Part shown: one piece after another, positions 1 through 64,000 of the stretch
Layout of the letters: each line of letters starts with the position of its first letter
How positions within the stretch are numbered: the first letter of the stretch is position 1
NCBI GenBank assembly: GCA_903813345.2
Contig: CAIIXF020000001.1
Location: forward strand, 434,001 to 498,000
DNA from: Owenia fusiformis
Taxonomy: Eukaryota
Length of the DNA stretch: 64,000 bases
Direction of reading: 5' to 3'
Program-made: the position numbers and the translations under genes
The notes under the pieces: generated by a model
What the model was told of the DNA's origin: nothing
Seen by the model: the letters and a program-made list of their open reading frames with translations, nothing else
The model's database searches: none

Positions 1-1
1 G

Positions 2-2348
2 GAATATTCAGTATTTATATTTCTAGCGCTCAATATGGTATCATTTCTCTTTATTGCATCTTCTTATATATCAATGTTCATCGTTGCCAAGCGGACCCAA
101 GGCGCCGTGCGAAGCCAGGAGGTAAAGAATGATACTAAGTTAGCGAGGAGGATGACGTTGATTGTTATGACGGACTTCTGCTGTTGGGTACCCATCATAT
201 TACTGGGCATTATCTCCTTGATGGGGTTCAACATTCACTCCCAGGTACGTATTATTCTAAAAACTAATTGAATGTCGTTCATATTATCACTCATAGAAAA
301 TTAATAAAATAAGTATTTATGTTGGGAATGCATTTATGTCACAACTTTCGCCTGGGAGACCATACATTTCTACCTCATTATGTTTTCAGATATACAATCC
401 TGTGTGGATGTAATAGAGTTTATTTAATTATGGGATTAAATATGGTTATAATTCCAAGGAACAATATGATTTTTCCCAAGTGAATAAAATCTACATACGA
501 TCCCTCCCAGTAAAACCTTTCTTCCATTTCATAATCTTTACAGATATACACCCTTTTATATGACTGCATTTTTTCTTTCCCTATCATTGCTTTCAGAAAA
601 ATTCCTGCCTGGCTACATCATTCTCCCTCATTTTGCTTTCAGATATGTTCCTCGTTGACTATATCGTTCTCCCTCATTTTGCTTTCAGTTATGTTCCTGG
701 CTGGCTATATCTTCTTCCTCATTTTGATTTCAGATATACGCCTGCCTGGCTATATCATTCTCCCTCATTTTGCTTTCAGATATATTCCTGGTTGGCTATA
801 TCGTTCTCCCTCATTTTAATTTCAGATATACGCCTGCGTGGCTATATCGTTCTCCCTCATTTTGCTTTCAGATATATTCCTGGCTTGTTATATCATTCTC
901 CTTCATTTTGCTTTCAGATATATTCCTGGGTGGCTATATCATTCTCCATCATTTTGCTTTCAGATATATTCCTGCGTGGCTATATCGTTCTCCCTCATTT
1001 TGCTTTCAGATATGGTCCTGGTTGGCTATATCGTTCTCCCTCATTTTGCTTTCAGATATATTCCTGGCTGGCTATATCATGCTCCTTCATTTTGCTTTCA
1101 GATATATTCCTGGGTGGCTATATCATTCTCAATCATTTTGCTTTCAGATATATTCCTGCGTGGCTATATCGTTCTCTCTCATTTTGCTTTCAGATATGGT
1201 CCTGGTTGGCTATATCGTTCTCCCTCATTTTGCTTTCAGATATATTCCTGGCTGGCTATATCATTCTCCTTCATTTTGCTTTCAGATATATTCCTGGGTG
1301 ACTATATCGTTCTCCCTCATTTTGCTTTCAGATATGGTCCTGGCTGGCTATAGCGTTATCCCTCATTTTGATTTCAGATATGTTCCTGGTTGGCATCCCT
1401 CATTTTGCTTTCAGATATATTCCTGGTTGGGAATATCGTTCGCCCTCATTTTGTGTTAATATATATTCCTGGTTGACTATTTTATTCTCCCTCATTTTGC
1501 TTTAAGATATGTTCCTTGTTGGCTATATTTTTCTCCCTCATTTTGCTTTCAGATATACGCCTGGGTGGCTGTATTCGTTCTCCCTCTAAATTCAGCGCTG
1601 AACCCTGTAATATACACGATCTCAACAGCTCCGTTTCTCAAGCGTGCTCGTCTCTTAAGAAGATCATTCATGACTAAGGACACCAGTAGTACAGGTGAGA
1701 AGAGAAAGATGGCAGTATTTATTTGTATAGTTATACCTTGAAATTCCATCTTCTGTCACCCAGTCACGACCCCAGGGTCCCAAATGGGGAAGATACTTCA
1801 CATTTATCAATTGCAACAAGTATGACATTCGGTTCATCGGTGGGTTCGACCGCCCTGGAAAGGGGAGGCTCTTAGAAGTGTACTTTTGTAAAGATGGTTC
1901 TCATAAAATCTCAAGGCATAATAAATCGCGAAGACCCATTATGCATTTGTGTTACCTTGTTTATCATTTACAAACATCCTCCGACACAGAGGTCCGACAT
2001 CATCAATTGCTGGTGAATTGTATTCTTACTCATTGGCTCGGAATATGTGGTACAGATTTTGTATTGAGAATATGTGTTGAGAAAAGTAAAATACTAAGAC
2101 ATGATTTCATTGCAGCAGCTGATGCATCGTCCCACCCCGGAAGTGGCTTCCGGTTTAAAAGTTCCCTGCATCATACGTCAGTTTCACGTGACCACAGTAG
2201 CAGACCAAAGTTCAGGAGAGACTACGTGGCGCTGAAACAGCACCCAGGGGGGTCGCAACACAACACGAGTGTGGGGGAGGGCAGTATCAAAAGGGGCACA
2301 ACACGACTGGCCAATGAATCAACGGGAAACACTGAAATATATGACTGA
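2..2348 (+). CDS. Rhodopsin-class GPCR, LGR/GRL101/relaxin-receptor-like, 3' part (TM5-TM7 and tail). Exons <2-244, 1553-1694, 2116-2348
   Basis: The first exon reads EYSVFIFLALNMVSFLFIASSYISMF...KLARRMTLIVMTDFCCWVPIILLG (LGR-type TM6 TDFxCWxP) and ends CAG|GTACGT at 244. The next exon follows tttcag (1552) and reads IYAWVAVFVLPLNSALNPVIYTIST (TM7 LPLNSALNP), ending ACAG|GTGAG at 1694. A phase-1 join to tgcag|CAG (2116) continues in frame to TGA at 2346-2348. The last exon is less certain. Confidence 0.85.
570..1590 (+). repeat. 46-bp minisatellite (~21 units) built from the GPCR 3' splice junction
   Basis: The unit is roughly cattttgctttcAG-ATATATTCCTGGCTGGCTATATCRTTCTCCCT. AGs fall at 596, 642, 688, 733, 779, 825, 871 ... 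1377, 1414, 1506 and 1552. The last unit is the real exon start. Confidence 0.95.
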
Positions 2349-2622
2349 AGATGTAGACAATCATCTTGATTATGTATTCATTGACAATCTGAAGTTTATG
2401 TAGAAAAAGTTCAGTTGTGAGATATTAAGAATTGTACAAATACTGAATATCATTGAAATGCATTGAAATGTAGTAACATTAATCCGTGTCCTTCAATTTA
2501 ATGTTCTAATCAATTATGTCCGTATATACTGTATACATGTTTTTGCAGTAACTTTAATTTTAATCAAGATTTTTTTATCAAGAACAAAATAATCGTTTGC
2601 CAATATTTTAACATTCCTATTT

Positions 2623-3450
2623 CACTCCCCTCCATAAGTTTGGCAACCTTAGCTCCCCCATTGAACTAACTGTAAAGCCTCTTTACGTTTGAATTTTTAT
2701 TTACTTAATCTGCGATGAAATAACTTATAATATCGATGGAAACGTAACTTGACTTTATTTGCAATACTTAACTTGTGATGAAATTACTTATAATATTGAA
2801 GGAAACATTACTTGACTTTATATCCAATACCTCCAAATTTTCTCGTTTTTCCCTCAATTACAATAGGTCAAAAATTGATGATAAATGTGTGGGTTCGGGG
2901 CAAATCAGAAATCAGGATATCTTTTCAGTAAAAGATTCAGCAAAAATATTTTTTAGAAAATTGAATTGTCTAACTTTGTACACTAAGTGTGTAGTTTACT
3001 TGATGAATACTTAAGTTACAGAGCTTCAAAGCCTACTATTTCAATGGGAGAAGTTTTTTGAAAAACAATTTTGACTTTAAAGACCTATAACTTTGTTGAA
3101 CCTGAAGAAACGTATCATTTTTTTTAGCAAATTCAATTGCCTACCTTAATTGTATTTTTTGCAAGGGCTCGGGTGGATAGATATTCTGTCATATGACTTG
3201 CGGCAAACCTACCATTTCCCATTGGTTAACATGGGAATGTCAATTTTCAAAAATTTATCATAGATTTTGGACCTATTCTAATTGAGGAAAAAATTGAGAA
3301 AATTTGGAGGTATTGGAAATAAAGTCAAGTAATGTTTCAAGTAATAAGTATTTTCCTCACAAGTTATTTAAATGAAAATTCAAACGTAAAGAGGCTTTAA
3401 CACGTAGTTCAATGGGGGAGCTTAGGTTGCCAGACTTGTAGAGGGGAGTG
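2623..3450. mobile_element. MITE (Tc1/mariner-type). A right-end fragment of the same family lies at ~26720-27218 and a short relative at ~11763-11954
   Basis: TIRs cactcccctccataagtttggcaaccttagctcccccattgaacta and tagttcaatgggggagcttaggttgccagacttgtagaggggagtg, with TA on the right. Confidence 0.8.
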
Positions 3451-6330
3451 TAAAACCTTTATTTCTTGATTATCATGAATAAAAAGATCATTTTTATGAG
3501 TACCACAGGCAGGTTTTTGTCGAATACTTTGATATACTGTAGAATAGTATCCAAAGGGACCTTGGCAAGCAGTTAGAAAAGGCAGAAATCCTAATTTCAG
3601 AATTTTGGGTACGCAGGGCACATCGCATTTACGTCACACTATTCAATATAGGAGTTTCTAAATAGCTTTAAAATCTTGCTCATTCTCGCTTTTTCATGTG
3701 ATTTTAAGTGATTTGCACATCTCTAATGATTTACTTTGCTTTATTTTTGATAGCATATTTGAATTCAGTGACAAGTTTTCTCCATAATAGCTTTGCTTTA
3801 CACAGTTATGCCATGTTGAATCATTTTTCACGACATCATTGGTGCAATGCTAAAATTCATTAAAACCTTGGCTCATTTGGATCACAACCAACATTTTCAT
3901 GTTTGATCACAATATGTACATTGAGAGGGTCATCCGATAGTATGCCATTCGAGTTTCAGGCAGATTCAACCATTTAGAAACTATACAATCTGCTTTTGAT
4001 GTATACATGTACATAGAGGTTATTTTCTGGGAGGGATTCAATATGGGTTTTATTCAGAGGGACAATATGATATTTCCCGAGGGCCCAGGGTGCCTATGCC
4101 TATGAAAGCAAGCCTATATGTTTAATAGGCTTTCAATCTTCATACTTCTTACGTTTCAAAATCTATATTTCCCGGGAGGTGAATTTTCGTGAGCGGGTTT
4201 CGGAGGTGAATACGATTTTCGTGAGCGTGATTAAGTGGGCCAATATGATTTTTTTCAATATCAAAAATATTCCCGGGTAGTTTCATGGGATAAATAGAGG
4301 TTATTTAATGGGAGGGATGGAATATGAATTTTATTTCAAGGGAAATATGATATTGACCGAGGGCGACATATTTCTGGTTGAAGACAGAAAGATGTGATGA
4401 GTATCAGAATGGTTTATTGAATGTAGGCTTGTATTTATGAAATACATTAATTAAAAGCTATTGATTCAAAATAAAATTTTAAAAATATATAAGGCCGGAT
4501 TATCTAAGTTCAAGAATGTGCAGTTCAAATGTTGATGTCATTGTTTGTGCCCACTGTCCTCCCGATTTTTCAAAATCAAATATAACTCGTATTTGAATTA
4601 TTGCAAGGTAAACTGAGCCAAATGTTGAAAGAGTAATTTTGTTTTCGCAAAGTTCTAGCCTGAATATAAGATCGTCATATTATTGATTTCCAATATAGGT
4701 GTGTTTATGCGTATAAACCCTGCCATAATGCACCATTAATCACGAACATATATAGGACTTATTGTTAAGTTACATCGCCCTGTGTACAACTGTATTGGTG
4801 ATAGTTGTATACATTGCCAGGAAGATAAGCCGATTTTGATACAATTAACAATGGAAGAATTTACCGACTCTACATCAACTAGTAAATAACTTAAATCCTC
4901 AATAGGGTTTACTACAATTCCGTAAAGGTATACGTGCACTAGAGGATATTCAAAGCCAATGTTAATGGACATGAACTACGACATTTTAAACAAAAACAAG
5001 TCATAAATAGACGTTTTGTTGTCTGTTGAGTGTATATACAGGCTCAGGTAAGTGACTTTTACACATAGTTGTAGAATGCTAATATAAAGATTGTACAATA
5101 TACATTTTGTATGATGAAAACTAAATTCTATTTCCAGTTACATAAATATACTGTAGGCCAGTTTTACAGCTCGATTCTGCGGCTTTCTGCCTTGTCATAC
5201 CTTGTAACTATGACTATCATAAGATAATATTGTATATACATAAAAAATAACATAGTATCACTATGTTAGTCTCAGCTTGTAATTAATATATTTGACTTTT
5301 TGAATATTATCTATGGTTATCATCTGAAAGAATTAATACACTTACTAATAAAATCGCCTAGTGACACCAATTGAAAACTGGTTATGCTATTCTTCGTCAT
5401 TCTATTTTCTATTTGCCTAAAGTGATGTTATTATCCAAATAATCTTATAATGTCAACGCCATGATTACTCAAAATGTCAACTTTATCATGATTTTAAGCC
5501 TTATAGTTTACCAATAATGAACTATAACGACATTTCTCACACAAATGATATCAGTGTGGTTATAATGTTTGACAAAATCAGTTCTTTTTCAGTTTCCTAT
5601 TTTTCAATAGACATGGAATGGTTTCATTTTATATAAAAATTAGTCGTTCCATGTACTGAGTTACTCCATAAGATTGTATATATGTACATACGTGATTACA
5701 AGTTGTATCGGATCAATAGACATGGTTAAGTCTTCATTTACTCTATTAATTATTGAACGTTGGAATGAATGCTTGAAGTAATTCATTAAAGTCTTTCCAG
5801 ATAATGAAATAGTAATTTGGGAAAAATGTCATTATCAGAGTATAGTTTTATTGCAAAAACATTAGTTCAAGTATACGCTTACACTTCCTAACAAGAGTAC
5901 AGCGCATGTCTTGGACATATACTGTTGTATTATTTGCACTACGGATCTAACATGAGTTATACATGGATAAGTCCTAGATTTTCTTGTATTTCAATTAAAC
6001 GGGAAATGTCACTTTTCATTAATCAACAATAAAATTATTACTGCATATAATAGATGCAAAACAATTCCAATTCCGGAATGCTTTATTTCCTGTTATCATG
6101 ACATTGCTTGTTGAGTGTACTAACAGTTAGAATAACTTCTTTGACAAATCGAAATTTCGTCACTAAGAGTGAAGAACCACAAACTGCAATACTAATTGAC
6201 ATAATTGACTAGTAATTACGTAACGTCATATGTTTTCAGAGAACACTCATACTTACATATATCACACACACCACAATAAGAGGGACTTTACACAGAACAA
6301 TCTGTTCGGATCTATTAAATCCCTGCAAAG

Positions 6331-9300
6331 ATGGGTCTAGGATGTGGATCGAAAACAGCGAAGGGGTTCCTATTCGTCTTCAACATATTATTCTTCGTGA
6401 GCATTATTTCTGTCTATTTCGATATATATATATGGGTATCACTGGTGATACATTCGAAAATGGCATCACATTTATAAATACATATTTATTTAGAAATGTT
6501 TCATGTAATGTAGACAGTATATCCACAGAGGTATTCCTGATTCTTGACATTCAATTAGTTTTAACGCTAAATTCTGTATAATTAGCTATAGAATTTAGAT
6601 ACATGCGTATAACGACATTTTGATCTTAGGATTTGTCTTTCTGGTTTAAGGAAATTATATATTTGAATTTGCAGCTTTTGGGTGCTACAGCTCTGGGACT
6701 TGGTATCTTTGTCCTTGTTGACAAGGCTCAGCTGACCTATCTCACTAAGCTTGGAGGAGTAAACCAGGTATTTAGACTGTTTTTGATGATTAATTTATCT
6801 GCTTAAAAACAATATTGCATTGATCATCTCAATACATGAAATAAAAATATATTTTACTTCTGAAAAAATATTGTTTCACTTTTCAAAAGAGCAAAACAAC
6901 CGTGTCATACTTTTGAAATAAAAAACAACATGGTTTTTCATTTCAGAAAATATCATAATCAATATTCAATTACAATTCAAAATATAGTATATATTTTAGA
7001 TGACCCATATATGTAGAAAAGAGTGTTCGATTTATATGCTATGAATAGTTCGAATAAGTGTTAATACGATCTTTGTAATACTAATGATGTGGTGCAATCC
7101 ATGTAATAATGAGTTAACTGTCCACATATTTATTATGGGTTTACTACATGTTCTAAATCAACCCTCATATATTACGATTTTATTAAATGTTTTGAACCAG
7201 CTTTCGTGCACAGCGATTTAAATTCATGTTTTGTTCCACAGGTGGATGTTCCTGGATTACTCGAAACCTCCGCCTATGTTCTTATCGCTGGTGGGGGTCT
7301 GGTGTTCATCATTGGATTCCTGGGCTGTTGTGGCGCATGGAAAGAAGTTAGAGTTTTCCTCATAGTGGTAAGTTACTCAATACTTTTTGAATTCAGAAAA
7401 AGCAATATGGCCTGTCAACAGGAACACACCAGAGCCACAGAGATAATTTCTACTCTAGATTTTCCAAACCGATTTCCAATATCACTATAATCGAGTATTG
7501 TTTTTCCAGTATGCTATCATGGTGTTGCTGATTCTCCTGGCCGAGATAGGAGCTGGGGTAGTTGCCTTTTTATTCAGGGATAAAGTAAGTGAACTTAATA
7601 CACTGCCTTCCATTTGTTTTGCAATTGCAACTTGATGTTTTTATTGGATAGCATATCCAAACATGTTAATGTTTGAATCTAACCTTAATGACAATAGATA
7701 TTAATGGCAAATTGTAATACTATGTAACCTGTCGTTATACTTCAATTTGCATTTTAGGCGATAACAGAGTTGAAATCCTTCCTCAATGAGACCATCGTAT
7801 ACAAATACGAGGGGCAATTGACAACATCTGAACCGTTCTCTCTTGCCTGGGATCTTGCACACGTGACGGTAATGTTTTCCTTATAATGATATAATAATGA
7901 TAATCATAATAATCATTCATCTAATTTTTCATTTGTTTTGAATAATCATTCATATATTTCTTTATTTTTTTGAATAATCATTCATCTATTTCTTATTTTG
8001 TTTTGAATATCAATTATCAATTTCTTCATTTGTTTTGAACAATCATTCATCTATTTCTTATTTTGTTTTGAATATCAATTATCCATTTCTTCATTTGTTT
8101 TGAATAATCATTCATTTATTTCTACGTTTGTTTTGAGTAGTGACTCATCTATTTCTTCATTTGTTTTGAATAATCATTTATCAATTTCTTCATTCCTTTC
8201 AGTTTGACTGCTGCGGGATTAACAACTCTACAGATTTCGATGTTGCTTCGGCATGGAACAGATCATATACATTGACTACGAATAACATCTCTAGCACTGT
8301 AAACATGGTGATCCCACCCTCTTGTTGTCGGTTTACCGACAAATCATTATACCCCAGCAATATCGGCTCGTTGACATTCGTCAATGACACATGTCCCATT
8401 GCACCAACAACATCCAATTCATGGCTAAACACGGTAGGAACCCTAACGTCTATTTTTCATAAAAATGTAAATGTACAAAAATAATATACAAGGCCGAGAA
8501 TTAAACCATAACATTGTGATATATTTTGATTATATCCTTCCAGGGATGTTATCAAACCATTTATGACTTCGTCCTGCAGAATGCCTACATAATAATTGGC
8601 ATAATATACAAGGCCGTGAATCAAACCATAACATCGTGATATATTCTGATTATATCCTTCCAGGGATGTTATCAAACCATTTATGACTTCGTCCTGCAGA
8701 ATGCCTACATAATTATTGGCATTGGGATAGGAATAGGTGTTGTGGAGGTAAGTTCTATTTACATAATAATTGGCACTGGGATAGGAATAGGTGTTGTGGA
8801 GGTAAGTTATATTTACATAAGTATTGGCATTGGGATAGGAATAGGTGTTGTGGAGGTAAGTTCTATTTACATAATAATTGGCATTGGGATAGGAATAGGT
8901 GTTGTGGAGGTTAGTTCTATTTACATAGTTATTGGCACTGGGATAGGAATAGGTGTTGTGGAGGTAAGTTATATTTACATAATTATTGGCATTGGGATAG
9001 GAATAGGTGTTGTGGAGGTAAGTTCTATTCACATAATTATTGGCATTGGGATAGGAATAGGTGTTGTGGAGGTAAGTTCTATTTACATAATAATTGGCAC
9101 TGGGATAGGAATAGGTGTTGTGGAGGTAAGTTATATTTACATAATTATTGGCATTGGGATAGGAATAGGTGTTGTGGAGGTAAGTTATATTTACATAATA
9201 ATTGGCACTGGGATAGGAATAGGTGTTGTGGAGGTAAGTTATATTTACATAATTATTGGCATTGGGATAGGAATAGGTGTTGTGGAGGTAAGTTATATTT

Positions 9301-10833
9301 ACATAATTATTGGCATTGGGATAGGAATAGGTGTTGTGGAGGTAAGTTCTATTTACATAATTATTGGCATTGGGATAGGAATAGGTGTTATGGAGGTAAG
9401 TTCTATTTACATAATTATTGGCATTGGGATAGGAATAGGTGTTATGGAGGTAAGTTCTATTTACATAATTATTGGCATTGGGATGGGAATAGGTCTTGTG
9501 GAGGTAAGTTCTATTTACATAATTATTGGCATTGGGATAGGAATAGGTGTTGTGGAGGTAAGTTCTATTTACATAATTATTGGCATTGGGATAGGAATAG
9601 GTGTTGTGGAGGTAAGTTCTATTTACATAATTATTGGCATTGGGATAGGTATCGGTGTTGTGGAGGTAAGTTCTATTTACATAATTAGAGAGATTTCGCA
9701 CCTAGTGAAAGTACAACTTATAACGTATACTTATACTTATAGGTAAACGTACAAGGTGTTTCATAATGTGGGCATTTCGTCAGGAGAGATCTTCTCGGAC
9801 TGTAATAAATACAGGTCAAAGGGATGCCATTTGTACTTTCTTGAATTGTAGCATGTTTAGTTGATCCAAATGTGTTTGTCTAGAATAAAATAGGCTCGTA
9901 TATAGTACATTTGTTATAGACCCATCTCTTCTCAAATTGACTTTTTGGAGATGCTTGTTATGAAACACCCTGTATGTCATTTGTTGAGCTACTGAATGGG
10001 TCGTCTCCGGGAATTGCTAGAACCTACTGGTTTGATTCGTGTTTCAAATTGATGGTTAAAGTATTTGATTGGATACTGTTCCCACTCAGCCAATTAATTA
10101 AAAAAATGCTTGCGGTCAATTGTTCCACACACATGTAGGCAAATCTTTATACGGAGATCCAACTGTATACGTTATCATCTACGTAAATATACCGTTTTGT
10201 AAGTTCATTGAACTTATACTGATCATGAAAACATTGTAATAATCAACTTGTTTATGTAATGACTCACTTTAAAGAATCATGACTCACTTTAAAGGATCGT
10301 GTTTATAATACACTACAACTACAAGGACACGGAAGCAAGCATTTTATTATAATGTGCATAATCTACACGTGCAGATGACAGTGCATTCACAGGCTCTAGT
10401 TGATGGAGCTTTTCTATAACGGGAATAGTTATGTTCCATTAAGTACAATTTAAAATTGATTTTAGTAAATAAAATAGTTCGACATGACCCTTTAAACTAT
10501 ACGTATACGTATAAGTTGTACTTTCACTTATGTGCGAAATCTCTCTAATATTGGCATTGGGATAGGAATAGGTGTTGTGGAGGTAAGTTCTATTTTATTT
10601 TGACGAATAATTTAATATTTTAGTTGACGTAAACTTAGTCCTATTAGACATTCAAATAAAGATGTTGATGAATTGAGCAATCTTTACTTGTTCTCTTGAC
10701 TGAAATCATTTCATGTTTTATGCACTACTGGCTTGCTTGCTTGCAGATATCAGTTGTATTCGCTGCTTGTTATTTATCGAAAGCTATTCACAATTCAGCA
10801 GAATTTGAAGTTACAAAAGTTACCAACTTTTGA
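6331..10833 (+). CDS. Tetraspanin (6-Cys large loop). Coding exons 6331-6396, 6675-6767, 7242-7367, 7510-7584, 7758-7868, 8203-8433, 8664-8747, then last exon A 10747-10833 (~290 aa)
   Basis: MGLGCGSKTAKGFLFVFNILFF/LLGATALGLGIF (TM1), GFLGCCGAWKE, LLAEIGAGVVAF (TM3), FDCCG, PPSCC, GCYQTI, and TM4 YIIIGIGIGIGVVE/ISVVFAACYL. All introns are GT-AG phase 0 and all exon lengths are multiples of 3. Confidence 0.95.
7905..8195 (+). repeat. ~33-bp intronic tandem repeat (~8-9 units) abutting the acceptor at 8202
   Basis: The unit is roughly aataatcattcatctatttcttcatttgttttg and fills most of the intron. Confidence 0.85.
8482..8721 (+). repeat. 120-bp direct duplication containing the tetraspanin exon-7 acceptor
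   Basis: tatatccttccag|GGATGTTATCAAACCATTTATGACTTCGTCCTGCAGAATGCCTACAT occurs with the AG at both 8543 and 8663. Confidence 0.95.
8706..10595 (+). repeat. 54-bp minisatellite of the tetraspanin exon-7 donor: 18 contiguous units, plus one unit split by a MITE
   Basis: The unit is TACATAATTATTGGCATTGGGATAGGAATAGGTGTTGTGGAG|gtaagttctatt. Donors recur every 54 nt from 8747 to 9665, with another at 10582. Confidence 0.95.
9687..10547. mobile_element. Non-autonomous TIR element in the last unit of the donor array, with a nested Tc1/mariner-type MITE at ~9752-9972
   Basis: Outer TIRs tagagagatttcgcacctagtgaaagtacaactta and taagttgtactttcacttatgtgcgaaatctctcta. Inner TIRs ta-caaggtgtttcataa and ttatgaaacaccctg-ta. 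Confidence 0.85.
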
Positions 10834-11107
10834 GTTACATAATGAGGGTAGGGATTTATAACATAGGCATGGTTCAAACCTGAACGATTGACAAAATACC
10901 ATTGGAAATGTCACACGCCACTTTATACTTCTTAATAGTTAGATATTCTTTAAATACCTTCTGCACCATTCACTTAATTAGCCATAAGGATCTATTTTGT
11001 AAAATTATACAATTCTAGACAACTCAAAATATCTTAACTTGTATTTTAGGATAATACATCTCTTCTCAATTTATCAGCTTTTGCACATTCCTTTACCCTC
11101 ATTCTAG

Positions 11108-11218
11108 TTTGTTGGAGTCATATCAGCATTGTGCCTTGCTCATGCTATTAAAAAGGATAAAGACGAAGATTCAGTTACGGATCTCAGGAAGGCTGACCGT
11201 AGAGCGAGGCGACGGTAA
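11108..11218 (+). CDS. Tetraspanin candidate last exon B: FVGVISALCLAHAIKKDKDEDSVTDLRKADRRARRR*
   Basis: A pyrimidine tract plus ttctag acceptor at 11107. It is phase 0, homologous to the TM4 C-half (xxGxxxAxCLAxAI), and ends TAA at 11216-11218. Confidence 0.75.
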   Translation, partial: FVGVISALCLAHAIKKDKDEDSVTDLRKADRRARRR

Positions 11219-11936
11219 TTTTGAGTGAAACATGGATTGCTAAAATGTTGAAAAACGTGTATTAATAACAATGATTCATTAATACCCTGCTTTTGATTGC
11301 ATGCACTAACCACAGTAATCACGTGATCACATTGGTCTCCACGGATTGGCTGCATGTGGTCACGTGATTCTAAAAGTGTTACACACATCAAATGTAAATG
11401 GGAGTTTAAACTTGCATATAAAATCGAAACGCCAACCTATACGTATGACAAATCGCCCATACAAATGCATCGCTTAAATATTTTCCGTTGACGTTTAGGT
11501 TGTGAGGAACATTGCAAGCTTAAACTCCCTGTATGTATACTTTTAAAACATGCTTATAACCAAAATCACATTGTTTTGCTGCTTAACAATAATTGGCTTT
11601 ATCCCGTGGTGTTTGTCTGCATCATCCTCCAAATAACACGTCATGTCAGTCTTCTTTGTTTCTATTGCATCAAGTATGGTTTGATCAAGTGATGTAGCAA
11701 CACAATGCTCAAATTTACGGACGTCTCTCAGTTCAACGTTCCAACAATGTGGACGTTTTATACTCTCTTCTATAAGTTTGGCAGTCAGAAGTTCATCCTA
11801 GACTTTGGATACACCAATCAATGTTTGGCTATTTGAAAAAGTCACATATGTTTCCAAACTTTAGATCAGGAACAATATTAAGATTCAGACAATGAGAGAT
11901 TTGATATGCTAATCAATGGAAACTTCTGGTTGCCAA

Positions 11937-12655
11937 ACTTATGGAGGGAAGTGTATATCACTACATGTACCAATAGTTTGATTCGTATATCACATCACAA
12001 ATCTTATGGAGGGAAGTGTATGTCACTACATGTACCAATAGTTTGATTCGCATATCACATCACAAATCTTATGGAGGGAAGTGTATATCACTACATGTAC
12101 AAATAGTTTGATTCGTATATCACATCACAAATTTTATGGAGGGAAGTGTATGTCACTACATGTACCAATAGTTTGATTCGTATATCACATCACAAATCTT
12201 ATGGAGGGAAGTGTATGTCACTACATGTACCAATAGTTTGATTCGTATATCACATCACAAATCTTATGGAGGGAAGTGTATGTCACTACATGTACAAATA
12301 GTTTGATTCGTATATCACATCACAAATCTTATGGAGGGAAGTGTATATCACTACATGTACCAATAGTTTGATTCGTATATCACATCACAAATCTTATGGA
12401 GGGAAGTGTATGTCACTACATGTACCAATAGTTTGATTCGTATATCACATCACAAATCTTATGGAGGGAAGTGTATATCACTACATGTACCAATAGTTTG
12501 ATTCGTATATCACATCACAAATCTTATGGAGGGAAGTGTATATCACTACATGTACCAATAGTTTGATTCGTATATCACATAACAAATCTTATGGAGGGAA
12601 GTGTATATCACTACATGTACCAATAGTTTGATTCGTATATCACATCACAAATCTT
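11937..12655 (+). repeat. 65-bp tandem repeat (11 units) starting at a MITE right TIR
   Basis: atggagggaagtgta recurs at 11941, 12006, 12071 ... 12591. The first unit is the TIR end of the MITE at ~11763-11954. Confidence 0.95.
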
Positions 12656-12880
12656 GATCTAATCTCTTCTAATAAAGAGATTTCGTTATAATTATAAGTG
12701 AATCGAAGTTTGTCGTTTCACAAAAATACTCGTATAAGTATAGAAACGTATATTTCATATGATTCCGTACCAATAATAATTTATTATCGAGATAAGTACT
12801 CGTACACTTATAAACAACAAACAATGGCTCCGTGGATGGATAGAGCTGCGCGACAAGTGATGACAAAGTACACACACATT

Positions 12881-13415
12881 CACTGGTGATCCACTCGATT
12901 ACGCTGGTTACCGAAACGATTCGTTTTGGTAACAAAATGTCGGAACATCGAAGGTACGATTTTTCTTTTTTCCTTATTTCACACGTTGTAGGCAGAATTC
13001 CCACGACATTTTTAACACAAACGTGTATCAGTATCATATGTTTAAGAAAATGTACATATTTGCGAACAAATAGTTCAGAAGACAATAGAATCGTAGATTT
13101 AATTCCTCACTTAAGTTACATAAACGGTTTTTCGAAAAACAGTTAAGATCTGCACTTTTAACCCAAACCGTTTATGCAACTTACGTGAGGAATTAAGTCG
13201 ACGATTCAGTTGTCTTCTTAGCTATTTTTTCGCAAACATGTACATTTTCTATAACATATGATGCTGATACACGTTTGTGAGAAAAAACGTCGTTGGGATT
13301 CTGCCTACAACGCGTGAAATAGGGAAAAAAGAAAAATCGTACCTTCGACGTTCCGACATGTTGTTACCAAAACGAACCGTTTCGGTAACCAGCGTAATCG
13401 AGCGGATCACCAGTG
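12881..13415. mobile_element. Foldback element with ~250-bp inverted arms and CACTG...CAGTG termini (CMC/Transib-like)
   Basis: cactggtgatccactcgattacgctggttaccgaaac... mirrors ...gtttcggtaaccagcgtaatcgagcggatcaccagtg. The flanks are acatt and acctt, a possible 5-bp TSD with one mismatch. Confidence 0.85.
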
Positions 13416-13601
13416 ACCTTAAGCTTATAGACTATGTTATAAACATAAAATACGCTATAAGTGCGGTTGCGTAATCAATATATTGCTTTAAACCATTCAG
13501 TGTCAATGACTGTTGACGGATCAGTGTGAGATTCTGTAAATTATCTAGAAATATAGGGTGGTCCAAAAGTTGACAACGTATGAACCTCTTCTCTGTTGCA
13601 G

Positions 13602-13670
13602 ATAGTGGGAATCGTCGCAGCATGTTGTTTAGCAAGAGCAATCAAACAAAAAGAAAACGACGTCGTATAA
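13602..13670 (+). CDS. Tetraspanin candidate last exon C: IVGIVAACCLARAIKQKENDVV*
   Basis: Acceptor ctcttctctgttgcag at 13601. It is phase 0 with a canonical TM4 end and juxtamembrane Cys. TAA at 13668-13670 and AATAAA at 13876. Confidence 0.8.
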   Translation: MVGIVAACCLARAIKQKENDVV

Positions 13671-13993
13671 ATCATTACGAATCGACATATTAGAAACACC
13701 ACACAATTATTGGAAGATTTCTGGAGAGGACTAAAAGACAGGACTAAAAGGCATGAGAGTGACGTTATTATACAGTTAGCAAGTGTAACGCAGGCCTTGA
13801 GTTTATTGATTTTCTCCCTATATCATGACATGTATAATGTGAATAGTATCACGAACTACTTTTATTGGTGCCAAGAATAAAGAACGTTAATTACTAATTT
13901 ACGTAACTAAAGAAGTCAAGAACAAAGTACTAATGTAAACAAGAACCATTCAAGAACTAAGTACTATTATATATTGATACCGGTACTAATGTA

Positions 13994-15566
13994 CCAGGTC
14001 GTTTAATAAGTTCACGGAAATGCTCTCGTGTAAAAGATTTTTGATATTTTCTCATGAAAGGATTGGTATTGATATGATGAACTTTTTGAACACGCGTTTC
14101 TCTTAAACCAGTCACAGTCATAAAAAAATTCTGAAAATTTTACACATCGTCAATTTAATGGTCATATTTTGAATGGCAACAATATAATTTGAAAAAAATG
14201 TATATACTTTCCTCTATATTGTTTTAGACATTATACACCTCTTTTTCATGTTCTGAATGAAATGAAACATCTATCCGAGGCTCATTGGAACAAAACGATA
14301 TAAATACAACGTGTTTAGGTCTCTCAATATTGTAATTTTTTGAATACTTTTTGTTAAATCAACCAAAATTTCCTTTTTATAACTATAATAATAATATTGA
14401 GAGGTCTAAAAAATGTTGTATATGGTATTTTGTTCCAACAAATAAAGACATTTTATTTCATTCGCAAGAATTGGTAGAATAGAACAATAAACAATTGCAC
14501 TAAAAACAGTTAACAAAAGCAGTTATATAAAATAATATAAATAATTTTCGCATTAAATTGTTGTCAATCAGTCAACATTACATAAAGGACCGGTTTTTAC
14601 AGAATGTTTTCAATAATTGGTTTAAGAGAAAAACATTGCTGAATTCAGTTCACCATATCGATACCTATCCTATTCACATAATGTATAAACAATTTTTCAT
14701 TGATACTTAAAATTTGATTGGTCAAAAATAAAGGCCGTTGTCTTTCTAAATTACTCAAATTCAGATTCCGTTGTCATTGACGATATCGAAGACACTATAT
14801 TTTGGCGAATCACGACCCTCATATGATACATTATCACAAGAACTTAATGCATGCACAGAATTAGCGACGATAAAATCCCATGAAATGAGGACCAAGTGAA
14901 TAAACATTTGAAGCGACGGTTATGTCCGCCATTTGTGACAACGGTATCTGACTTTACCGTAGTCAGGGTATTCCGGTGTGATTCGGCCAAACTCTTTCTT
15001 TATGAACGGTCACATTGCTAATGTTGTACGGAAACCATTGCGCATAAGTAGCAAAATAGATGGCAACGCTGCCCCAAGTTTTTTTTAAATAGGATGAAGC
15101 ATCAACTAAGATGTGCACTTTTTAGAACAATGTAACAACTTTCAGTCCAGATCACGGCTATTCAAACAAGTTTTCCAGATGGCTTCAGAGTACAGTAACG
15201 ACAACGGGTTGAATGTGAGCGACTGTGATTTAAACATGAGTGAGAATATTTCGAACATCTTATAGGACAATATTTGTGACTTATATTTTAAGTTATTATA
15301 CCATGTACACGTAGAAAGCGGAGAAGAGGAAATGCATGTGATACATTCATAAATTTCCTACTATTTCTGTTGTATTCTAATGAATAATATGACGTAAAAA
15401 ATGCCCGCCTCCCTAAAAGTCAAGTTACCATAGTAAGCATTATTCTTGACCAATAAAATAAGAGATACTAATATTCAATGAATCAATTACAAAATATTTT
15501 TTACACATGTGAAAATTTCATGAGAAAATATCAAAAATCTTTCCGTAAATTTGTTGAACGACCTGG
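13994..15566. mobile_element. Non-autonomous TA-flanked DNA element containing a nested MITE (~14060-14670)
   Basis: TIRs ta-ccaggtcgtttaataagttcacggaa and ttccgtaaatttgttgaacgacctgg-ta. The same terminus recurs at ~53093. Confidence 0.75.
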
Positions 15567-17197
15567 TATATGCTATAGCTATGTTAAGAAAGAGACATAC
15601 TCATATGAAAATGTAAATAATTAATTAATTCCAGCGTATGCAAATCATTATTTTTGTACATTATATTTATGTGTACTCTGAAACATTTCATTGTAATATA
15701 ACATTCAATATGCAATCTAGATTTTTCTGCTGTTTATTAAAGTTTGTTTTATATAAAAGCACCAAGGAAATGAATTATTTTTTCGATTTAGCGAAATATG
15801 CATGTACAGGCGCACAATCATCAAACAGCACTGTCCGATAAAAACTGCTGTATATTTCACTACACGATCAAGTAAACAATCGACAGATTGTAGCAAAACG
15901 AAGGCTCTATATTGTAAGTCCATCAACTAGCTTATTCTTGGTAGTATATTCAGCCAGTAGAATGTGTTTCACCTGATGTGGAATCATTGTTTTTAACCAA
16001 TTTTAATGATACAGGTGTAGGAATCAATATCTGTGATTTTTTAAGTGATTTTTATCATTTTGTCATTAGATTTTATATAACAATCGAATGTACAAAAAGG
16101 AATCATTCGACCGTCGCGCAGCTTATTTTGCTAACCCCTTGGTTAACAAGATTCAATTTATTTCAGAATTCATCCCTTTAAAGGCTAAGATTATCAATGA
16201 TCTCTATAGATATAGGTTTTTAATATCTTTTAATCGTGGAAAATTTCAAACAATTTCACACATGATTGCAATTGTTTATTGGGATTTAATATACGAAGAC
16301 AGAGGTACCGATATGCTGCGGCAATATTAGAAATAAGCTGTTTGTCTTTCGTGTAATTGTGTTTATCTTCAAATGGGTCAAATATTATATGAACGAAGCC
16401 AAGGATATTATCTTTAACATTCATTAGAGCTTTCGAATCACATGTGGTATATGGGGCAGGGGCGGATCTGGGAACCAACAAGGGGTTGGGGCCCAAATTT
16501 CAGGTCTTCAAAAAAGGGGCCAAATTTTGAAATTTTGAGGCCCATTTTCTTCCAAATTAGGCCTAAGATTAAAAATAAGGTCAAGGCAATTCTTTCTCGA
16601 AATTTGCAATATCTGGTGGAGAAACGATTAACACTCTGCTCCTGAGATAGCTCCAAAAGAAAAAGTCACAACGATTCAGGTCAGAAGGACTTCCATTAGC
16701 ACTTAGCCCTTGTATTGCACTGACTTGCAATATCTGAAACTTGGTCATGAGCCGACTTTGACCCACTTTGCAAATGGAAGGATTTCTGATCCAACCATGA
16801 CCACAGTACATCTGAATGAATGACATATCATTGCAAAGATGAGGGGTGTGGCTTTATGGTACATTGATTGAATGAAATCGATGTAGTCATCACTGTTTTG
16901 TGATTTTACAAGATAACTGCTTGTTGCGTTTTTTTGACACGCCCTGTATATAAAAACGGCGCTAATATACCTATTTTATCATTGTCATTTTGTACAAGGA
17001 TACTCACGTTCAAATACGACTCATAATAATTATACAGGGTAAGCCAAAAACGTAACACAAACAAATATATGATATTTATCAACTTTTTACAACCACTTCA
17101 TACCTTTTTTTGGTACACATAACACAATAATTCAAAGCAATCTATTAAAGGTTAGAACTTTATTTTTCATCCCATTTTCTCATATTTAAGAATTGAT

Positions 17198-18427
17198 TTA
17201 CGGACTTGTTTCAGTACATGGTTGTAACATCTGCTGAAAACTTTTGGCAAAAAATTTATCTCGAAGTTCTTCTCTGGATGGAGTGAAGAGATGTTCGTCA
17301 AGGGGGGTGCTCGCATATGTTTCAAGTTCCACCATGTTAATAGCCCCATTTCTAATCTCATTCTCCAATCCGATTATAAAGATGTCAACGTCCCTCTTAT
17401 TTTTCAGATGGTTTGCAATTCGAGTAGCTACACTTGCCCTGGCCGCCCTCCTTGTGAAACCATCAGTAAACACGACGAGGGCATTTTTGAATCGTTTCCT
17501 ATCTCCATTTGCCTTCCTAAAGTATGTTTCATTCACAGCTTTGAACATACGATCGGTGCGTGATTTTCGGTCTCTTGGTTCTTCGAAAAAGGTATTAATA
17601 GTTGTCTTGATAGCTTCGTTGTCATAGTGATCATTCAAATAGAAACCATGCAAGGCATGTTTGTTGTACATGAGCATGCCGACTTGAGAGTCCTCTTTAG
17701 ATATCGCCAACTCATCAATTAGATTATTCAAGAATTGGCGGACAGCATCTTGGTCTTCAAGAGAGACACTGAAACTTGTGTCACACGCGAATACGATATC
17801 TCTACCAATGGATACACAATCTAAAAAACAAATATAAGTTATCCTACACCCGGAACAAAAGATGAATTATTCATCTAGTTCGATATACTACTTCAATATA
17901 CATATTTCATAAGGGTCGCTAGTCATTCAATATTTATTAATAGCATTCAAGATTACCGCGTGCACCACCATCACCGCCACCTGGTAGGTCTGGTAAACCG
18001 CCATCTGGTAGACCGCCATCAGGTAGACCGCCATCAGGTAGACCGCCATCTGGTAGACCGCCATCTGGAATAGCTGGAACAACCGTCCCATCAAGCTCAT
18101 TTGTAGTACTAGTTGTAGTTTGTTCTTCGACTCTAACCGTAGTCATATCACTTATATAAGAGGACGTTTCTATTGTCGACTCAGTTGTGCCAGATGAGGC
18201 TTCGGTGGCCTCATTTGTGCCAGATGAGGCTTCGGTGGCCTCAGTTGTGCCAGATGAAGCTTCGGTGGCCTCATTTGTGCCAGATGAGGCTTCGGTGGCC
18301 TCAGTTGTGCCAGATGAGGTTTCGGTGGCATCATTTGTGCCAGATGAAGTTTCAGTAGTCGTCTCGGTTGAGGGTGATTCTGTAGACGTCGAAGTTACGC
18401 CAGCAGGAACAACAGCATTATCAATTT
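17198..18427 (-). CDS. Second module: Ser/Thr/Glu-rich mucin-like and (PDGGL)n linker exon 18427-17957, then VWA exon 17820-17198. The upstream exon is unresolved
   Basis: attttag acceptor, (TEASSGTxEA)n and PDGGLPDGGL, donor G|gtaatc. The next exon reads DCVSIGRDIVFACDTSFS (MIDAS DxSxS) ... LVVFTDG ... QPCTETSP*. Both introns are phase 1. Confidence 0.85.
17990..18355 (-). repeat. Coding tandem repeats: 15-bp PDGGL units (~5) and 30-bp TEASSGTxEA units (~6)
   Basis: gaccgccatc(a/t)ggta repeats at 17990-18068 and ttgtgccagatgaggcttcggtggcctca repeats at 18180-18355. Confidence 0.9.
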
Positions 18428-20783
18428 CTAAAATAATCGCAATCACTGCATAATCACCATTGCTTGCAATTCATTTGAAAAATGATGATGTATTATACAT
18501 AATTATACATTACAGGGTGGTCTAATATACAATAAATGACCCAAGAGGACAATACTATTTGGTTATGATGAGCACAAAGTATCAGACAATACGTCGTAAC
18601 AGAAACATAAGACGTAAAGAAAAAATGCTGGTTTGGATTTCAGATGTCATTGTTGCCCCTTGGTTTGATTATCTACTAGGTTGTAGTCCGCGGTTGTGCG
18701 TTTGGTTCCTACAAAAACAAACATATCGGGGTTTAATTTTAGATATTGGTTATAAAGATTGTTTTGATGTTCATGTAGGTATAGACATTTGAGGGCAGAC
18801 AGTTCAACATATTTTTCAAGTATTAAGATCATATCACGCTCACCTCATTTATTTCAAAACGGTTAGATGCCATTTTGACTATTGGCTAATCAGTTTCACA
18901 GCGTACGCGCATTTCCTCAATATTCGTCGCCAAAAGTCCGATGCCATTCACTGCTACTCGTGCACTCGACCTTGAGTATATTATCATCATTTACTACACA
19001 TGGAAACTGAGGTCAGCTATAGTATGCTATAATCTCGGCATTTTATCCAATATTGTTCCGTTTTAATATCTTGTACAAGCTTTACTGTGCTTGGTGTTCT
19101 ATACTAAGACTATTGAGTTAGATGATTTGAGTTGCCGAAATGCAATGCAGTTTTTACAGTGTGGGTGACATATTTCATAAAAGTTGAATATCATCAATTC
19201 ACGGTTTAATGTTAAGAAAAAATGATAATAATCATAATACGGAATTTTTAGTATTGCTAAAGTCCAAGGTTCAATAAAACAGCCAATGAAGACCTACCTT
19301 GGAATGCAAAATGTTCATATTGTAAGCTCATTGTTTCAGCCATCCAATCTTTATCTGCCACTTTATGTCTTTGGGAGTTTAATAACGTTATATATGACTC
19401 TTTGCTTATCCCAAGCGATCTCTTGTCAGGATTTGGAATCATATATCAGTGACACGATCAGAGGATTGACAGGTAGACAATGATACAATAGCATATTGTC
19501 AATATGTAATGGCGTGTTAATCCAAGGGACATGCAAAAAATTTGTAATCACGAAATTGACTGACACTTCAGATACTATTTTTTAATAACAAAAAAAAACA
19601 TTTTTGTTTTTATTTTGAGTCTGCACACGATGAAATATGTCAATAGTTTTCATTGAATCTTACTTTATTCTATTATTTGACGGATTAGATGTTTGAATTT
19701 ATGTATAATTATCATGCCTGATTGTTTATAATTTTTACTCATCATAGAAACACGTACAATGTTTAAGTACCATGCCAAACAAGTCATAGCAACAATTACA
19801 ATGTTTTTAGCACCACCCCAAATAAATCAAGATTGAATTTTTTAATTTTAAAAAATTCATTCTCCATTAAACAGGATTCTCAATTCTCAAGGAAGGTTCT
19901 TTGATTTTATTCTTAGCTTAACCTAACCCATTTTATTCTGATTTACTTTTCACTATTAAGTGTAGGGAACCAGTTAGCACATTTGTATGTATAACTCACT
20001 CAGTTAATCAAATTAATTTGATCTATGTTCATTTCAAAACGCAAGCCTGAAATTAAAATTAAAAATTAAAATGTTTTAATACCTCCCCAAACAAATCAAA
20101 GCAATGTTTTTAGCACCACCACAAATGCATTATTTCAAAAATAGCCAGAGGACTTTTACAAACTGTCGAAGTTATCAATAAACAGTTTGAGCCAAAATAG
20201 GAAATACCTCAAGTTAACGATAAATATCATATGCTGTATGTTGAATCATGCCATGTGTTATATATAATTTTAAAGATTAAATACTTCCTAGCAATAAAGG
20301 ATTTAAGCCCTGGACTCAGTGCATTGTTTGTCCGCAAACCTTTGCATGACCGCGATGATGGCAGGGATGTCATGAGCGACCAAAAAAGTATTTTATGTGG
20401 ATTTCAAAATTGAGGAAAATTGAGGGAAATTTGAACTTTGGCAACTACATTTATATGATGATACATTTTTGAACTAACTATCAATTGTGTATTATTCTTA
20501 AATAAGTCTCTAATGATTCAGTCAAGCATATTGAGTGCAGCTGAGAAAAGCTGGGAAATTCGGGGATTTTAATTTTTTGTTTTATTTTTGGTCGTCATGA
20601 CACTTCTGGTGTCTATATAAGCCTCTAACTCCACAGGAAAACAAAGATGTTTCAATTGGATGGAGCGATATTGTAATAAAATGATTTATGTTTAAAATAA
20701 TATATAATACATGGCATGGTTTTATGAGTCATGTATCTTTAAACGTGGGTATTTTTTGGCCCGATATATGTGTACATGTATAT

Positions 20784-21345
20784 CGGGTGTCTCAAAAATG
20801 TATCCAGAAGTATATCAACAGCACAGATAAACCAATCAATATTTTCAGACATATTTTGCATGGTCATATAGTCAAAACATGAAAGTTTTCTCCCCAATAT
20901 ACCATTTTTATTTCAGTCGTGCATTTTTTATGCTTTAACCCTTTACCTTTTATACCACATAATCAATATAACCTCATATTCACTATTCACCAGATTTGAA
21001 GGCCCATAGCTTTTTTCTCTGTGGCTATTTGAAGGACCCTTTTTATGCTAAACCCAAGCTAAGAGACCTAGAACAATTTAAGACCAGCATCCGAACAGAA
21101 ATCAAATCATTCACCAGAAATATCAAATGTGATGAACAATGTAATAGTAAGGATGCAGACTGTCATCGAAATATGAAGTCACATTGATTATGTGGTGTAA
21201 AAAGTAAAGGGTTACAGTATCACAAAGGCAAAACTGAATTAAAAACTATGAACAGAGGAAAAACGTACATATTTTGACTACAAGACCATGCAAAACATTT
21301 TTCTATGCTGTTGATAGATTTTTGAGTACATTTTTGAGACACCCT
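20784..21345. mobile_element. Mariner-derived MITE with a transposase C-terminal remnant. A tiny MITE abuts it at ~21349-21424
   Basis: TIRs gggtgtctcaaaaatgta and tacatttttgagacaccc. The remnant SFFLCGYLKDPFYAKP resembles mariner DFFLWGYLK. A similar remnant SPSDLNRCDFFFWSYLR lies at ~16580-16700 (-). Confidence 0.75.
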
Positions 21346-21844
21346 ATACAGGGCGTGTCAAAAAACGCAATAAGTAGTTATCTCGTAAAATCACAAAACT
21401 AGTGCGTTTTTTTGATACGCCCCGTATACCTACATATTCATGAAAATCATGAACAATATCTGACTTAGTAATGGAGGGGATGTTGTATTTTTAAATAATT
21501 AATCTGAAATTTAGTCACTTTTGTTCGCTACGCCTTATAATATCTTTAATTTATTTAAAAATCCATATTAGTCAGTAAATCAATGTTAATGTGTTTGTAA
21601 TGTATATTGAAACAGATTTCGATTCTCTTCCTTTTGTAATTTTACAAATTTACATTAAAATGGTTGTATACAAACGCCAAATATTCACTTGCTTTTATTC
21701 ACCAACACTATTACATGCTATATGGTGTAGTCAAATGAATAGGAATATAGTCAAAGCTGCAACAACATTAAGCGTATCGCCTGTATCTTACAAATGCTAA
21801 ATTTAAAGTCCTCCTTTGAATTCGTTATTCAACTGTTGTTGTGT

Positions 21845-24800
21845 TCAGGGAATAGGGACACATGGTTGAAGAAGCTCTCGAAATCTCTGCGCAAATATCT
21901 TGTCAGTCAATTCAATTGCGCTGGGAACTCCGTTTTCGTCCACAGGCTGAATCAAATGATCTGTCACATTATCGCTCACAAGTACTCTCAATTCAGTAGT
22001 ATTGTATCCCTTATTCGGGGTAAATCTATTTAGAAGTGCAACGCTGAATATTTCAAGTCCTCTCTCTTTAAGGTCGGTTGCCTTTTTTCTTGCCTTTAAT
22101 GCATTCCTATAAGGAAATGTTGTACCATCTGAGAAAATAACTAACTGGTTTTTAAAGCCTTCTCTGTCTCCACCATCCGGCTTGAAAAAACTTTCGTCTA
22201 CGGCTCTTAACATCCGGGCTGTTTGGGTTTTCCTAAATCTTTCCAAGGTGAAATGGCTGTTCAGCTGGTCAAGGAGGTCATTGTTGTTACTTGCCGAGTC
22301 CAGGAAGAATCCGGTCAAAGGGTTACTGCTGTACCTCAGGAAACCCATCCTTGTTCCTTCGTCACCAATAGTGAGTTCGGATATCAAGTTTCTAATGAAC
22401 TCCCGGACCACATTGAGATCGTTTTCAGCTATACTTTTACTGTTATCTACAGCTATAACTATGTCAGTACCCTGGACGGAACAATCTGCAAGAACAGTAA
22501 TCAGTCATCTTTGAACTTTCAGATTTTTAAAAAGGAAATACTGACGGGGTAAAATTAATGGTAAGAGCCCCAAAGATAATTGCGATTCCAATAATCGCTC
22601 AAATAATTAACTTTCATGATTCAAATTTAATTCACCGTTTGGTCCGCCGCCACCTCCGTCTGGCCCACCATCAGGTAAGTCCGTCGGTAGTTCGTTTCCG
22701 CCACCGCTGTCATCTTGAGCATCTGAAATGTAAGATCAAAGATATATTTAAATAAATCTAAATAATTACAATTATTGTATTTAGTGCATAGTTGAAATGG
22801 TATACAAGAAGTAAAAAACTATTTCACCCTCTGCAAAGTACTTACAAATGGCGTTTAGGGCATAGTTTCTCATGGTAAGTACAGTTCTTCTCGTAAACGA
22901 TTTATCCGCCATTGAAAACAGAGTTCGTTCAGTGTAATTATTGATGAATGTGGCGGACTCTATTGTTTGCATGCCACGCCCTGCCACAAATGGGATAACT
23001 CCTTCAGCTCTGGACGCATCGTAAATGACTGCCATACAATCTCGCTCTGCATCGACATATTGCTAAATAAAAATCAACATTGAAATGTATTTGGTAGCTA
23101 CGTGAAATGTTTTAAATATAGAGGGTAGCATCAATTTTCGATTTAATTTTAAATATATAAACAATTTTCATTAAGGTCATTTAAAGACATGAGTAATCGG
23201 TTTCTATTTCTGAGACATTCTTCTTTCAATTGACACTTGGAATCTCCTATTACATTCTATATTCAACTATACAAGGATTACACTTACTGGTGAAGCTAGC
23301 TCAACGATGTGTTTTCCTTTGGAAGCCTCTGGAAGTTCAGTTACGGACAATTTCTTGTACAAGCCGTCACCTAATACCTTGACTATCTAGACAAAATATG
23401 AACGTGCATATATTAATGCTTCTTTGAACATTTTTAACCTACCATGATATAAGTATTTTGTTGTAACCTACTATGATATAAGCGATTTATTTGAACCTAC
23501 CATGATATAAGCGGTTAGTTTGAACCTACCATGATATAAGCGGTTAGTTTGAACCTACCATGATATAAGCGGTTAGTTTGAACCTACCATGATATAAGCT
23601 GTTTGTTTTAACTTACCATGACATAAATGTTTTGTTTTAACCTGCCATGATTAATAGTGCCATGGTTCGATGATTTTTGGTGAAAAATGATAATTTATGA
23701 AAGAATGAAGTGTTTCGAGATTGTTTGTGCAGCTAAAGAATGATCTATAGACAGTTAGGCATTTCATGGGTACTTAACTATATTTGGGTTGGTTTGAGTT
23801 TAGGCCAAACTTTTTTCTTGTGAATTCAACATTTCTAGATTTAAATGGTGACATTAATTGGGATCTATAGAATTTAGCCTCCAAAGAGTCGAGCAAATTT
23901 CTTTGTATTGATCACATTATTTTATTGGCAAAAATCATTGGACCAACGACACAACAATTGTTTGCATAATATTTAGCCAAAAGCTGACAAAATTAGTCAG
24001 TTTTCACTGGTTTTCTATCGTTAAACCTCTTAAATCAAAATTATAGATAAATTTTGGCTAATTAGATACCCTTTATGAAATTATTCCCAAGTGTAGCCTA
24101 AAGAATAAAATTCAGCCATTTATTTAGTTCGAATATTTTGACATCTCTCAGAAAAATTGGGCTGACCAATTCTAACATCTAAAAATGTTACAATATATCC
24201 CTAATCAATCAAAATATGTCAAAAATATCAATTTTTTCATGACAGTTTGCAGGTCTCCCAACAATGACATCTTAGGCAACTTTCCGATGGTCAATGCCAA
24301 AACAGTGCCTAATAATCGTCAAAACTCGTAATGTTGACGTCAAAAATCTTTATTGACCATCGTTTAATAAACATTTTACGTCATATATCCGCCGTTTTAG
24401 TAATTTCTAATGTTGCTAATTGAGACAATTCCAAAAACAATTGCTCTAATGCAATCCATTTGGGATAATATTGAAATCTTTGGATTTATTTAAAAAACGA
24501 GGATTTTCGGAACTTATCACCATATACCCCTTTCAAATCAAAAAATTGCATATATCTCCAATTGAGAAAAGAAGATATGACCGCTTTTTCCGCCTTCTAT
24601 CCGAATTTTGAATATTTTTTGATAAAGGGTAGGTATCGATATGGTGAACTGAATTCAACAATGTTTTTTTCTTAAACCAATTATTGAAAACGTTCTGTAA
24701 AAAACACTGTCCTTTATGTATTGTTGACTATATATATTTCAAATTATAATGTTATACCATCCAACAGATGACCATTAAATTGACGATGTGCAAAATTTTC

Positions 24801-27800
24801 AGAATGTTTTGATAACTGGTTTAAGAGAAACGTGTGTTCAAAGATTTCACCATATCGATACCACTCTTTTCAAATTCAAGACCACCATCACAAAAATTCA
24901 AATATTTGAAGTGAACCGAATCATTTGGGGATACTTTTTTGTTAATTTATATATCCACAAGATAAACAAAATGAAATATAAAATCTGTACATTTTGACTG
25001 GTGACTGCACTGATAAATCTTGATTTCACCATCATCCCAATTTTAAATTAAGATTTCTTAAATTGAGGTTTTTTGTCTTCTACCTTTTTACTAGCACCCT
25101 CTGTGCTTCTACCATTCCACTAGCGCCCTCTGTGGAGTTATCCCGTATTGTTTTAACCTACCATGATATAAGCGGTTAGTTTTAACCTACCATGATATAA
25201 GTAGTTTGTTTTATGCCTTGGTCACATTTGCTCCGATTCATCAGCCGGCGCCCGGTCAATTGAGTATTCTGTTCAAAATTGAATATTATTGTGAACAGGA
25301 TGATCAATCTGCTGGGCGCCGGCCGATGAATCGGAACAAATGTGACCCAGGCATAAACCTACCATGATGTAAGCGGTTAGTTTGAACCTACCATAATATA
25401 AGCGGTTTGTTTTAACCTACAGTACCATAGCAGTTAGTTTTAGCCTATCATGATATAAGCGGTAAGTTTTAAGCTACCATGATATACGCAGTTTGTTTGA
25501 ACCTACCATGATATAAGCGGTTCCCTTCCGCGAGGCACGATAATACTCGAAGTGTGTGATGTTCCCTGTACATGGCAACTTATCAAGCAACAAGTGTGCC
25601 CAATTCCCCCCAACATCCTTATCAGAAAAGCTCTCTACATTATTAGCGGGGAATTTAGAGGTTGGACACTTATCTGAAAATATTATATACTTTATTGAGT
25701 CGAGTGGTATCGATATGGAGAACTTTTTGAACACACGTTTCTCTTAAACCACTCATAAAAAAAGATCTTAATATTTTACACATCGTCAATTTAATGGTCA
25801 TCTTTTGAATGGTAACAATATAATTTGAAAAAGATATAATACTTTCATCTATATTGTTTTAGAAAACACATCAAACACTTCTCTCGTGCTTGGTATCATG
25901 TTTCCAGAGTGAAATGAAACATCTTTCTGAACCTCATTGGAACAAAACGACATAAACACAACATGTTTAGGTCTCTCAATATTGTAACTGTACAAAGGAA
26001 ATTTTGGTTGATTTTAAAAAAGTATCTTGTTAATGAAACAAAAGGTTTATCTTGATTTTTATCTATTTTGGGGGGATTTTGTTTTAATTTTTTGAATACT
26101 TTTTTAAAATCAAACAAAAATTCCTTTGTATAACTATAATATTGAGAGGTCTAAAACTGAAAACATGTTGTATATGCTATTTTGTTCCAACAAGGTTCGG
26201 AAAGACATTTTATTTCGTTCTGAAGAATTGGTAGAAAGGAGCAAAAACAATTGCACTAAAAAAACAAAAAATGTTAACAAAAACAGTTATATAAAATATT
26301 TCTAAAAAATTTTCGCATTAAATTGTTGTCAATCAGTCAACATTACATAAAATACCGTGTTTTTTACAGAATGTTTTCAATTATTGGTGTAAGAGAAACA
26401 CATTGTTGAATTCAGTTCTCCATATCGATACCACTCCTTTATAAATTATATATATCTACATATGTTTTATGGTATAATGAATAAATACTCACAATAAGGT
26501 AGACATTATATATAAGAATTAAAGCCACTCAAAACACCATGATTGTTATTATAGCCATTTTGTTTTTTACAACAGTTGAATAGTTATTTTCAGATTCAGT
26601 GAAAACGATTCGACATTTATTTCTAGTTGTCAGTTCTATTTTCTCTCCCGATGGGCGGATCTGGAAAAACCAACAAGAAGGGGGGGGGGAGCAAACTCCA
26701 GGTCCGATAAGTCAAACAGTTAAACAGTCAAAAAGTTATAGGTCTTAAAAGTTAAAATTATTTTTCAAAAACCTCTCCCATTGAAATAACATAAGAGGCG
26801 AAAAATGATTTTCAAAGATGACTTTGAAGCCCTGTAACTTTAGTATTCAAAGTATACTGAACACTTAGCGTAAAAAAGTTAGACAATTAAATTTTCTATA
26901 TAAAAATATATTTTGGTGGAACTCTTACTGGATAGATATATTGAAATCAATTTTGCCCCAAACCACCATTTCCCATTGGTTTACATGGAAATTACGATTT
27001 TTAAAAATTCATCTTTATTATCACTATTCTATCTATAAATGTAATTGATGAAAAATGGGAACATTTGGGGATATTTGAAATGAAGTCAAGTTACATTTCT
27101 CTTAACAGTAAAAGTATTTTACTCACAGGCTAGGCGAATAAAAATGCAAACATAAAGAGGCTTTAACACGTAGTTCAATGAGGGTAAGCTAAGGTTGCCA
27201 AACTTGTGGAGGGGAGTGTATGTTTAACTATTCGATATCAATGCTATGTCTTTTAATTTAATTTTTTATTTAATGTTCTTTTAACTATTTAGCTTATATT
27301 GTATTCTTACCCAATGTTATCAAAGTGTGATATTTGAAACTTGTTTTGAAGTTTCAAAAAGTGAATTTATGTGAATTTATTTAAAACTAACTTCAAGGGG
27401 TCACATATATCTTTTAATAAACGACAATTTATACTAATGCAGAGCACCCATCCTCACATGTTTTTGACGAAGAAATTAAGAAAATCGGTTCATAAATAAG
27501 CGGGAAATGAACTTATCTATGCATGAAATTCGTTCAGAGAAAAACTGCATTTCAAAATTTTAGTTTTTATAGAAATCGATGGTACAATAATATCTAAAAC
27601 ACTTTTTATCCCATACTTGGACGTGTTACAGGTACATAAAGTCGGTTTGTAAAAACGTATATTTTCATCAGCGGGCAAATATAGCTTTACGTCCCGCTCC
27701 GAGCGGGCAGATATAGTATATCTGCCCGCTACGTCATAATCGCAGTTCGCATATTGGTTAAGAGGAGGAAAAACCCCATGATTCAATTGATGACATACGA

Positions 27801-30800
27801 TTTCCTCCTTCGCGCACCTTCTTTCCCGGAAGTACTTACCCTCCATCTTGGTTTTCAAAGTTTTCAAATTGACGTAGTTTTAGACCAATCAACGATCGAC
27901 TCGCTAAAATCCGGCAACGGCCAAGAATACAAAACTGGACATGAATATTCTAAAATAACTCCACGGTTGGTGACAAAGTTTCTTAACTGTGGCAAATTGA
28001 ACAATGAACCAAATGACCAAGATTGGTATGGGATAAACAGATCATCCTATAGTCGGTTCAGGATATTTGGATTATCCCTTGGCCAATATAATACTAGTAT
28101 ATCTACCCTCGGGACCTACGGCCCTCGGGCAGATATAGTATATTGGCCTCGGGATAATCCCAATATCCTGAACCTCATACAGGATAATCTCTATATATTC
28201 TTCCATTTAACTTGGTTAAATATTCAACATTAGTTTATTTTTAAAGTTTAACATATTTAGAAAAAACTGAAAATTTTGTCAAAATGTTTTTGCCACCTGA
28301 GTGAGATACACTAAACATTGAAGTGGCACATCAGACATGGCCTTTTATCATTGAAGTAGTGTGTCCTTTGTCCAGTCTTTGCATTGGTGTTAAAAAGATA
28401 ACATATTTTGTAATGTATGATGGAATATTTGATGATTAAAATATTCAACTTTAATTTGAAAAATGTCGAGGAATTTAAATATTTGAGAATGAAAAGCTGA
28501 CAACATTTTTTCAAATTTTTTTTTCAAAAATCTCTAAAGTCTCTAAATCTTTTAAAGTCATGACAAGTAGTAAAAATATGATAAAAACATATTTTCGAAC
28601 TCTACACTGGGACTTTAATGAAAAGTTGAAGTAGGTGGTTTTCCTGGAATTACGACACCCGCCCGCCCACCAAGCTGACGAGAATACGATACAAAGTCGT
28701 TGTAAAAATTAGGTTTAAACGATCGGATCATGATTATTTTTTTATCAAATAATTAATCTGATAAATTGTTAACGAATATATTAACGAACATGTTTATGAG
28801 GTTTCAGGAAGTTAAAAGAGCCATGATACATGTACTAAGTATTATGGGAGATGCGACTATGGAAGAAACCAAACTACAGTGCATTATTAACTGACCTGTA
28901 TTTGTGCCAGGACCTTTTGGACGTAAAGGACCTCCTTTGATTGCGAAGGTTCGGGCAACTGCATTGATTTCTCCAAAGTCAAATGTCGTCTCACCCTTAG
29001 CCTAAATTGTTCATTACTCGTGTAATACCATGTGTACAATTGAACCTGAGAGAATCAGATGCGATCTTTACTACGTTTTATCTATTAATTTTGAGCTGAG
29101 AACTTGACTATTGGTATTTTGCTCATACCTTTGCGTCCATTATGTCTTCTACCGTCATGGGAGAGTTAAGGACAGAATCAAAATCAATCAGGTGAAACTG
29201 TGATCCAGGCTCATTTGATTTGGCATCGTTTATGTTGCGTATAGGCATCCTATCTCCGCGTTTCATGTGTAGTCCCATGAAGTCGCCCTTTCTTACATCA
29301 ACCTGGTGGTATTTATAAACGGTATTTTTGTGAAGTTTAGAATGCATTACTTTTTCCGTTATATTTTTATTTTCAACGATTTGTATCACGGTAAGGCATA
29401 TACATATATTTCTTTGTATGAGCTATGGATCTTTATAGTTAATTCATTCTAATTGAACCGCTTCGGCCGCATCATACAGTATCTTACCGGAGGCATGACT
29501 CTAACATCATTTTTTCCTGAAATCATTTCGCCATCGGGCCGGTATTGTGCTGCTAGTTCTGTCAAAGATATAAGTTCAAACATCTGATCCACCTGTGTTT
29601 GTCGCCATATAGCAGCATACACTGGGTCCCGTCGATAGCGGTCACGGTAATATTCCCATTTCTCAAGCTTGAAAGTCAACCAAACATTAAACTCTAGTTG
29701 TTTACCGATAGGGAGCGCAGTATTCGAAAATCATGAAGTTATTGGTTCACCGATTTTTTACTTGAGTTATGTCAGAAAATGTTGAAACTTCAGAATACAA
29801 AGCCATGTAAAAAGACGGTTGTATTCGTACTTCATGCAAGGATCTCGAAAGTCAATAGATCTAAATGAGGGAATACAAAATACATTTTAATATTTAGTTC
29901 TATCTGTTTTGCTGGTATACTGTACTACACCGTTGCTCGTAAATATGTAATATTTTATAGATATGAATTGTTTGATGGATTTTCTACAAATGATAACATT
30001 TTGTTGACAATTTGTAATATGTCCTCATTCCCTCATCAGTTTTGCAAAAATTGATTGGTATCAAGGAGGATTGGCTCCCAGAATGCAACACCGATATTCT
30101 GCAAAACAATCACCTAGCGATAGCTTTGTTGGAGAGTATCGGGTCATTCTCCATGCAGTCGTACAAATTATACAGACACGAATAGCAAATGACGCATGCG
30201 TGGAGATTGAAGAATATCGAGTTGGAACCCTGGCTTCCAATCCTCCTTGATTGGTATGATGAAGTTAAAACATTTATGGTTGATTAATCTTGCATCTACT
30301 CAGGTGACCCCATGACCTCGTGATATCGGTAATTTGAAAGAGGCGTCCAAATCTTAGTTGTAATCATTGGGTACATTTTATAAAAATCTAATTTTGAGTT
30401 GGAAGTGTTTTTAGAAGGCATGCCCCATAGATTAAGCGAAAAAGAGTATGGCAGGTCATAGAGATGGCGCTATCTTACATGAAACAATCTGCCATTGCCA
30501 GCACCCTAAGGGTGCGTCAGGAACTGCACAGGAATGTGACTCCTGGTCACAGCAATAGTAGCCCAAGAAAGAAAACCAAGAAAAGACCACAACCTGTTGC
30601 ATTTATGTCATCGCTTATAGTCAACCAGTAGTCTACGAGATGAAAGGCCGTCTCACCTCAAAACCCGTGTTTCAGAGCTATTATAATATGTTTATGTTTC
30701 TTTATTTCCTCAGTTTAATTGGAGAGCAAAACAACATGTATATCACATTACAGAACACATATTACAGTAGAGTAATGCCTTGATCACATTTGCTCCAATT

Positions 30801-33800
30801 TTCACTACGGCGCCCGGCCGATTGAATATATATTATATTCAAAACTGAATACAATTTTGAACACCGGCCGATGAATCGGAGCACATGTGACCCAGGCATA
30901 AAGGGGTTATTAATATTTACATATTTACAAGTTAAATGACTCTAAATACATTTTGACATTACAATTCAAGCGTGCCTATTTGAAAATATATTTATACAGG
31001 GTGTTCACGAAGTAATGACACTATGTCTCCCATTTTGTCAGATTTTAAGGAATCTTGCTTAAATTTTCGGCGTGTCTTAAAAGTGTATTAATTGTGAATT
31101 TATTTGATAAGTCTTAAAGCTCATGACCTCCAAACAATGAAATAATGGTTGCCTTAGCAACTTGGTGACAGGTGCGCTGACACAGACATCAGTTTCTTCT
31201 CAATTTTGATGAAATGATGTATAATAATGGCATTTACATGATTTTGAGCTATGTATTCTCCATTAAACTTATGCCAGTTGGTTATTGAAAATATGTCCTG
31301 TATAGTAGTTACATTCATAGTATGGTTCATTCATAGTATGACATCATAACAGTCCTAGTTAAAAACATCATAATAGTCTGGGATCTCCATGAGTTGGAAA
31401 GTCCGCCAAAGTTAAAAACGTCATTGGAAAACAGGTTTTGTGGAAATAGGAAACTGGCTGCAGCGCAGCAACACCCATGTCATACTGCAATGTAGTCCAT
31501 AGAGAATGGACAGAATACAGAGTAGTCCATGATTTATAAATGTAGACCTTGCTCATTATTCACCAAATGAAGTGAACTGCATTTCTATGCTGTTGGTCTC
31601 CTAAAGAGTCAACAGTTTCATTCCAATGAGAAAACTGTAAGAACAGCCAGGTTGAAACGAGATAAGATTGACCAAACAAATGTCTTCCAAAAATGTATGG
31701 CTAAACAACAATGAAAATGCATTGAAGACGATACAAATTACTTCGTAGTGAATATTGTATCCACTGGGCATGGATCAAGAGTGTTGGATATAATATTATA
31801 TCGTTTGCAGAAGAGATATGCTCAGGATTGAAGATTCCTAATTAATGTGCAATGTGACGTCATATGTGCTGTGTCAAGGACCATGTTACCTAATCAAAAT
31901 GTGTATGATAAAATTAACTATGTTCATTCTTGAGACATGACATTTGGTTTGTGCGATCAATATTACATGCCCGATAATATGTGCAAAATCTAGAAAGATT
32001 GGTTAAAAACTAGAAATGGGAGACCCAGTGTCATTACTTAGTGAGCACCCTGTATTGTAAAATGTATTTGCACATTCGATAACGAACATTTCATAAATGG
32101 TTTCATTGGCTACATCCAAAAAGCACCAAAACTTTGGACTTAATCTCTGGTGTCATATGACATCATGTGATGAAAGAAAATTTGTCCCCCACAAAGTTGA
32201 TAATTGTGTTTGTTTCTGTCGTAGACAATTAGGGGAAAGAGACAATAAGGTCACTTACTGATGTGGTACTCCATAAAGGCGACCCTATTTATGTTTTGAG
32301 CAGTATTACAGAGTTTATTTGTAGCAGTACTGCCGAGGCTGCACCCCCTTGGTGATTTCCAAGCATATTTTCAGAGTAATTTGAACTTTTGGACCTACAT
32401 CAAGTACCACATGCGAACAGAGTGTTTTTGGGCAAAATTTAACTGCAGAATTATCATGCTGTTGTACATGCTAGTGGCATTGTGTTGGATTACCTCTGGG
32501 CAGGCAATATGGAACAGCTACCATGGGTACAAAAGTTACTCAATCAGACTCCTGGAGAGCAAATGTAGGACGACCTTGACACGGAGATTCGTGACTTGGA
32601 CCCCCAATTCAGACACGTCGCGCACTGCCCAGATTGAGGAATGGGGCATTATTTCAATAAGAAAGGTCGGATGTTTCATTCATAGCTGGTCCCGTGGGGT
32701 TGATGCTCTGATTTCAGCACAAGGAGGACATAACGCATATTAGTGCTTTCATCAGATAAAGGACACTTCCACCCTACATGACCAGAAGTTTACTAGTATC
32801 TTCTTTGATCTGTTTTACATGACGATTTGGATCGGGGTGTTTTGAAAATTCTTGTTTAAATAACAGTAGTTTTCTAAACTCAAATGTAAATATTTTTTCT
32901 CTAAAAATGCTGATGAAACAGATGAAATATGTGGTTATGATTTGTCTAGAAAATAAACTACTGAACAGACTCCAAATTAATATCCTCTTACTCCAAAACT
33001 TGAATTCTGAGCTGCCAAATCTACTATTCCATATTTATGAGCAACAGTGTATACTAATATAATTGATTAATTAATTTCAAAGGAAAAGCTTACATTTCAT
33101 AATTCAAATATTATTGATTGTTCGTGATGCAAACGAACCGCAAGAACTTATTTTCCATGAACAGATATCACTCTGTCAATAATCCTTTGTTTTACATTAC
33201 CTGTAATGAAGCTTTGTTGGTGTCCTTGAATTCTGTATGACATCTGTCTTCATTTATTGAACTAATTGCAAAAGACGACATACATTTTCTAGGTGGATCA
33301 AAGAAACATGTGAATATTGTTTTTAATGGGAGGAATGACTGTAATGTCATCTGTATTTGGGTCACCCTGTTAATAAATTGTTTGGTTTCTCCACCGTTGC
33401 GTTTTCAGATTCTATCCCGGCCCTCTAATCTTTTCCATATTACCGCGTTGGTATTAGGGGTACTTGCTGTTGAAGCTAGTCGTAGAGGTACCTTTTATGT
33501 ATAAGCCTATCGAGAGCGGACCATTCGTATCAATCAAAGTCAAAGTAATCTGACAGCGTTGGGCAGATAGGCGAGGTTGGCATGATCTTTGAAACGTTTA
33601 GCCCATGCTGTCAAGATAACACCAAACCAAACATTGCGTCATTTTGAGCCTGTTCCTTTAGTTCCCCCGAGGACGTCTTCAGTTATTCAATGGTGTTTTA
33701 AATCATATTTAATCTTATTTCATAAAATTACAATACTTTGCCAAACATTTTCCAATCATGAGTTTCACTTCAGGGCTAATATAGATGTCAGCTATCTAGT

Positions 33801-34347
33801 ATTTGCTAGTATATTGTTTTCAAACACATTTCAACACATTTGTGATTCTACAATGGTTGCAAAAACTATGCAGAATTAAAAAATTAAAAATACAAAATCA
33901 TTTTTAAACAATAAACCAGAGATTAAAGCGGAGAGTAACCATAGTAACGTAATCAATACCGCGCTCCCAAATCGCACTTTTAAGAGCAAGCCACATTAAA
34001 ACATAAATAAACACGATGATTCAAACTTACCTTCGTATCACATCCGAACCTTGCCGATGTTACAATGTTGGTCCAGTCACCTCCGAGGTGTATCATGCCA
34101 CCTATTTTCGTGACATCCTCTCTCCCGATGTTCTCACATGACGCAACTCTGCCCGAATCTAATCCAAAATAACATTTAATCTAATCAGTCTTTGAAGGCT
34201 TTTTATGTCTCATATTTTATTATATACTAAATAAGCATTTGACAACATTTTGTTCAAGTCATTATTAAAACAGAATAAAAACTTACGCGTTCCTAGAACA
34301 AGTGCAAAATAACTTGCACTAATGCATGCTATAAATAAAACGTCCAT
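21845..34347 (-). CDS. Secreted VWA-domain protein, 619 aa. Exons 34347-34287, 34158-34031, 29667-29488, 29302-29129, 29001-28896, 25673-25507, 23386-23288, 23062-22846, 22722-22636, 22485-21845
   Basis: Signal-peptide-like start MDVLFIACISASYFALVLG. All introns are GT-AG with matching phases, and the exons sum to 1860 nt with one terminal TGA. There are two related domains (GGDW..RFGCDTKLEKWEYYR..YAAIW and GGNW..LPCTGNITHFEYYR..AYIMI), a PDGG linker, and a VWA domain (DIVIAVDNSKS ... LVIFSDG). Confidence 0.85.
23434..25521 (-). repeat. 29-bp minisatellite of the VWA-gene exon-6 donor (~16 units in two blocks, 25153-25521 and 23434-23651), split by insertions
   Basis: The minus-strand unit is ACCGCTTATATCATG|gtaggttcaaacta. 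The first unit is the real exon end ...GTAYIM|gt at 25507. Confidence 0.9.
25214..25353. mobile_element. ~140-bp palindromic MITE (Harbinger-like, TWA flanks). A second copy lies at ~30776-30898
   Basis: tgccttggtcacatttgctccgattcatc ... gatgaatcggaacaaatgtgacccaggca. Confidence 0.8.
25701..26437. mobile_element. MITE family with GAGTGGTATCGATATGG TIRs. Other copies lie at ~14060-14670 and ~24627-24868 (deleted, inverted)
   Basis: gagtggtatcgatatggagaac and gttctccatatcgataccactc. The internal sequence is shared among the three copies. Confidence 0.85.
27290..28614 (-). mobile_element. Partial copy of the TTAA-flanked (Kolobok-like) element at 47748-48578, interrupted by a hairpin-bearing Crypton-like insert (~27603-28194)
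   Basis: Reverse-complement similarity to 47750-48550 on both sides of the insert. The terminus is ...ctgggact-ttaa at 28614. Confidence 0.7.
30062..30249. mobile_element. ~188-bp MITE with CAAGGAGGATTGG TIRs. An inverted second copy lies at 53476-53660
   Basis: TSD attggtat here and aactggact at the second copy. Confidence 0.9.
30997..32052. mobile_element. ~1-kb Tc1/mariner-type non-autonomous element (copy 1)
   Basis: ta-cagggtgttcacgaagtaatgacact ... agtgtcattacttagtgagcaccctg-ta. It is colinear with 59383-60341. Confidence 0.9.
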
Positions 34348-35964
34348 GTTTGTTTATTGAAACTAATATAATTGTAACTCTCCAGAGCGATCGTATTGTT
34401 CTTCAATTTTCGTGTCCTTATATTTTAATATTGATTGATCTAGGAATGAATTAACCGTCGTATTCTAAACCTTCATTATCAGAGTTGAAGCGATTGCCAT
34501 GACATTAAAACCATAAATATATAGCTTCGGTAGTTTGTGATTAATTAAATTCGATTCTTAAATTATTGTTTCGTCATGTTTATAGCTATTTTTACTTGTA
34601 TTTAGTCAGTAAAGCATGGGGTCATTTGGCAAACATAATCGCTGCTGATAAACGCATTGAAACCCTTTATCCGCAACATGATAAACACGAGGATCGATAT
34701 TTGAATTGTGAAACGTCTGACACGCAATTTGTATGCTTTTACAAAAATCAGACGGCTCACACATCGACTGGAACACAAACTAATAAAGATTATGACAAAA
34801 GTCAACAGGGAGTGGGAGAAACAATAGCACTAGCGATTGGTGTGATTAAAATTACGATCAAAAACTCCTGACACAAACTTAATTCAAGCAGTGTTAATTT
34901 TCTGTTGTACTATTTCTAAGGGATAACTACTTCATACTTTTAAGGGGCATAACTGGCGCTACCGGGTGTATTATTACGTCATTGACCTATAGAAATGGTC
35001 GGTCACCCAAGGATTCATTTGATACCCGGGGCTAAGTATGTGTACTAGACGAAACGAATCGAAACGACATCCGGGGCCTTGTATTGTCTACTATCCTTAC
35101 TCGGTTTGTTTATTTCGCGGTAAACCGGCCTAAGTACACAGTTATATCCCTCCGCTAAATGGAGGGGACAAAAACTGTGAATATAGTTCCTGAAAGTACT
35201 CTGTAGCAGCGCCATCTTGATTGAAAATGTGGTAGTGAAACATGTTTAATTGTTGATATGTTAGGTATGTCTATAAAAACAATCATTAAAATGAACATTT
35301 TTAAGAATATCGGAACATTTTGACATGTACACGTTGACCAGATCCATACGCCAATTTCTAAGAAATTTGAATAGAAGGTGGGAACAGCAGGTCAGAACTT
35401 TTGATATCTTCGGATAGAATACTCCAATTGCAGGCATATAATGCTCAGAATAACATGTGAGCATAACAGGGAACGGTAAACTTAGTTTTTTGGATTATTT
35501 TCTGCGGACGGATGACCTTGGTAATGGTGAATTGGTCAATGTATATAAATATGATGACGGTGTGGTACTCCAAGTATGTAAGACAGCAGAACTTTTGATT
35601 TTCTTAGGATATTTTTGTTGAAATCTTTTTGACATGAAGGTGAGATGTGTTGCTGTGTTACTCTGAAATTCCTTGAAAATCGATGGGCTGCGATTTGAGA
35701 AATTCTAATTAAAATTTTTGAACTTTGTCAATTTAACTAAATGCATCTCAACGGTACAAAAATGTAAGAAGAGTTCTACCTAATAGAAACTACATTTGTC
35801 AATGAATTTCGAAAAATATATTGAATTTAGTCCCATTTCGTATGTCTTTGTGTTTTTGCAAATTGACCCCTTAACTCCCGGAGACGACAATCTGAATTCT
35901 GCCGATACAGCAATTTTCATTTTTCACTGAAAATTGTAGTTTTGAGCCTATATGACTTCATTAC

Positions 35965-37880
35965 TTTTTTTTATAATTCACAGAATTTATTTTTACAAAT
36001 ACATATACAATACATAAACATTGTACACTTGTAGTGGCTTTGCTGAAGGCATTATCAGCCACTTGATTAATAAGGGTGAAGAAAAAATTAAAAATTAAAT
36101 ATGAACTCAAGAGTGAAGTGAGTGGTGGCAGAGAAACCTACACATTTGCACATTTATCTAAAAATCCGCATAAAGAAATACTTCTACTTTGTCCCTCTTG
36201 TGTTTAAAATAAGAATAACCAAAATTAAGAAAAGCCAAATTGTTTTCCAGCTCTTCTAAGAATGGAGCACGAAGTATACAGAAAAAATAACATGAATTGT
36301 TGTTTCATTCGCATGGCCACAAGAACATGCAGGTGAAGTAACGTTTGTAAAATTGTGGGAGTATAGATGTGACTTGAAAATTAAGTCACAACGAACCCTG
36401 TTAAGTATAATTTCTTGATTTCGAATAATTGAATTGGATTAACTCTTTCTTTGCCCTTGACTTAAATATACTTAAATTCTCAGCTTCTATAAGGGACTTT
36501 GAAAGGGAATCCCAATCCATCATTGATTGTAAAATACAGGATCTATGTGAAAATGAAGCAATTTTAGTTGGGATTTGAAAAGGAGCAATTCTTCGAACGT
36601 TAACTGTATAAAACAACGGAATCTTTGGAAAACATATGTTGGTACCAAATTATTCAGCGATCTAAACACAAGAATATTGCGGTGGTATTCCCGTTTTTCC
36701 CCTAATGATGTCCAATTTAAACAGTTCAAAACTTTAGTACACGATGTGCCATGAACGACTCCAGAGCATAAACAGTTGCCGTATAATAAAGCTGATCAAT
36801 CAATTTTAATTTTGATAAGTTTGCACACGAGTAGAGAATATCACAATAGTCAAAAATCGGAAGTACAAATGGCTTGAAAATTAATTCCAAGTGTTTACCT
36901 CCTAATTTCTTTTGGAGTGATCTGAGCAGGTTTAATTGCTTTTCGACTTTTTTGTATAGTTCATTAATATGTTGTTCGAATGATAAATGTTTGTCAAGTG
37001 TTAAGCCGAGATGTTTGTGGTAGTCAACACGAGATAGATTGTTATTTCCAATAGTTAGATCTGGTACTTGTAGAACTACTTTACGAGGGTTAGAGAATAA
37101 AATGTCCTTACTTTTTCCAGCTTTGAAATTCAATTTCCACGAGTTCTTGACCAGTTGAAAATTGAATTCAAATCATTTTGTAAAATATTATTTCTTTCAA
37201 GTAAATTATCTTGGTTAAATGTGTGGTGAAGAAAAGTGTCATTTGCCTATATGTAACATTTACTGTGTAAGTTTTCAGGAACATCATTAATATAGACTAG
37301 GAACAGTAAAGGACGAAGAATTGATCCTCGAGGGACGCCTGAGTTGATATAATTCATATTTGAAAGGTTTGATTCTTGTCCATCAAGCCCTACTTTGACA
37401 CGTCGAACTTTTAAAGAGATGCGATGGCCAATAATAGCAGGGCTAATAGTAATGAATGCGGCCGAAATATCTAAATAAATACCCCTAACAAACCACCGTT
37501 TCAATTTCATTAGTGATATAATCTATAATGCTTAGTATCTGAGATTGGGTACTATGGCCAGGAAGAAAACCGCTTTGTAGACTGTAAAATAGATCATTTC
37601 TGATGAGATGGTCAAATATTATTTTGAAGTTAATGCGTCCAGCTATTTTTGCCAAACAACAAAAAGAGTAATTGGGCGATAATTTTTTACATCAGTTTTA
37701 TCAGAAAGAGCTGGCGCTGCCATTTTTAACATTCTGTTACTGATTTGATCAAGACCCGTGGCTTTGTTTATATTAAGAGAAAGTAACAATTCAAAGACTT
37801 CATCTTCATGAGTGGATAACATTAACAATAGTAGAAATTCGGTCCAAAAACACAGTACCACCACTTGATTTGACATGATA
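35965..37880 (-). mobile_element. Degenerate CR1/L2-group LINE (RT fragment and 3' end)
   Basis: Broken frames KATGLDQISNRMLK, NYRPIT, SGVPRGSILRPLLFLVYIND, HKHLGLTLDKHLSFEQHI and PIFDYCDILY. A-rich end near 35965-35990. Confidence 0.9.
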
Positions 37881-38744
37881 TGATCTGGGAGATTCTGCTG
37901 ATTTCACCACTTGAAACATAATATGGAGTTCTCCAATTTTCATTATCAGTTTTCACTCATACATCACATACATAGTAGTCTGGACAGAATTGATCAAGTG
38001 TCACGTTTAATGTCACTGTAATAACTTTTTAATTTTCAGTCAAAATCTGATTACATATTTCAGAACGCGAGTAGAAATAACAAAGTAGTAGAGTAGAGTA
38101 AAAAATATTTAAGGAACATCTCTTAATTTATTGATATTATAGGCGTTCATAGTATGAAAGAGGCAAATGCATAATTCACCATTTTGTCTCATATTCGTTC
38201 AAAAATGGCTGCTTGTTTTGTTAATTTGAATGTTCAGTTGAAAGTTAATATTTGGTAGAAATTCATGTAGAATCGCTGCTCTGGTAAAATTTCAAATTCA
38301 AATTTATTAGCTTTATTGTATTTCAATCCCCATCAGGGGTCATATACAAAGCATACAACTAACTACAAACTACTTAAGTACAAAAATGAAATATAAATGT
38401 GTAATGCCACTAGTATATGTGAATAAATACATACTAGTACCTGTATATATATGTGGCGTGTATCTGGTATGACGTAATGTGGAATGGCTGCATTTAAAAC
38501 CTTTTGTTTTGAATTGACCCATACCGGTACTTAAAAAAGTTCATACATTGTATGTGCAGTATATTGATAAGGTTAAAGGACTTAACGTTTTATGGCCATT
38601 CCATTGTTACCCAAAGTTGATTAAAGTGGCCTAAAGTGCTGCTCATTTATTCGTGAAGCCACTCACGCCACTGCACGCAAAATTCGTAATTCATGGCTGA
38701 AATAATCGGGAAGACAAAAATATGTGAGATTCTTTACAGAATGG

Positions 38745-40495
38745 TTTTTAATAACTATTTACAAAAATGTTCCCGACACACAAATCCATTTAGGCAAGGC
38801 TTGTTTAAAAGTCGAAAAGCCCCAATTAGTCCATGGTATGAAATCTCTAGGACGTCTAATAAAGGAGTTGGTAGCACACTATAGCGCAGCGATATTTGAC
38901 CTTACATCAACATACCTACATATGTCCCCTAATAATTTTTATTATAACCGTTCAATATACTTCCGGGTTTTAGGCTGAATTAAGCCTGCCATTAACAGAG
39001 GTCAAAAAATCACCAAAAAATAAAATCCCAATTTTTCACAATTCGGAGTACACACTGCAACAGAAAATAATACAAAATGATTTTAAATATATGATTTAGG
39101 TTTCTAAGCTAAGTTTAAGGTTATTTTTGTTATCAATACCCAAAAATATGTAATCAGTGTATCAACGTTTTGTATTGTTTCTCAGGTATTAATAAGATAT
39201 ATATGCTAGAAATGAATCACTTTTATATTGGAATGACAAATGTTTAAATTATGCTAGTTTTTCACAAAAAGGTGTCTCAATACGTTTTGAGATATGGACT
39301 TTCAGTGGTGAAAATTATTAATAAAGGCAGGCCTATTGCTCTTCCTTGACTAATTGGGACTACAGCTAAAATTCTATTTCCCGTAGTTACATATAGCTCT
39401 GTTGCTTATAAAACAGCCATCAATACTTGATTGAATTCATGAATAATTGAGAAAAATCGTTATCATTATCTTACTAAAATTTGATTGTATCCAGCGGTAA
39501 GGTCAAAGAACAAACAGCCATTAGAAAACTTGATGATAGCCACAAGTAACGTCGAGGAAGAATTTCAAGACGTTCGATTGCATATGACTCTAATTGATTA
39601 TTAGACATGCCCTTGGAATATATGAACATTCCAATACCTCTGTAACATTTAATTAGATATAAATCTTACATATTTGTTATTGTATTATGTTTTGTAAAAC
39701 ATGAACAATAATTTGTTGTTAGACCCCTTGCGATTATATGGAGAAATTCTGGTAATAAAATGTTTTAAATGGTAAGAAAACTAATATGTTCCCAATCATA
39801 AATTACCTAGTAAATATTCCGCAAATTTTGTTGAATCGGCTTGGCTCATATTTTAAAAATCAAACAAAATCTGAAAAACACACTTGCATAATTACACTAA
39901 TTAAACACCGACATCTACGGTAAAATTAAATAGTATATTTTTAAATTATGATAATTTATTTTTGTTCGTATGCTTAGAATAGCGGTCTTTGTCTTATAAA
40001 ATGTAAAAAAGTTCGAATCAAAATATTTACGTTTTTTGACCCCTTGTTATGAAAGACATTTTTCGACCCGAAAGCCGGAAGTTTTTTCAGCAAATCGAAT
40101 TTTAAAAGAATCAAGACATGTACACCTTTATAAATAATGCTTCAAATGTTGCTGCGCTATAGTGTGCTACGGATCCTTCATATGAGGTCGGAAGTCATAC
40201 CATGGACTAAATAAGACAATACAAACACAGATAAAACCCGGAAGACTGCAGATCATGTAATGATTTACGTTCATGTAAACAAGTAAAGTGCATATGATCC
40301 CTATATAAAACTCTGGCCTACGTGACATGTAATAGCATGTTCAAGCTGAAATATAGAAAATTTTGAACATAGCATTTGCTTCCGTGTTCTCTATGCCCAT
40401 CTACCTGCTTAATAAGGTAATGTATCTTCAAATAAAACCTTAGTCAAGAAGATTAGAGTCTCTGGAACACTTTTGTAAATAGTTTCCAAAAGCAG
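38745..40495. mobile_element. Probable non-autonomous DNA element with long imperfect inverted arms
   Basis: ttagtccatggtatga...gtagcacactatagcgcagc (38827-38899) mirrors 40142-40210, and aactatttacaaaaatgttcc (38753) mirrors ggaacacttttgtaaatagtt (40464). The true termini are not resolved. Confidence 0.5.
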
Positions 40496-40727
40496 GCTTA
40501 GGCTTTGTTACGCTTAACAAACTTCCTAACGCTCTTTCACGCCGTGCGACAAACATCATGTCTTCTTCAGATAGGTCATGCTCTGGTGACCTGGTCCATC
40601 TGTAATTTCTGGATCTTGTTGTTCTGCCATCGTGTTCTCGAGTCAAAGATGCAATGGTTTTATGGATCTGCTGCATCTTTATATAGTCATTGGAAAAACA
40701 TGGTAGACGTGTTTTCTACAATTTCCA

Positions 40728-42343
40728 ATGGATAATTTAGGCGATATTGACGTTGATTCGGACGCTCTCGAACGGATTCTAGCTAAATGGGAGGACCAAA
40801 GCAAGGAATCCATCATTTCTGAGTTGTGCGAAGACTTTAGAGAAGCGGAGTTGGACGTTATACGACAAAGATTCTTTGATGTAAGTGTTACCGTTCTTAC
40901 TGAAAAATGTGATTCACAATTTGGACCTATTGCACAAAGGAATAAGGATCAAATTCCATGTAGTCTGAAACTAATCCGTCGTAAGGATAAGGATACTAAA
41001 CTCCGAAATATATGCGGGGATATTTACGATCTTCATGTTTATGTCTATGGAATAAGAGACGGTTATCCGAAATCTGTATTGGGCACAACGAGTTTCATAC
41101 CTGATCTCAAAGTGGCTTCAAATGTGCAAAATCAAGATGTGGTAACATCCGCAAATGCAATCATCGAATTGAAACGTCAATTACGAGAGATGTCAGCTAA
41201 GCAAAGCGAGTGCGAGAAAGACTTGGCTGATTTTAAGAAGAAACACGATAGTGAAATTTCGAAGCTAAAGAAAGACATTTCGTTGTTAGAGGACATTGTA
41301 CAGAGTTTATTATTTAGGGTCAACTGTACCATGGGCTTTCAACGAAAGCCCATGACTGTACCAAAGGGGAAATAGGTCAGGTCACGAAAAACAATTCGAT
41401 TAGCAATATAACGCAAACAACGCAATCAACAACTTTGATATCCAAGGAAAATACGCCGTCTAATAATAAACTGATTAATAACTCTGACTCTCGTGATTGA
41501 AACAACATGCAATCAAGCAAAATCAGCTGATCAATGTAAACAGTCCGATGATAAACAAAAATCAGCTGTAAAATCGAATGATATGCAAAAGGAATTCTAT
41601 CCAGCCTATCTTCAAGACAAGGATAAGGAATTCCCGCAACTGTCAACTAAGACAAACGTACCCACAATCACTCGCAGAATGTCGGAGCCTGTTAAGCCAC
41701 AGGAAAACACGGGTTAGAACGTGGTCGCCAGTAAGAAAAAGGCGCCGGTTAAGATGGTTCCTTTTAACCATGCGATGAATTCAGTGGTGGTAAACATGTG
41801 AAATCGTTAACTCCACGACTTAAAGGTGTCGCTTTCGAGAAATCAAAAACCCTATACTTAGAAAACATATGTCAAGAGGATTCGGAGTCAGACACCGACA
41901 CTATAAAAGTGGTTAAAGAATATGCAAATAGCAAGTTGATCAAAATCTCGCAGATATATGTAGTGCATAATAAAGTCACCAGCTACAGAGTTGGTTGTAA
42001 AATCACCGTTCCGATATCAATGGTGTCTAAAGCTATGGATGACGATACATGGCCCAGTCCATTTACATGCAGAGAATGGAAACCACGCCCTTATGTGGAC
42101 AGGCGACCTGCTCCACCACCTCGACTACGATATAAGCGTCAAACTGAAGACCGTCGCGAGCCACGCCCTCCTCAGTTAGACCACGATGAGGACAGTATGT
42201 ATGTTAACCGGACGCGTTCTAATCAGAGTTACCAAAGAGATGTGTATGAATATGACCATACAAGAGACCCACGCTTTGAATATAAGAATGAATCAAATGA
42301 AAATTACGACTGGTATGACAATCGTGGTTCTGTTTGGGATTAA
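40728..42343 (+). pseudogene. LINE ORF1, frameshifted into pieces
   Basis: ORFs 40728-41375, 41493-41717 and 41798-42343 lie in tandem directly upstream of the endonuclease. Confidence 0.7.
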
Positions 42344-43537
42344 TATCGAACTCATCATTCTGATAAAGTCAAAATGTTCCATACCAAAGTGTACTGCTTT
42401 GCTTTTTTATTTCAGTGTGTAGTTATGACTGTGGTTAACGATTTAAAAGTTGCCTGTTGGAATCTTAGAGGCCTCAACACTTCAATTGAGCACCTTAGGT
42501 ATATCATGAACGAGCACGATATTGTGGCCGTATCAGAACACAAGCTCTACGAATGCAATCTCAATAAATTGTGTAATGTATCGTCTGATTTTGAGTGTAT
42601 TGGTAGAAGTAGTAGAATGCTTTGTAACTCTAATTGTGGTACTTTAACAGGGCATGGCGGTGTAGGTATCTTTTATAGAAAATCACTTGCTCACTATGTA
42701 ATACCCATGTCCAAAATGTACACTGACAGAATCGTATGTATCAAAATCAAAGCTGACACACCTTTGTACATATTCTCGGTTTACCTGCCTCAGCAGCAAT
42801 GCTCATTTGACACATACGATGATGTTCTAAACGAGTTATGCACCTTCATAACGCAGGTTGAGCAAAATGGTAAAATCATGATTGTTGGCGATATGAATGC
42901 TAATTTTGGTAGGTTGTTTGGCAATAACAGAAGTATGGGACATCATACTAACAATGGCCGTAAACTTTTTGAATTGTGTAAAGAAAAATCTCTTACTGCC
43001 GTCGATATTGTTAGTGGATCTGGCCCATGTTTCACGTTTGAAGATAATTTTGGTAACAGGTCCTACATAGACCACTGTATTCTCTCAATTGATGAGATTG
43101 ATAATGTGTTAATCTGTAAAGTTATACCAGAGCATGCATCTAATTCGAGTGATCATCTCCATTTAAGTATTTCCATTAATATTAAAGGTCTCAAACATAG
43201 TTCAGTTATCAATGCTGATTGTATCAAATATGCATGGAATAAAGTGTCACCGGATCAGATTAAGGCTGGCTATACACATACGCTCACCCAGACTATCAAT
43301 GAGATGATCCCTTATATAAGAATTAAACAATTAACTAATGATGAAATTGATTGTATGATCGATACACTTACTTCCAGTATGGTGAATATATCAGACTCGC
43401 ATATACCGAAAAGGAAATTCTCAAAACACATAAAACCGTTCTGGAACGATTCTCTGGGAAGACTTGTTAAGGAACGCAATGCTGCTTGGCGGGAGTGGAC
43501 ACGCACAGGCCGCCCTAGGGACTCATCTGACCCCATT

Positions 43538-46500
43538 CACTGCGTGAAAAATGGAATTCCAAAACTTGACACGTCTAGATACGGCTCTTGACACGCCGCG
43601 TGTATAGGCGTTCCTAGTTTTGACACCTCTTGGCACGCGACGAATTCAACTCTTGACACGCCTTTACACCTCTTGGTACACACAGTGTATAGACGTGTAA
43701 AGACTGTAACAAAAGTCTTTGCACGCTTTGTGACTAATTATTGAAATCTCTTTGCACGCTCTTCGCACAACAGTACAATTTGCGATAACATACACTATGT
43801 AGAAACTTAATACATAACCAATGTACATTTATATCTTAGTTAAAATCCGCCATGACAGACCAACATATTCAATAATGTAACTCATATATAGTGTTCTAAG
43901 CATGAATTGAAACCTCAAGGCATAGTTGTATAACCTCAAGGCAGCATTCTCAAACTACAAGGCAGCATTCTCAAACTACAAGGCAGCATTCTCAAACCAC
44001 AAGGCGGCACTTGCAAACTGTAATGTAACTCATATATAGTGTTCTAAGCATAAATTGAAACAGATTTATTGATTTAGTATTTCTAACTTCAATTTTTCTC
44101 CCAATTCATTTTTAGTTATCCCGAATTTCTCCCGATGTATTTGTAGAAATCCAGGTTTTCTCCCAATTATCCAAAATAAATCCAGATTTTCACACTGATT
44201 TTCTTTCAAATTATCCAGATTTCTCCTGACTTTAAAATAAAAATATCCCCATTTTAATAATTTTAAGTTGACAGGTATGCTTTTGTTAGGTTGTAATGAC
44301 CTATTATCCACAGCATTTCTAAAATTTTGTAATTCGACATATTATTTTACTTTTTTAAATTAAAAACAAATATGCCCTTTTTGGAATGTTCAGGATTCAC
44401 GATGGTCAGAACGAGATTGTATTTTTGATAATACAAATGTATTACCTGTAAGCAGGTTTCAACGGATTTTGATACACATTTTTGCCGTGTGTCCTATATT
44501 ATGATATTATGATTACAACCAGCAGTTTCCTAGATAAACATGACAACCGGGAGATAGTCTTCGGGCTGACATCTCGAAGCTGTTGTTTATGACTTCAATA
44601 CGGTACATCAATATTGATTTCCTCGCAAAGTATTCAAAAAACAATTCGTCTTTTGATAGGCTTTTTTCAGAAATTTTACACTTAGCTTACGTCATTTTAA
44701 TTCATTCAAACCTAAGACTCGTGGAAATTATGTATGATTCAAATGATTTGATATGGTGATCAGAAGTGTGCATTAAACAAAATAGAAGTTCAAACAATAC
44801 AAATCTGAAATTGATAGAGGGCATCGTCTGCCTCCCCAAGGCCAGTAACATATCTATGCAAATAAATAATAAATAAACAGTGTCCATCCACATGATAAAT
44901 GGATATGGGTCCAAAGCTTGAAAAACTATTTCTAGACTACTCCAAGGTATATCTTCTGTAATCAAGGTGGTTCAGCAGTTATAAAAACAAGGAAGTATTT
45001 GGATTATAAGGAATTAATATTTTGTTTTCATTTGATAATATTCATAATTGGTTCATGGGCATTCCATGCTTTGTTTAACAAATTTGAGACCTTTGTCTCT
45101 GATTGTCAAAAGTGAGACCCCCCAAATTGTTCTTTTAAAAATGAACCCCCTCACACCCCAGACCGCATATATAATGTACATTTTGTATATTTTACAGATA
45201 TCACATCCACCAGGATTCATTATAGCAAAATAATAGTTCACAAATGAATTCAGCTGTGGGGAACAGCAAAAGTACGGCTTGAGTGGGAGGGGGGTATGCC
45301 CGGGGGGGTATGTATGTACCAGGCAAATATAAGGGCTTTAACATGGGATTTAGGGGTAGGTACCCTGTACAAGTAGGGTTTTGAAGGGAGGTTGAAGGGG
45401 TATGTTACCTTCAAAAGTAGGATTTTAACGAGGGTCAAGGGGGTAGGCCCCGGTGTAGACACCCTGTAAAATGGGTCTTTAACAGGGGTTGGGGATTGAT
45501 TGAAGATATCCTGGAAAAGCTTGGCTTTAACATGGCTTAGGATGTTAGTTAAAGTAGGGGCTTAATGTGGTCTTAAAAAGCTCCAACGTTCCTCTTAGGG
45601 TGGTTAGTCACACTTTTTTCTCTAAAACTCAATTGTATTGTTGTAGCCAGAATGTTTCGGGTCAAGAGACCAACTGCGAAAGAAAGTTATCAAAAGGATT
45701 AATGCAAATGCCTTTTATATGAACAAAATGTCAACTACGGGGGAGTTTCCTGCCCCTGCGATCTTATTTGTCCATTTAGGATAAGATAAACCATGTAACC
45801 AGGTCCATGTATTCCATTCTGACAGAATTTCAAAATCAATTTCAAATTAAGTTTATTATGTTCGAAATCCCGAATGTCCCCGGGAGAATCTCTCTTCGAA
45901 ATTATAATGTCAGATAGATACAAAATAATATTGATATAACTAAAGATACTTACTTTGGCTCCCGTTTTAATTAGACGGATTGACGGAGTCAGAAAATCCG
46001 CCAAATTAAAATCCGTCAAATTTCAGTTTGGAATTTTTGTCAAATGCAATTCAGAAATTAAACTTCTGGGGCCCCCTTTCCTGTCAACTGAGCATGTCAT
46101 CAACATGTCATACATTATCCCAAAAGAAATACAGAAAATATCTTAGTAAATACCCGTTCTAATGACATAAACCATGGGCTTTCAAGAGAATCTTTTGATA
46201 GCCCATGTATAAACCCCGGGGTATAAACATAGACAAAGATTAAACTTCAGTCCTGATTCCGCCAAATTAAATAGCCGCCAATATTTGAAATTGAGCAAAT
46301 TCGTCAAATTAAGTAGCGTGAAAATAAGTGTATCTAAAGTATCTGTAAGGGGAGGGGGTGGCTCAAGGCATAAAGATTACCGGGAGATACAAACCGGAGA
46401 AATAGATGAGATGATGAATATGTATTGTATGTTTTCCAGTTTTAATTATGTTGTTTGTTATTGGTCCTAATATGATTAGGGACCACCAATACATGTATGT

Positions 46501-48900
46501 GACAGTTTTGAAGTTCAGAAAACGGGAAAATTGGTTAAAGTAAATTGTATATGATAATCAGAGCCGGGATTCAGAGATACACAACTAAAATAACGAGGAA
46601 TTAAAAATAGCCTATAGACCATGTAGACTGCAATCATGGACTCTCTTGAAAGCCCATGCTGTAATCAAGGTAATTTAGGGATGTCCCGTCTTTGAAGAAG
46701 CAAAAACGCAATCAAACAGTTAATTAGTTATTGTGTGATCTAGATTACAGATCAAAGAAATCAATTCCAAGATCATTATTACTATGTATTTAGTTCGTTT
46801 TATTTTTGAAAAGGGGTACAAGAAAACTATGTATTAATATATCAAGGGCAGGGTGCTCCTGAATCTGATAGTTAAAGCGTATGCTAGTATGAGGGGCGAC
46901 ATTTAAGTAGAGCATTGTTTTAAATCCTGCGAAAATGCACTCCCCCATTTTGCAAATATTGTGTGATGCCAATGAACCCTGAAATTTGTTTTTGTTTTCG
47001 CGAGCAATCAACAAATATGTTTATGAAAATCTTGCGAGTCCAGACATATGATTCTCATTCTGGCTCAGCTTAGTGTTGATTAGATTTTATCCCCACTCTT
47101 CCGACGTCTGTGTCTCCCTCATTTTTACCCTATATTCAGTTTCTTTTTAAACCAAATTTACAAATTAAGGTAGCGTATTCTGTAATTTCAACTATATGTT
47201 AGCCCCCCCCCTCCCCTTCGCCGACAGTAATGTATTGTTTAAAATAATACTGCATCCACCGGCCAATTATTCTTTCACCATTTTGAGCAGTTTTCGTGTG
47301 ATTTTGAACAAATATCAAATGTGACCCCACCCCTGGAATAAGTTAGCCCCCCCCTCGCTGACAGAGATGTCTAGTTTAAAATAATACTGTATCCCCTGGC
47401 CAATAATTCTTTCACCATTTTGAGCAGTTTTCGTGTAATTTTTGAGCAAATATCAAATGTGACCTCACCCCTGGAATAATTCTAAAGTCATCCCCTTAGC
47501 AAATGCTGGATTCGGCCCTGGTACTTGTCAATGCGAAATAATGGGTGTTGATTAGTGGAAATACCCATTTAAACAGACCCTCTTAATTTATAACAAGTTA
47601 ACAATATTATGAAGAAGCCAAGTTGCGATGTACTTTTCGTGACTCAAGTCGGATATAAAGTGAAACCATACTCTTTTTGATTTGATATCCCGTATTTAGC
47701 TAAAGCAAAACATGAAATATTAACCTGTGCGGTAAATTATAATTTAAAGTCCCCGTCTAAAGTTTGAAAATATTTTTTTATCATTCATTTACTATTTGTC
47801 AGGACTTAAAAAGTGATTTTAGAGATATTTGAACAAAAAATTTTTTTGGAAAAAAAAGTTGTGAGCATTTCATTTCTCAAATATTCAAATTTCCCGCCAT
47901 TTTTCAAAAAAAGTTGAAATTTCTTAATCATCAAATATTTCTTAATGCATTTCAAAAAAGATTATCTATTTAACACCAATGCAAAGATTGAACAAAAGAC
48001 ACACTATTTCAATAATAAAATGTCATATTTAATGGGCCACTTCAATGTTTAAGCTTATCAAAAATATTTTGAAACATTAGTGATGTCACTAAGGTAACAA
48101 AAACTTTTTGAAAAAAATTGAATTTTTTTTTCGATGTCAATCTTTTCTATATATGCTAGATTTTCATAAAAAACCAATGTTGATTGTCTAACCAGGTTAA
48201 AAGGAAGAATAAATTATGTTTTAGATATCATTGTACCATTGGTTTCTATGAGAACTAAAATTTTGAAATGCATTTTTCTCGGAACCATTTTCATGCACTG
48301 ATAAGTTCATTTCTCGCTTGTTTATCAACCAATTTTCTTAATTTTTTCGGCAAAAACATGTTAGGATGAATGCTATGCATTGGTATGAATTGTGGCTAAT
48401 TAGAAGATATGAGTGACCTCTAAAAGTTGGTTTTAAATAAATTCACAAATTTTGGAACAAAAAGTCTATCAAAAACCACTTTTTGAAATTAAAAAAAAAA
48501 GTTTCACATATCACACTTTGATAACATTGGGTAAGACTACAATATAAGCCAAAGTGGTTTAAACTTTACATGGGGCCTTTAAATGTTTCCATATATAGCG
48601 CAAAATCTACCCTGCGCGCAGAGTCTAGTTAAACTACAGAAGACGAAGCTCTCTTTTAAGAAGTGAAGTCAAACGAATGCAAAGGGTACGCAAAATCTCA
48701 CATGGCAATTTAATAACGACTAATTTTGTCTTGTGTCTAACCACGGCGTGCTTAGAGATTTCTAGACTCTAGTCACGCTCTGTCCACGCCAGCTCTAAGC
48801 ACGTCTAAGCACGCCTAGAAATCTCTAGATACACGGAGTTCCTAGACCGACTAAGCACGCACGTCTAGAAATTACTAGAAATTCCACATTTGATGCAGTG
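43538..48900. mobile_element. 5363-bp non-autonomous CACTA/EnSpm (CMC)-like element
   Basis: Termini CACTGCGTGAAAAATGGAATT and AATTCCACATTTGATGCAGTG with a 3-bp TSD (ATT). Short subterminal repeats (cacgc, ctaga) occur at both ends. No transposase ORF is visible. Confidence 0.88.
47748..48578. mobile_element. TTAA-flanked non-autonomous element (Kolobok-like) nested in the CACTG element
   Basis: ttaa-agtccccgtctaaagttt ... aaactttacatggggcct-ttaa. Confidence 0.8.
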
Positions 48901-51789
48901 ATTAGGGAACGGTATAAAGCCGCTAAAAGGAATTTTCAAAAAGCATACAAGTACGCGAGATATGAATTCGAAACAGCAGAATTAAATAAACTATACGAGA
49001 CTGAGGATTTGGGTCAAAATATGTTCTGGGTACTACTTAATAGAAGCAGGAAGTCTGCTACTTCGAAAACATCTCTTATTAAGGACAATAGTGGGAAAGT
49101 TTTATCTGATATTGACGATATATGTAACGAATGGAAAAATTATTTCCAGCAATTAGCAACACCATCACAATCCGATGAATACGACAACGCCTTCTATATG
49201 CACGTTAATGAACAGATACGTCTCATGGAAGTACGATCACACGATAATAGCAATATCTTCATGGACAATCCAATAACACTTGAGGAAATAGAAATCGCAA
49301 GCAAGCAGCTTAACCTAAAAAAGGCCTCCGGAATTAATCATGTTTCCGCGGAGCATATACGGCATGGAGGCTCTAAATTATTAGAAGTCATCAAATTGAT
49401 TTTGCAGCACGTCATAAACAATGAATATACGCCTAAAAACTTTCGAATTGGGATACTAATTCCACTTTTGAAAGGAGGGAAACGGGACCCATTAGAAAAA
49501 GACGACCATCGAGGCATAACGTTAATGACGTAACTGAGGAAAATGTTTGATAACGTCATGCTGAATAGGAGCAAGACGTTTCTTCTTGAACGTATACCCA
49601 TACCGCAACTTCAAGGTGCATCGTTAAAATCATGTTCATCGATCCATACGTCATTGCTTGTTCAGGAAGCCATTTCACACAACGTTGAAAAAGGACGTGA
49701 CGTTTACGTAACGACGTAAGACGTACGTAAAGCCTTCGATGGCGTTTTTATTGAAGGACTCTTCTACAAACTGTATATACTCGGCGTTAACGCAAAATTA
49801 TGGCGCATTTTGTACAACTCCTACAAAACGTATCAGTGCGTAGTTCGAATTGGCAATATTTTATCACAGACATTTGACGTAAAACGTGGCGTTCATCAAG
49901 GCGGGGTATATAGTATGATATTGTACCAAATCTTTAACGCTGACATAATACGTGATCTTCAAAGGATGAAACTCGGCGCATCGATCGGCGACATTGATGT
50001 CACTTGCCCTACTTACGCTGATGACATGGTTTTAATTTCCACTGAACTCGATAACATGAACATTCTACTTAACGCAGTCTATGACCACAGTGTAAAATAG
50101 CGATACGACATTCACAAAGGAAAATGCAAGACTCTTAAGTTCGGAAAGAAAAGTAGAGCCGCAAACTGTCAACCCACCCAGAATATTGTGAAAATAAATG
50201 GCTCTCCTATTGAGGCAGTAAACACTACAATACATGTTGGAATTCCGCTATCGGTCTCTGGTAACATTACTGAATACATTGAAGACAGTCTTTCTAAGGG
50301 CTGTAGAAAGTATTATTCACTACTAGGCCTCGGATCGGGAGTCGGTGGTATGCGACCTTTAACCCTGTCGAAGCTTTATAACACTTTCGCCACCCCATCA
50401 ATGACGTATGGCGCTAGCGTTATCCCTTATTCATCAAAAGATATCAATAAACTCGAAACGGCGCAGCGAAAAATTGGCAGGAAAATACAATCCTTTCCCG
50501 AATGGGCGGAATGCCCCGTAGCCTACGAGCCACTTGGATGGGAAGGTATAGAATACCAGATCGATACAGCAAAACTAATGTTCATATGGATGTTACTGAG
50601 TTTGCCTTGCAACAACATATACAAAAGACTGTTGATTTTAAGAATGACACTTATGGAATTTGACTTTAAAGGAATTAAAATGTCATCCCCTATCGCACAC
50701 ATGTGGTGCACGGCCGGGAAATACGATCTTTCGGAAATTGTAAAACTAATGTTAGATGGACAAATGATCTCCAAAAGTAGTTGGAAACGTCTAGTAAAAT
50801 GTCGAATTCGAGACCTACAAGAATCAATGTTTCGAATAAGATGCATGTTTACGAAGGTTTATCTTATTTTATCAATGGTCACTCATGTCTAATTCCAAAT
50901 AGCTGGTATGTTTTGTGTCAAAGGATGCCATCGATTGAAAAAACAATTTACAACTGTTGTGAGGTTAATGACTGGTCAATTAGGTCTAAACGGTCACAAA
51001 AAGTGGGATATCTCAAAAGAAAATGGTCGATTGTGCAATGTCTGCAACTTAAATGAAATTGAATCAATCGAACATTTTCTTTGCCATTGCGAGTTGTATG
51101 TTGAAGAAAGGTTAGCACTAAACGAAATCTATAAATATAACGATACAGGTAGTGTTAAAGATCGCATCAATCTGATCTTAAATTGTACAAACGACGATCT
51201 TGCATTGCAAGCTGTCTTAATAATTCATTCAATGTATATCAAGAGACAAGCAACGCTCGCAACTTCGCTCATTTCATAAACATGAGCAAATAATTTATCT
51301 ATTTTCTTATTTATGTATTAATTCACAATTAATGTACAATTGTAACTCTCTTATATAAGAGGTTAATAAAGAATACAATACAATTGGATCAAAAGCGGCA
51401 TGACATCGGCGATCTCGAAATTTCCAAATGCTTAACAGAGCGTAACCATGCCCAACAGAACTTGGCAATCGTATCAGAGCCAGATTTAAAGCGTCACAAT
51501 CACATCAAAGCGTAATAATACTTATCAAAGCTAATCAAAGCGTGATTTCAAGTGTAACATTAAGCCTGGTGGAAGCGGGATCAAAGCGTGAGGAACCGTA
51601 ACAAGTCGGGAAATCAGAGCGTATCAGAGCTTATCAGAGCGTAACATTACTTAGGAGATCGTGATATTTTGGGAAAAGTAAACAAAAATGACGGCGCTTT
51701 GCTCGCCGATTTAAAGCTTGGCATTCGCCGTTTGTGTGAAGGTAGCTTAAGATATTTGGAGTTAAAGCATGTATGACATACATCATTTT

Positions 51790-52200
51790 CTTCAGAAAGC
51801 ATTATATTGGATCTCTTGTTAGTTTTAGACAAGTAATTAATATGGTGAAATCATCAATATGGTGGGTACAGGCTAGGGCTTACCCAAAATGTATTAAACC
51901 CTGTACTTTTATGATAAGAATCCTGACCGAGACATGTACCTTTAATGCGTATGACCATGTTGCTAAATCTAGATTATGTTCTTTATGTAATGATGCAGAT
52001 GAAAATGTAGTTCACTTCCTTTTCTCTTGTGAAAGCCTAGCACAGGAAAGGGCCCCTTTTTAGAGTATATTACAGTTATGAATTATCATGGTCAATGTTT
52101 TAATGCAATCATTGTAAATATCCTGAAACAAGGAGATATTACTGCTGCTCAGCATATATACAACTTGTATAATAAAAGATGTAGCTTGCTGTAGATAGTG
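51790..52200 (+). mobile_element. 3' fragment of another LINE (zinc-finger end)
   Basis: SRLCSLCNDADENVVHFLFSCESLAQER parallels the C-terminus of the upstream LINE ORF2. Confidence 0.7.
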
Positions 52201-54224
52201 GTACTTCACTTTCTATATCTCTATTTTTATATCTTATATCCTAAATAACTCTATGTAATTATTATATCTTAAATAACTTTATGTAATATTGTACTCATCA
52301 TTTATGGTGGAATAAAAGATACATAAACATAAACATATATATATATTGTGTATCGAAATCAAAATTGCCAGCATAGTATAGACATGAGTATTGTGATTCA
52401 ACGTGAAGTATATATCCTGTGGGTTAACCCAACTAATTGTTATAACATGCGTATTCCCATACAAACGATCTGTGGACATGTTTTGCTATCATTCCATCAT
52501 ACCCCAGTATGTCCTCTGTCAGTCAAAAAAGTTTGAATCAAAACTTCCCACGAAAATCAAAAGATCTCACCTGTTGAATACGCCATCTATAGAAAATGTC
52601 ATTCTGGTTTTGACAGATGGAGGCAAGTCAAAAAGGTCAAATATTTTAAAGAAAATGCTCCTTAATCACATCAAATCATGTCTATTCGTCTTCCCTCGGC
52701 GGAAGGATCTAATGGTTGTGTGTCTCCTGTTCTAAACACGAAACTGAAGCGCAAAATACACTGTATTTGCGAACGAAGCACGTTTCGGGTATTACATGTA
52801 CGTTCGCCTTTGGCTCACCTTGTTGAGAAGCCCAGGCATTTTAAAAAACTAATTTTAAAATAGGGTTTCCTTTCGAAATATCAAAGGTATGCAATTCCCA
52901 TATACAGTATTGGAACTTTTCCTCTCCGATACTTGATTAATAAAAAAAACTACTTTAAAAGATGGTACCAATAGCTTTTTGCGTTATTCACTTAGCGTAC
53001 TAAATGTATGAAAAATGTATAAAATCATCTATAGATCTAGTGGAGTATATTGTGGCGATATCGTGCACTATATGTAGGATACATATATTTATACCAGGTC
53101 GTTCAATAATGCTGTAACTTTTTATTTCATAATTCTTACTGATTTTCCGACTGTACATTGTTGAGTATTAATACTTGTGGTTCGTGGAGGATCTGAGCCC
53201 TCATTATCCGGTCAGCGCTAAATTAGCGTTGCGATTTGCGTTGCGCTTGCGAATCAACATTATTCGCAAGCGCAAATCATGGTTTGCGTCGTATTACGCG
53301 CTTCACGCAAACGCAGACGCAACGCAGACGCAACAGTATGCTAATCGCAAATAAATTGGAAACGCGGGAAATTTAAACTTAGAGCTCAAAATAGATTTAT
53401 CGATTTTTTAATGTCAATGTATATGTTTACGCCAGTGCGGATGTGTCAATCAATGTTATCTATTTCAACTGGACTCAAGGAGGATTGGAAGCGGTTCCAA
53501 CTCGATATTCTTTAATCTCCACGCATGCGTCATTTGCTATTCGTGTCTGCATAATTTGTACGACTGCATGGAGAATGACCCGATACTCTCCAACAAAGCT
53601 ATCGCTAGGTGATTGTTTTGCAGAATATCGGTGTTGCATTCTGGGAGCCAATCCTCCTTGAACTGGACTTGCATTTGCATAATGCATATGATTGGTTGGT
53701 TCTTCGCGCGTTTATTTCCCAAAACATGATCCTGCACGTAAGACAATCAGTTTCCAGACGCCGTAAAGCGCAAGATTCAATTATTTATTTATTTCATAAT
53801 TCTTATATAATATACACTATAAAAACAAGCCGCTAGACACCCTAGTGGGTATATGTTGCGGTTTAACAGAAATCATTAAAATGACAACTAGACTACATAT
53901 AAAAGAAAACACTTATTATGTTACATGTAGGTATATAAAAATGGTATTAACAATTAATCTAAGGATGTACAATGTAAAAATGTTACAAAAATCGGGTACC
54001 AGTATAAAATCAACAGTATAGTATGATATTGGTATTATACATTATCGATAGATGAGTAGTTTTTTATATGAAGATTCGAAAATATTTAGAGTGGAGCATT
54101 TTTTGATATCATGTGGTAGAGCATTCCAAAGATTAGGACCCAGATAGCGAAGGGAAAGTTTAGAGCATTTAGGGATATGAAAATAATGCAATTGTCTTGT
54201 GTAATGATGATGAATTTGACCAGT

Positions 54225-54420
54225 GTAAAAGTAAGAAGCAAAAATTGGATTGAAGAAGAGCTTGAAATTTTAGTTTCTGAAATTGAAAGAAACAGCAGCA
54301 TTATTCTAGGTCCTTTGGACAAAAACGTTACTGTTGAGAAACAAAATGTAACATGGGCTGACATAAGTAGACGTATTTCAAGTGTCGGTGTTGAAAGTCG
54401 CACTCCAAAGCAAATAATGT
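54225..54420 (+). pseudogene. Myb/SANT-like (trihelix, NAIF1/MSANTD-type) DNA-binding exon of the Harbinger element
   Basis: RSKNWIEEELEILVSEIE...KQNVTWADISRRISSVGVESRTPKQI, followed by a gtaagt donor-like site. Confidence 0.8.
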
Positions 54421-55073
54421 AAGTTTTTAGTTTTTACGCATTATACTTATATATGTATCCAGTTGTCAACAGTGGGGGGTTGAAAATAGTTTAGGTTACG
54501 TATGGGAGGATAAAGCATGGTTTCAAAGAAAATGACCATTTTCAAATTTCCTTTTGTGTGTGGTAACAATGGTAGTGTGGGAGGTGAAACCATGACAAAA
54601 TTATATAGCTTTCCCCCAAACGTTAACAATAAGATGCCATCCTTGAGTTTAATTGACAAGGCAACTACACACTACACCATTTGTTTCGTTGACTTGCCTA
54701 TAAAAGCACTCGTGACGTCCGACTAGACCAGTTTCACCGGGATGTTCGGTTTATATAATATATAACACAGGCACCGGAAATGAAATCCCCTCACACACAT
54801 ACACTCTAACAGTATATTAAATATTTTTAATACATAAGCTTAGAGTAATGCACAAGCTTAGAGACTGTGTGTGTGTGGGGGGGGGGGGGTGTAATTTTGA
54901 TGCGAGACTAGTATTGTACCTGTAAACACATCTTTGTTGGGAATATCATTTACCAAGGGATGATATTTGGAATAAGGAATAAGTTGTGTCCAACATGTCC
55001 AAAGATGAATAACATTGAAAAACCAGGCCGCAGGCTTTATTTGTTACTTGCATTAAGTAATACATTATATTAA

Positions 55074-55446
55074 AGAGAGAATCAGAGATAGCGAGCAGGC
55101 TCAACAAAAAATTGTTTCAATTTTAGAATATTTTTGCCTCATGTCATTCCTTGTCATGACTATTTTCTAAAAATCACAAAAGTGCATACTTTATTTCAGG
55201 AAAACTAAAGATTTTTACAATAATGTATTATTTTTCTATAAGAATGGTTACCATTCTTATTATTTGGGAGAATTTAAACATTTTTCACCCATTTTTGCAC
55301 TTTGAATCATTAATAACTTCACCAATTTATAACATATTGTTAATCTTTTGGGAGATATTGTATTTGATATTGTAAGGAATAGATTGTTACGTCAATTATG
55401 CACGTTGCTTGTAATTTTGTCACCCCCTATAGATCTGATTCTGCCT
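55074..55446. mobile_element. TTAA-flanked MITE (Kolobok-like)
   Basis: ttaa-agagagaatcaga ... tctgattctgcct-ttaa. Confidence 0.7.
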
Positions 55447-56267
55447 TTAAGTCTAAATTACCATTAACCAGTTAGCAGTAATTGAAAGGGAAAACACGTT
55501 TGTTTTTCACAAGTGACATTCCACGAAGTGATAATAAAAATGAAATATTTGTTTATTATATCATGCCAAGTTCATCACTTTAAATGCTAGGGATTTAGTA
55601 ATAGGGAGGGAGGTTAAGCTACACGTTTTAGGAGAACATGTGCATGAACGTGTAGAATTATGGTTCTCGAAGTATTATTTCTTCCCTTCGTAGTAGCCAT
55701 TTGCCTTCTGCGATGTAAAGATAAAAGGTAAATAGTTGTAAGTAGGTCCATTGCTTAACCTCCCTATTGTAGAGATCAAAGCGTGTTTATAAATCCCTTA
55801 TGTTTTCAAGAGGAGCCATCACTTATTAAACGTTGTTTATAAGTGAGTGCACACTTATCTCGCTTAATCTAATTATTGATAGGGAATCATAGTATATTTG
55901 GCATATTACTTTCATATTACTATCCAATCTACCTATTAACAAGAATTTGGAGGAGAAATTTATTTATTTTCGGTGAAAATAACATTAGAATTGATCGATA
56001 AAATATACATTTCTATATGACTACATCAAATTTTATATATTCATACTTATTAACTATAAAGTATAGGTAGGGATTAACATAAGTTATGCTTTCACTTATG
56101 AGCGAAATCGTTTAGTCTTATGTTTACTTATAGACTGTGTCAATTACGTCATCATTAAACAGCTTAATCCATTCATAAGGAGGCATCGCTTATAAAACGT
56201 TGTTTATAGGTAAAATATTATCTTGGAATTTTGAATACACAATTTTGATGAAAAGAATTTTAGAAAT

Positions 56268-58014
56268 TAGAGATTAAACATGATTGATTTTGAATCCCAG
56301 TTGTTTGCAGTTAAAGCAGCATGGATTCCACGATTGTTTGATGAAAAAAATATGTTTAATAAAGTTCCTTACTTTTACTTTGAAAGACTTTTCCCAAAAT
56401 ATTACAATTTACTAAATATAAATGATGTTGATTTTAAAGAATTTCAAACAATTCCTTTATTTTACCAACAAGTCATTCAATCTCATTGTAAATGTAAAAC
56501 TATTAAGGAGGTATCAGAAATGAAACAAAGTGACATTTTACAAGAAATAATATGGGGAAATAAACTTTTCACCATAAAAAATAAACTAATTTTCTTTCCT
56601 CATTGGATAGAAAGTGGAATAATATACAATTATTGACCTCTCCAGAGGTTTACTGTCAAAATTATATCCCGAGACTGTAAACCGAGACCGTAGGTCGAGG
56701 TTTACAGTCGAGGGATATAATTTTGACAGTAAACCGAATGGAGAGGTCTATAATTGTTTTGTTAGTCCGAAGAATATCTTAGATTTTTCTGACCCTTGAA
56801 GTTGACTTGAAGTTGGATCCAGACCCTCGAGACGTTCATGTTGTAAGTTCACTCAATGGAGTCAAATTACTCTCCTGGGTGAAGTCCACTAAAAGCTTTG
56901 TACAAAGTTTTAGATTTTTCTTCGTATTTTGACTGTCTTTACTCTCTAAGAGACTAATAATATCCTCATCTTCAACATTTTTGAAACGGCTAGTGCTAGC
57001 GGCGGCCATTTTATCGTCTGATAATGACGTCATTTTAGTGGAATGCTGGGAATATTATTCACCGGCAATGCATTGCGCGGTGTACAGTTAAAATTATTCA
57101 CCGCTCGTTGACCAATCAAAATCGAGTATTTCAACTGAGGTACTAACAATATATATTAAAGACTTAATAATGCAAAACTGCCTGCTTGATATTGATTTAA
57201 TTTATCAGAAACTTGTCAATAAGCAAAATTGGATTTCTGAATTTTATCAGGTACAAAATGCAATTAAATCTATAAAAAATATGATTGATATACAAAGTTC
57301 AAACTATACAAATATTCCTAAAAGATTTAAGTTTAAGTTTGAAAATAAAACAATAGATGTGAATCATCAGAAATCTAAATTTTTCTATGACATTTTAAGA
57401 GCAAATAAGGCAGAAAAGTGGTATATGAAAGATACATGGGAAAAGCAATTTTGTTACAAAAAAGATGAACGTATTGATGAAATTAATTGGAATAATTTTT
57501 TTGACACCAAAATAAATTGTAAAGAAACCAAAATTGCCAACTTTAACTATAAAATAATTAATAGAATATTACCCAGTAAACGTGAGCTTTTTATATTTGG
57601 TAAAAAAGAAAATTATAGTTGTGATATTTGTGGAAATCCTGATTCAGTAAAACATTTATTTTTTGATTGTGTTTTGGCCAGGAGTGTCTGGAACTTCATA
57701 CAAGATAAATCAAAACTTAGAATAACTTATAGAAAAATTATTTTAGGTTATAATGGCAATGATGATTTCACTAAATTTCTTAACTATTTTGTCAGTGTAA
57801 TTACATATACAATTTATAAGGTTTACCTAGGACAGATAAATGACAATAATGTCAAAAATTTAGATGTTATATTACACTCTTTGAAGAAGGAAATAGCTAT
57901 AAGAAAAAATGTATTTTACCCACAATTTTGGAAAATATGTGACACTATATCATGTAATTGTAACATTGAAAATGTATTTGTAACATGACTTAATAAACAG
58001 AAATAAAAAATAAA
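56268..58014 (+). mobile_element. 5'-truncated L1/Tx1-like LINE fragment (post-RT region and zf-RVT)
   Basis: IDFESQLFAVKAAWIPRL ... FNYKIINRILP ... CDICGNPDSVKHLFFDC, with AATAAA and an A-tail. The 17-bp TSD aaaagaattttagaaat lies at 56251-56267 and 58015-58031. Confidence 0.9.
56627..57147 (-). mobile_element. Non-autonomous Crypton-like element inserted in the L1 fragment
   Basis: Flanked by the direct repeat AATATA, and its removal restores the L1 frame (SGIIYIKDL). It has a ~130-bp hairpin at 56627-56757. The minus-strand stub MAAASTSRFKNVEDEDIISLLESKDSQNTKK resembles Crypton tyrosine-recombinase N-termini. Confidence 0.7.
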
Positions 58015-59382
58015 AAAAGAATTTTAGAAATGATCGGTTAAACATAAGCATTTTAATTTTAGCAGACGATATTTGCGAAATGGAATTGCGATATTTATTA
58101 TAGATTTCACAAAACCAAGGTAGCATAATCGTGCACTTTCAGACTTGATTTTGATAAGTTTTGGTTATTTGTGTCTCTAATGTTTTTCAACCTATTTTTA
58201 GTTGGATGTCTCAAAGGGCACTACCTAGATTTCTACAACGATAATGTTAATTTAAATAGGAAAACTATCAAGATTCTTGATGATATGTTTGCGATTTATA
58301 TTGCGGCAGGGTCAGGGATGCCGCAAATAAAGTGGAGTTTGCGACATAAAAATCAACTGATTTACGTGGACGCAACTGTGCGATGACTGCATAATACCAA
58401 TTTGCGTGCGGCTAGCAGTGTATTTGCGATGCGAAATGAAAATAGCGATGCGTCTACCGTGTAATAAGAAAACTGCGATTTGCGCTAAAGACGCAAAACG
58501 GCAATGAATTTGCGCTAGAGTGCCTTTGAGATGACCTCATAATATCGTTTTGCGTACGATTCGCTAAATATTTTACGTTGCGATTGCGATTTGCGGTGCG
58601 TCGACCGGATAATGAGGTCTCTGGTCTGCATGAAAAAAGTCCAAAACGACCGACTTGAAGTGCGAATATTGCTCCTCGGTCTATTACTTGGGCACCCACT
58701 TGTTACGCATCAATACAATTTCTAAATCATGAAAATAGCATGTTGTGTGAGACCAACACTTGAAGCAATCATGACTAAATTTCTGAAAGGGTTTCTTCTG
58801 GTTTCATCTAATATTCTTTTAATTAAATCAATCTGACGAGGGGAAGGAAGGTATAGCTTTTGGTCGCCCCTCTCCCTGTTCATCTTCGATCGACTTTCTC
58901 CCTCCTTTGAAAGAGCGGTACCAGTGATATATGGCAGGGATGTTTAGTATGTCTTTCCCATTAGCCTCACGAATATCCTTTATTGTTGTTTTGATTTACC
59001 TATTTTGAATTGAGGATATAGAACTTATTGTTGCTTCTAATTTGATGCTGAATATAATTGATTTTCTGTTCAGTAGCCCCATGTTGTTGATAGCATAATT
59101 TCTGCTTAGTTTGTGTAATGTAATTTCTCTATCATGCCATCTGATCTTAAATTGCATGCCCTATGGTTTAATTTGTATTCTTATGAATTACTCCGTGATG
59201 TCATTTCCAACTTAAACTAGATTTGCTCTCTGATTTCATCAATAGGTGTTGCCAAGGTATCTAAGTACCAGTGTTTATTTACCAACAGCTGTCAAAATGG
59301 GTTCAAAATTAAATTGTGTATGAAAATGTTCACATTTCAAGTCGGTCATTTTGAATACCACATTCCTGTTAGAGTACTTATA

Positions 59383-60341
59383 CAGGGTGTTCACTAAGTA
59401 ATGACACTAGGTCTCCCATTTTGTCAGATTTTAAGGAATCTTGCTTAAATTTTCAGCATGTCTTAAAAGTGTAATTGTGAAACGAAGCATAATATGATCG
59501 GGGTTCACATGATTTTGAGCTATGTATTCTCCATTAAACTTATGCCAGTTGGTTATTGAAAATATGTCCTGTATAGTAGTTACATTCATAGTATGGTTCA
59601 TTCATAGTATGACATCATATAGCCTAATAATAGTCCTGGTTAAAAGACATTATAATAGTCTGAGATCTCCATGAGTTGGAAAGTCTGCCAAAGTTAAAAA
59701 CGTCATCGGAAAACAGGTCTTGTGGAAATAGGAAACTTGCTGCAACGCAGAAACATCCTTGTCATACTGCAATGTAATCCATAGAGAATGGACAGAATGC
59801 AGAGTAGTCTATCATTTAAAAATTGAGACCTTGCTCATTATTCATCTCCATGAACTTGAGCTACATTTCTTTGCTGTTGGTCTCCTAAAGAGACGACAGT
59901 TTCATTCCAATGCGAAAACTGTAAGGGCAGCCAGGTTGAAATGAGATAAGACAAATGTCTTCCAAAAATGGGTGGCTAAACGACAATAAAAATGCATTGA
60001 AGAAGATACAAATTACTTTAAAGTGAATATCGTATCCACTGGGCATGGACCAAGAGCGGAAAATAAATAAATGATAAATATTATATCGTTTGTAGAAGGG
60101 ATGATGCTAGGGATTAAAGATTCCTTATTAATGTAGAATGTGACGTCATATGTGCTGTGTCAAGGACCATGTTACCAAATCAAAATGTATATGATTAAAT
60201 TAACTATTTTCATTCTTGAGACATGAAATTTGGTTTGTGCAATCAATATTACATGCCAGAAAATATGTGGAAAATCTTGAAATATTGGTTAAAAACTGTA
60301 AAAATGGGGAGACCTAGTGTTATTACTTAGTGAACACCCTG
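59383..60341. mobile_element. ~1-kb Tc1/mariner-type non-autonomous element (copy 2)
   Basis: ta-cagggtgttcactaagtaatgacact ... agtgttattacttagtgaacaccctg-ta. Confidence 0.9.
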
Positions 60342-60689
60342 TAAAAAGACTAGTCAGAAATACGAAAATATGAAAAAGTAACAGCATTTTTATCAGAACT
60401 ATTAAACGCCCTGTAATAGCAAGTGATAAATCACATTTTTTGATAGGGATGATATCAGGGATGAAATTGGGATTAGAGGGGTGATATCAGGGATGATCAA
60501 CCCGGGTATCATATCAAAATATTTACATTTTCCTCTCGGCTAACAGAGGATTTTAGGAAGATGTTCCTCTCGACGATGGTATTTGATCGTTATTCACCTG
60601 TCGGGGTGGTATGGGGAATATCCCTCGGAAAATAAAAAATGTCGTACTGTCACTTCGTTCCCTCAGGAAATATAACTTTAGGCTTTGTA

Positions 60690-61947
60690 ATTTTATCACA
60701 GAAAATGAAATATTATATATACATCAGTATGGCTTTCAGAAAAATGTCTCTACCTTTATGGCAATCTTAACTTTTGTTGAAAACATACGACATGCGCTGG
60801 AGAACAATGAATATTCGCTTGGTATTTTCTAGACTTGTCTAAAGCCATTAATCATAAAATCCTTCTAGATAAATTAAATTTTTATGGAATTCAAGGGTCT
60901 GAACTATCTCTTTTTAAATCATATCTAAAAGATCGAAAGCAAATTGTATCATATAACAATATTGACTCTGATTTACAAAGTATATCATGCGGTGTGCCCC
61001 AGGGCTCAGTCCTTGGGCCGACATTATCCATATTATATGTAAATGACATGTTTAAGGTTTCCAATATTCTTAAAAGCGTAATATTTGCCGACGACCATAA
61101 TTTGTTGGCCTCAGATAAAGATTTGAAATCTGTAATAGAAAAGGTTAATAATGAACTTGATCTTATTGACGATTGGTTCAAAGCAAATAAATTGTCAATA
61201 AACTAGCTAGTCTAAAACAAATTTATCTTGTTCAATAAACAGAAACGACAAATCTTTAGAGATATTAAAATTGATATGTCCGGGAAACAAATTGAAAGAG
61301 TAAAATCTATCAACTTTTTAGGTGTCATTGTTGATGAACATACTATTATTATTAACAAGTATTACCTGGAAAGAACATATTAAACATATAGAAGCAAAAA
61401 TATCCAGAACAATTGGTCTCTTATATAAGATTCGCAACCTATTGAATAAAACAAAAGACTTGTTTATTCAAAACTATTTATTATTTTAATCAAAATGAAT
61501 ATTTTCACAATTATCCTACCAGAAGAAGTCGTGATTTACATGCTAGGGCTTACAAAACAAAAATAGGGTTATATTCAATCAAAGTACAGGGTCCAAGAAT
61601 CTGGAATTCTATCTCAGATCATGTCAGATTTTTGCCTTCTTTACTTCAATTTAAAATAACTAGAAAGAAAAATTCAATTGCTGAAATATAATTATATATT
61701 GTCACCACATCTACGTTTCCATCCATACATTTTCCTAAACCGAAATAGAGTTAACACTCATTGGCAGCCACAACCCACCACCACTAGCCATAAGTTGGAT
61801 GCATACATATGCTATCAATATGTATAGTTATTATTGAATTTTCATTTTTGTCACTAAAACAACTTCATACACTTGTTAAAGTGTCAGTTGATGTATAATT
61901 TATGTATCATAGTTTGACAATAAAATATGTAACTAACTAAAAAAAAC
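60690..61947 (+). mobile_element. Degenerate 5'-truncated CR1/L2-group LINE
   Basis: HQYGFQKNVST, DLSKAINHKILLDKL, CGVPQGSVLGP and IFADD, with frameshifts. AATAAA near 61919 and an A-rich tail. Confidence 0.9.
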
Positions 61948-62149
61948 ATTGATATTATCCTTGTGATATTCCCCATATCAAATCCCTCCTGGTAACTTCT
62001 TTATATATCACACATTTCTGTTTCACTATTAATATAATCCCCTTTGGCAAAATGCTCATATGTAGCATATTGCTACTTGGTACAAAACCAATTGTCAATC
62101 CCTTCCAGTAAATGGCCTCTATAAACACATAGGTTAAATAATGCAGCAT

Positions 62150-63575
62150 CTTATCAGAACTTTTTGAACACCCTGCATACATGTGTAAGCAATTGTGCAG
62201 CAGCAATGGCATGTGTAAAGAGAACTAATTGAGCACCCTGCATACATATATACGTTATGGTGCAGCAGCTATGGCATGTGTAAAGAGAACTAATTGAGCA
62301 CCCTGCATACATATATACGTTATGGTGCAGCAGCAATGGCATGTGTAAAGAGAACTAATTGAGCACCCTGCATACATATATACGTTAAGGTGCAGCAGCA
62401 ATGGCATGTGTAAAGAGAACTAATTGAGCACCCTGCATACATATATACGTTATGGTGCAGCAGCTATGGCATGTGTAAAGAGAACTAATTGAGCACCCTG
62501 CATACATATATACGTTATGGTGCAGCAGCAATGGCATGTGTAAAGAGAACTAATTGAGCACCCCGCATACATATATACGTTATGGTGCAGCAGCTATGGC
62601 ATGTGTAAAGAGAACTAATTGAGCACCCTGCATACATATATACGTTAAGGTGCAGCAGCAATGGCATGTGTAAAGAGAACTAATTGAGCACCCCGCATAC
62701 ATATATACGTTATGGTGCAGCAGCTATGGCATGTGTAAAGAGAACTAATTGAGCACCCTGCATACATATATACGTTATGGTGCAGCAGCTATGGCATGTG
62801 TAAAGAGAACTAATTGAGCACCCTGCATACATATATACGTTATGGTGCAGCAGCTATGGCATGTGTAAAGAGAACTAATTGAGCACCCTGCATACATATA
62901 TACGTTATGGTGCAGCAGCTATGGCATGTGTAAAGAGAACTAATTGAGCACCCTGCATACATATATACGTTAAGGTGCAGCAGCTATGACATGTGTAGAG
63001 AACTTTTTGGACACCCTGTATACATGTGTAAGCAATGGTGCAGCAGCTATGGCATGTGTAAAGAGAACTAATTGAGCACCCTGCATACATATATACGTTA
63101 TGGTGCAGCAGATATGACATGTGTAGAGAACTTTTTGAACACCCTGGATACATGTTTAAGCAATGGTATAGCAGCAACGACATGTGTAAAGATAACTTTT
63201 TGAACAACCTGTATGTGTATATACGTTTTGGAGTAGCAGCTATGACAAGTGTGAAAATAACTTTTTCGAATTCCCTTTACATACATAAGCGATTGGACAA
63301 GAGCTAGGGCAAGTCGAAATATAACTATTTGAACATCTTGCATACACGTATACGCAACGGTGCAGCAGCTATGACATGTGAAAGATAAATATTTTAACAC
63401 CCTGCACGCAATGGTGCATGCAGCAGCTTTGGCAAGTGGAAATATGACTATTTGTACACCCTACATACATGTATACGCAATGGTGCTGCAGCTATGGTCG
63501 GTGGAAAGATAACTTTTTGAACACCCTGCATACATGACGTATACGCTATAGTGCAGCAGCTATGGTAAGTGGAAA
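62150..63575 (+). repeat. 65-bp tandem repeat (~21 units), homogeneous on the left and decaying to the right
   Basis: The unit is gagcaccctgcatacatatatacgttatggtgcagcagctatggcatgtgtaaagagaactaatt (62231, 62296 ...). Confidence 0.95.
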
Positions 63576-64000
63576 ACTATTTGAAGAGAGTAAAACACAA
63601 AGTAAAAGCCGAATTACAACTCATTCAAAAGAGCAGCAGAATGATATATGACATATATACATATCGATAATCGGGTTTCATACGAGTTCCGATCAATTAG
63701 AGCACTCGACCCGAACAGATGGTTCGAATACTTAAAGATGATCAGGGATTCTCAAATAGTTTCTAAATACCTTGCTAAATTGATACTGTCGGTTTTGCTT
63801 AGTTAGCCTGCATCTCATTTAGACTGGTTTATTGCAATTGCTGGCGTAACATATTTCAACATGAAGCTTTCCTTTTTGTTCTGTCAAATCTTTCTATAAA
63901 TTCCAAACGTGCTGAGAGAATCTTCATTCTAGATTAAACATTCATTTTCTTGACCATGGCTTATCAGTGTTGATGATACATTTAAATTTACTTGTTTTAA

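Follow-up and report, generated by a model that had tools for sequence, protein, structure and literature searches.

Tandem repeats laid across exon-intron boundaries have been described in amphioxus and in human genes. The amphioxus arrays, named "mirages", are found in Adh3, in the globin genes BflGb6 and BflGb9, and in troponin C and PGBD5, while human donor VNTRs include the 37-bp repeat of F7 intron 7 and those of 6-16, CBS intron 13, LAMIN B2, and PDGF (PMC3087553, PMC3902484, PMC1557585). We analyzed a 64-kb stretch of DNA (the window) from the annelid Owenia fusiformis in which three adjacent genes each carry a tandem array across a genuine exon-intron junction, and these arrays belong to the same known kind (PMC3087553, PMC1557585). 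Shared with the mirages are tandem units across the boundary at both the 5′ and 3′ ends, GT or AG in most copies, and normal splicing that continues, here seen for the tetraspanin arrays. Unit lengths overlap (10 to 160 bp in amphioxus and 29 to 120 bp in Owenia), whereas the host is an annelid rather than a cephalochordate and copy number reaches 22, compared to 3 to 6 in BflGb6 (PMC3087553, PMC3902484). Mirages are also characterized by length instability, between haplotypes or in soma, and by concerted evolution that bypasses the boundary copies. As in F7-type VNTRs, the first monomer of a donor array lies across the donor and is followed by identical pseudo-donors, the most upstream donor being the one used, which in Owenia is indicated indirectly by RNA for the tetraspanin gene and by the deposited model for the VWA-domain gene. 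However, the F7 unit has only 4 nt of exon (16 to 42 nt in Owenia), F7-type repeats are donor VNTRs while half of the Owenia cases are acceptors, and donor scanning was demonstrated by mutation in F7, whereas we infer it here (PMC1557585). Earthworm repeats (PMC12783039) were set aside since they are purely intronic. Literature listings, covering few subscription papers, showed neither a genome-wide count of junction-spanning arrays nor any annelid report.

All four arrays in the window were recovered by TRF, two at donors and two at acceptors (Table 1). This bears out the initial annotation, which had reported arrays across real junctions in three host genes (about 21 copies in the GPCR gene, counted here as 22, 19 of the 54-bp unit in the tetraspanin gene, and about 16 in the VWA gene) together with a 120-bp acceptor duplication, found here as two copies with 5 mismatches between them. 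The GT or AG is intact in 21 of 22 GPCR copies, both copies of the 120-bp pair, 19 of 19 copies of the 54-bp unit, and 14 of 16 copies of the 29-bp unit (the others reading GC and AT). Window units contain 12 to 63 nt of intron, introns in this annelid are short (median, 326 nt), and unique intron sequence lies past the last copy at all four arrays. Two arrays are broken up by transposon-like insertions. Copies at the edges appear more diverged (GPCR 596, 1460, and 1506; VWA 23645).

Table 1. Positions of exons, arrays, and insertions in the three host genes of the window
Feature	Position	Strand	Evidence
GPCR exon, relaxin-receptor/LGR-like, TM5-TM6 region	1..244	+	Pfam 7tm_1 E 1.4e-6; RXFP1 578-655, E 8e-10; donor GT at 245
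46-bp acceptor array, 22 copies	570..1586	+	TRF; contig 1402-1569 in run X1
GPCR last coding exon, TM7 onward	1553..1741	+	RXFP1 661-689, E 2.3e-7
Tetraspanin exons	6331-6396, 6675-6767, 7242-7367, 7510-7584, 7758-7868, 8203-8433, 8664-8747	+	Pfam PF00335; open frame
33-bp intronic array	7908..8194	+	TRF; stops 8 nt short of exon 8203, splice site outside; RNA joint 7867>8202
120-bp acceptor duplication	8481..8720	+	TRF; unit = 63 nt intron + 57 nt exon
54-bp donor array, 18 copies	8706..9687	+	TRF 54 bp x18.2; first donor at 8748
MITE-like inverted-repeat insertion, splits off 19th donor copy	9688..10545	.	terminal inverted repeats
19th 54-bp donor copy, GT at 10583	10546..10594	+	then unique intron sequence
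Candidate tetraspanin last exons (three)	10747-10833, 11108-11218, 13602-13670 (10747..13670)	+	each completes open 285-299 aa protein
VWA exon 3′ of array-bearing intron	23287..23386	-	P0001 residues 264-296
29-bp donor array, distal piece, 8 copies	23432..23651	-	TRF
Repeat-derived insertion interrupting 29-bp array	23652..25149	.	parts match elsewhere in window as inverted repeats (I3, I5, I9, I10)
29-bp donor array, middle piece, 2 copies	25150..25213	-	TRF
Short MITE-like inverted-repeat insertion within 29-bp array	25214..25355	.	inverted repeat I4
29-bp donor array, proximal piece, 6 copies	25356..25522	-	TRF; first donor GT at 25506
VWA exon, 3′ end = seed of 29-bp unit	25507..25674	-	P0001 residues 208-263

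In the GPCR gene, the TRF call (587-1586, 46 bp x21.9) comprises 22 acceptor copies running from 596 to 1552, with a unit of about 12 nt of intron end and 34 nt of exon start. The flanking exons match human RXFP1 residues 578-655 and 661-689, so the junction 244/1553 is in register, and the in-frame acceptor is the last copy (AG at 1551-1552). The two decoys closest to it are weakened (scores of 4.3 and -10, against 10.5 for the real acceptor). RNA depth over this gene is at most 1.7 in three RNA runs, too low to read splicing. In the VWA gene, 15 copies differ from the first by at most 10 mismatches and a degenerate 16th completes the array, which stands in three pieces; the deposited protein P0001, an annotated model, joins 25507 to 23386 and thereby uses the first donor. 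The nearest decoys of this array are weakened as in the GPCR array.

Splicing was read for the tetraspanin gene from three raw RNA runs labeled as this species, among the joints and loose ends listed. All six introns within 6331..8747 correspond to GT..AG joints in these runs. At the 120-bp pair, with acceptors at 8543 and 8663, RNA joins 8433 to 8664 in 11, 14, and 20 reads (45 in total), the short side reaching up to 73 to 75 nt; the acceptor used is thus the downstream, exon-proximal one. Use of the upstream acceptor would add 40 codons including a stop, and NMD could mask such use in RNA reads. The 54-bp unit consists of 42 nt of exon end and 12 nt of intron. No read in the three runs extends beyond 8765, past the first 54-bp donor, which is an indirect sign of first-donor use, and depth in the array bin was 4.9, 8.0, and 11.9, compared to about 8, 9, and 16 expected from the exon alone. 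Normal splicing is therefore undisturbed at both tetraspanin junction arrays according to the RNA. The initial annotation had placed the functional site at the exon-proximal copy in every array; this stands in RNA for the tetraspanin gene, agrees with the annotated model for the VWA gene, and is a probable reading for the GPCR gene. Its further observation, that the additional copies lie on the intron side, follows from geometry and is no evidence of function, because any other arrangement would disrupt the exon.

Within the window, 3 of 9 merged arrays, among 17 introns, overlap junctions against 0.4 expected (p=0.006), a value biased by the choice of this window for its junction arrays. Frequency was read from 15 dynein genes with 449 introns, a single gene family, in which junction arrays occur at 17 of 898 junctions, about 2%, with 9 at donors and 8 at acceptors in a patchy distribution (0 to 5 per gene). 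These 17 are drawn from 85 dynein arrays, the other 68 being plain intronic, and random placement predicts 10.8 (1.6x, p=0.027) or, under a within-gene null, 10.1. Overlap with junctions is thus above that of randomly placed arrays, but modestly so: the excess is positive in 12 of 12 settings, at about 1.1 to 1.6x, and p falls below 0.05 in only 3. Permissive TRF settings lower the ratio to 1.09 to 1.21, and the strictest intron set gives 1.33 (p about 0.2). The ratio is unchanged when interspersed repeats are left out and reaches 1.85x (p=0.003) for units of at least 30 bp. Chance placement accounts for most junction arrays. Such a frequency and chance test, not found in the papers searched, gives a measured rate for mirages, previously described gene by gene. 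Array density per 100 kb was 16.2 at loci up to 4 Mb from a contig end and 6.5 beyond 13 Mb, a 2.5-fold difference, with the kinase and tetraspanin loci entering this count only; the window itself lies near a contig end and has 9 arrays in 64 kb.

We consider it probable that the junction arrays arise neutrally as a by-product of frequent short tandem duplication and that positional choice of splice sites makes them tolerable. This largely upholds the first of two branches offered by the initial annotation, a high duplication rate with survival of tolerated junction copies, given 6.5 to 16 arrays per 100 kb and about 11 of the 17 expected at random. By this account, a stretch of 29 to 120 bp that straddles an existing junction by chance is duplicated in a repeat-rich chromosome-end region, as the anatomy of the units shows, and slippage or unequal exchange would then expand and homogenize the duplicate as in any minisatellite. 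The spliceosome would stay on the copy beside the intact exon, as it does in the tetraspanin gene, probably owing to exon definition or first-donor scanning, and the extra copies would be removed with the intron. Published mirages and F7 behave alike (PMC3087553, PMC3902484, PMC1557585). Duplications lying entirely within exons would presumably be purged. Junction arrays may also outlast mid-intron ones, selection holding the exon copy and removing deletions that reach into the exon, and this longer persistence could, it can be argued, yield the 1.1 to 1.9x excess without function.

A junction-biased mutation process, in which higher GC, nucleosome or recombination bias, or cotranscriptional lesions favor duplication near exons and functionless arrays are overproduced there, is a doubtful alternative. 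It would fit the dynein excess, its rise with longer units, an exon fraction of units of 0.63 rather than 0.55 (p=0.06 to 0.08), and the 44% GC of exon edges compared to 33% in introns. Against it stand the shrinking of the excess under permissive or strict settings, the lack of any junction contact among 67 arrays of 15- to 29-bp units in 14 genes (2.3 expected), and the fact that purely intronic arrays are not clustered by junctions, with 5 and 5 of them no more than 30 nt away where about 4.5 each were expected. A stronger form seems improbable to us, namely that junctions are a preferred amplification substrate (about 2% overall, perhaps 6 to 7% near chromosome ends) whose intact decoys form a copy-number-variable reservoir that sometimes tunes isoforms, for example by lengthening TM4, or seeds introns.

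A role for copy number in tuning splicing, NMD, or protein length is very unlikely. The best candidate is the 54-bp tetraspanin unit, of which each distal donor would place 18 hydrophobic residues in frame into TM4; the array is open, stop-free, and in frame through all 18 copies, and 18 of its 19 donors score equal to the real one. In 13 of 21 arrays, the real site and the decoy closest to it have about the same strength, and use of near pseudo-sites has been reported for human 6-16 and CBS (PMC1557585). Nonetheless, RNA past the first 54-bp donor is missing and depth in that bin is under the exon-only expectation, arrays also occur patchily in unrelated housekeeping-type dynein genes, and unit lengths are not biased toward whole codons, 8 of 21 being multiples of 3. 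Decoy GT/AG sites are neither significantly conserved nor purged, with 4 change events compared to 8.0 expected from other columns (p=0.10). A first count of decoys against the functional unit (5/256 versus 421/8635) was discarded because copies are not independent. With an unstable excess, no bias toward multiples of 3, and this decoy result, the second branch of the initial annotation, preferential amplification and tunable splicing or NMD, is at most weakly favored.

An intron may also arise when a proto-splice site is duplicated in tandem, reportedly with a wholly exonic unit and the duplicate becoming the intron (the Rogers model, cited in PMC3087553). Owenia shares with it the repeated splice signals that tandem duplication gives; however, its units include preexisting intron sequence and sit in older introns, and no new intron is made. 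A related proposal for amphioxus globins, in which a copy turns into a new mini-exon or splits an exon, is set out in PMC3087553, and the Owenia units do bring ready GT or AG sites. As an account of these arrays, it is highly improbable: each unit contains a single type of authentic site, the RNA joints listed reveal no new exon or intron, and the unique sequence past the last copy in all four arrays means that the intron is older than the array, which counts against the earlier suggestion of intron-gain substrates. Expansion of repeats at exon edges by the assembly is a negligible prospect, with nothing for it beyond the general risk with repeats. Substitutions distinguish the copies and insertions interrupt them, and independent DNA-like contigs of run X1 cover the last GPCR units and exon (1402-1569). 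Several copies are present in X1, whose depth reaches 34.8 and 64.6 in the two array bins compared to about 3 to 17 in single-copy bins.

Even if neutral, as the by-product reading holds, the arrays amount to an extensive natural experiment in how splice sites are chosen, with identical sites 29 to 155 nt apart among which the cell selects by position. At the 120-bp pair, a 230-nt intron is removed in preference to a 110-nt one whose acceptor is equally strong, and this choice suggests exon definition in a short-intron annelid. Such arrays can mislead gene prediction and short-read mapping. Should the excess or the conservation of decoys extend across the genome, it would suggest that exon edges and duplication are linked through mutation. 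Weakening of the nearest decoy was rejected as a general rule, being found in a minority of the 17 dynein arrays. Among intronic dynein arrays, 4 are separated from an acceptor by no more than 10 nt (about 2.1 expected). Arrays away from any junction, which the initial annotation had left unmentioned, are also present in the same host genes of the window (33 bp at 7908-8194 and 65 bp at 11934-12655).

The window begins 0.43 Mb into a 62-Mb contig of the 499.5-Mb genome of the annelid Owenia fusiformis, the species to which a deposited protein identical to one of the window's exons is attributed. The initial annotation described tandem repeats spanning genuine exon-intron boundaries in a GPCR, a tetraspanin, and a VWA gene, as well as a 120-bp acceptor duplication; all four arrays were found, with unit counts that agreed for the tetraspanin (19) and the VWA gene (about 16) and stood at about 21 versus the 22 counted here for the GPCR. 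The AG of the 46-bp GPCR array is intact in 21 of its 22 acceptor copies. Its flanking exons match residues 578-655 and 661-689 of human relaxin receptor 1. Junction 244/1553 is thereby in register, and the frame is hence restored by the last copy only. The tetraspanin (PF00335) carries the 120-bp duplication, with 5 mismatches between copies, and a 54-bp donor array in which 18 copies are followed, past an inverted-repeat insertion, by a 19th; GT is retained in all 19. In the VWA gene (PF00092), the 16 copies of the 29-bp donor unit are split into three pieces (15 copies at ≤10 mismatches and one degenerate), and the first donor is the site chosen by the deposited gene model, a prediction without transcript. 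The array units derive from pre-existing junctions. Other arrays in the same genes, with 33-bp and 65-bp units, touch no junction. An assembly artefact, which the initial annotation had considered, is contradicted by an independent sequencing run (X1) whose DNA-like contigs cross introns, since one contig covers 1402-1569 and both array bins show raised depth, which gives no copy number. The assembly is thus not alone in showing the arrays.

Use of the copies was followed in three raw RNA runs, of each of which 6-12% was read, and one contig set, over a stretch (1400-8765) that takes in neither the VWA gene nor the full long arrays and has barely any GPCR RNA coverage. GT..AG joints were recovered for all six tetraspanin introns within it. 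For the two 120-bp copies, a joint from 8433 to 8664 was present in 11, 14, and 20 reads of the three runs, with a short side of up to 73-75 nt, longer than the duplicated part of the exon (57 bases). Among the 15 joints listed, beyond which there are 47 more, none leads to the upstream copy, at 8544; use of this acceptor would add a stop, so NMD could mask it. The two acceptors score 10.8 and 11.4, and a 230-nt intron is spliced out though a 110-nt alternative is offered, a choice at equal acceptor strength that is consistent with exon definition and to which NMD or branch-point differences could contribute. None of the three runs had reads beyond 8765, 18 nt past the first 54-bp donor, and mean depth in the bin holding this end of the exon was 4.9, 8.0, and 11.9, against about 8, 9, and 16 predicted from the previous bin for exon only. 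Since distal donors 2-18 are in frame and stop-free, their use would not be hidden by NMD; it is bounded, indirectly, at roughly 7% (~45 reads per junction). The proximal site is thus used in the tetraspanin, and the earlier claim that the exon-proximal copy is functional holds there from RNA reads and in the VWA gene by the deposited model only. Three alike candidate last exons of the tetraspanin are, judging from sequence, possibly duplicated alternative terminal exons specifying differing cytoplasmic tails.

Overlap with junctions was compared with chance, as the initial annotation had proposed for the whole genome, in 15 dynein heavy-chain genes picked by Pfam AAA_6 blind to repeats, 3 further listed dynein loci being left out. 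Their DNA (640 kb of tiles) was annotated with our own spliced aligner against reference dyneins, and 449 introns flanked on each side by good alignment were retained (547 with a looser filter, 307 with a stricter one); one case was hand-corrected because the aligner had picked a distal copy. The null model placed one unit-length seed uniformly across array-collapsed introns and their edges. For units of 20-400 bp, 17 of the 85 arrays spanned a junction (9 donors and 8 acceptors, inspected) versus 10.8 expected (1.57x, p=0.027), and a within-gene null gave 10.1 (p=0.012). TRF setting and intron filter were varied in 12 combinations, which gave ratios of 1.09-1.64 for units of at least 20 bp (p<0.05 in 3) and of 1.25-1.85 for units of at least 30 bp, a cut set after the data were seen (p<0.05 in 7). 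Units of 15-29 bp touched no dynein junction (0/67 versus 2.3 expected; 14 genes). Arrays occupy 17 of 898 junctions (1.9%); about two thirds of them are explained by chance, and the overlap is above chance but modest and unstable across settings. Survival bias, in which the exon copy would be constrained and deletions reaching the exon purged, could yield up to about a 2x excess without function.

Array density (at least 20 bp and 3 copies; 66 stretches, 818 kb, excluding loci on contigs of unknown length) was 16.2 per 100 kb <4 Mb from a contig end, then 14.5, 9.4, and 6.5 further inward, a ~2.5-fold drop. The array share of bases in the 15 dynein regions likewise decreases with distance from the contig end (Spearman -0.61, p=0.016), and the 64-kb window holds 9 arrays. 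Junction arrays number 8 at the 122 junctions of the two most distal dynein genes and 9 at the other 776 (a post hoc comparison, p=0.0008). Finding at least 4 in 34 junctions has a probability of 0.18 at this distal rate and 0.004 at the overall rate, for a window singled out beforehand. A repeat-prone region together with tolerant splicing largely explains the window arrays, which are real. Of the readings first offered, a high duplication rate with tolerated junction copies is mostly supported; preferential junction amplification draws at most weak support from the dynein excess.

Eight of 21 arrays have a unit length divisible by 3, indicating no frame bias. Decoy GT/AG changes numbered 4 versus 8.0 expected (p=0.10); decoys are not purged, and the deficit gives no significant sign of retention. 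The exon share of units was 0.63 versus 0.55 (p=0.06). The nearest decoy roughly matches the real site in strength in 13 of 21 arrays, so site choice must be positional. This choice may work through exon definition or first-donor scanning; the arrays would be born and turned over as ordinary minisatellites. Only 1 of 449 dynein introns is shorter than 105 nt, and the 56-nt unique remainder of the VWA intron suggests that this intron probably lost length once the array had formed.

Junction arrays are already known from amphioxus and human genes, and those of the window belong with them. The reports describe "mirages" at both boundaries in amphioxus Adh3 and globins, with splicing undisturbed, and propose them as an intron-gain route (PMC3087553); add troponin C and PGBD5 in amphioxus (PMC3902484); and find only the first site, or first few, used at the human F7 VNTR and in four further human genes (PMC1557585). 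The papers listed by our literature searches included neither a genome-wide count nor a report from annelids; the rate and the chance test, both resting on one gene family, are a useful addition.

Other features are listed in the table. The myosin-head matches are possibly clustered exons, either duplicated or mutually exclusive, and the AAA_6 matches suggest a triplicated exon.

Table. Positions of arrays and other features (window coordinates unless contig C9 of the assembly, G000, is named)
Feature	Position	Strand	Details
GPCR acceptor copies	596 to 1552		46-bp unit
Candidate tetraspanin last exons	10747-10833, 11108-11218, 13602-13670	+	each with phase-0 acceptor, TM4 end, own stop
Unrelated 65-bp array	11934-12655		11.1 copies; no junction identified
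VWA low-complexity coding exon	17940-18470	-	30-bp Thr/Ser/Glu and 15-bp Gly/Pro/Asp repeats; in-frame exonic array
Unique VWA intron between last 29-bp donor copy and acceptor	23387-23442	-	56 nt
Presumed LINE-type endonuclease/reverse-transcriptase element (by eye)	42370-43530, 48900-51280	+	interrupted by ~5-kb insertion with inverted ends
Unrelated 65-bp array	62156-63565		21.8 copies; no junction identified
AAA_6 matches (profile-match loci L066-L068)	G000:C9:7082562-7087388	+	three in 5 kb; profile positions ~56-164
Myosin-head matches	G000:C9:37986009-37994334	-	~11 tandem, exon-like; profile positions ~25-83; upstream of myosin gene

Follow-up and report, generated by a model that had tools for sequence, protein, structure and literature searches.

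Alternative fourth-transmembrane halves and cytoplasmic tails in a tetraspanin gene of Owenia fusiformis

Tetraspanins organize membrane microdomains. Where they and their partners travel is determined by the short tetraspanin tails. CD63 provides a precedent for a short C-terminal tail that directs trafficking: in the accessible part of one source its C-terminus is described as binding the PDZ protein syntenin-1, which regulates internalization, and other tetraspanins as carrying putative dileucine or tyrosine sorting motifs (PMC5473022). CD63 has one tail per gene, whereas splicing in the gene described here picks among three. Splice variants of tetraspanins are mentioned only for TSPAN14, TSPAN5, CD82, and TSPAN32 in the accessible part of another source (PMC2650405), and a search of titles and abstract openings returned no paper on alternative tail exons, or on alternative exons for half of the fourth transmembrane segment (TM4), in a tetraspanin.

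The closest described splicing system lies in a different protein family. Inclusion of KRAS exon 4A brings a stop codon into the message and leaves exon 4B as 3' untranslated region. The two are last exons whose use is mutually exclusive in splicing, as often happens with tandem exon duplicates, and 4A was captured from NRAS, according to the portion of the source available (PMC9882654). The Owenia gene shares two features of this type: it has homologous adjacent exons, and inclusion of an upstream one turns the downstream exon into 3' untranslated region.

The gene and its three endings

The gene lies on the + strand of the window (the whole 64-kb stretch of DNA analyzed), whose exons are 100% identical to the annotated O. 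fusiformis tetraspanin P0001. Exact P0001 matches define coding exon 1 (6331..6396, from Met to ...NILFF, with a GT donor after it), exon 2 (6675..6767, the end of TM1 and the small loop), exon 3 (7242..7367, TM2), exon 4 (7510..7584, TM3), and exon 5 (7758..7868, where the large extracellular loop begins), with AG/GT flanks at exons 2 and 3. Exon 6 (8203..8433), placed by its P0001 match and by an RNA joint to 8664, encodes the CCG motif together with the variable region of the large loop. Forty reads of RNA run X11 have loose ends before 8202 that, read by eye, spell the end of exon 5; by our reading, this is what an exon 5-to-6 joint would give. Exon 7 (8664..8747, GC...) is common to all isoforms, encodes the N-terminal half of TM4, and ends in ...GVVE at 8747, where a GTAAGT donor follows. 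The PF00335 profile matches P0001 with 162.7 bits over positions 2-225 of 225, and a second annotated product, P0063, with 160.3 bits over positions 2-224 of 225 (Pfam cutoff, 32.1). In the large loop, C160-C161-G162 (the CCG motif), C198-C199, and C236 are invariant in a 10-sequence alignment, and the loop cysteines, including those of the CCG motif, are encoded in exons 6 and 7.

The preliminary description of this DNA had proposed that exon 7 is followed by a choice of three exons, A, B, and C, each with a good acceptor, phase-0 entry, and its own stop. The three peptides that it quoted read exactly from 10747, 11108, and 13602 on the + strand, exon 7 leads into all of them in phase 0, and a pyrimidine-rich tract with AG precedes each of A (...cttgcttgcttgcag|ATA), B (...ccctcattctag|TTT), and C (...cttctctgttgcag|ATA). 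Exon A (10747..10847) encodes a TM4 C-terminal half and a tail ending in ...KVTNF; its TGA (10831-10833) ends 14 nt ahead of the donor, and hence of the A-C junction. Exon B (11108..11214) encodes a TM4 C-terminal half and an acidic-then-polybasic tail ending in ...RRARRR. The coding part of exon C (13602..13670) encodes a TM4 C-terminal half and a tail ending in ...ENDVV, followed by TAA, and transcript coverage of this exon runs on to at least 14100, the end of the stretch covered by RNA. Both A and B have GT donors (10848 and 11215, respectively) that are used in RNA. The claim of a separate stop for every exon stands for A (TGA) and C (TAA) but needs refining for B, whose genomic TAA sits within its used donor (CG|GTAA) and is spliced out. 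In the spliced B mRNA it is replaced by the TAG at 13603-13605 of exon C, which begins 2 nt past the B-C junction, and the protein is unchanged.

Splicing in silico yields three products. The C form is P0001 itself (284 amino acids, annotated as CAH1772214 and CAH1772215), and the B form is P0063 (298 amino acids, annotated as CAH1772216 and CAH1772217). The A form has 290 amino acids and is not found among the annotated proteins of the gene. Each exon is predicted to complete TM4, as 26-residue windows have mean Kyte-Doolittle values of 2.38 (C), 2.06 (A), and 2.27 (B) by hydropathy calculation alone. Joints and products agree with the proposal of three alternative TM4 halves, each with its own cytoplasmic tail, combined with one common extracellular loop. 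Taken together, the locus is quite probably one eight-exon tetraspanin gene in which exons A, B, and C end TM4 and the tail in three ways. No second tetraspanin gene and no further TM4-half exon was found within the 64-kb window by tblastn, profile, and 16-mer scans; a profile match at 55687 (E 0.14) was rejected as a TM4-half exon, having neither an acceptor nor a tetraspanin exon near it.

The tails differ in length and chemistry. That of C is short and ends D-V-V, that of A has 17 residues and ends T-N-F, and that of B has 25 residues, acidic first and then polybasic, with a net charge of +4. Candidate palmitoylation cysteines number two in C and one each in A and B. PDZ ligands include class I (S/T-x-hydrophobic) and class III (D/E-x-hydrophobic), and the ends of A and C match such patterns, as patterns only. 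The A and C tails may accordingly serve as PDZ-type ligands, and the B tail may act in arginine-based retention or lipid binding. The isoforms are presumably translated and would differ in trafficking or partner binding. Among the seven coding variants listed in exons 6, B, and C, six are synonymous (codons read by eye).

The intron between exon 7 and exon A holds unusual material. A tandem array of 18 54-bp units (8706..9687, + strand) carries in-frame copies of the final 36 nt of exon 7 together with GTAAGT, so that 18 donor copies lie between 8747 and 9665; a 19th, orphan copy is at 10582. In bins 8904-9506 the RNA depth does not exceed 0.06, and therefore copies beyond the first few donors are without exonic coverage. 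An element of ∼860 bp with terminal inverted repeats (9688..10548, no strand assigned) is inserted into the last array unit, and reads on both strands with 95-99% likeness indicate that it belongs to a dispersed repeat family. As a bolder extension, the exon 7 donor, present in 18-19 in-frame copies, might take part in regulating acceptor choice.

Resemblance among the exons and their relatives

The six reading frames of the window contain 48,785 stop-free 16-mers, and each was compared with the first 16 residues of C. Only two have seven or more identities, namely B (9/16) and A (7/16), and both lie in acceptor register; A and B share 5/16 with each other. At the nucleotide level, A and B are each identical to C at 28 of 48 positions. 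A TM4-segment profile built from 129 tetraspanins of other species gives 19.3 bits for C, 9.1 for B, and 5.7 for A. For A this corresponds to an E-value of ∼4 for 3,389 open reading frames, so exon A is inseparable from chance by the profile alone. The resemblance among the three, judged from in-register sequence, nevertheless exceeds chance, and the origin by exon duplication put forward in the preliminary description survives as the simplest reading of it: A, B, and C would be descendants of one exon.

B- and C-type tails have counterparts in other species, but no A-type relative was found. A 72%-identical relative, P0002, has a B-type tail, with scores of 92.5 to B, 65 to C, and 17 to A. 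A search of representative proteins with P0002 gave 3,560 matches at E ≤ 0.001; among the matches listed, the best stretch goes past P0002 residue 287 in only 1 of 150 proteins, and the polybasic run occurs only in P0002 and P0063 among the 140 tails listed. For A, the 53-amino acid stop-to-stop frame that holds its 28-amino acid peptide had no relatives among proteins of 29-93 amino acids, and none of 12 other-species tails compared was closest to A. A metagenome locus matching P0002 residues 23-88 was set aside, its 38% identity being too distant to use. Alternative tails were seen neither in the annotated Owenia paralogues P0218/P0074 and P0079 nor in the Mytilus, Babylonia, and Priapulus clusters, which have a single tail each. 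The single tails of these last three suggest that the tail switch is not general.

Spliced RNA and the status of A and B

Four of 14 RNA runs were used: X9, X10, and X11, which are stranded raw reads identified by species label only, and X1, which consists of contigs. (A run search with 10600-11300 gave no RNA run among its matches, eight of which were of guessed kind.) Within the gene, the first mate is always on the - strand in X9, X10, and X11. In that order of runs, the constitutive joint 8433>8664 is covered by 11, 14, and 20 reads, the exon 7-C joint 8747>13602 by 8, 13, and 16, the A-C joint 10847>13602 by 4, 5, and 0, and the B-C joint 11214>13602 by 0, 0, and 3; all four are GT..AG. 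The raw-read junction totals of 9 for A and 3 for B are thin. In X1, contig depth is 747 for the link from the end of exon 7 to 11108, 906 for that from the end of exon 7 to 13602, and 2492 for that from B to C. Usage of A, B, and C thus differs between RNA samples, and all three are present in spliced RNA, in keeping with the proposal that more than one is joined. Of the junctions expected from 8747, that to 11108 is present in an X1 contig and that to 13602 in reads and a contig, but that to 10747 is absent among the 15 of 22 joints listed. Sequence, frame, and exon-sized coverage point to use of the exon A acceptor. The A-B joint 10847>11108 is likewise absent among the 15 of 22 joints listed, where read numbers are small. 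An mRNA holding both A and B would still encode the A form.

One reading accepts only B and C as functional alternatives and takes A for a decaying duplicate or a chance exonization, spliced as noise without a stable protein. It draws on A being the most divergent of the exons (7/16 to C, 5/16 to B, 5.7 bits), on its absence from the annotation and the failure to find relatives with an A-type tail, and on junction evidence limited to nine reads with the upstream joint absent among the joints listed. However, exon A retains an open hydrophobic TM4 half with an A-A-C-x-L-x-x-A-I pattern and a hydropathy of 2.06 against 2.27-2.38 for the other two, and phase 0 is kept at its entry. The 50-55-nt exon-junction rule for nonsense-mediated decay is established in vertebrates, and the A stop is near enough to the junction to escape it. 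Moreover, A accounts for about one-quarter to one-third of junction reads at the exon C acceptor in two runs and for none in the third; because it is so uneven between runs, its inclusion looks regulated rather than uniformly noisy. Dismissal of A is therefore unlikely to be right, although it fares best among the alternatives to a three-way switch.

The preliminary description had taken A, B, and C for alternative last exons. Had each transcript its own polyadenylation site, as that arrangement implies, the in-frame genomic stop within each exon would be readily explained. RNA does not bear this out. The joints 10847>13602 and 11214>13602 carry A and B on to C, marking both as internal cassette exons rather than terminal ones, and the genomic TAA of B lies inside a donor in use. 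Furthermore, only 274 nt separate the A stop from B, with no AATAAA or ATTAAA seen there, and depth falls away after each exon: over 10914-11114, after A, it is zero in X9 and 0.75 in X10, or about one read, and past B it is about zero, dispersed repeats aside. Separate terminal exons are accordingly very improbable, and the onward splicing of A and B to C makes the switch one of exon inclusion or skipping with a single shared 3' end.

It is just as hard to believe that A and B are poison exons, made to lower C output through premature termination and mRNA decay rather than for protein: inclusion of either does end translation ahead of the usual stop, so that exon C is not translated, but the A stop ends 14 nt short of the last junction and the B stop follows it, so neither is premature by the exon-junction rule, while both exons keep a TM4-compatible half instead of arbitrary sequence and the coding sequence of P0002 conserves the B tail.

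The proposed switch and its parallels

In the proposed mechanism, the last coding exon, C, would have been duplicated twice in tandem within the preceding intron, and the copies A and B would now be optional cassette exons. Exon 7 would provide the first half of TM4 and be joined to C, either directly or by way of A or B. Exon A would close the reading frame by its internal TGA and B by the TAG formed just past the junction with C. Because A and B each end the frame, inclusion of either would exchange the second half of TM4 together with the whole tail and convert exon C into 3' untranslated region. The output would be three proteins of 284 (C), 290 (A), and 298 (B) amino acids with identical extracellular loops.

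Such an arrangement corrects the gene model by adding a third isoform and by placing A and B as cassette exons. It neatly illustrates how exons duplicated in tandem, together with a stop codon, can generate C-terminal diversity without new polyadenylation sites, and a gene whose extracellular face stays constant while the inner TM4 half and the tail are swapped offers a natural experiment for tail functions. The value is modest, as two of the isoforms are annotated already and mechanisms of this sort are familiar from other genes.

The nearest parallel among tetraspanins comes from a brachiopod. Lingula anatina tetraspanin-18 isoforms X1-X4 (XP_013385774-79) include P0004, the most similar of the named relatives outside Owenia (49% identical to P0001). 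As in Owenia, these isoforms are shared up to ...AVVQ and then continue into three TM4 C-terminal halves and tails, and the tails of X1 and X2 end N-E-V-V, like Owenia C. In contrast to Owenia, the three Lingula halves are almost identical (LLGIIFACCLC...) and none of the tails is polybasic. The isoforms are automatic RefSeq predictions known here from proteins alone, and none of the papers found discusses them. The near identity of their TM4 halves suggests separate, younger duplications or homogenization. A tentative extension is that stop-carrying duplicates of the last exon form a recurrent lophotrochozoan tail switch that arose independently in an annelid and a brachiopod, with an A form that is regulated, translated, and equipped with a class I PDZ-type end; this is possible, but we would not expect it. 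If true, one lophotrochozoan tetraspanin would be given several trafficking fates.

Other parallels are more partial. Lepidopteran CD63-like isoforms X1 and X2, recurring in four species (Leptidea, Battus, and two Papilio), resemble the Owenia case in being annotated tetraspanin isoforms that differ at the extreme C-terminus only. There, however, the last two or three residues change (SRY versus YA), and the TM4 half is not duplicated. The G-Y-E-V-M end of fish CD63 sequences occurs in none of the three Owenia tails.

Among systems outside the family, KRAS 4A/4B is the most similar, with tandem related exons that provide alternative C-terminal ends controlling membrane behavior, one of them polybasic. 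It differs in that a lipidated tail is exchanged rather than half of TM4 with its tail, and in offering two alternatives against three. The Owenia exons also look like local duplicates, whereas KRAS 4A, in the available portion of the account cited above, was captured. Set beside these systems, the splicing-based tail switch of the Owenia gene is a real feature, and a neat if rather unremarkable example of its kind.

Cassette exons between exon 7 and exon C

Exon 6 (8203-8433) matches P0001, a 284-aa Owenia fusiformis tetraspanin with tail C, at 100% identity, in animal DNA of about 35% G+C. Placed back on the window, P0001 gives eight coding exons on the forward strand (exons 1 to 5 at 6331-6396, 6675-6767, 7242-7367, 7510-7584 and 7758-7868, exon 6, exon 7 at 8664-8747, and exon C at 13602-13670), with AG/GT borders and phase 0 throughout. 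The protein covers the entire Pfam PF00335 profile (162.7 bits, cutoff 32.1) and carries the CCG motif and the remaining loop cysteines. Six phase-0 introns of ancestral origin are described for animal tetraspanins (PMC2650405). A 33/65-bp tandem array (7908-8194) lies immediately 5' of the exon 6 acceptor, and a 120-bp twofold duplication (8481-8722) takes in the exon 7 acceptor and most of exon 7.

RNA was examined over 8100-14100 in three stranded raw-read runs with the same species label, X9, X10 and X11 (about 6, 6 and 12 per 100 of each run read), and in the Logan contigs of X1, which include spliced contigs and whose kind of sample is a guess. First mates of gene reads always lie on the reverse strand, as expected for forward-strand RNA in the usual stranded library. 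All four joints that follow are GT..AG. Joint 8433>8664 has 11, 14 and 20 reads in X9, X10 and X11 (X1 contig depth 5695); of the duplicated exon 7 acceptors only this second one is seen in RNA, and the first (8544) would lead into a stop. Exon 7 is joined to exon C by 8747>13602 (8, 13 and 16 reads; no X1 contigs), exon A by 10847>13602 (4, 5 and 0 reads; no X1 contigs) and exon B by 11214>13602 (0, 0 and 3 reads; X1 contig depth 2492). Mean depth in X9, X10 and X11 is 10-15, 10-17 and 25-29 over exon 6 bins, 1.42, 2.61 and 0.41 in the exon A bin (10713-10913), and 0, 0 and 2.93 in the exon B bin (11115-11315). Together, joints and depths indicate that A is used in X9 and X10 and B in X11 and X1; exon C is used in all three raw-read runs.

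The preliminary description had proposed three homologous alternative last exons giving different cytoplasmic tails. Their peptides were read exactly, each behind a pyrimidine tract and AG, and the tail switch on one tetraspanin gene is real, as seen from RNA joints to C and in silico translation of the spliced forms. A, of 101 nt (10747-10847), and B, of 107 nt (11108-11214), are not last exons; both are spliced on to C from their own donors and are internal cassette exons. Skipping both yields P0001, and including B yields exactly the annotated 298-aa P0063: the genomic TAA behind B sits within the donor (CG|GTAA) and is spliced away, CG+A encodes Arg, and the frame stops at TAG (exon C bases 13603-13605). 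Including A yields 290 aa, with a TGA stop 14 nt upstream of the A-C junction. Under the vertebrate-based 50-55-nt rule of nonsense-mediated decay, neither stop is premature. The 3' end, exon C and everything downstream, is common to all isoforms, and RNA coverage runs on to 14100, the limit of the stretch examined. Within the 3' UTR, a segment of about 72 nt (13769-13840) has 67-94 reads in each run whose sequence runs on into unrelated flanks with high consistency (agreement 0.86-0.98); the segment is therefore common to another, more strongly expressed transcript, and depth there is inflated.

Repeated splice junctions

Exon 7 ends in a tandem array of 18 54-bp units (8706-9687), each holding its last 36 nt and a GTAAGT donor. 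The unit is in frame (18 codons), giving 18 consecutive near-identical donors from 8747 to 9665, with a 19th at 10582 (segment 10549-10582). Depth in array bins 8904-9506 is at most 0.06, so copies past the first few are without exonic coverage. In X1, contigs carry the final 20 nt of exon 7 joined to 11108 (depth 747) and to 13602 (depth 906), both assigned to donor copy 9665; this placement is uninformative because those 20 nt occur in all array copies. Of the joints from exon 7 that had been foreseen, 13602 appears in reads and X1 contigs and 11108 in X1 contigs, and 8747>10747 is absent from the 15 of 22 joints listed. Short exon 7 anchors can be placed at any of the 19 donors, which would scatter such reads, and the exon A acceptor is therefore inferred rather than seen.

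Several other repeats occupy the region. An element of about 860 bp (9688-10548), bounded by terminal inverted repeats (about 45 nt each), sits inside the array's last unit; RNA reads match either strand of it at 95-99% likeness and differ from it at many fixed sites, and it thus represents a dispersed repeat family that is transcribed. The stretch separating B from C contains a 65-bp array of 11 units (11934-12655) and a foldback element (12880-13416; arms 12880-13130 and 13165-13416, 88-93% complementary) with RNA reads from both strands. A second splice-junction-seeded array, of about 22 46-bp units (587-1586), repeats a 3' splice site (ttgctttcag) and about 31 nt of coding sequence from the last coding exon of an upstream 7TM-receptor-like gene (...NPVIY...; real acceptor near 1551).

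Relationships among the alternative exons

Exon C residues 1-16 were compared with all 48,785 stop-free 16-mers from a six-frame translation of the window; at least 7 identities were seen for B (9/16) and A (7/16) alone, both in register with their own acceptors. A segment profile was built from 129 other-species tetraspanins (those of 215 proteins fitting the extraction pattern; Owenia's two excluded). When it is run over 3,389 window ORFs, C comes out on top (E 3e-4) and B in third place (E 0.37), making both recognisable as family members. Exon A is absent from the top 25 of these ORFs, scores 5.7 bits singly, and is recognisable only by likeness to C, position and RNA evidence.

Public annotation has the C form (CAH1772214, CAH1772215) and the B form (CAH1772216, CAH1772217). 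These alone make up the 90%-identity cluster, so the A form is unannotated; exon A is at once what is new here and the weakest of the three. That it is non-functional noise would fit its low profile score, and its phase-0 entry and its spliced donor in two runs but not in the third point the other way; this reading is unlikely, and the three-isoform cassette model probably holds.

The transcript-derived relative P0002, 72% identical to P0001, has a B-type tail, in which acidic residues give way to D-L-R and then to a run of arginines; the last segment of this protein scores 92.5 with B, 65 with C and 17 with A. All 11 other tails compared are nearest to C, which is therefore the ancestral type. 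Relatives in Mytilus, Babylonia and Priapulus and two Owenia paralogues show a single tail each.

Coding variants occur in exon 6 (8229, 8388, 8391), exon B (11142, 11179) and exon C (13625, 13655); by codon reading six of the seven are synonymous, a number too small for a selection claim. The exception, 11142 A>G (His to Arg), yields exon C's L-A-R-A-I and accounts for all X1 depth at the site and one of five X11 reads.

Tails and known systems

Every alternative completes a hydrophobic TM4 (mean hydropathy 2.06-2.38). Tail C has two adjacent cysteines and 11 residues ending D-V-V, tail A one cysteine and 17 residues ending T-N-F, and tail B one cysteine, 25 residues and a net charge of +4, ending R-R-A-R-R-R. 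Tetraspanin juxtamembrane cysteines undergo palmitoylation, and R-x-R runs are ER-retention or lipid-binding signals. By motif pattern, we take T-N-F to be a putative class I and D-V-V a putative class III PDZ ligand. The sample-dependent exchange of tails may have functional consequences.

The literature listings and abstract openings searched yielded no tetraspanin with alternative exons for the TM4 half or the tail, and the passages of PMC2650405 consulted mention splice variants for TSPAN14, TSPAN5, CD82 and TSPAN32 only. Lingula anatina tetraspanin-18 (X1-X4) has three versions of the corresponding C-terminal segment (...NLNEVV, ...GDEKDDD and ...GKEED); its alternative TM4 halves are nearly identical among themselves, which points to separate duplications within the brachiopod. 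In lepidopteran CD63-like isoforms (four species), only the final 2-3 residues vary. CD63, whose C-terminus binds the PDZ protein syntenin-1 (PMC5473022), is a precedent for trafficking directed by a tetraspanin tail, and the nearest parallel in mechanism is KRAS 4A/4B (PMC9882654).
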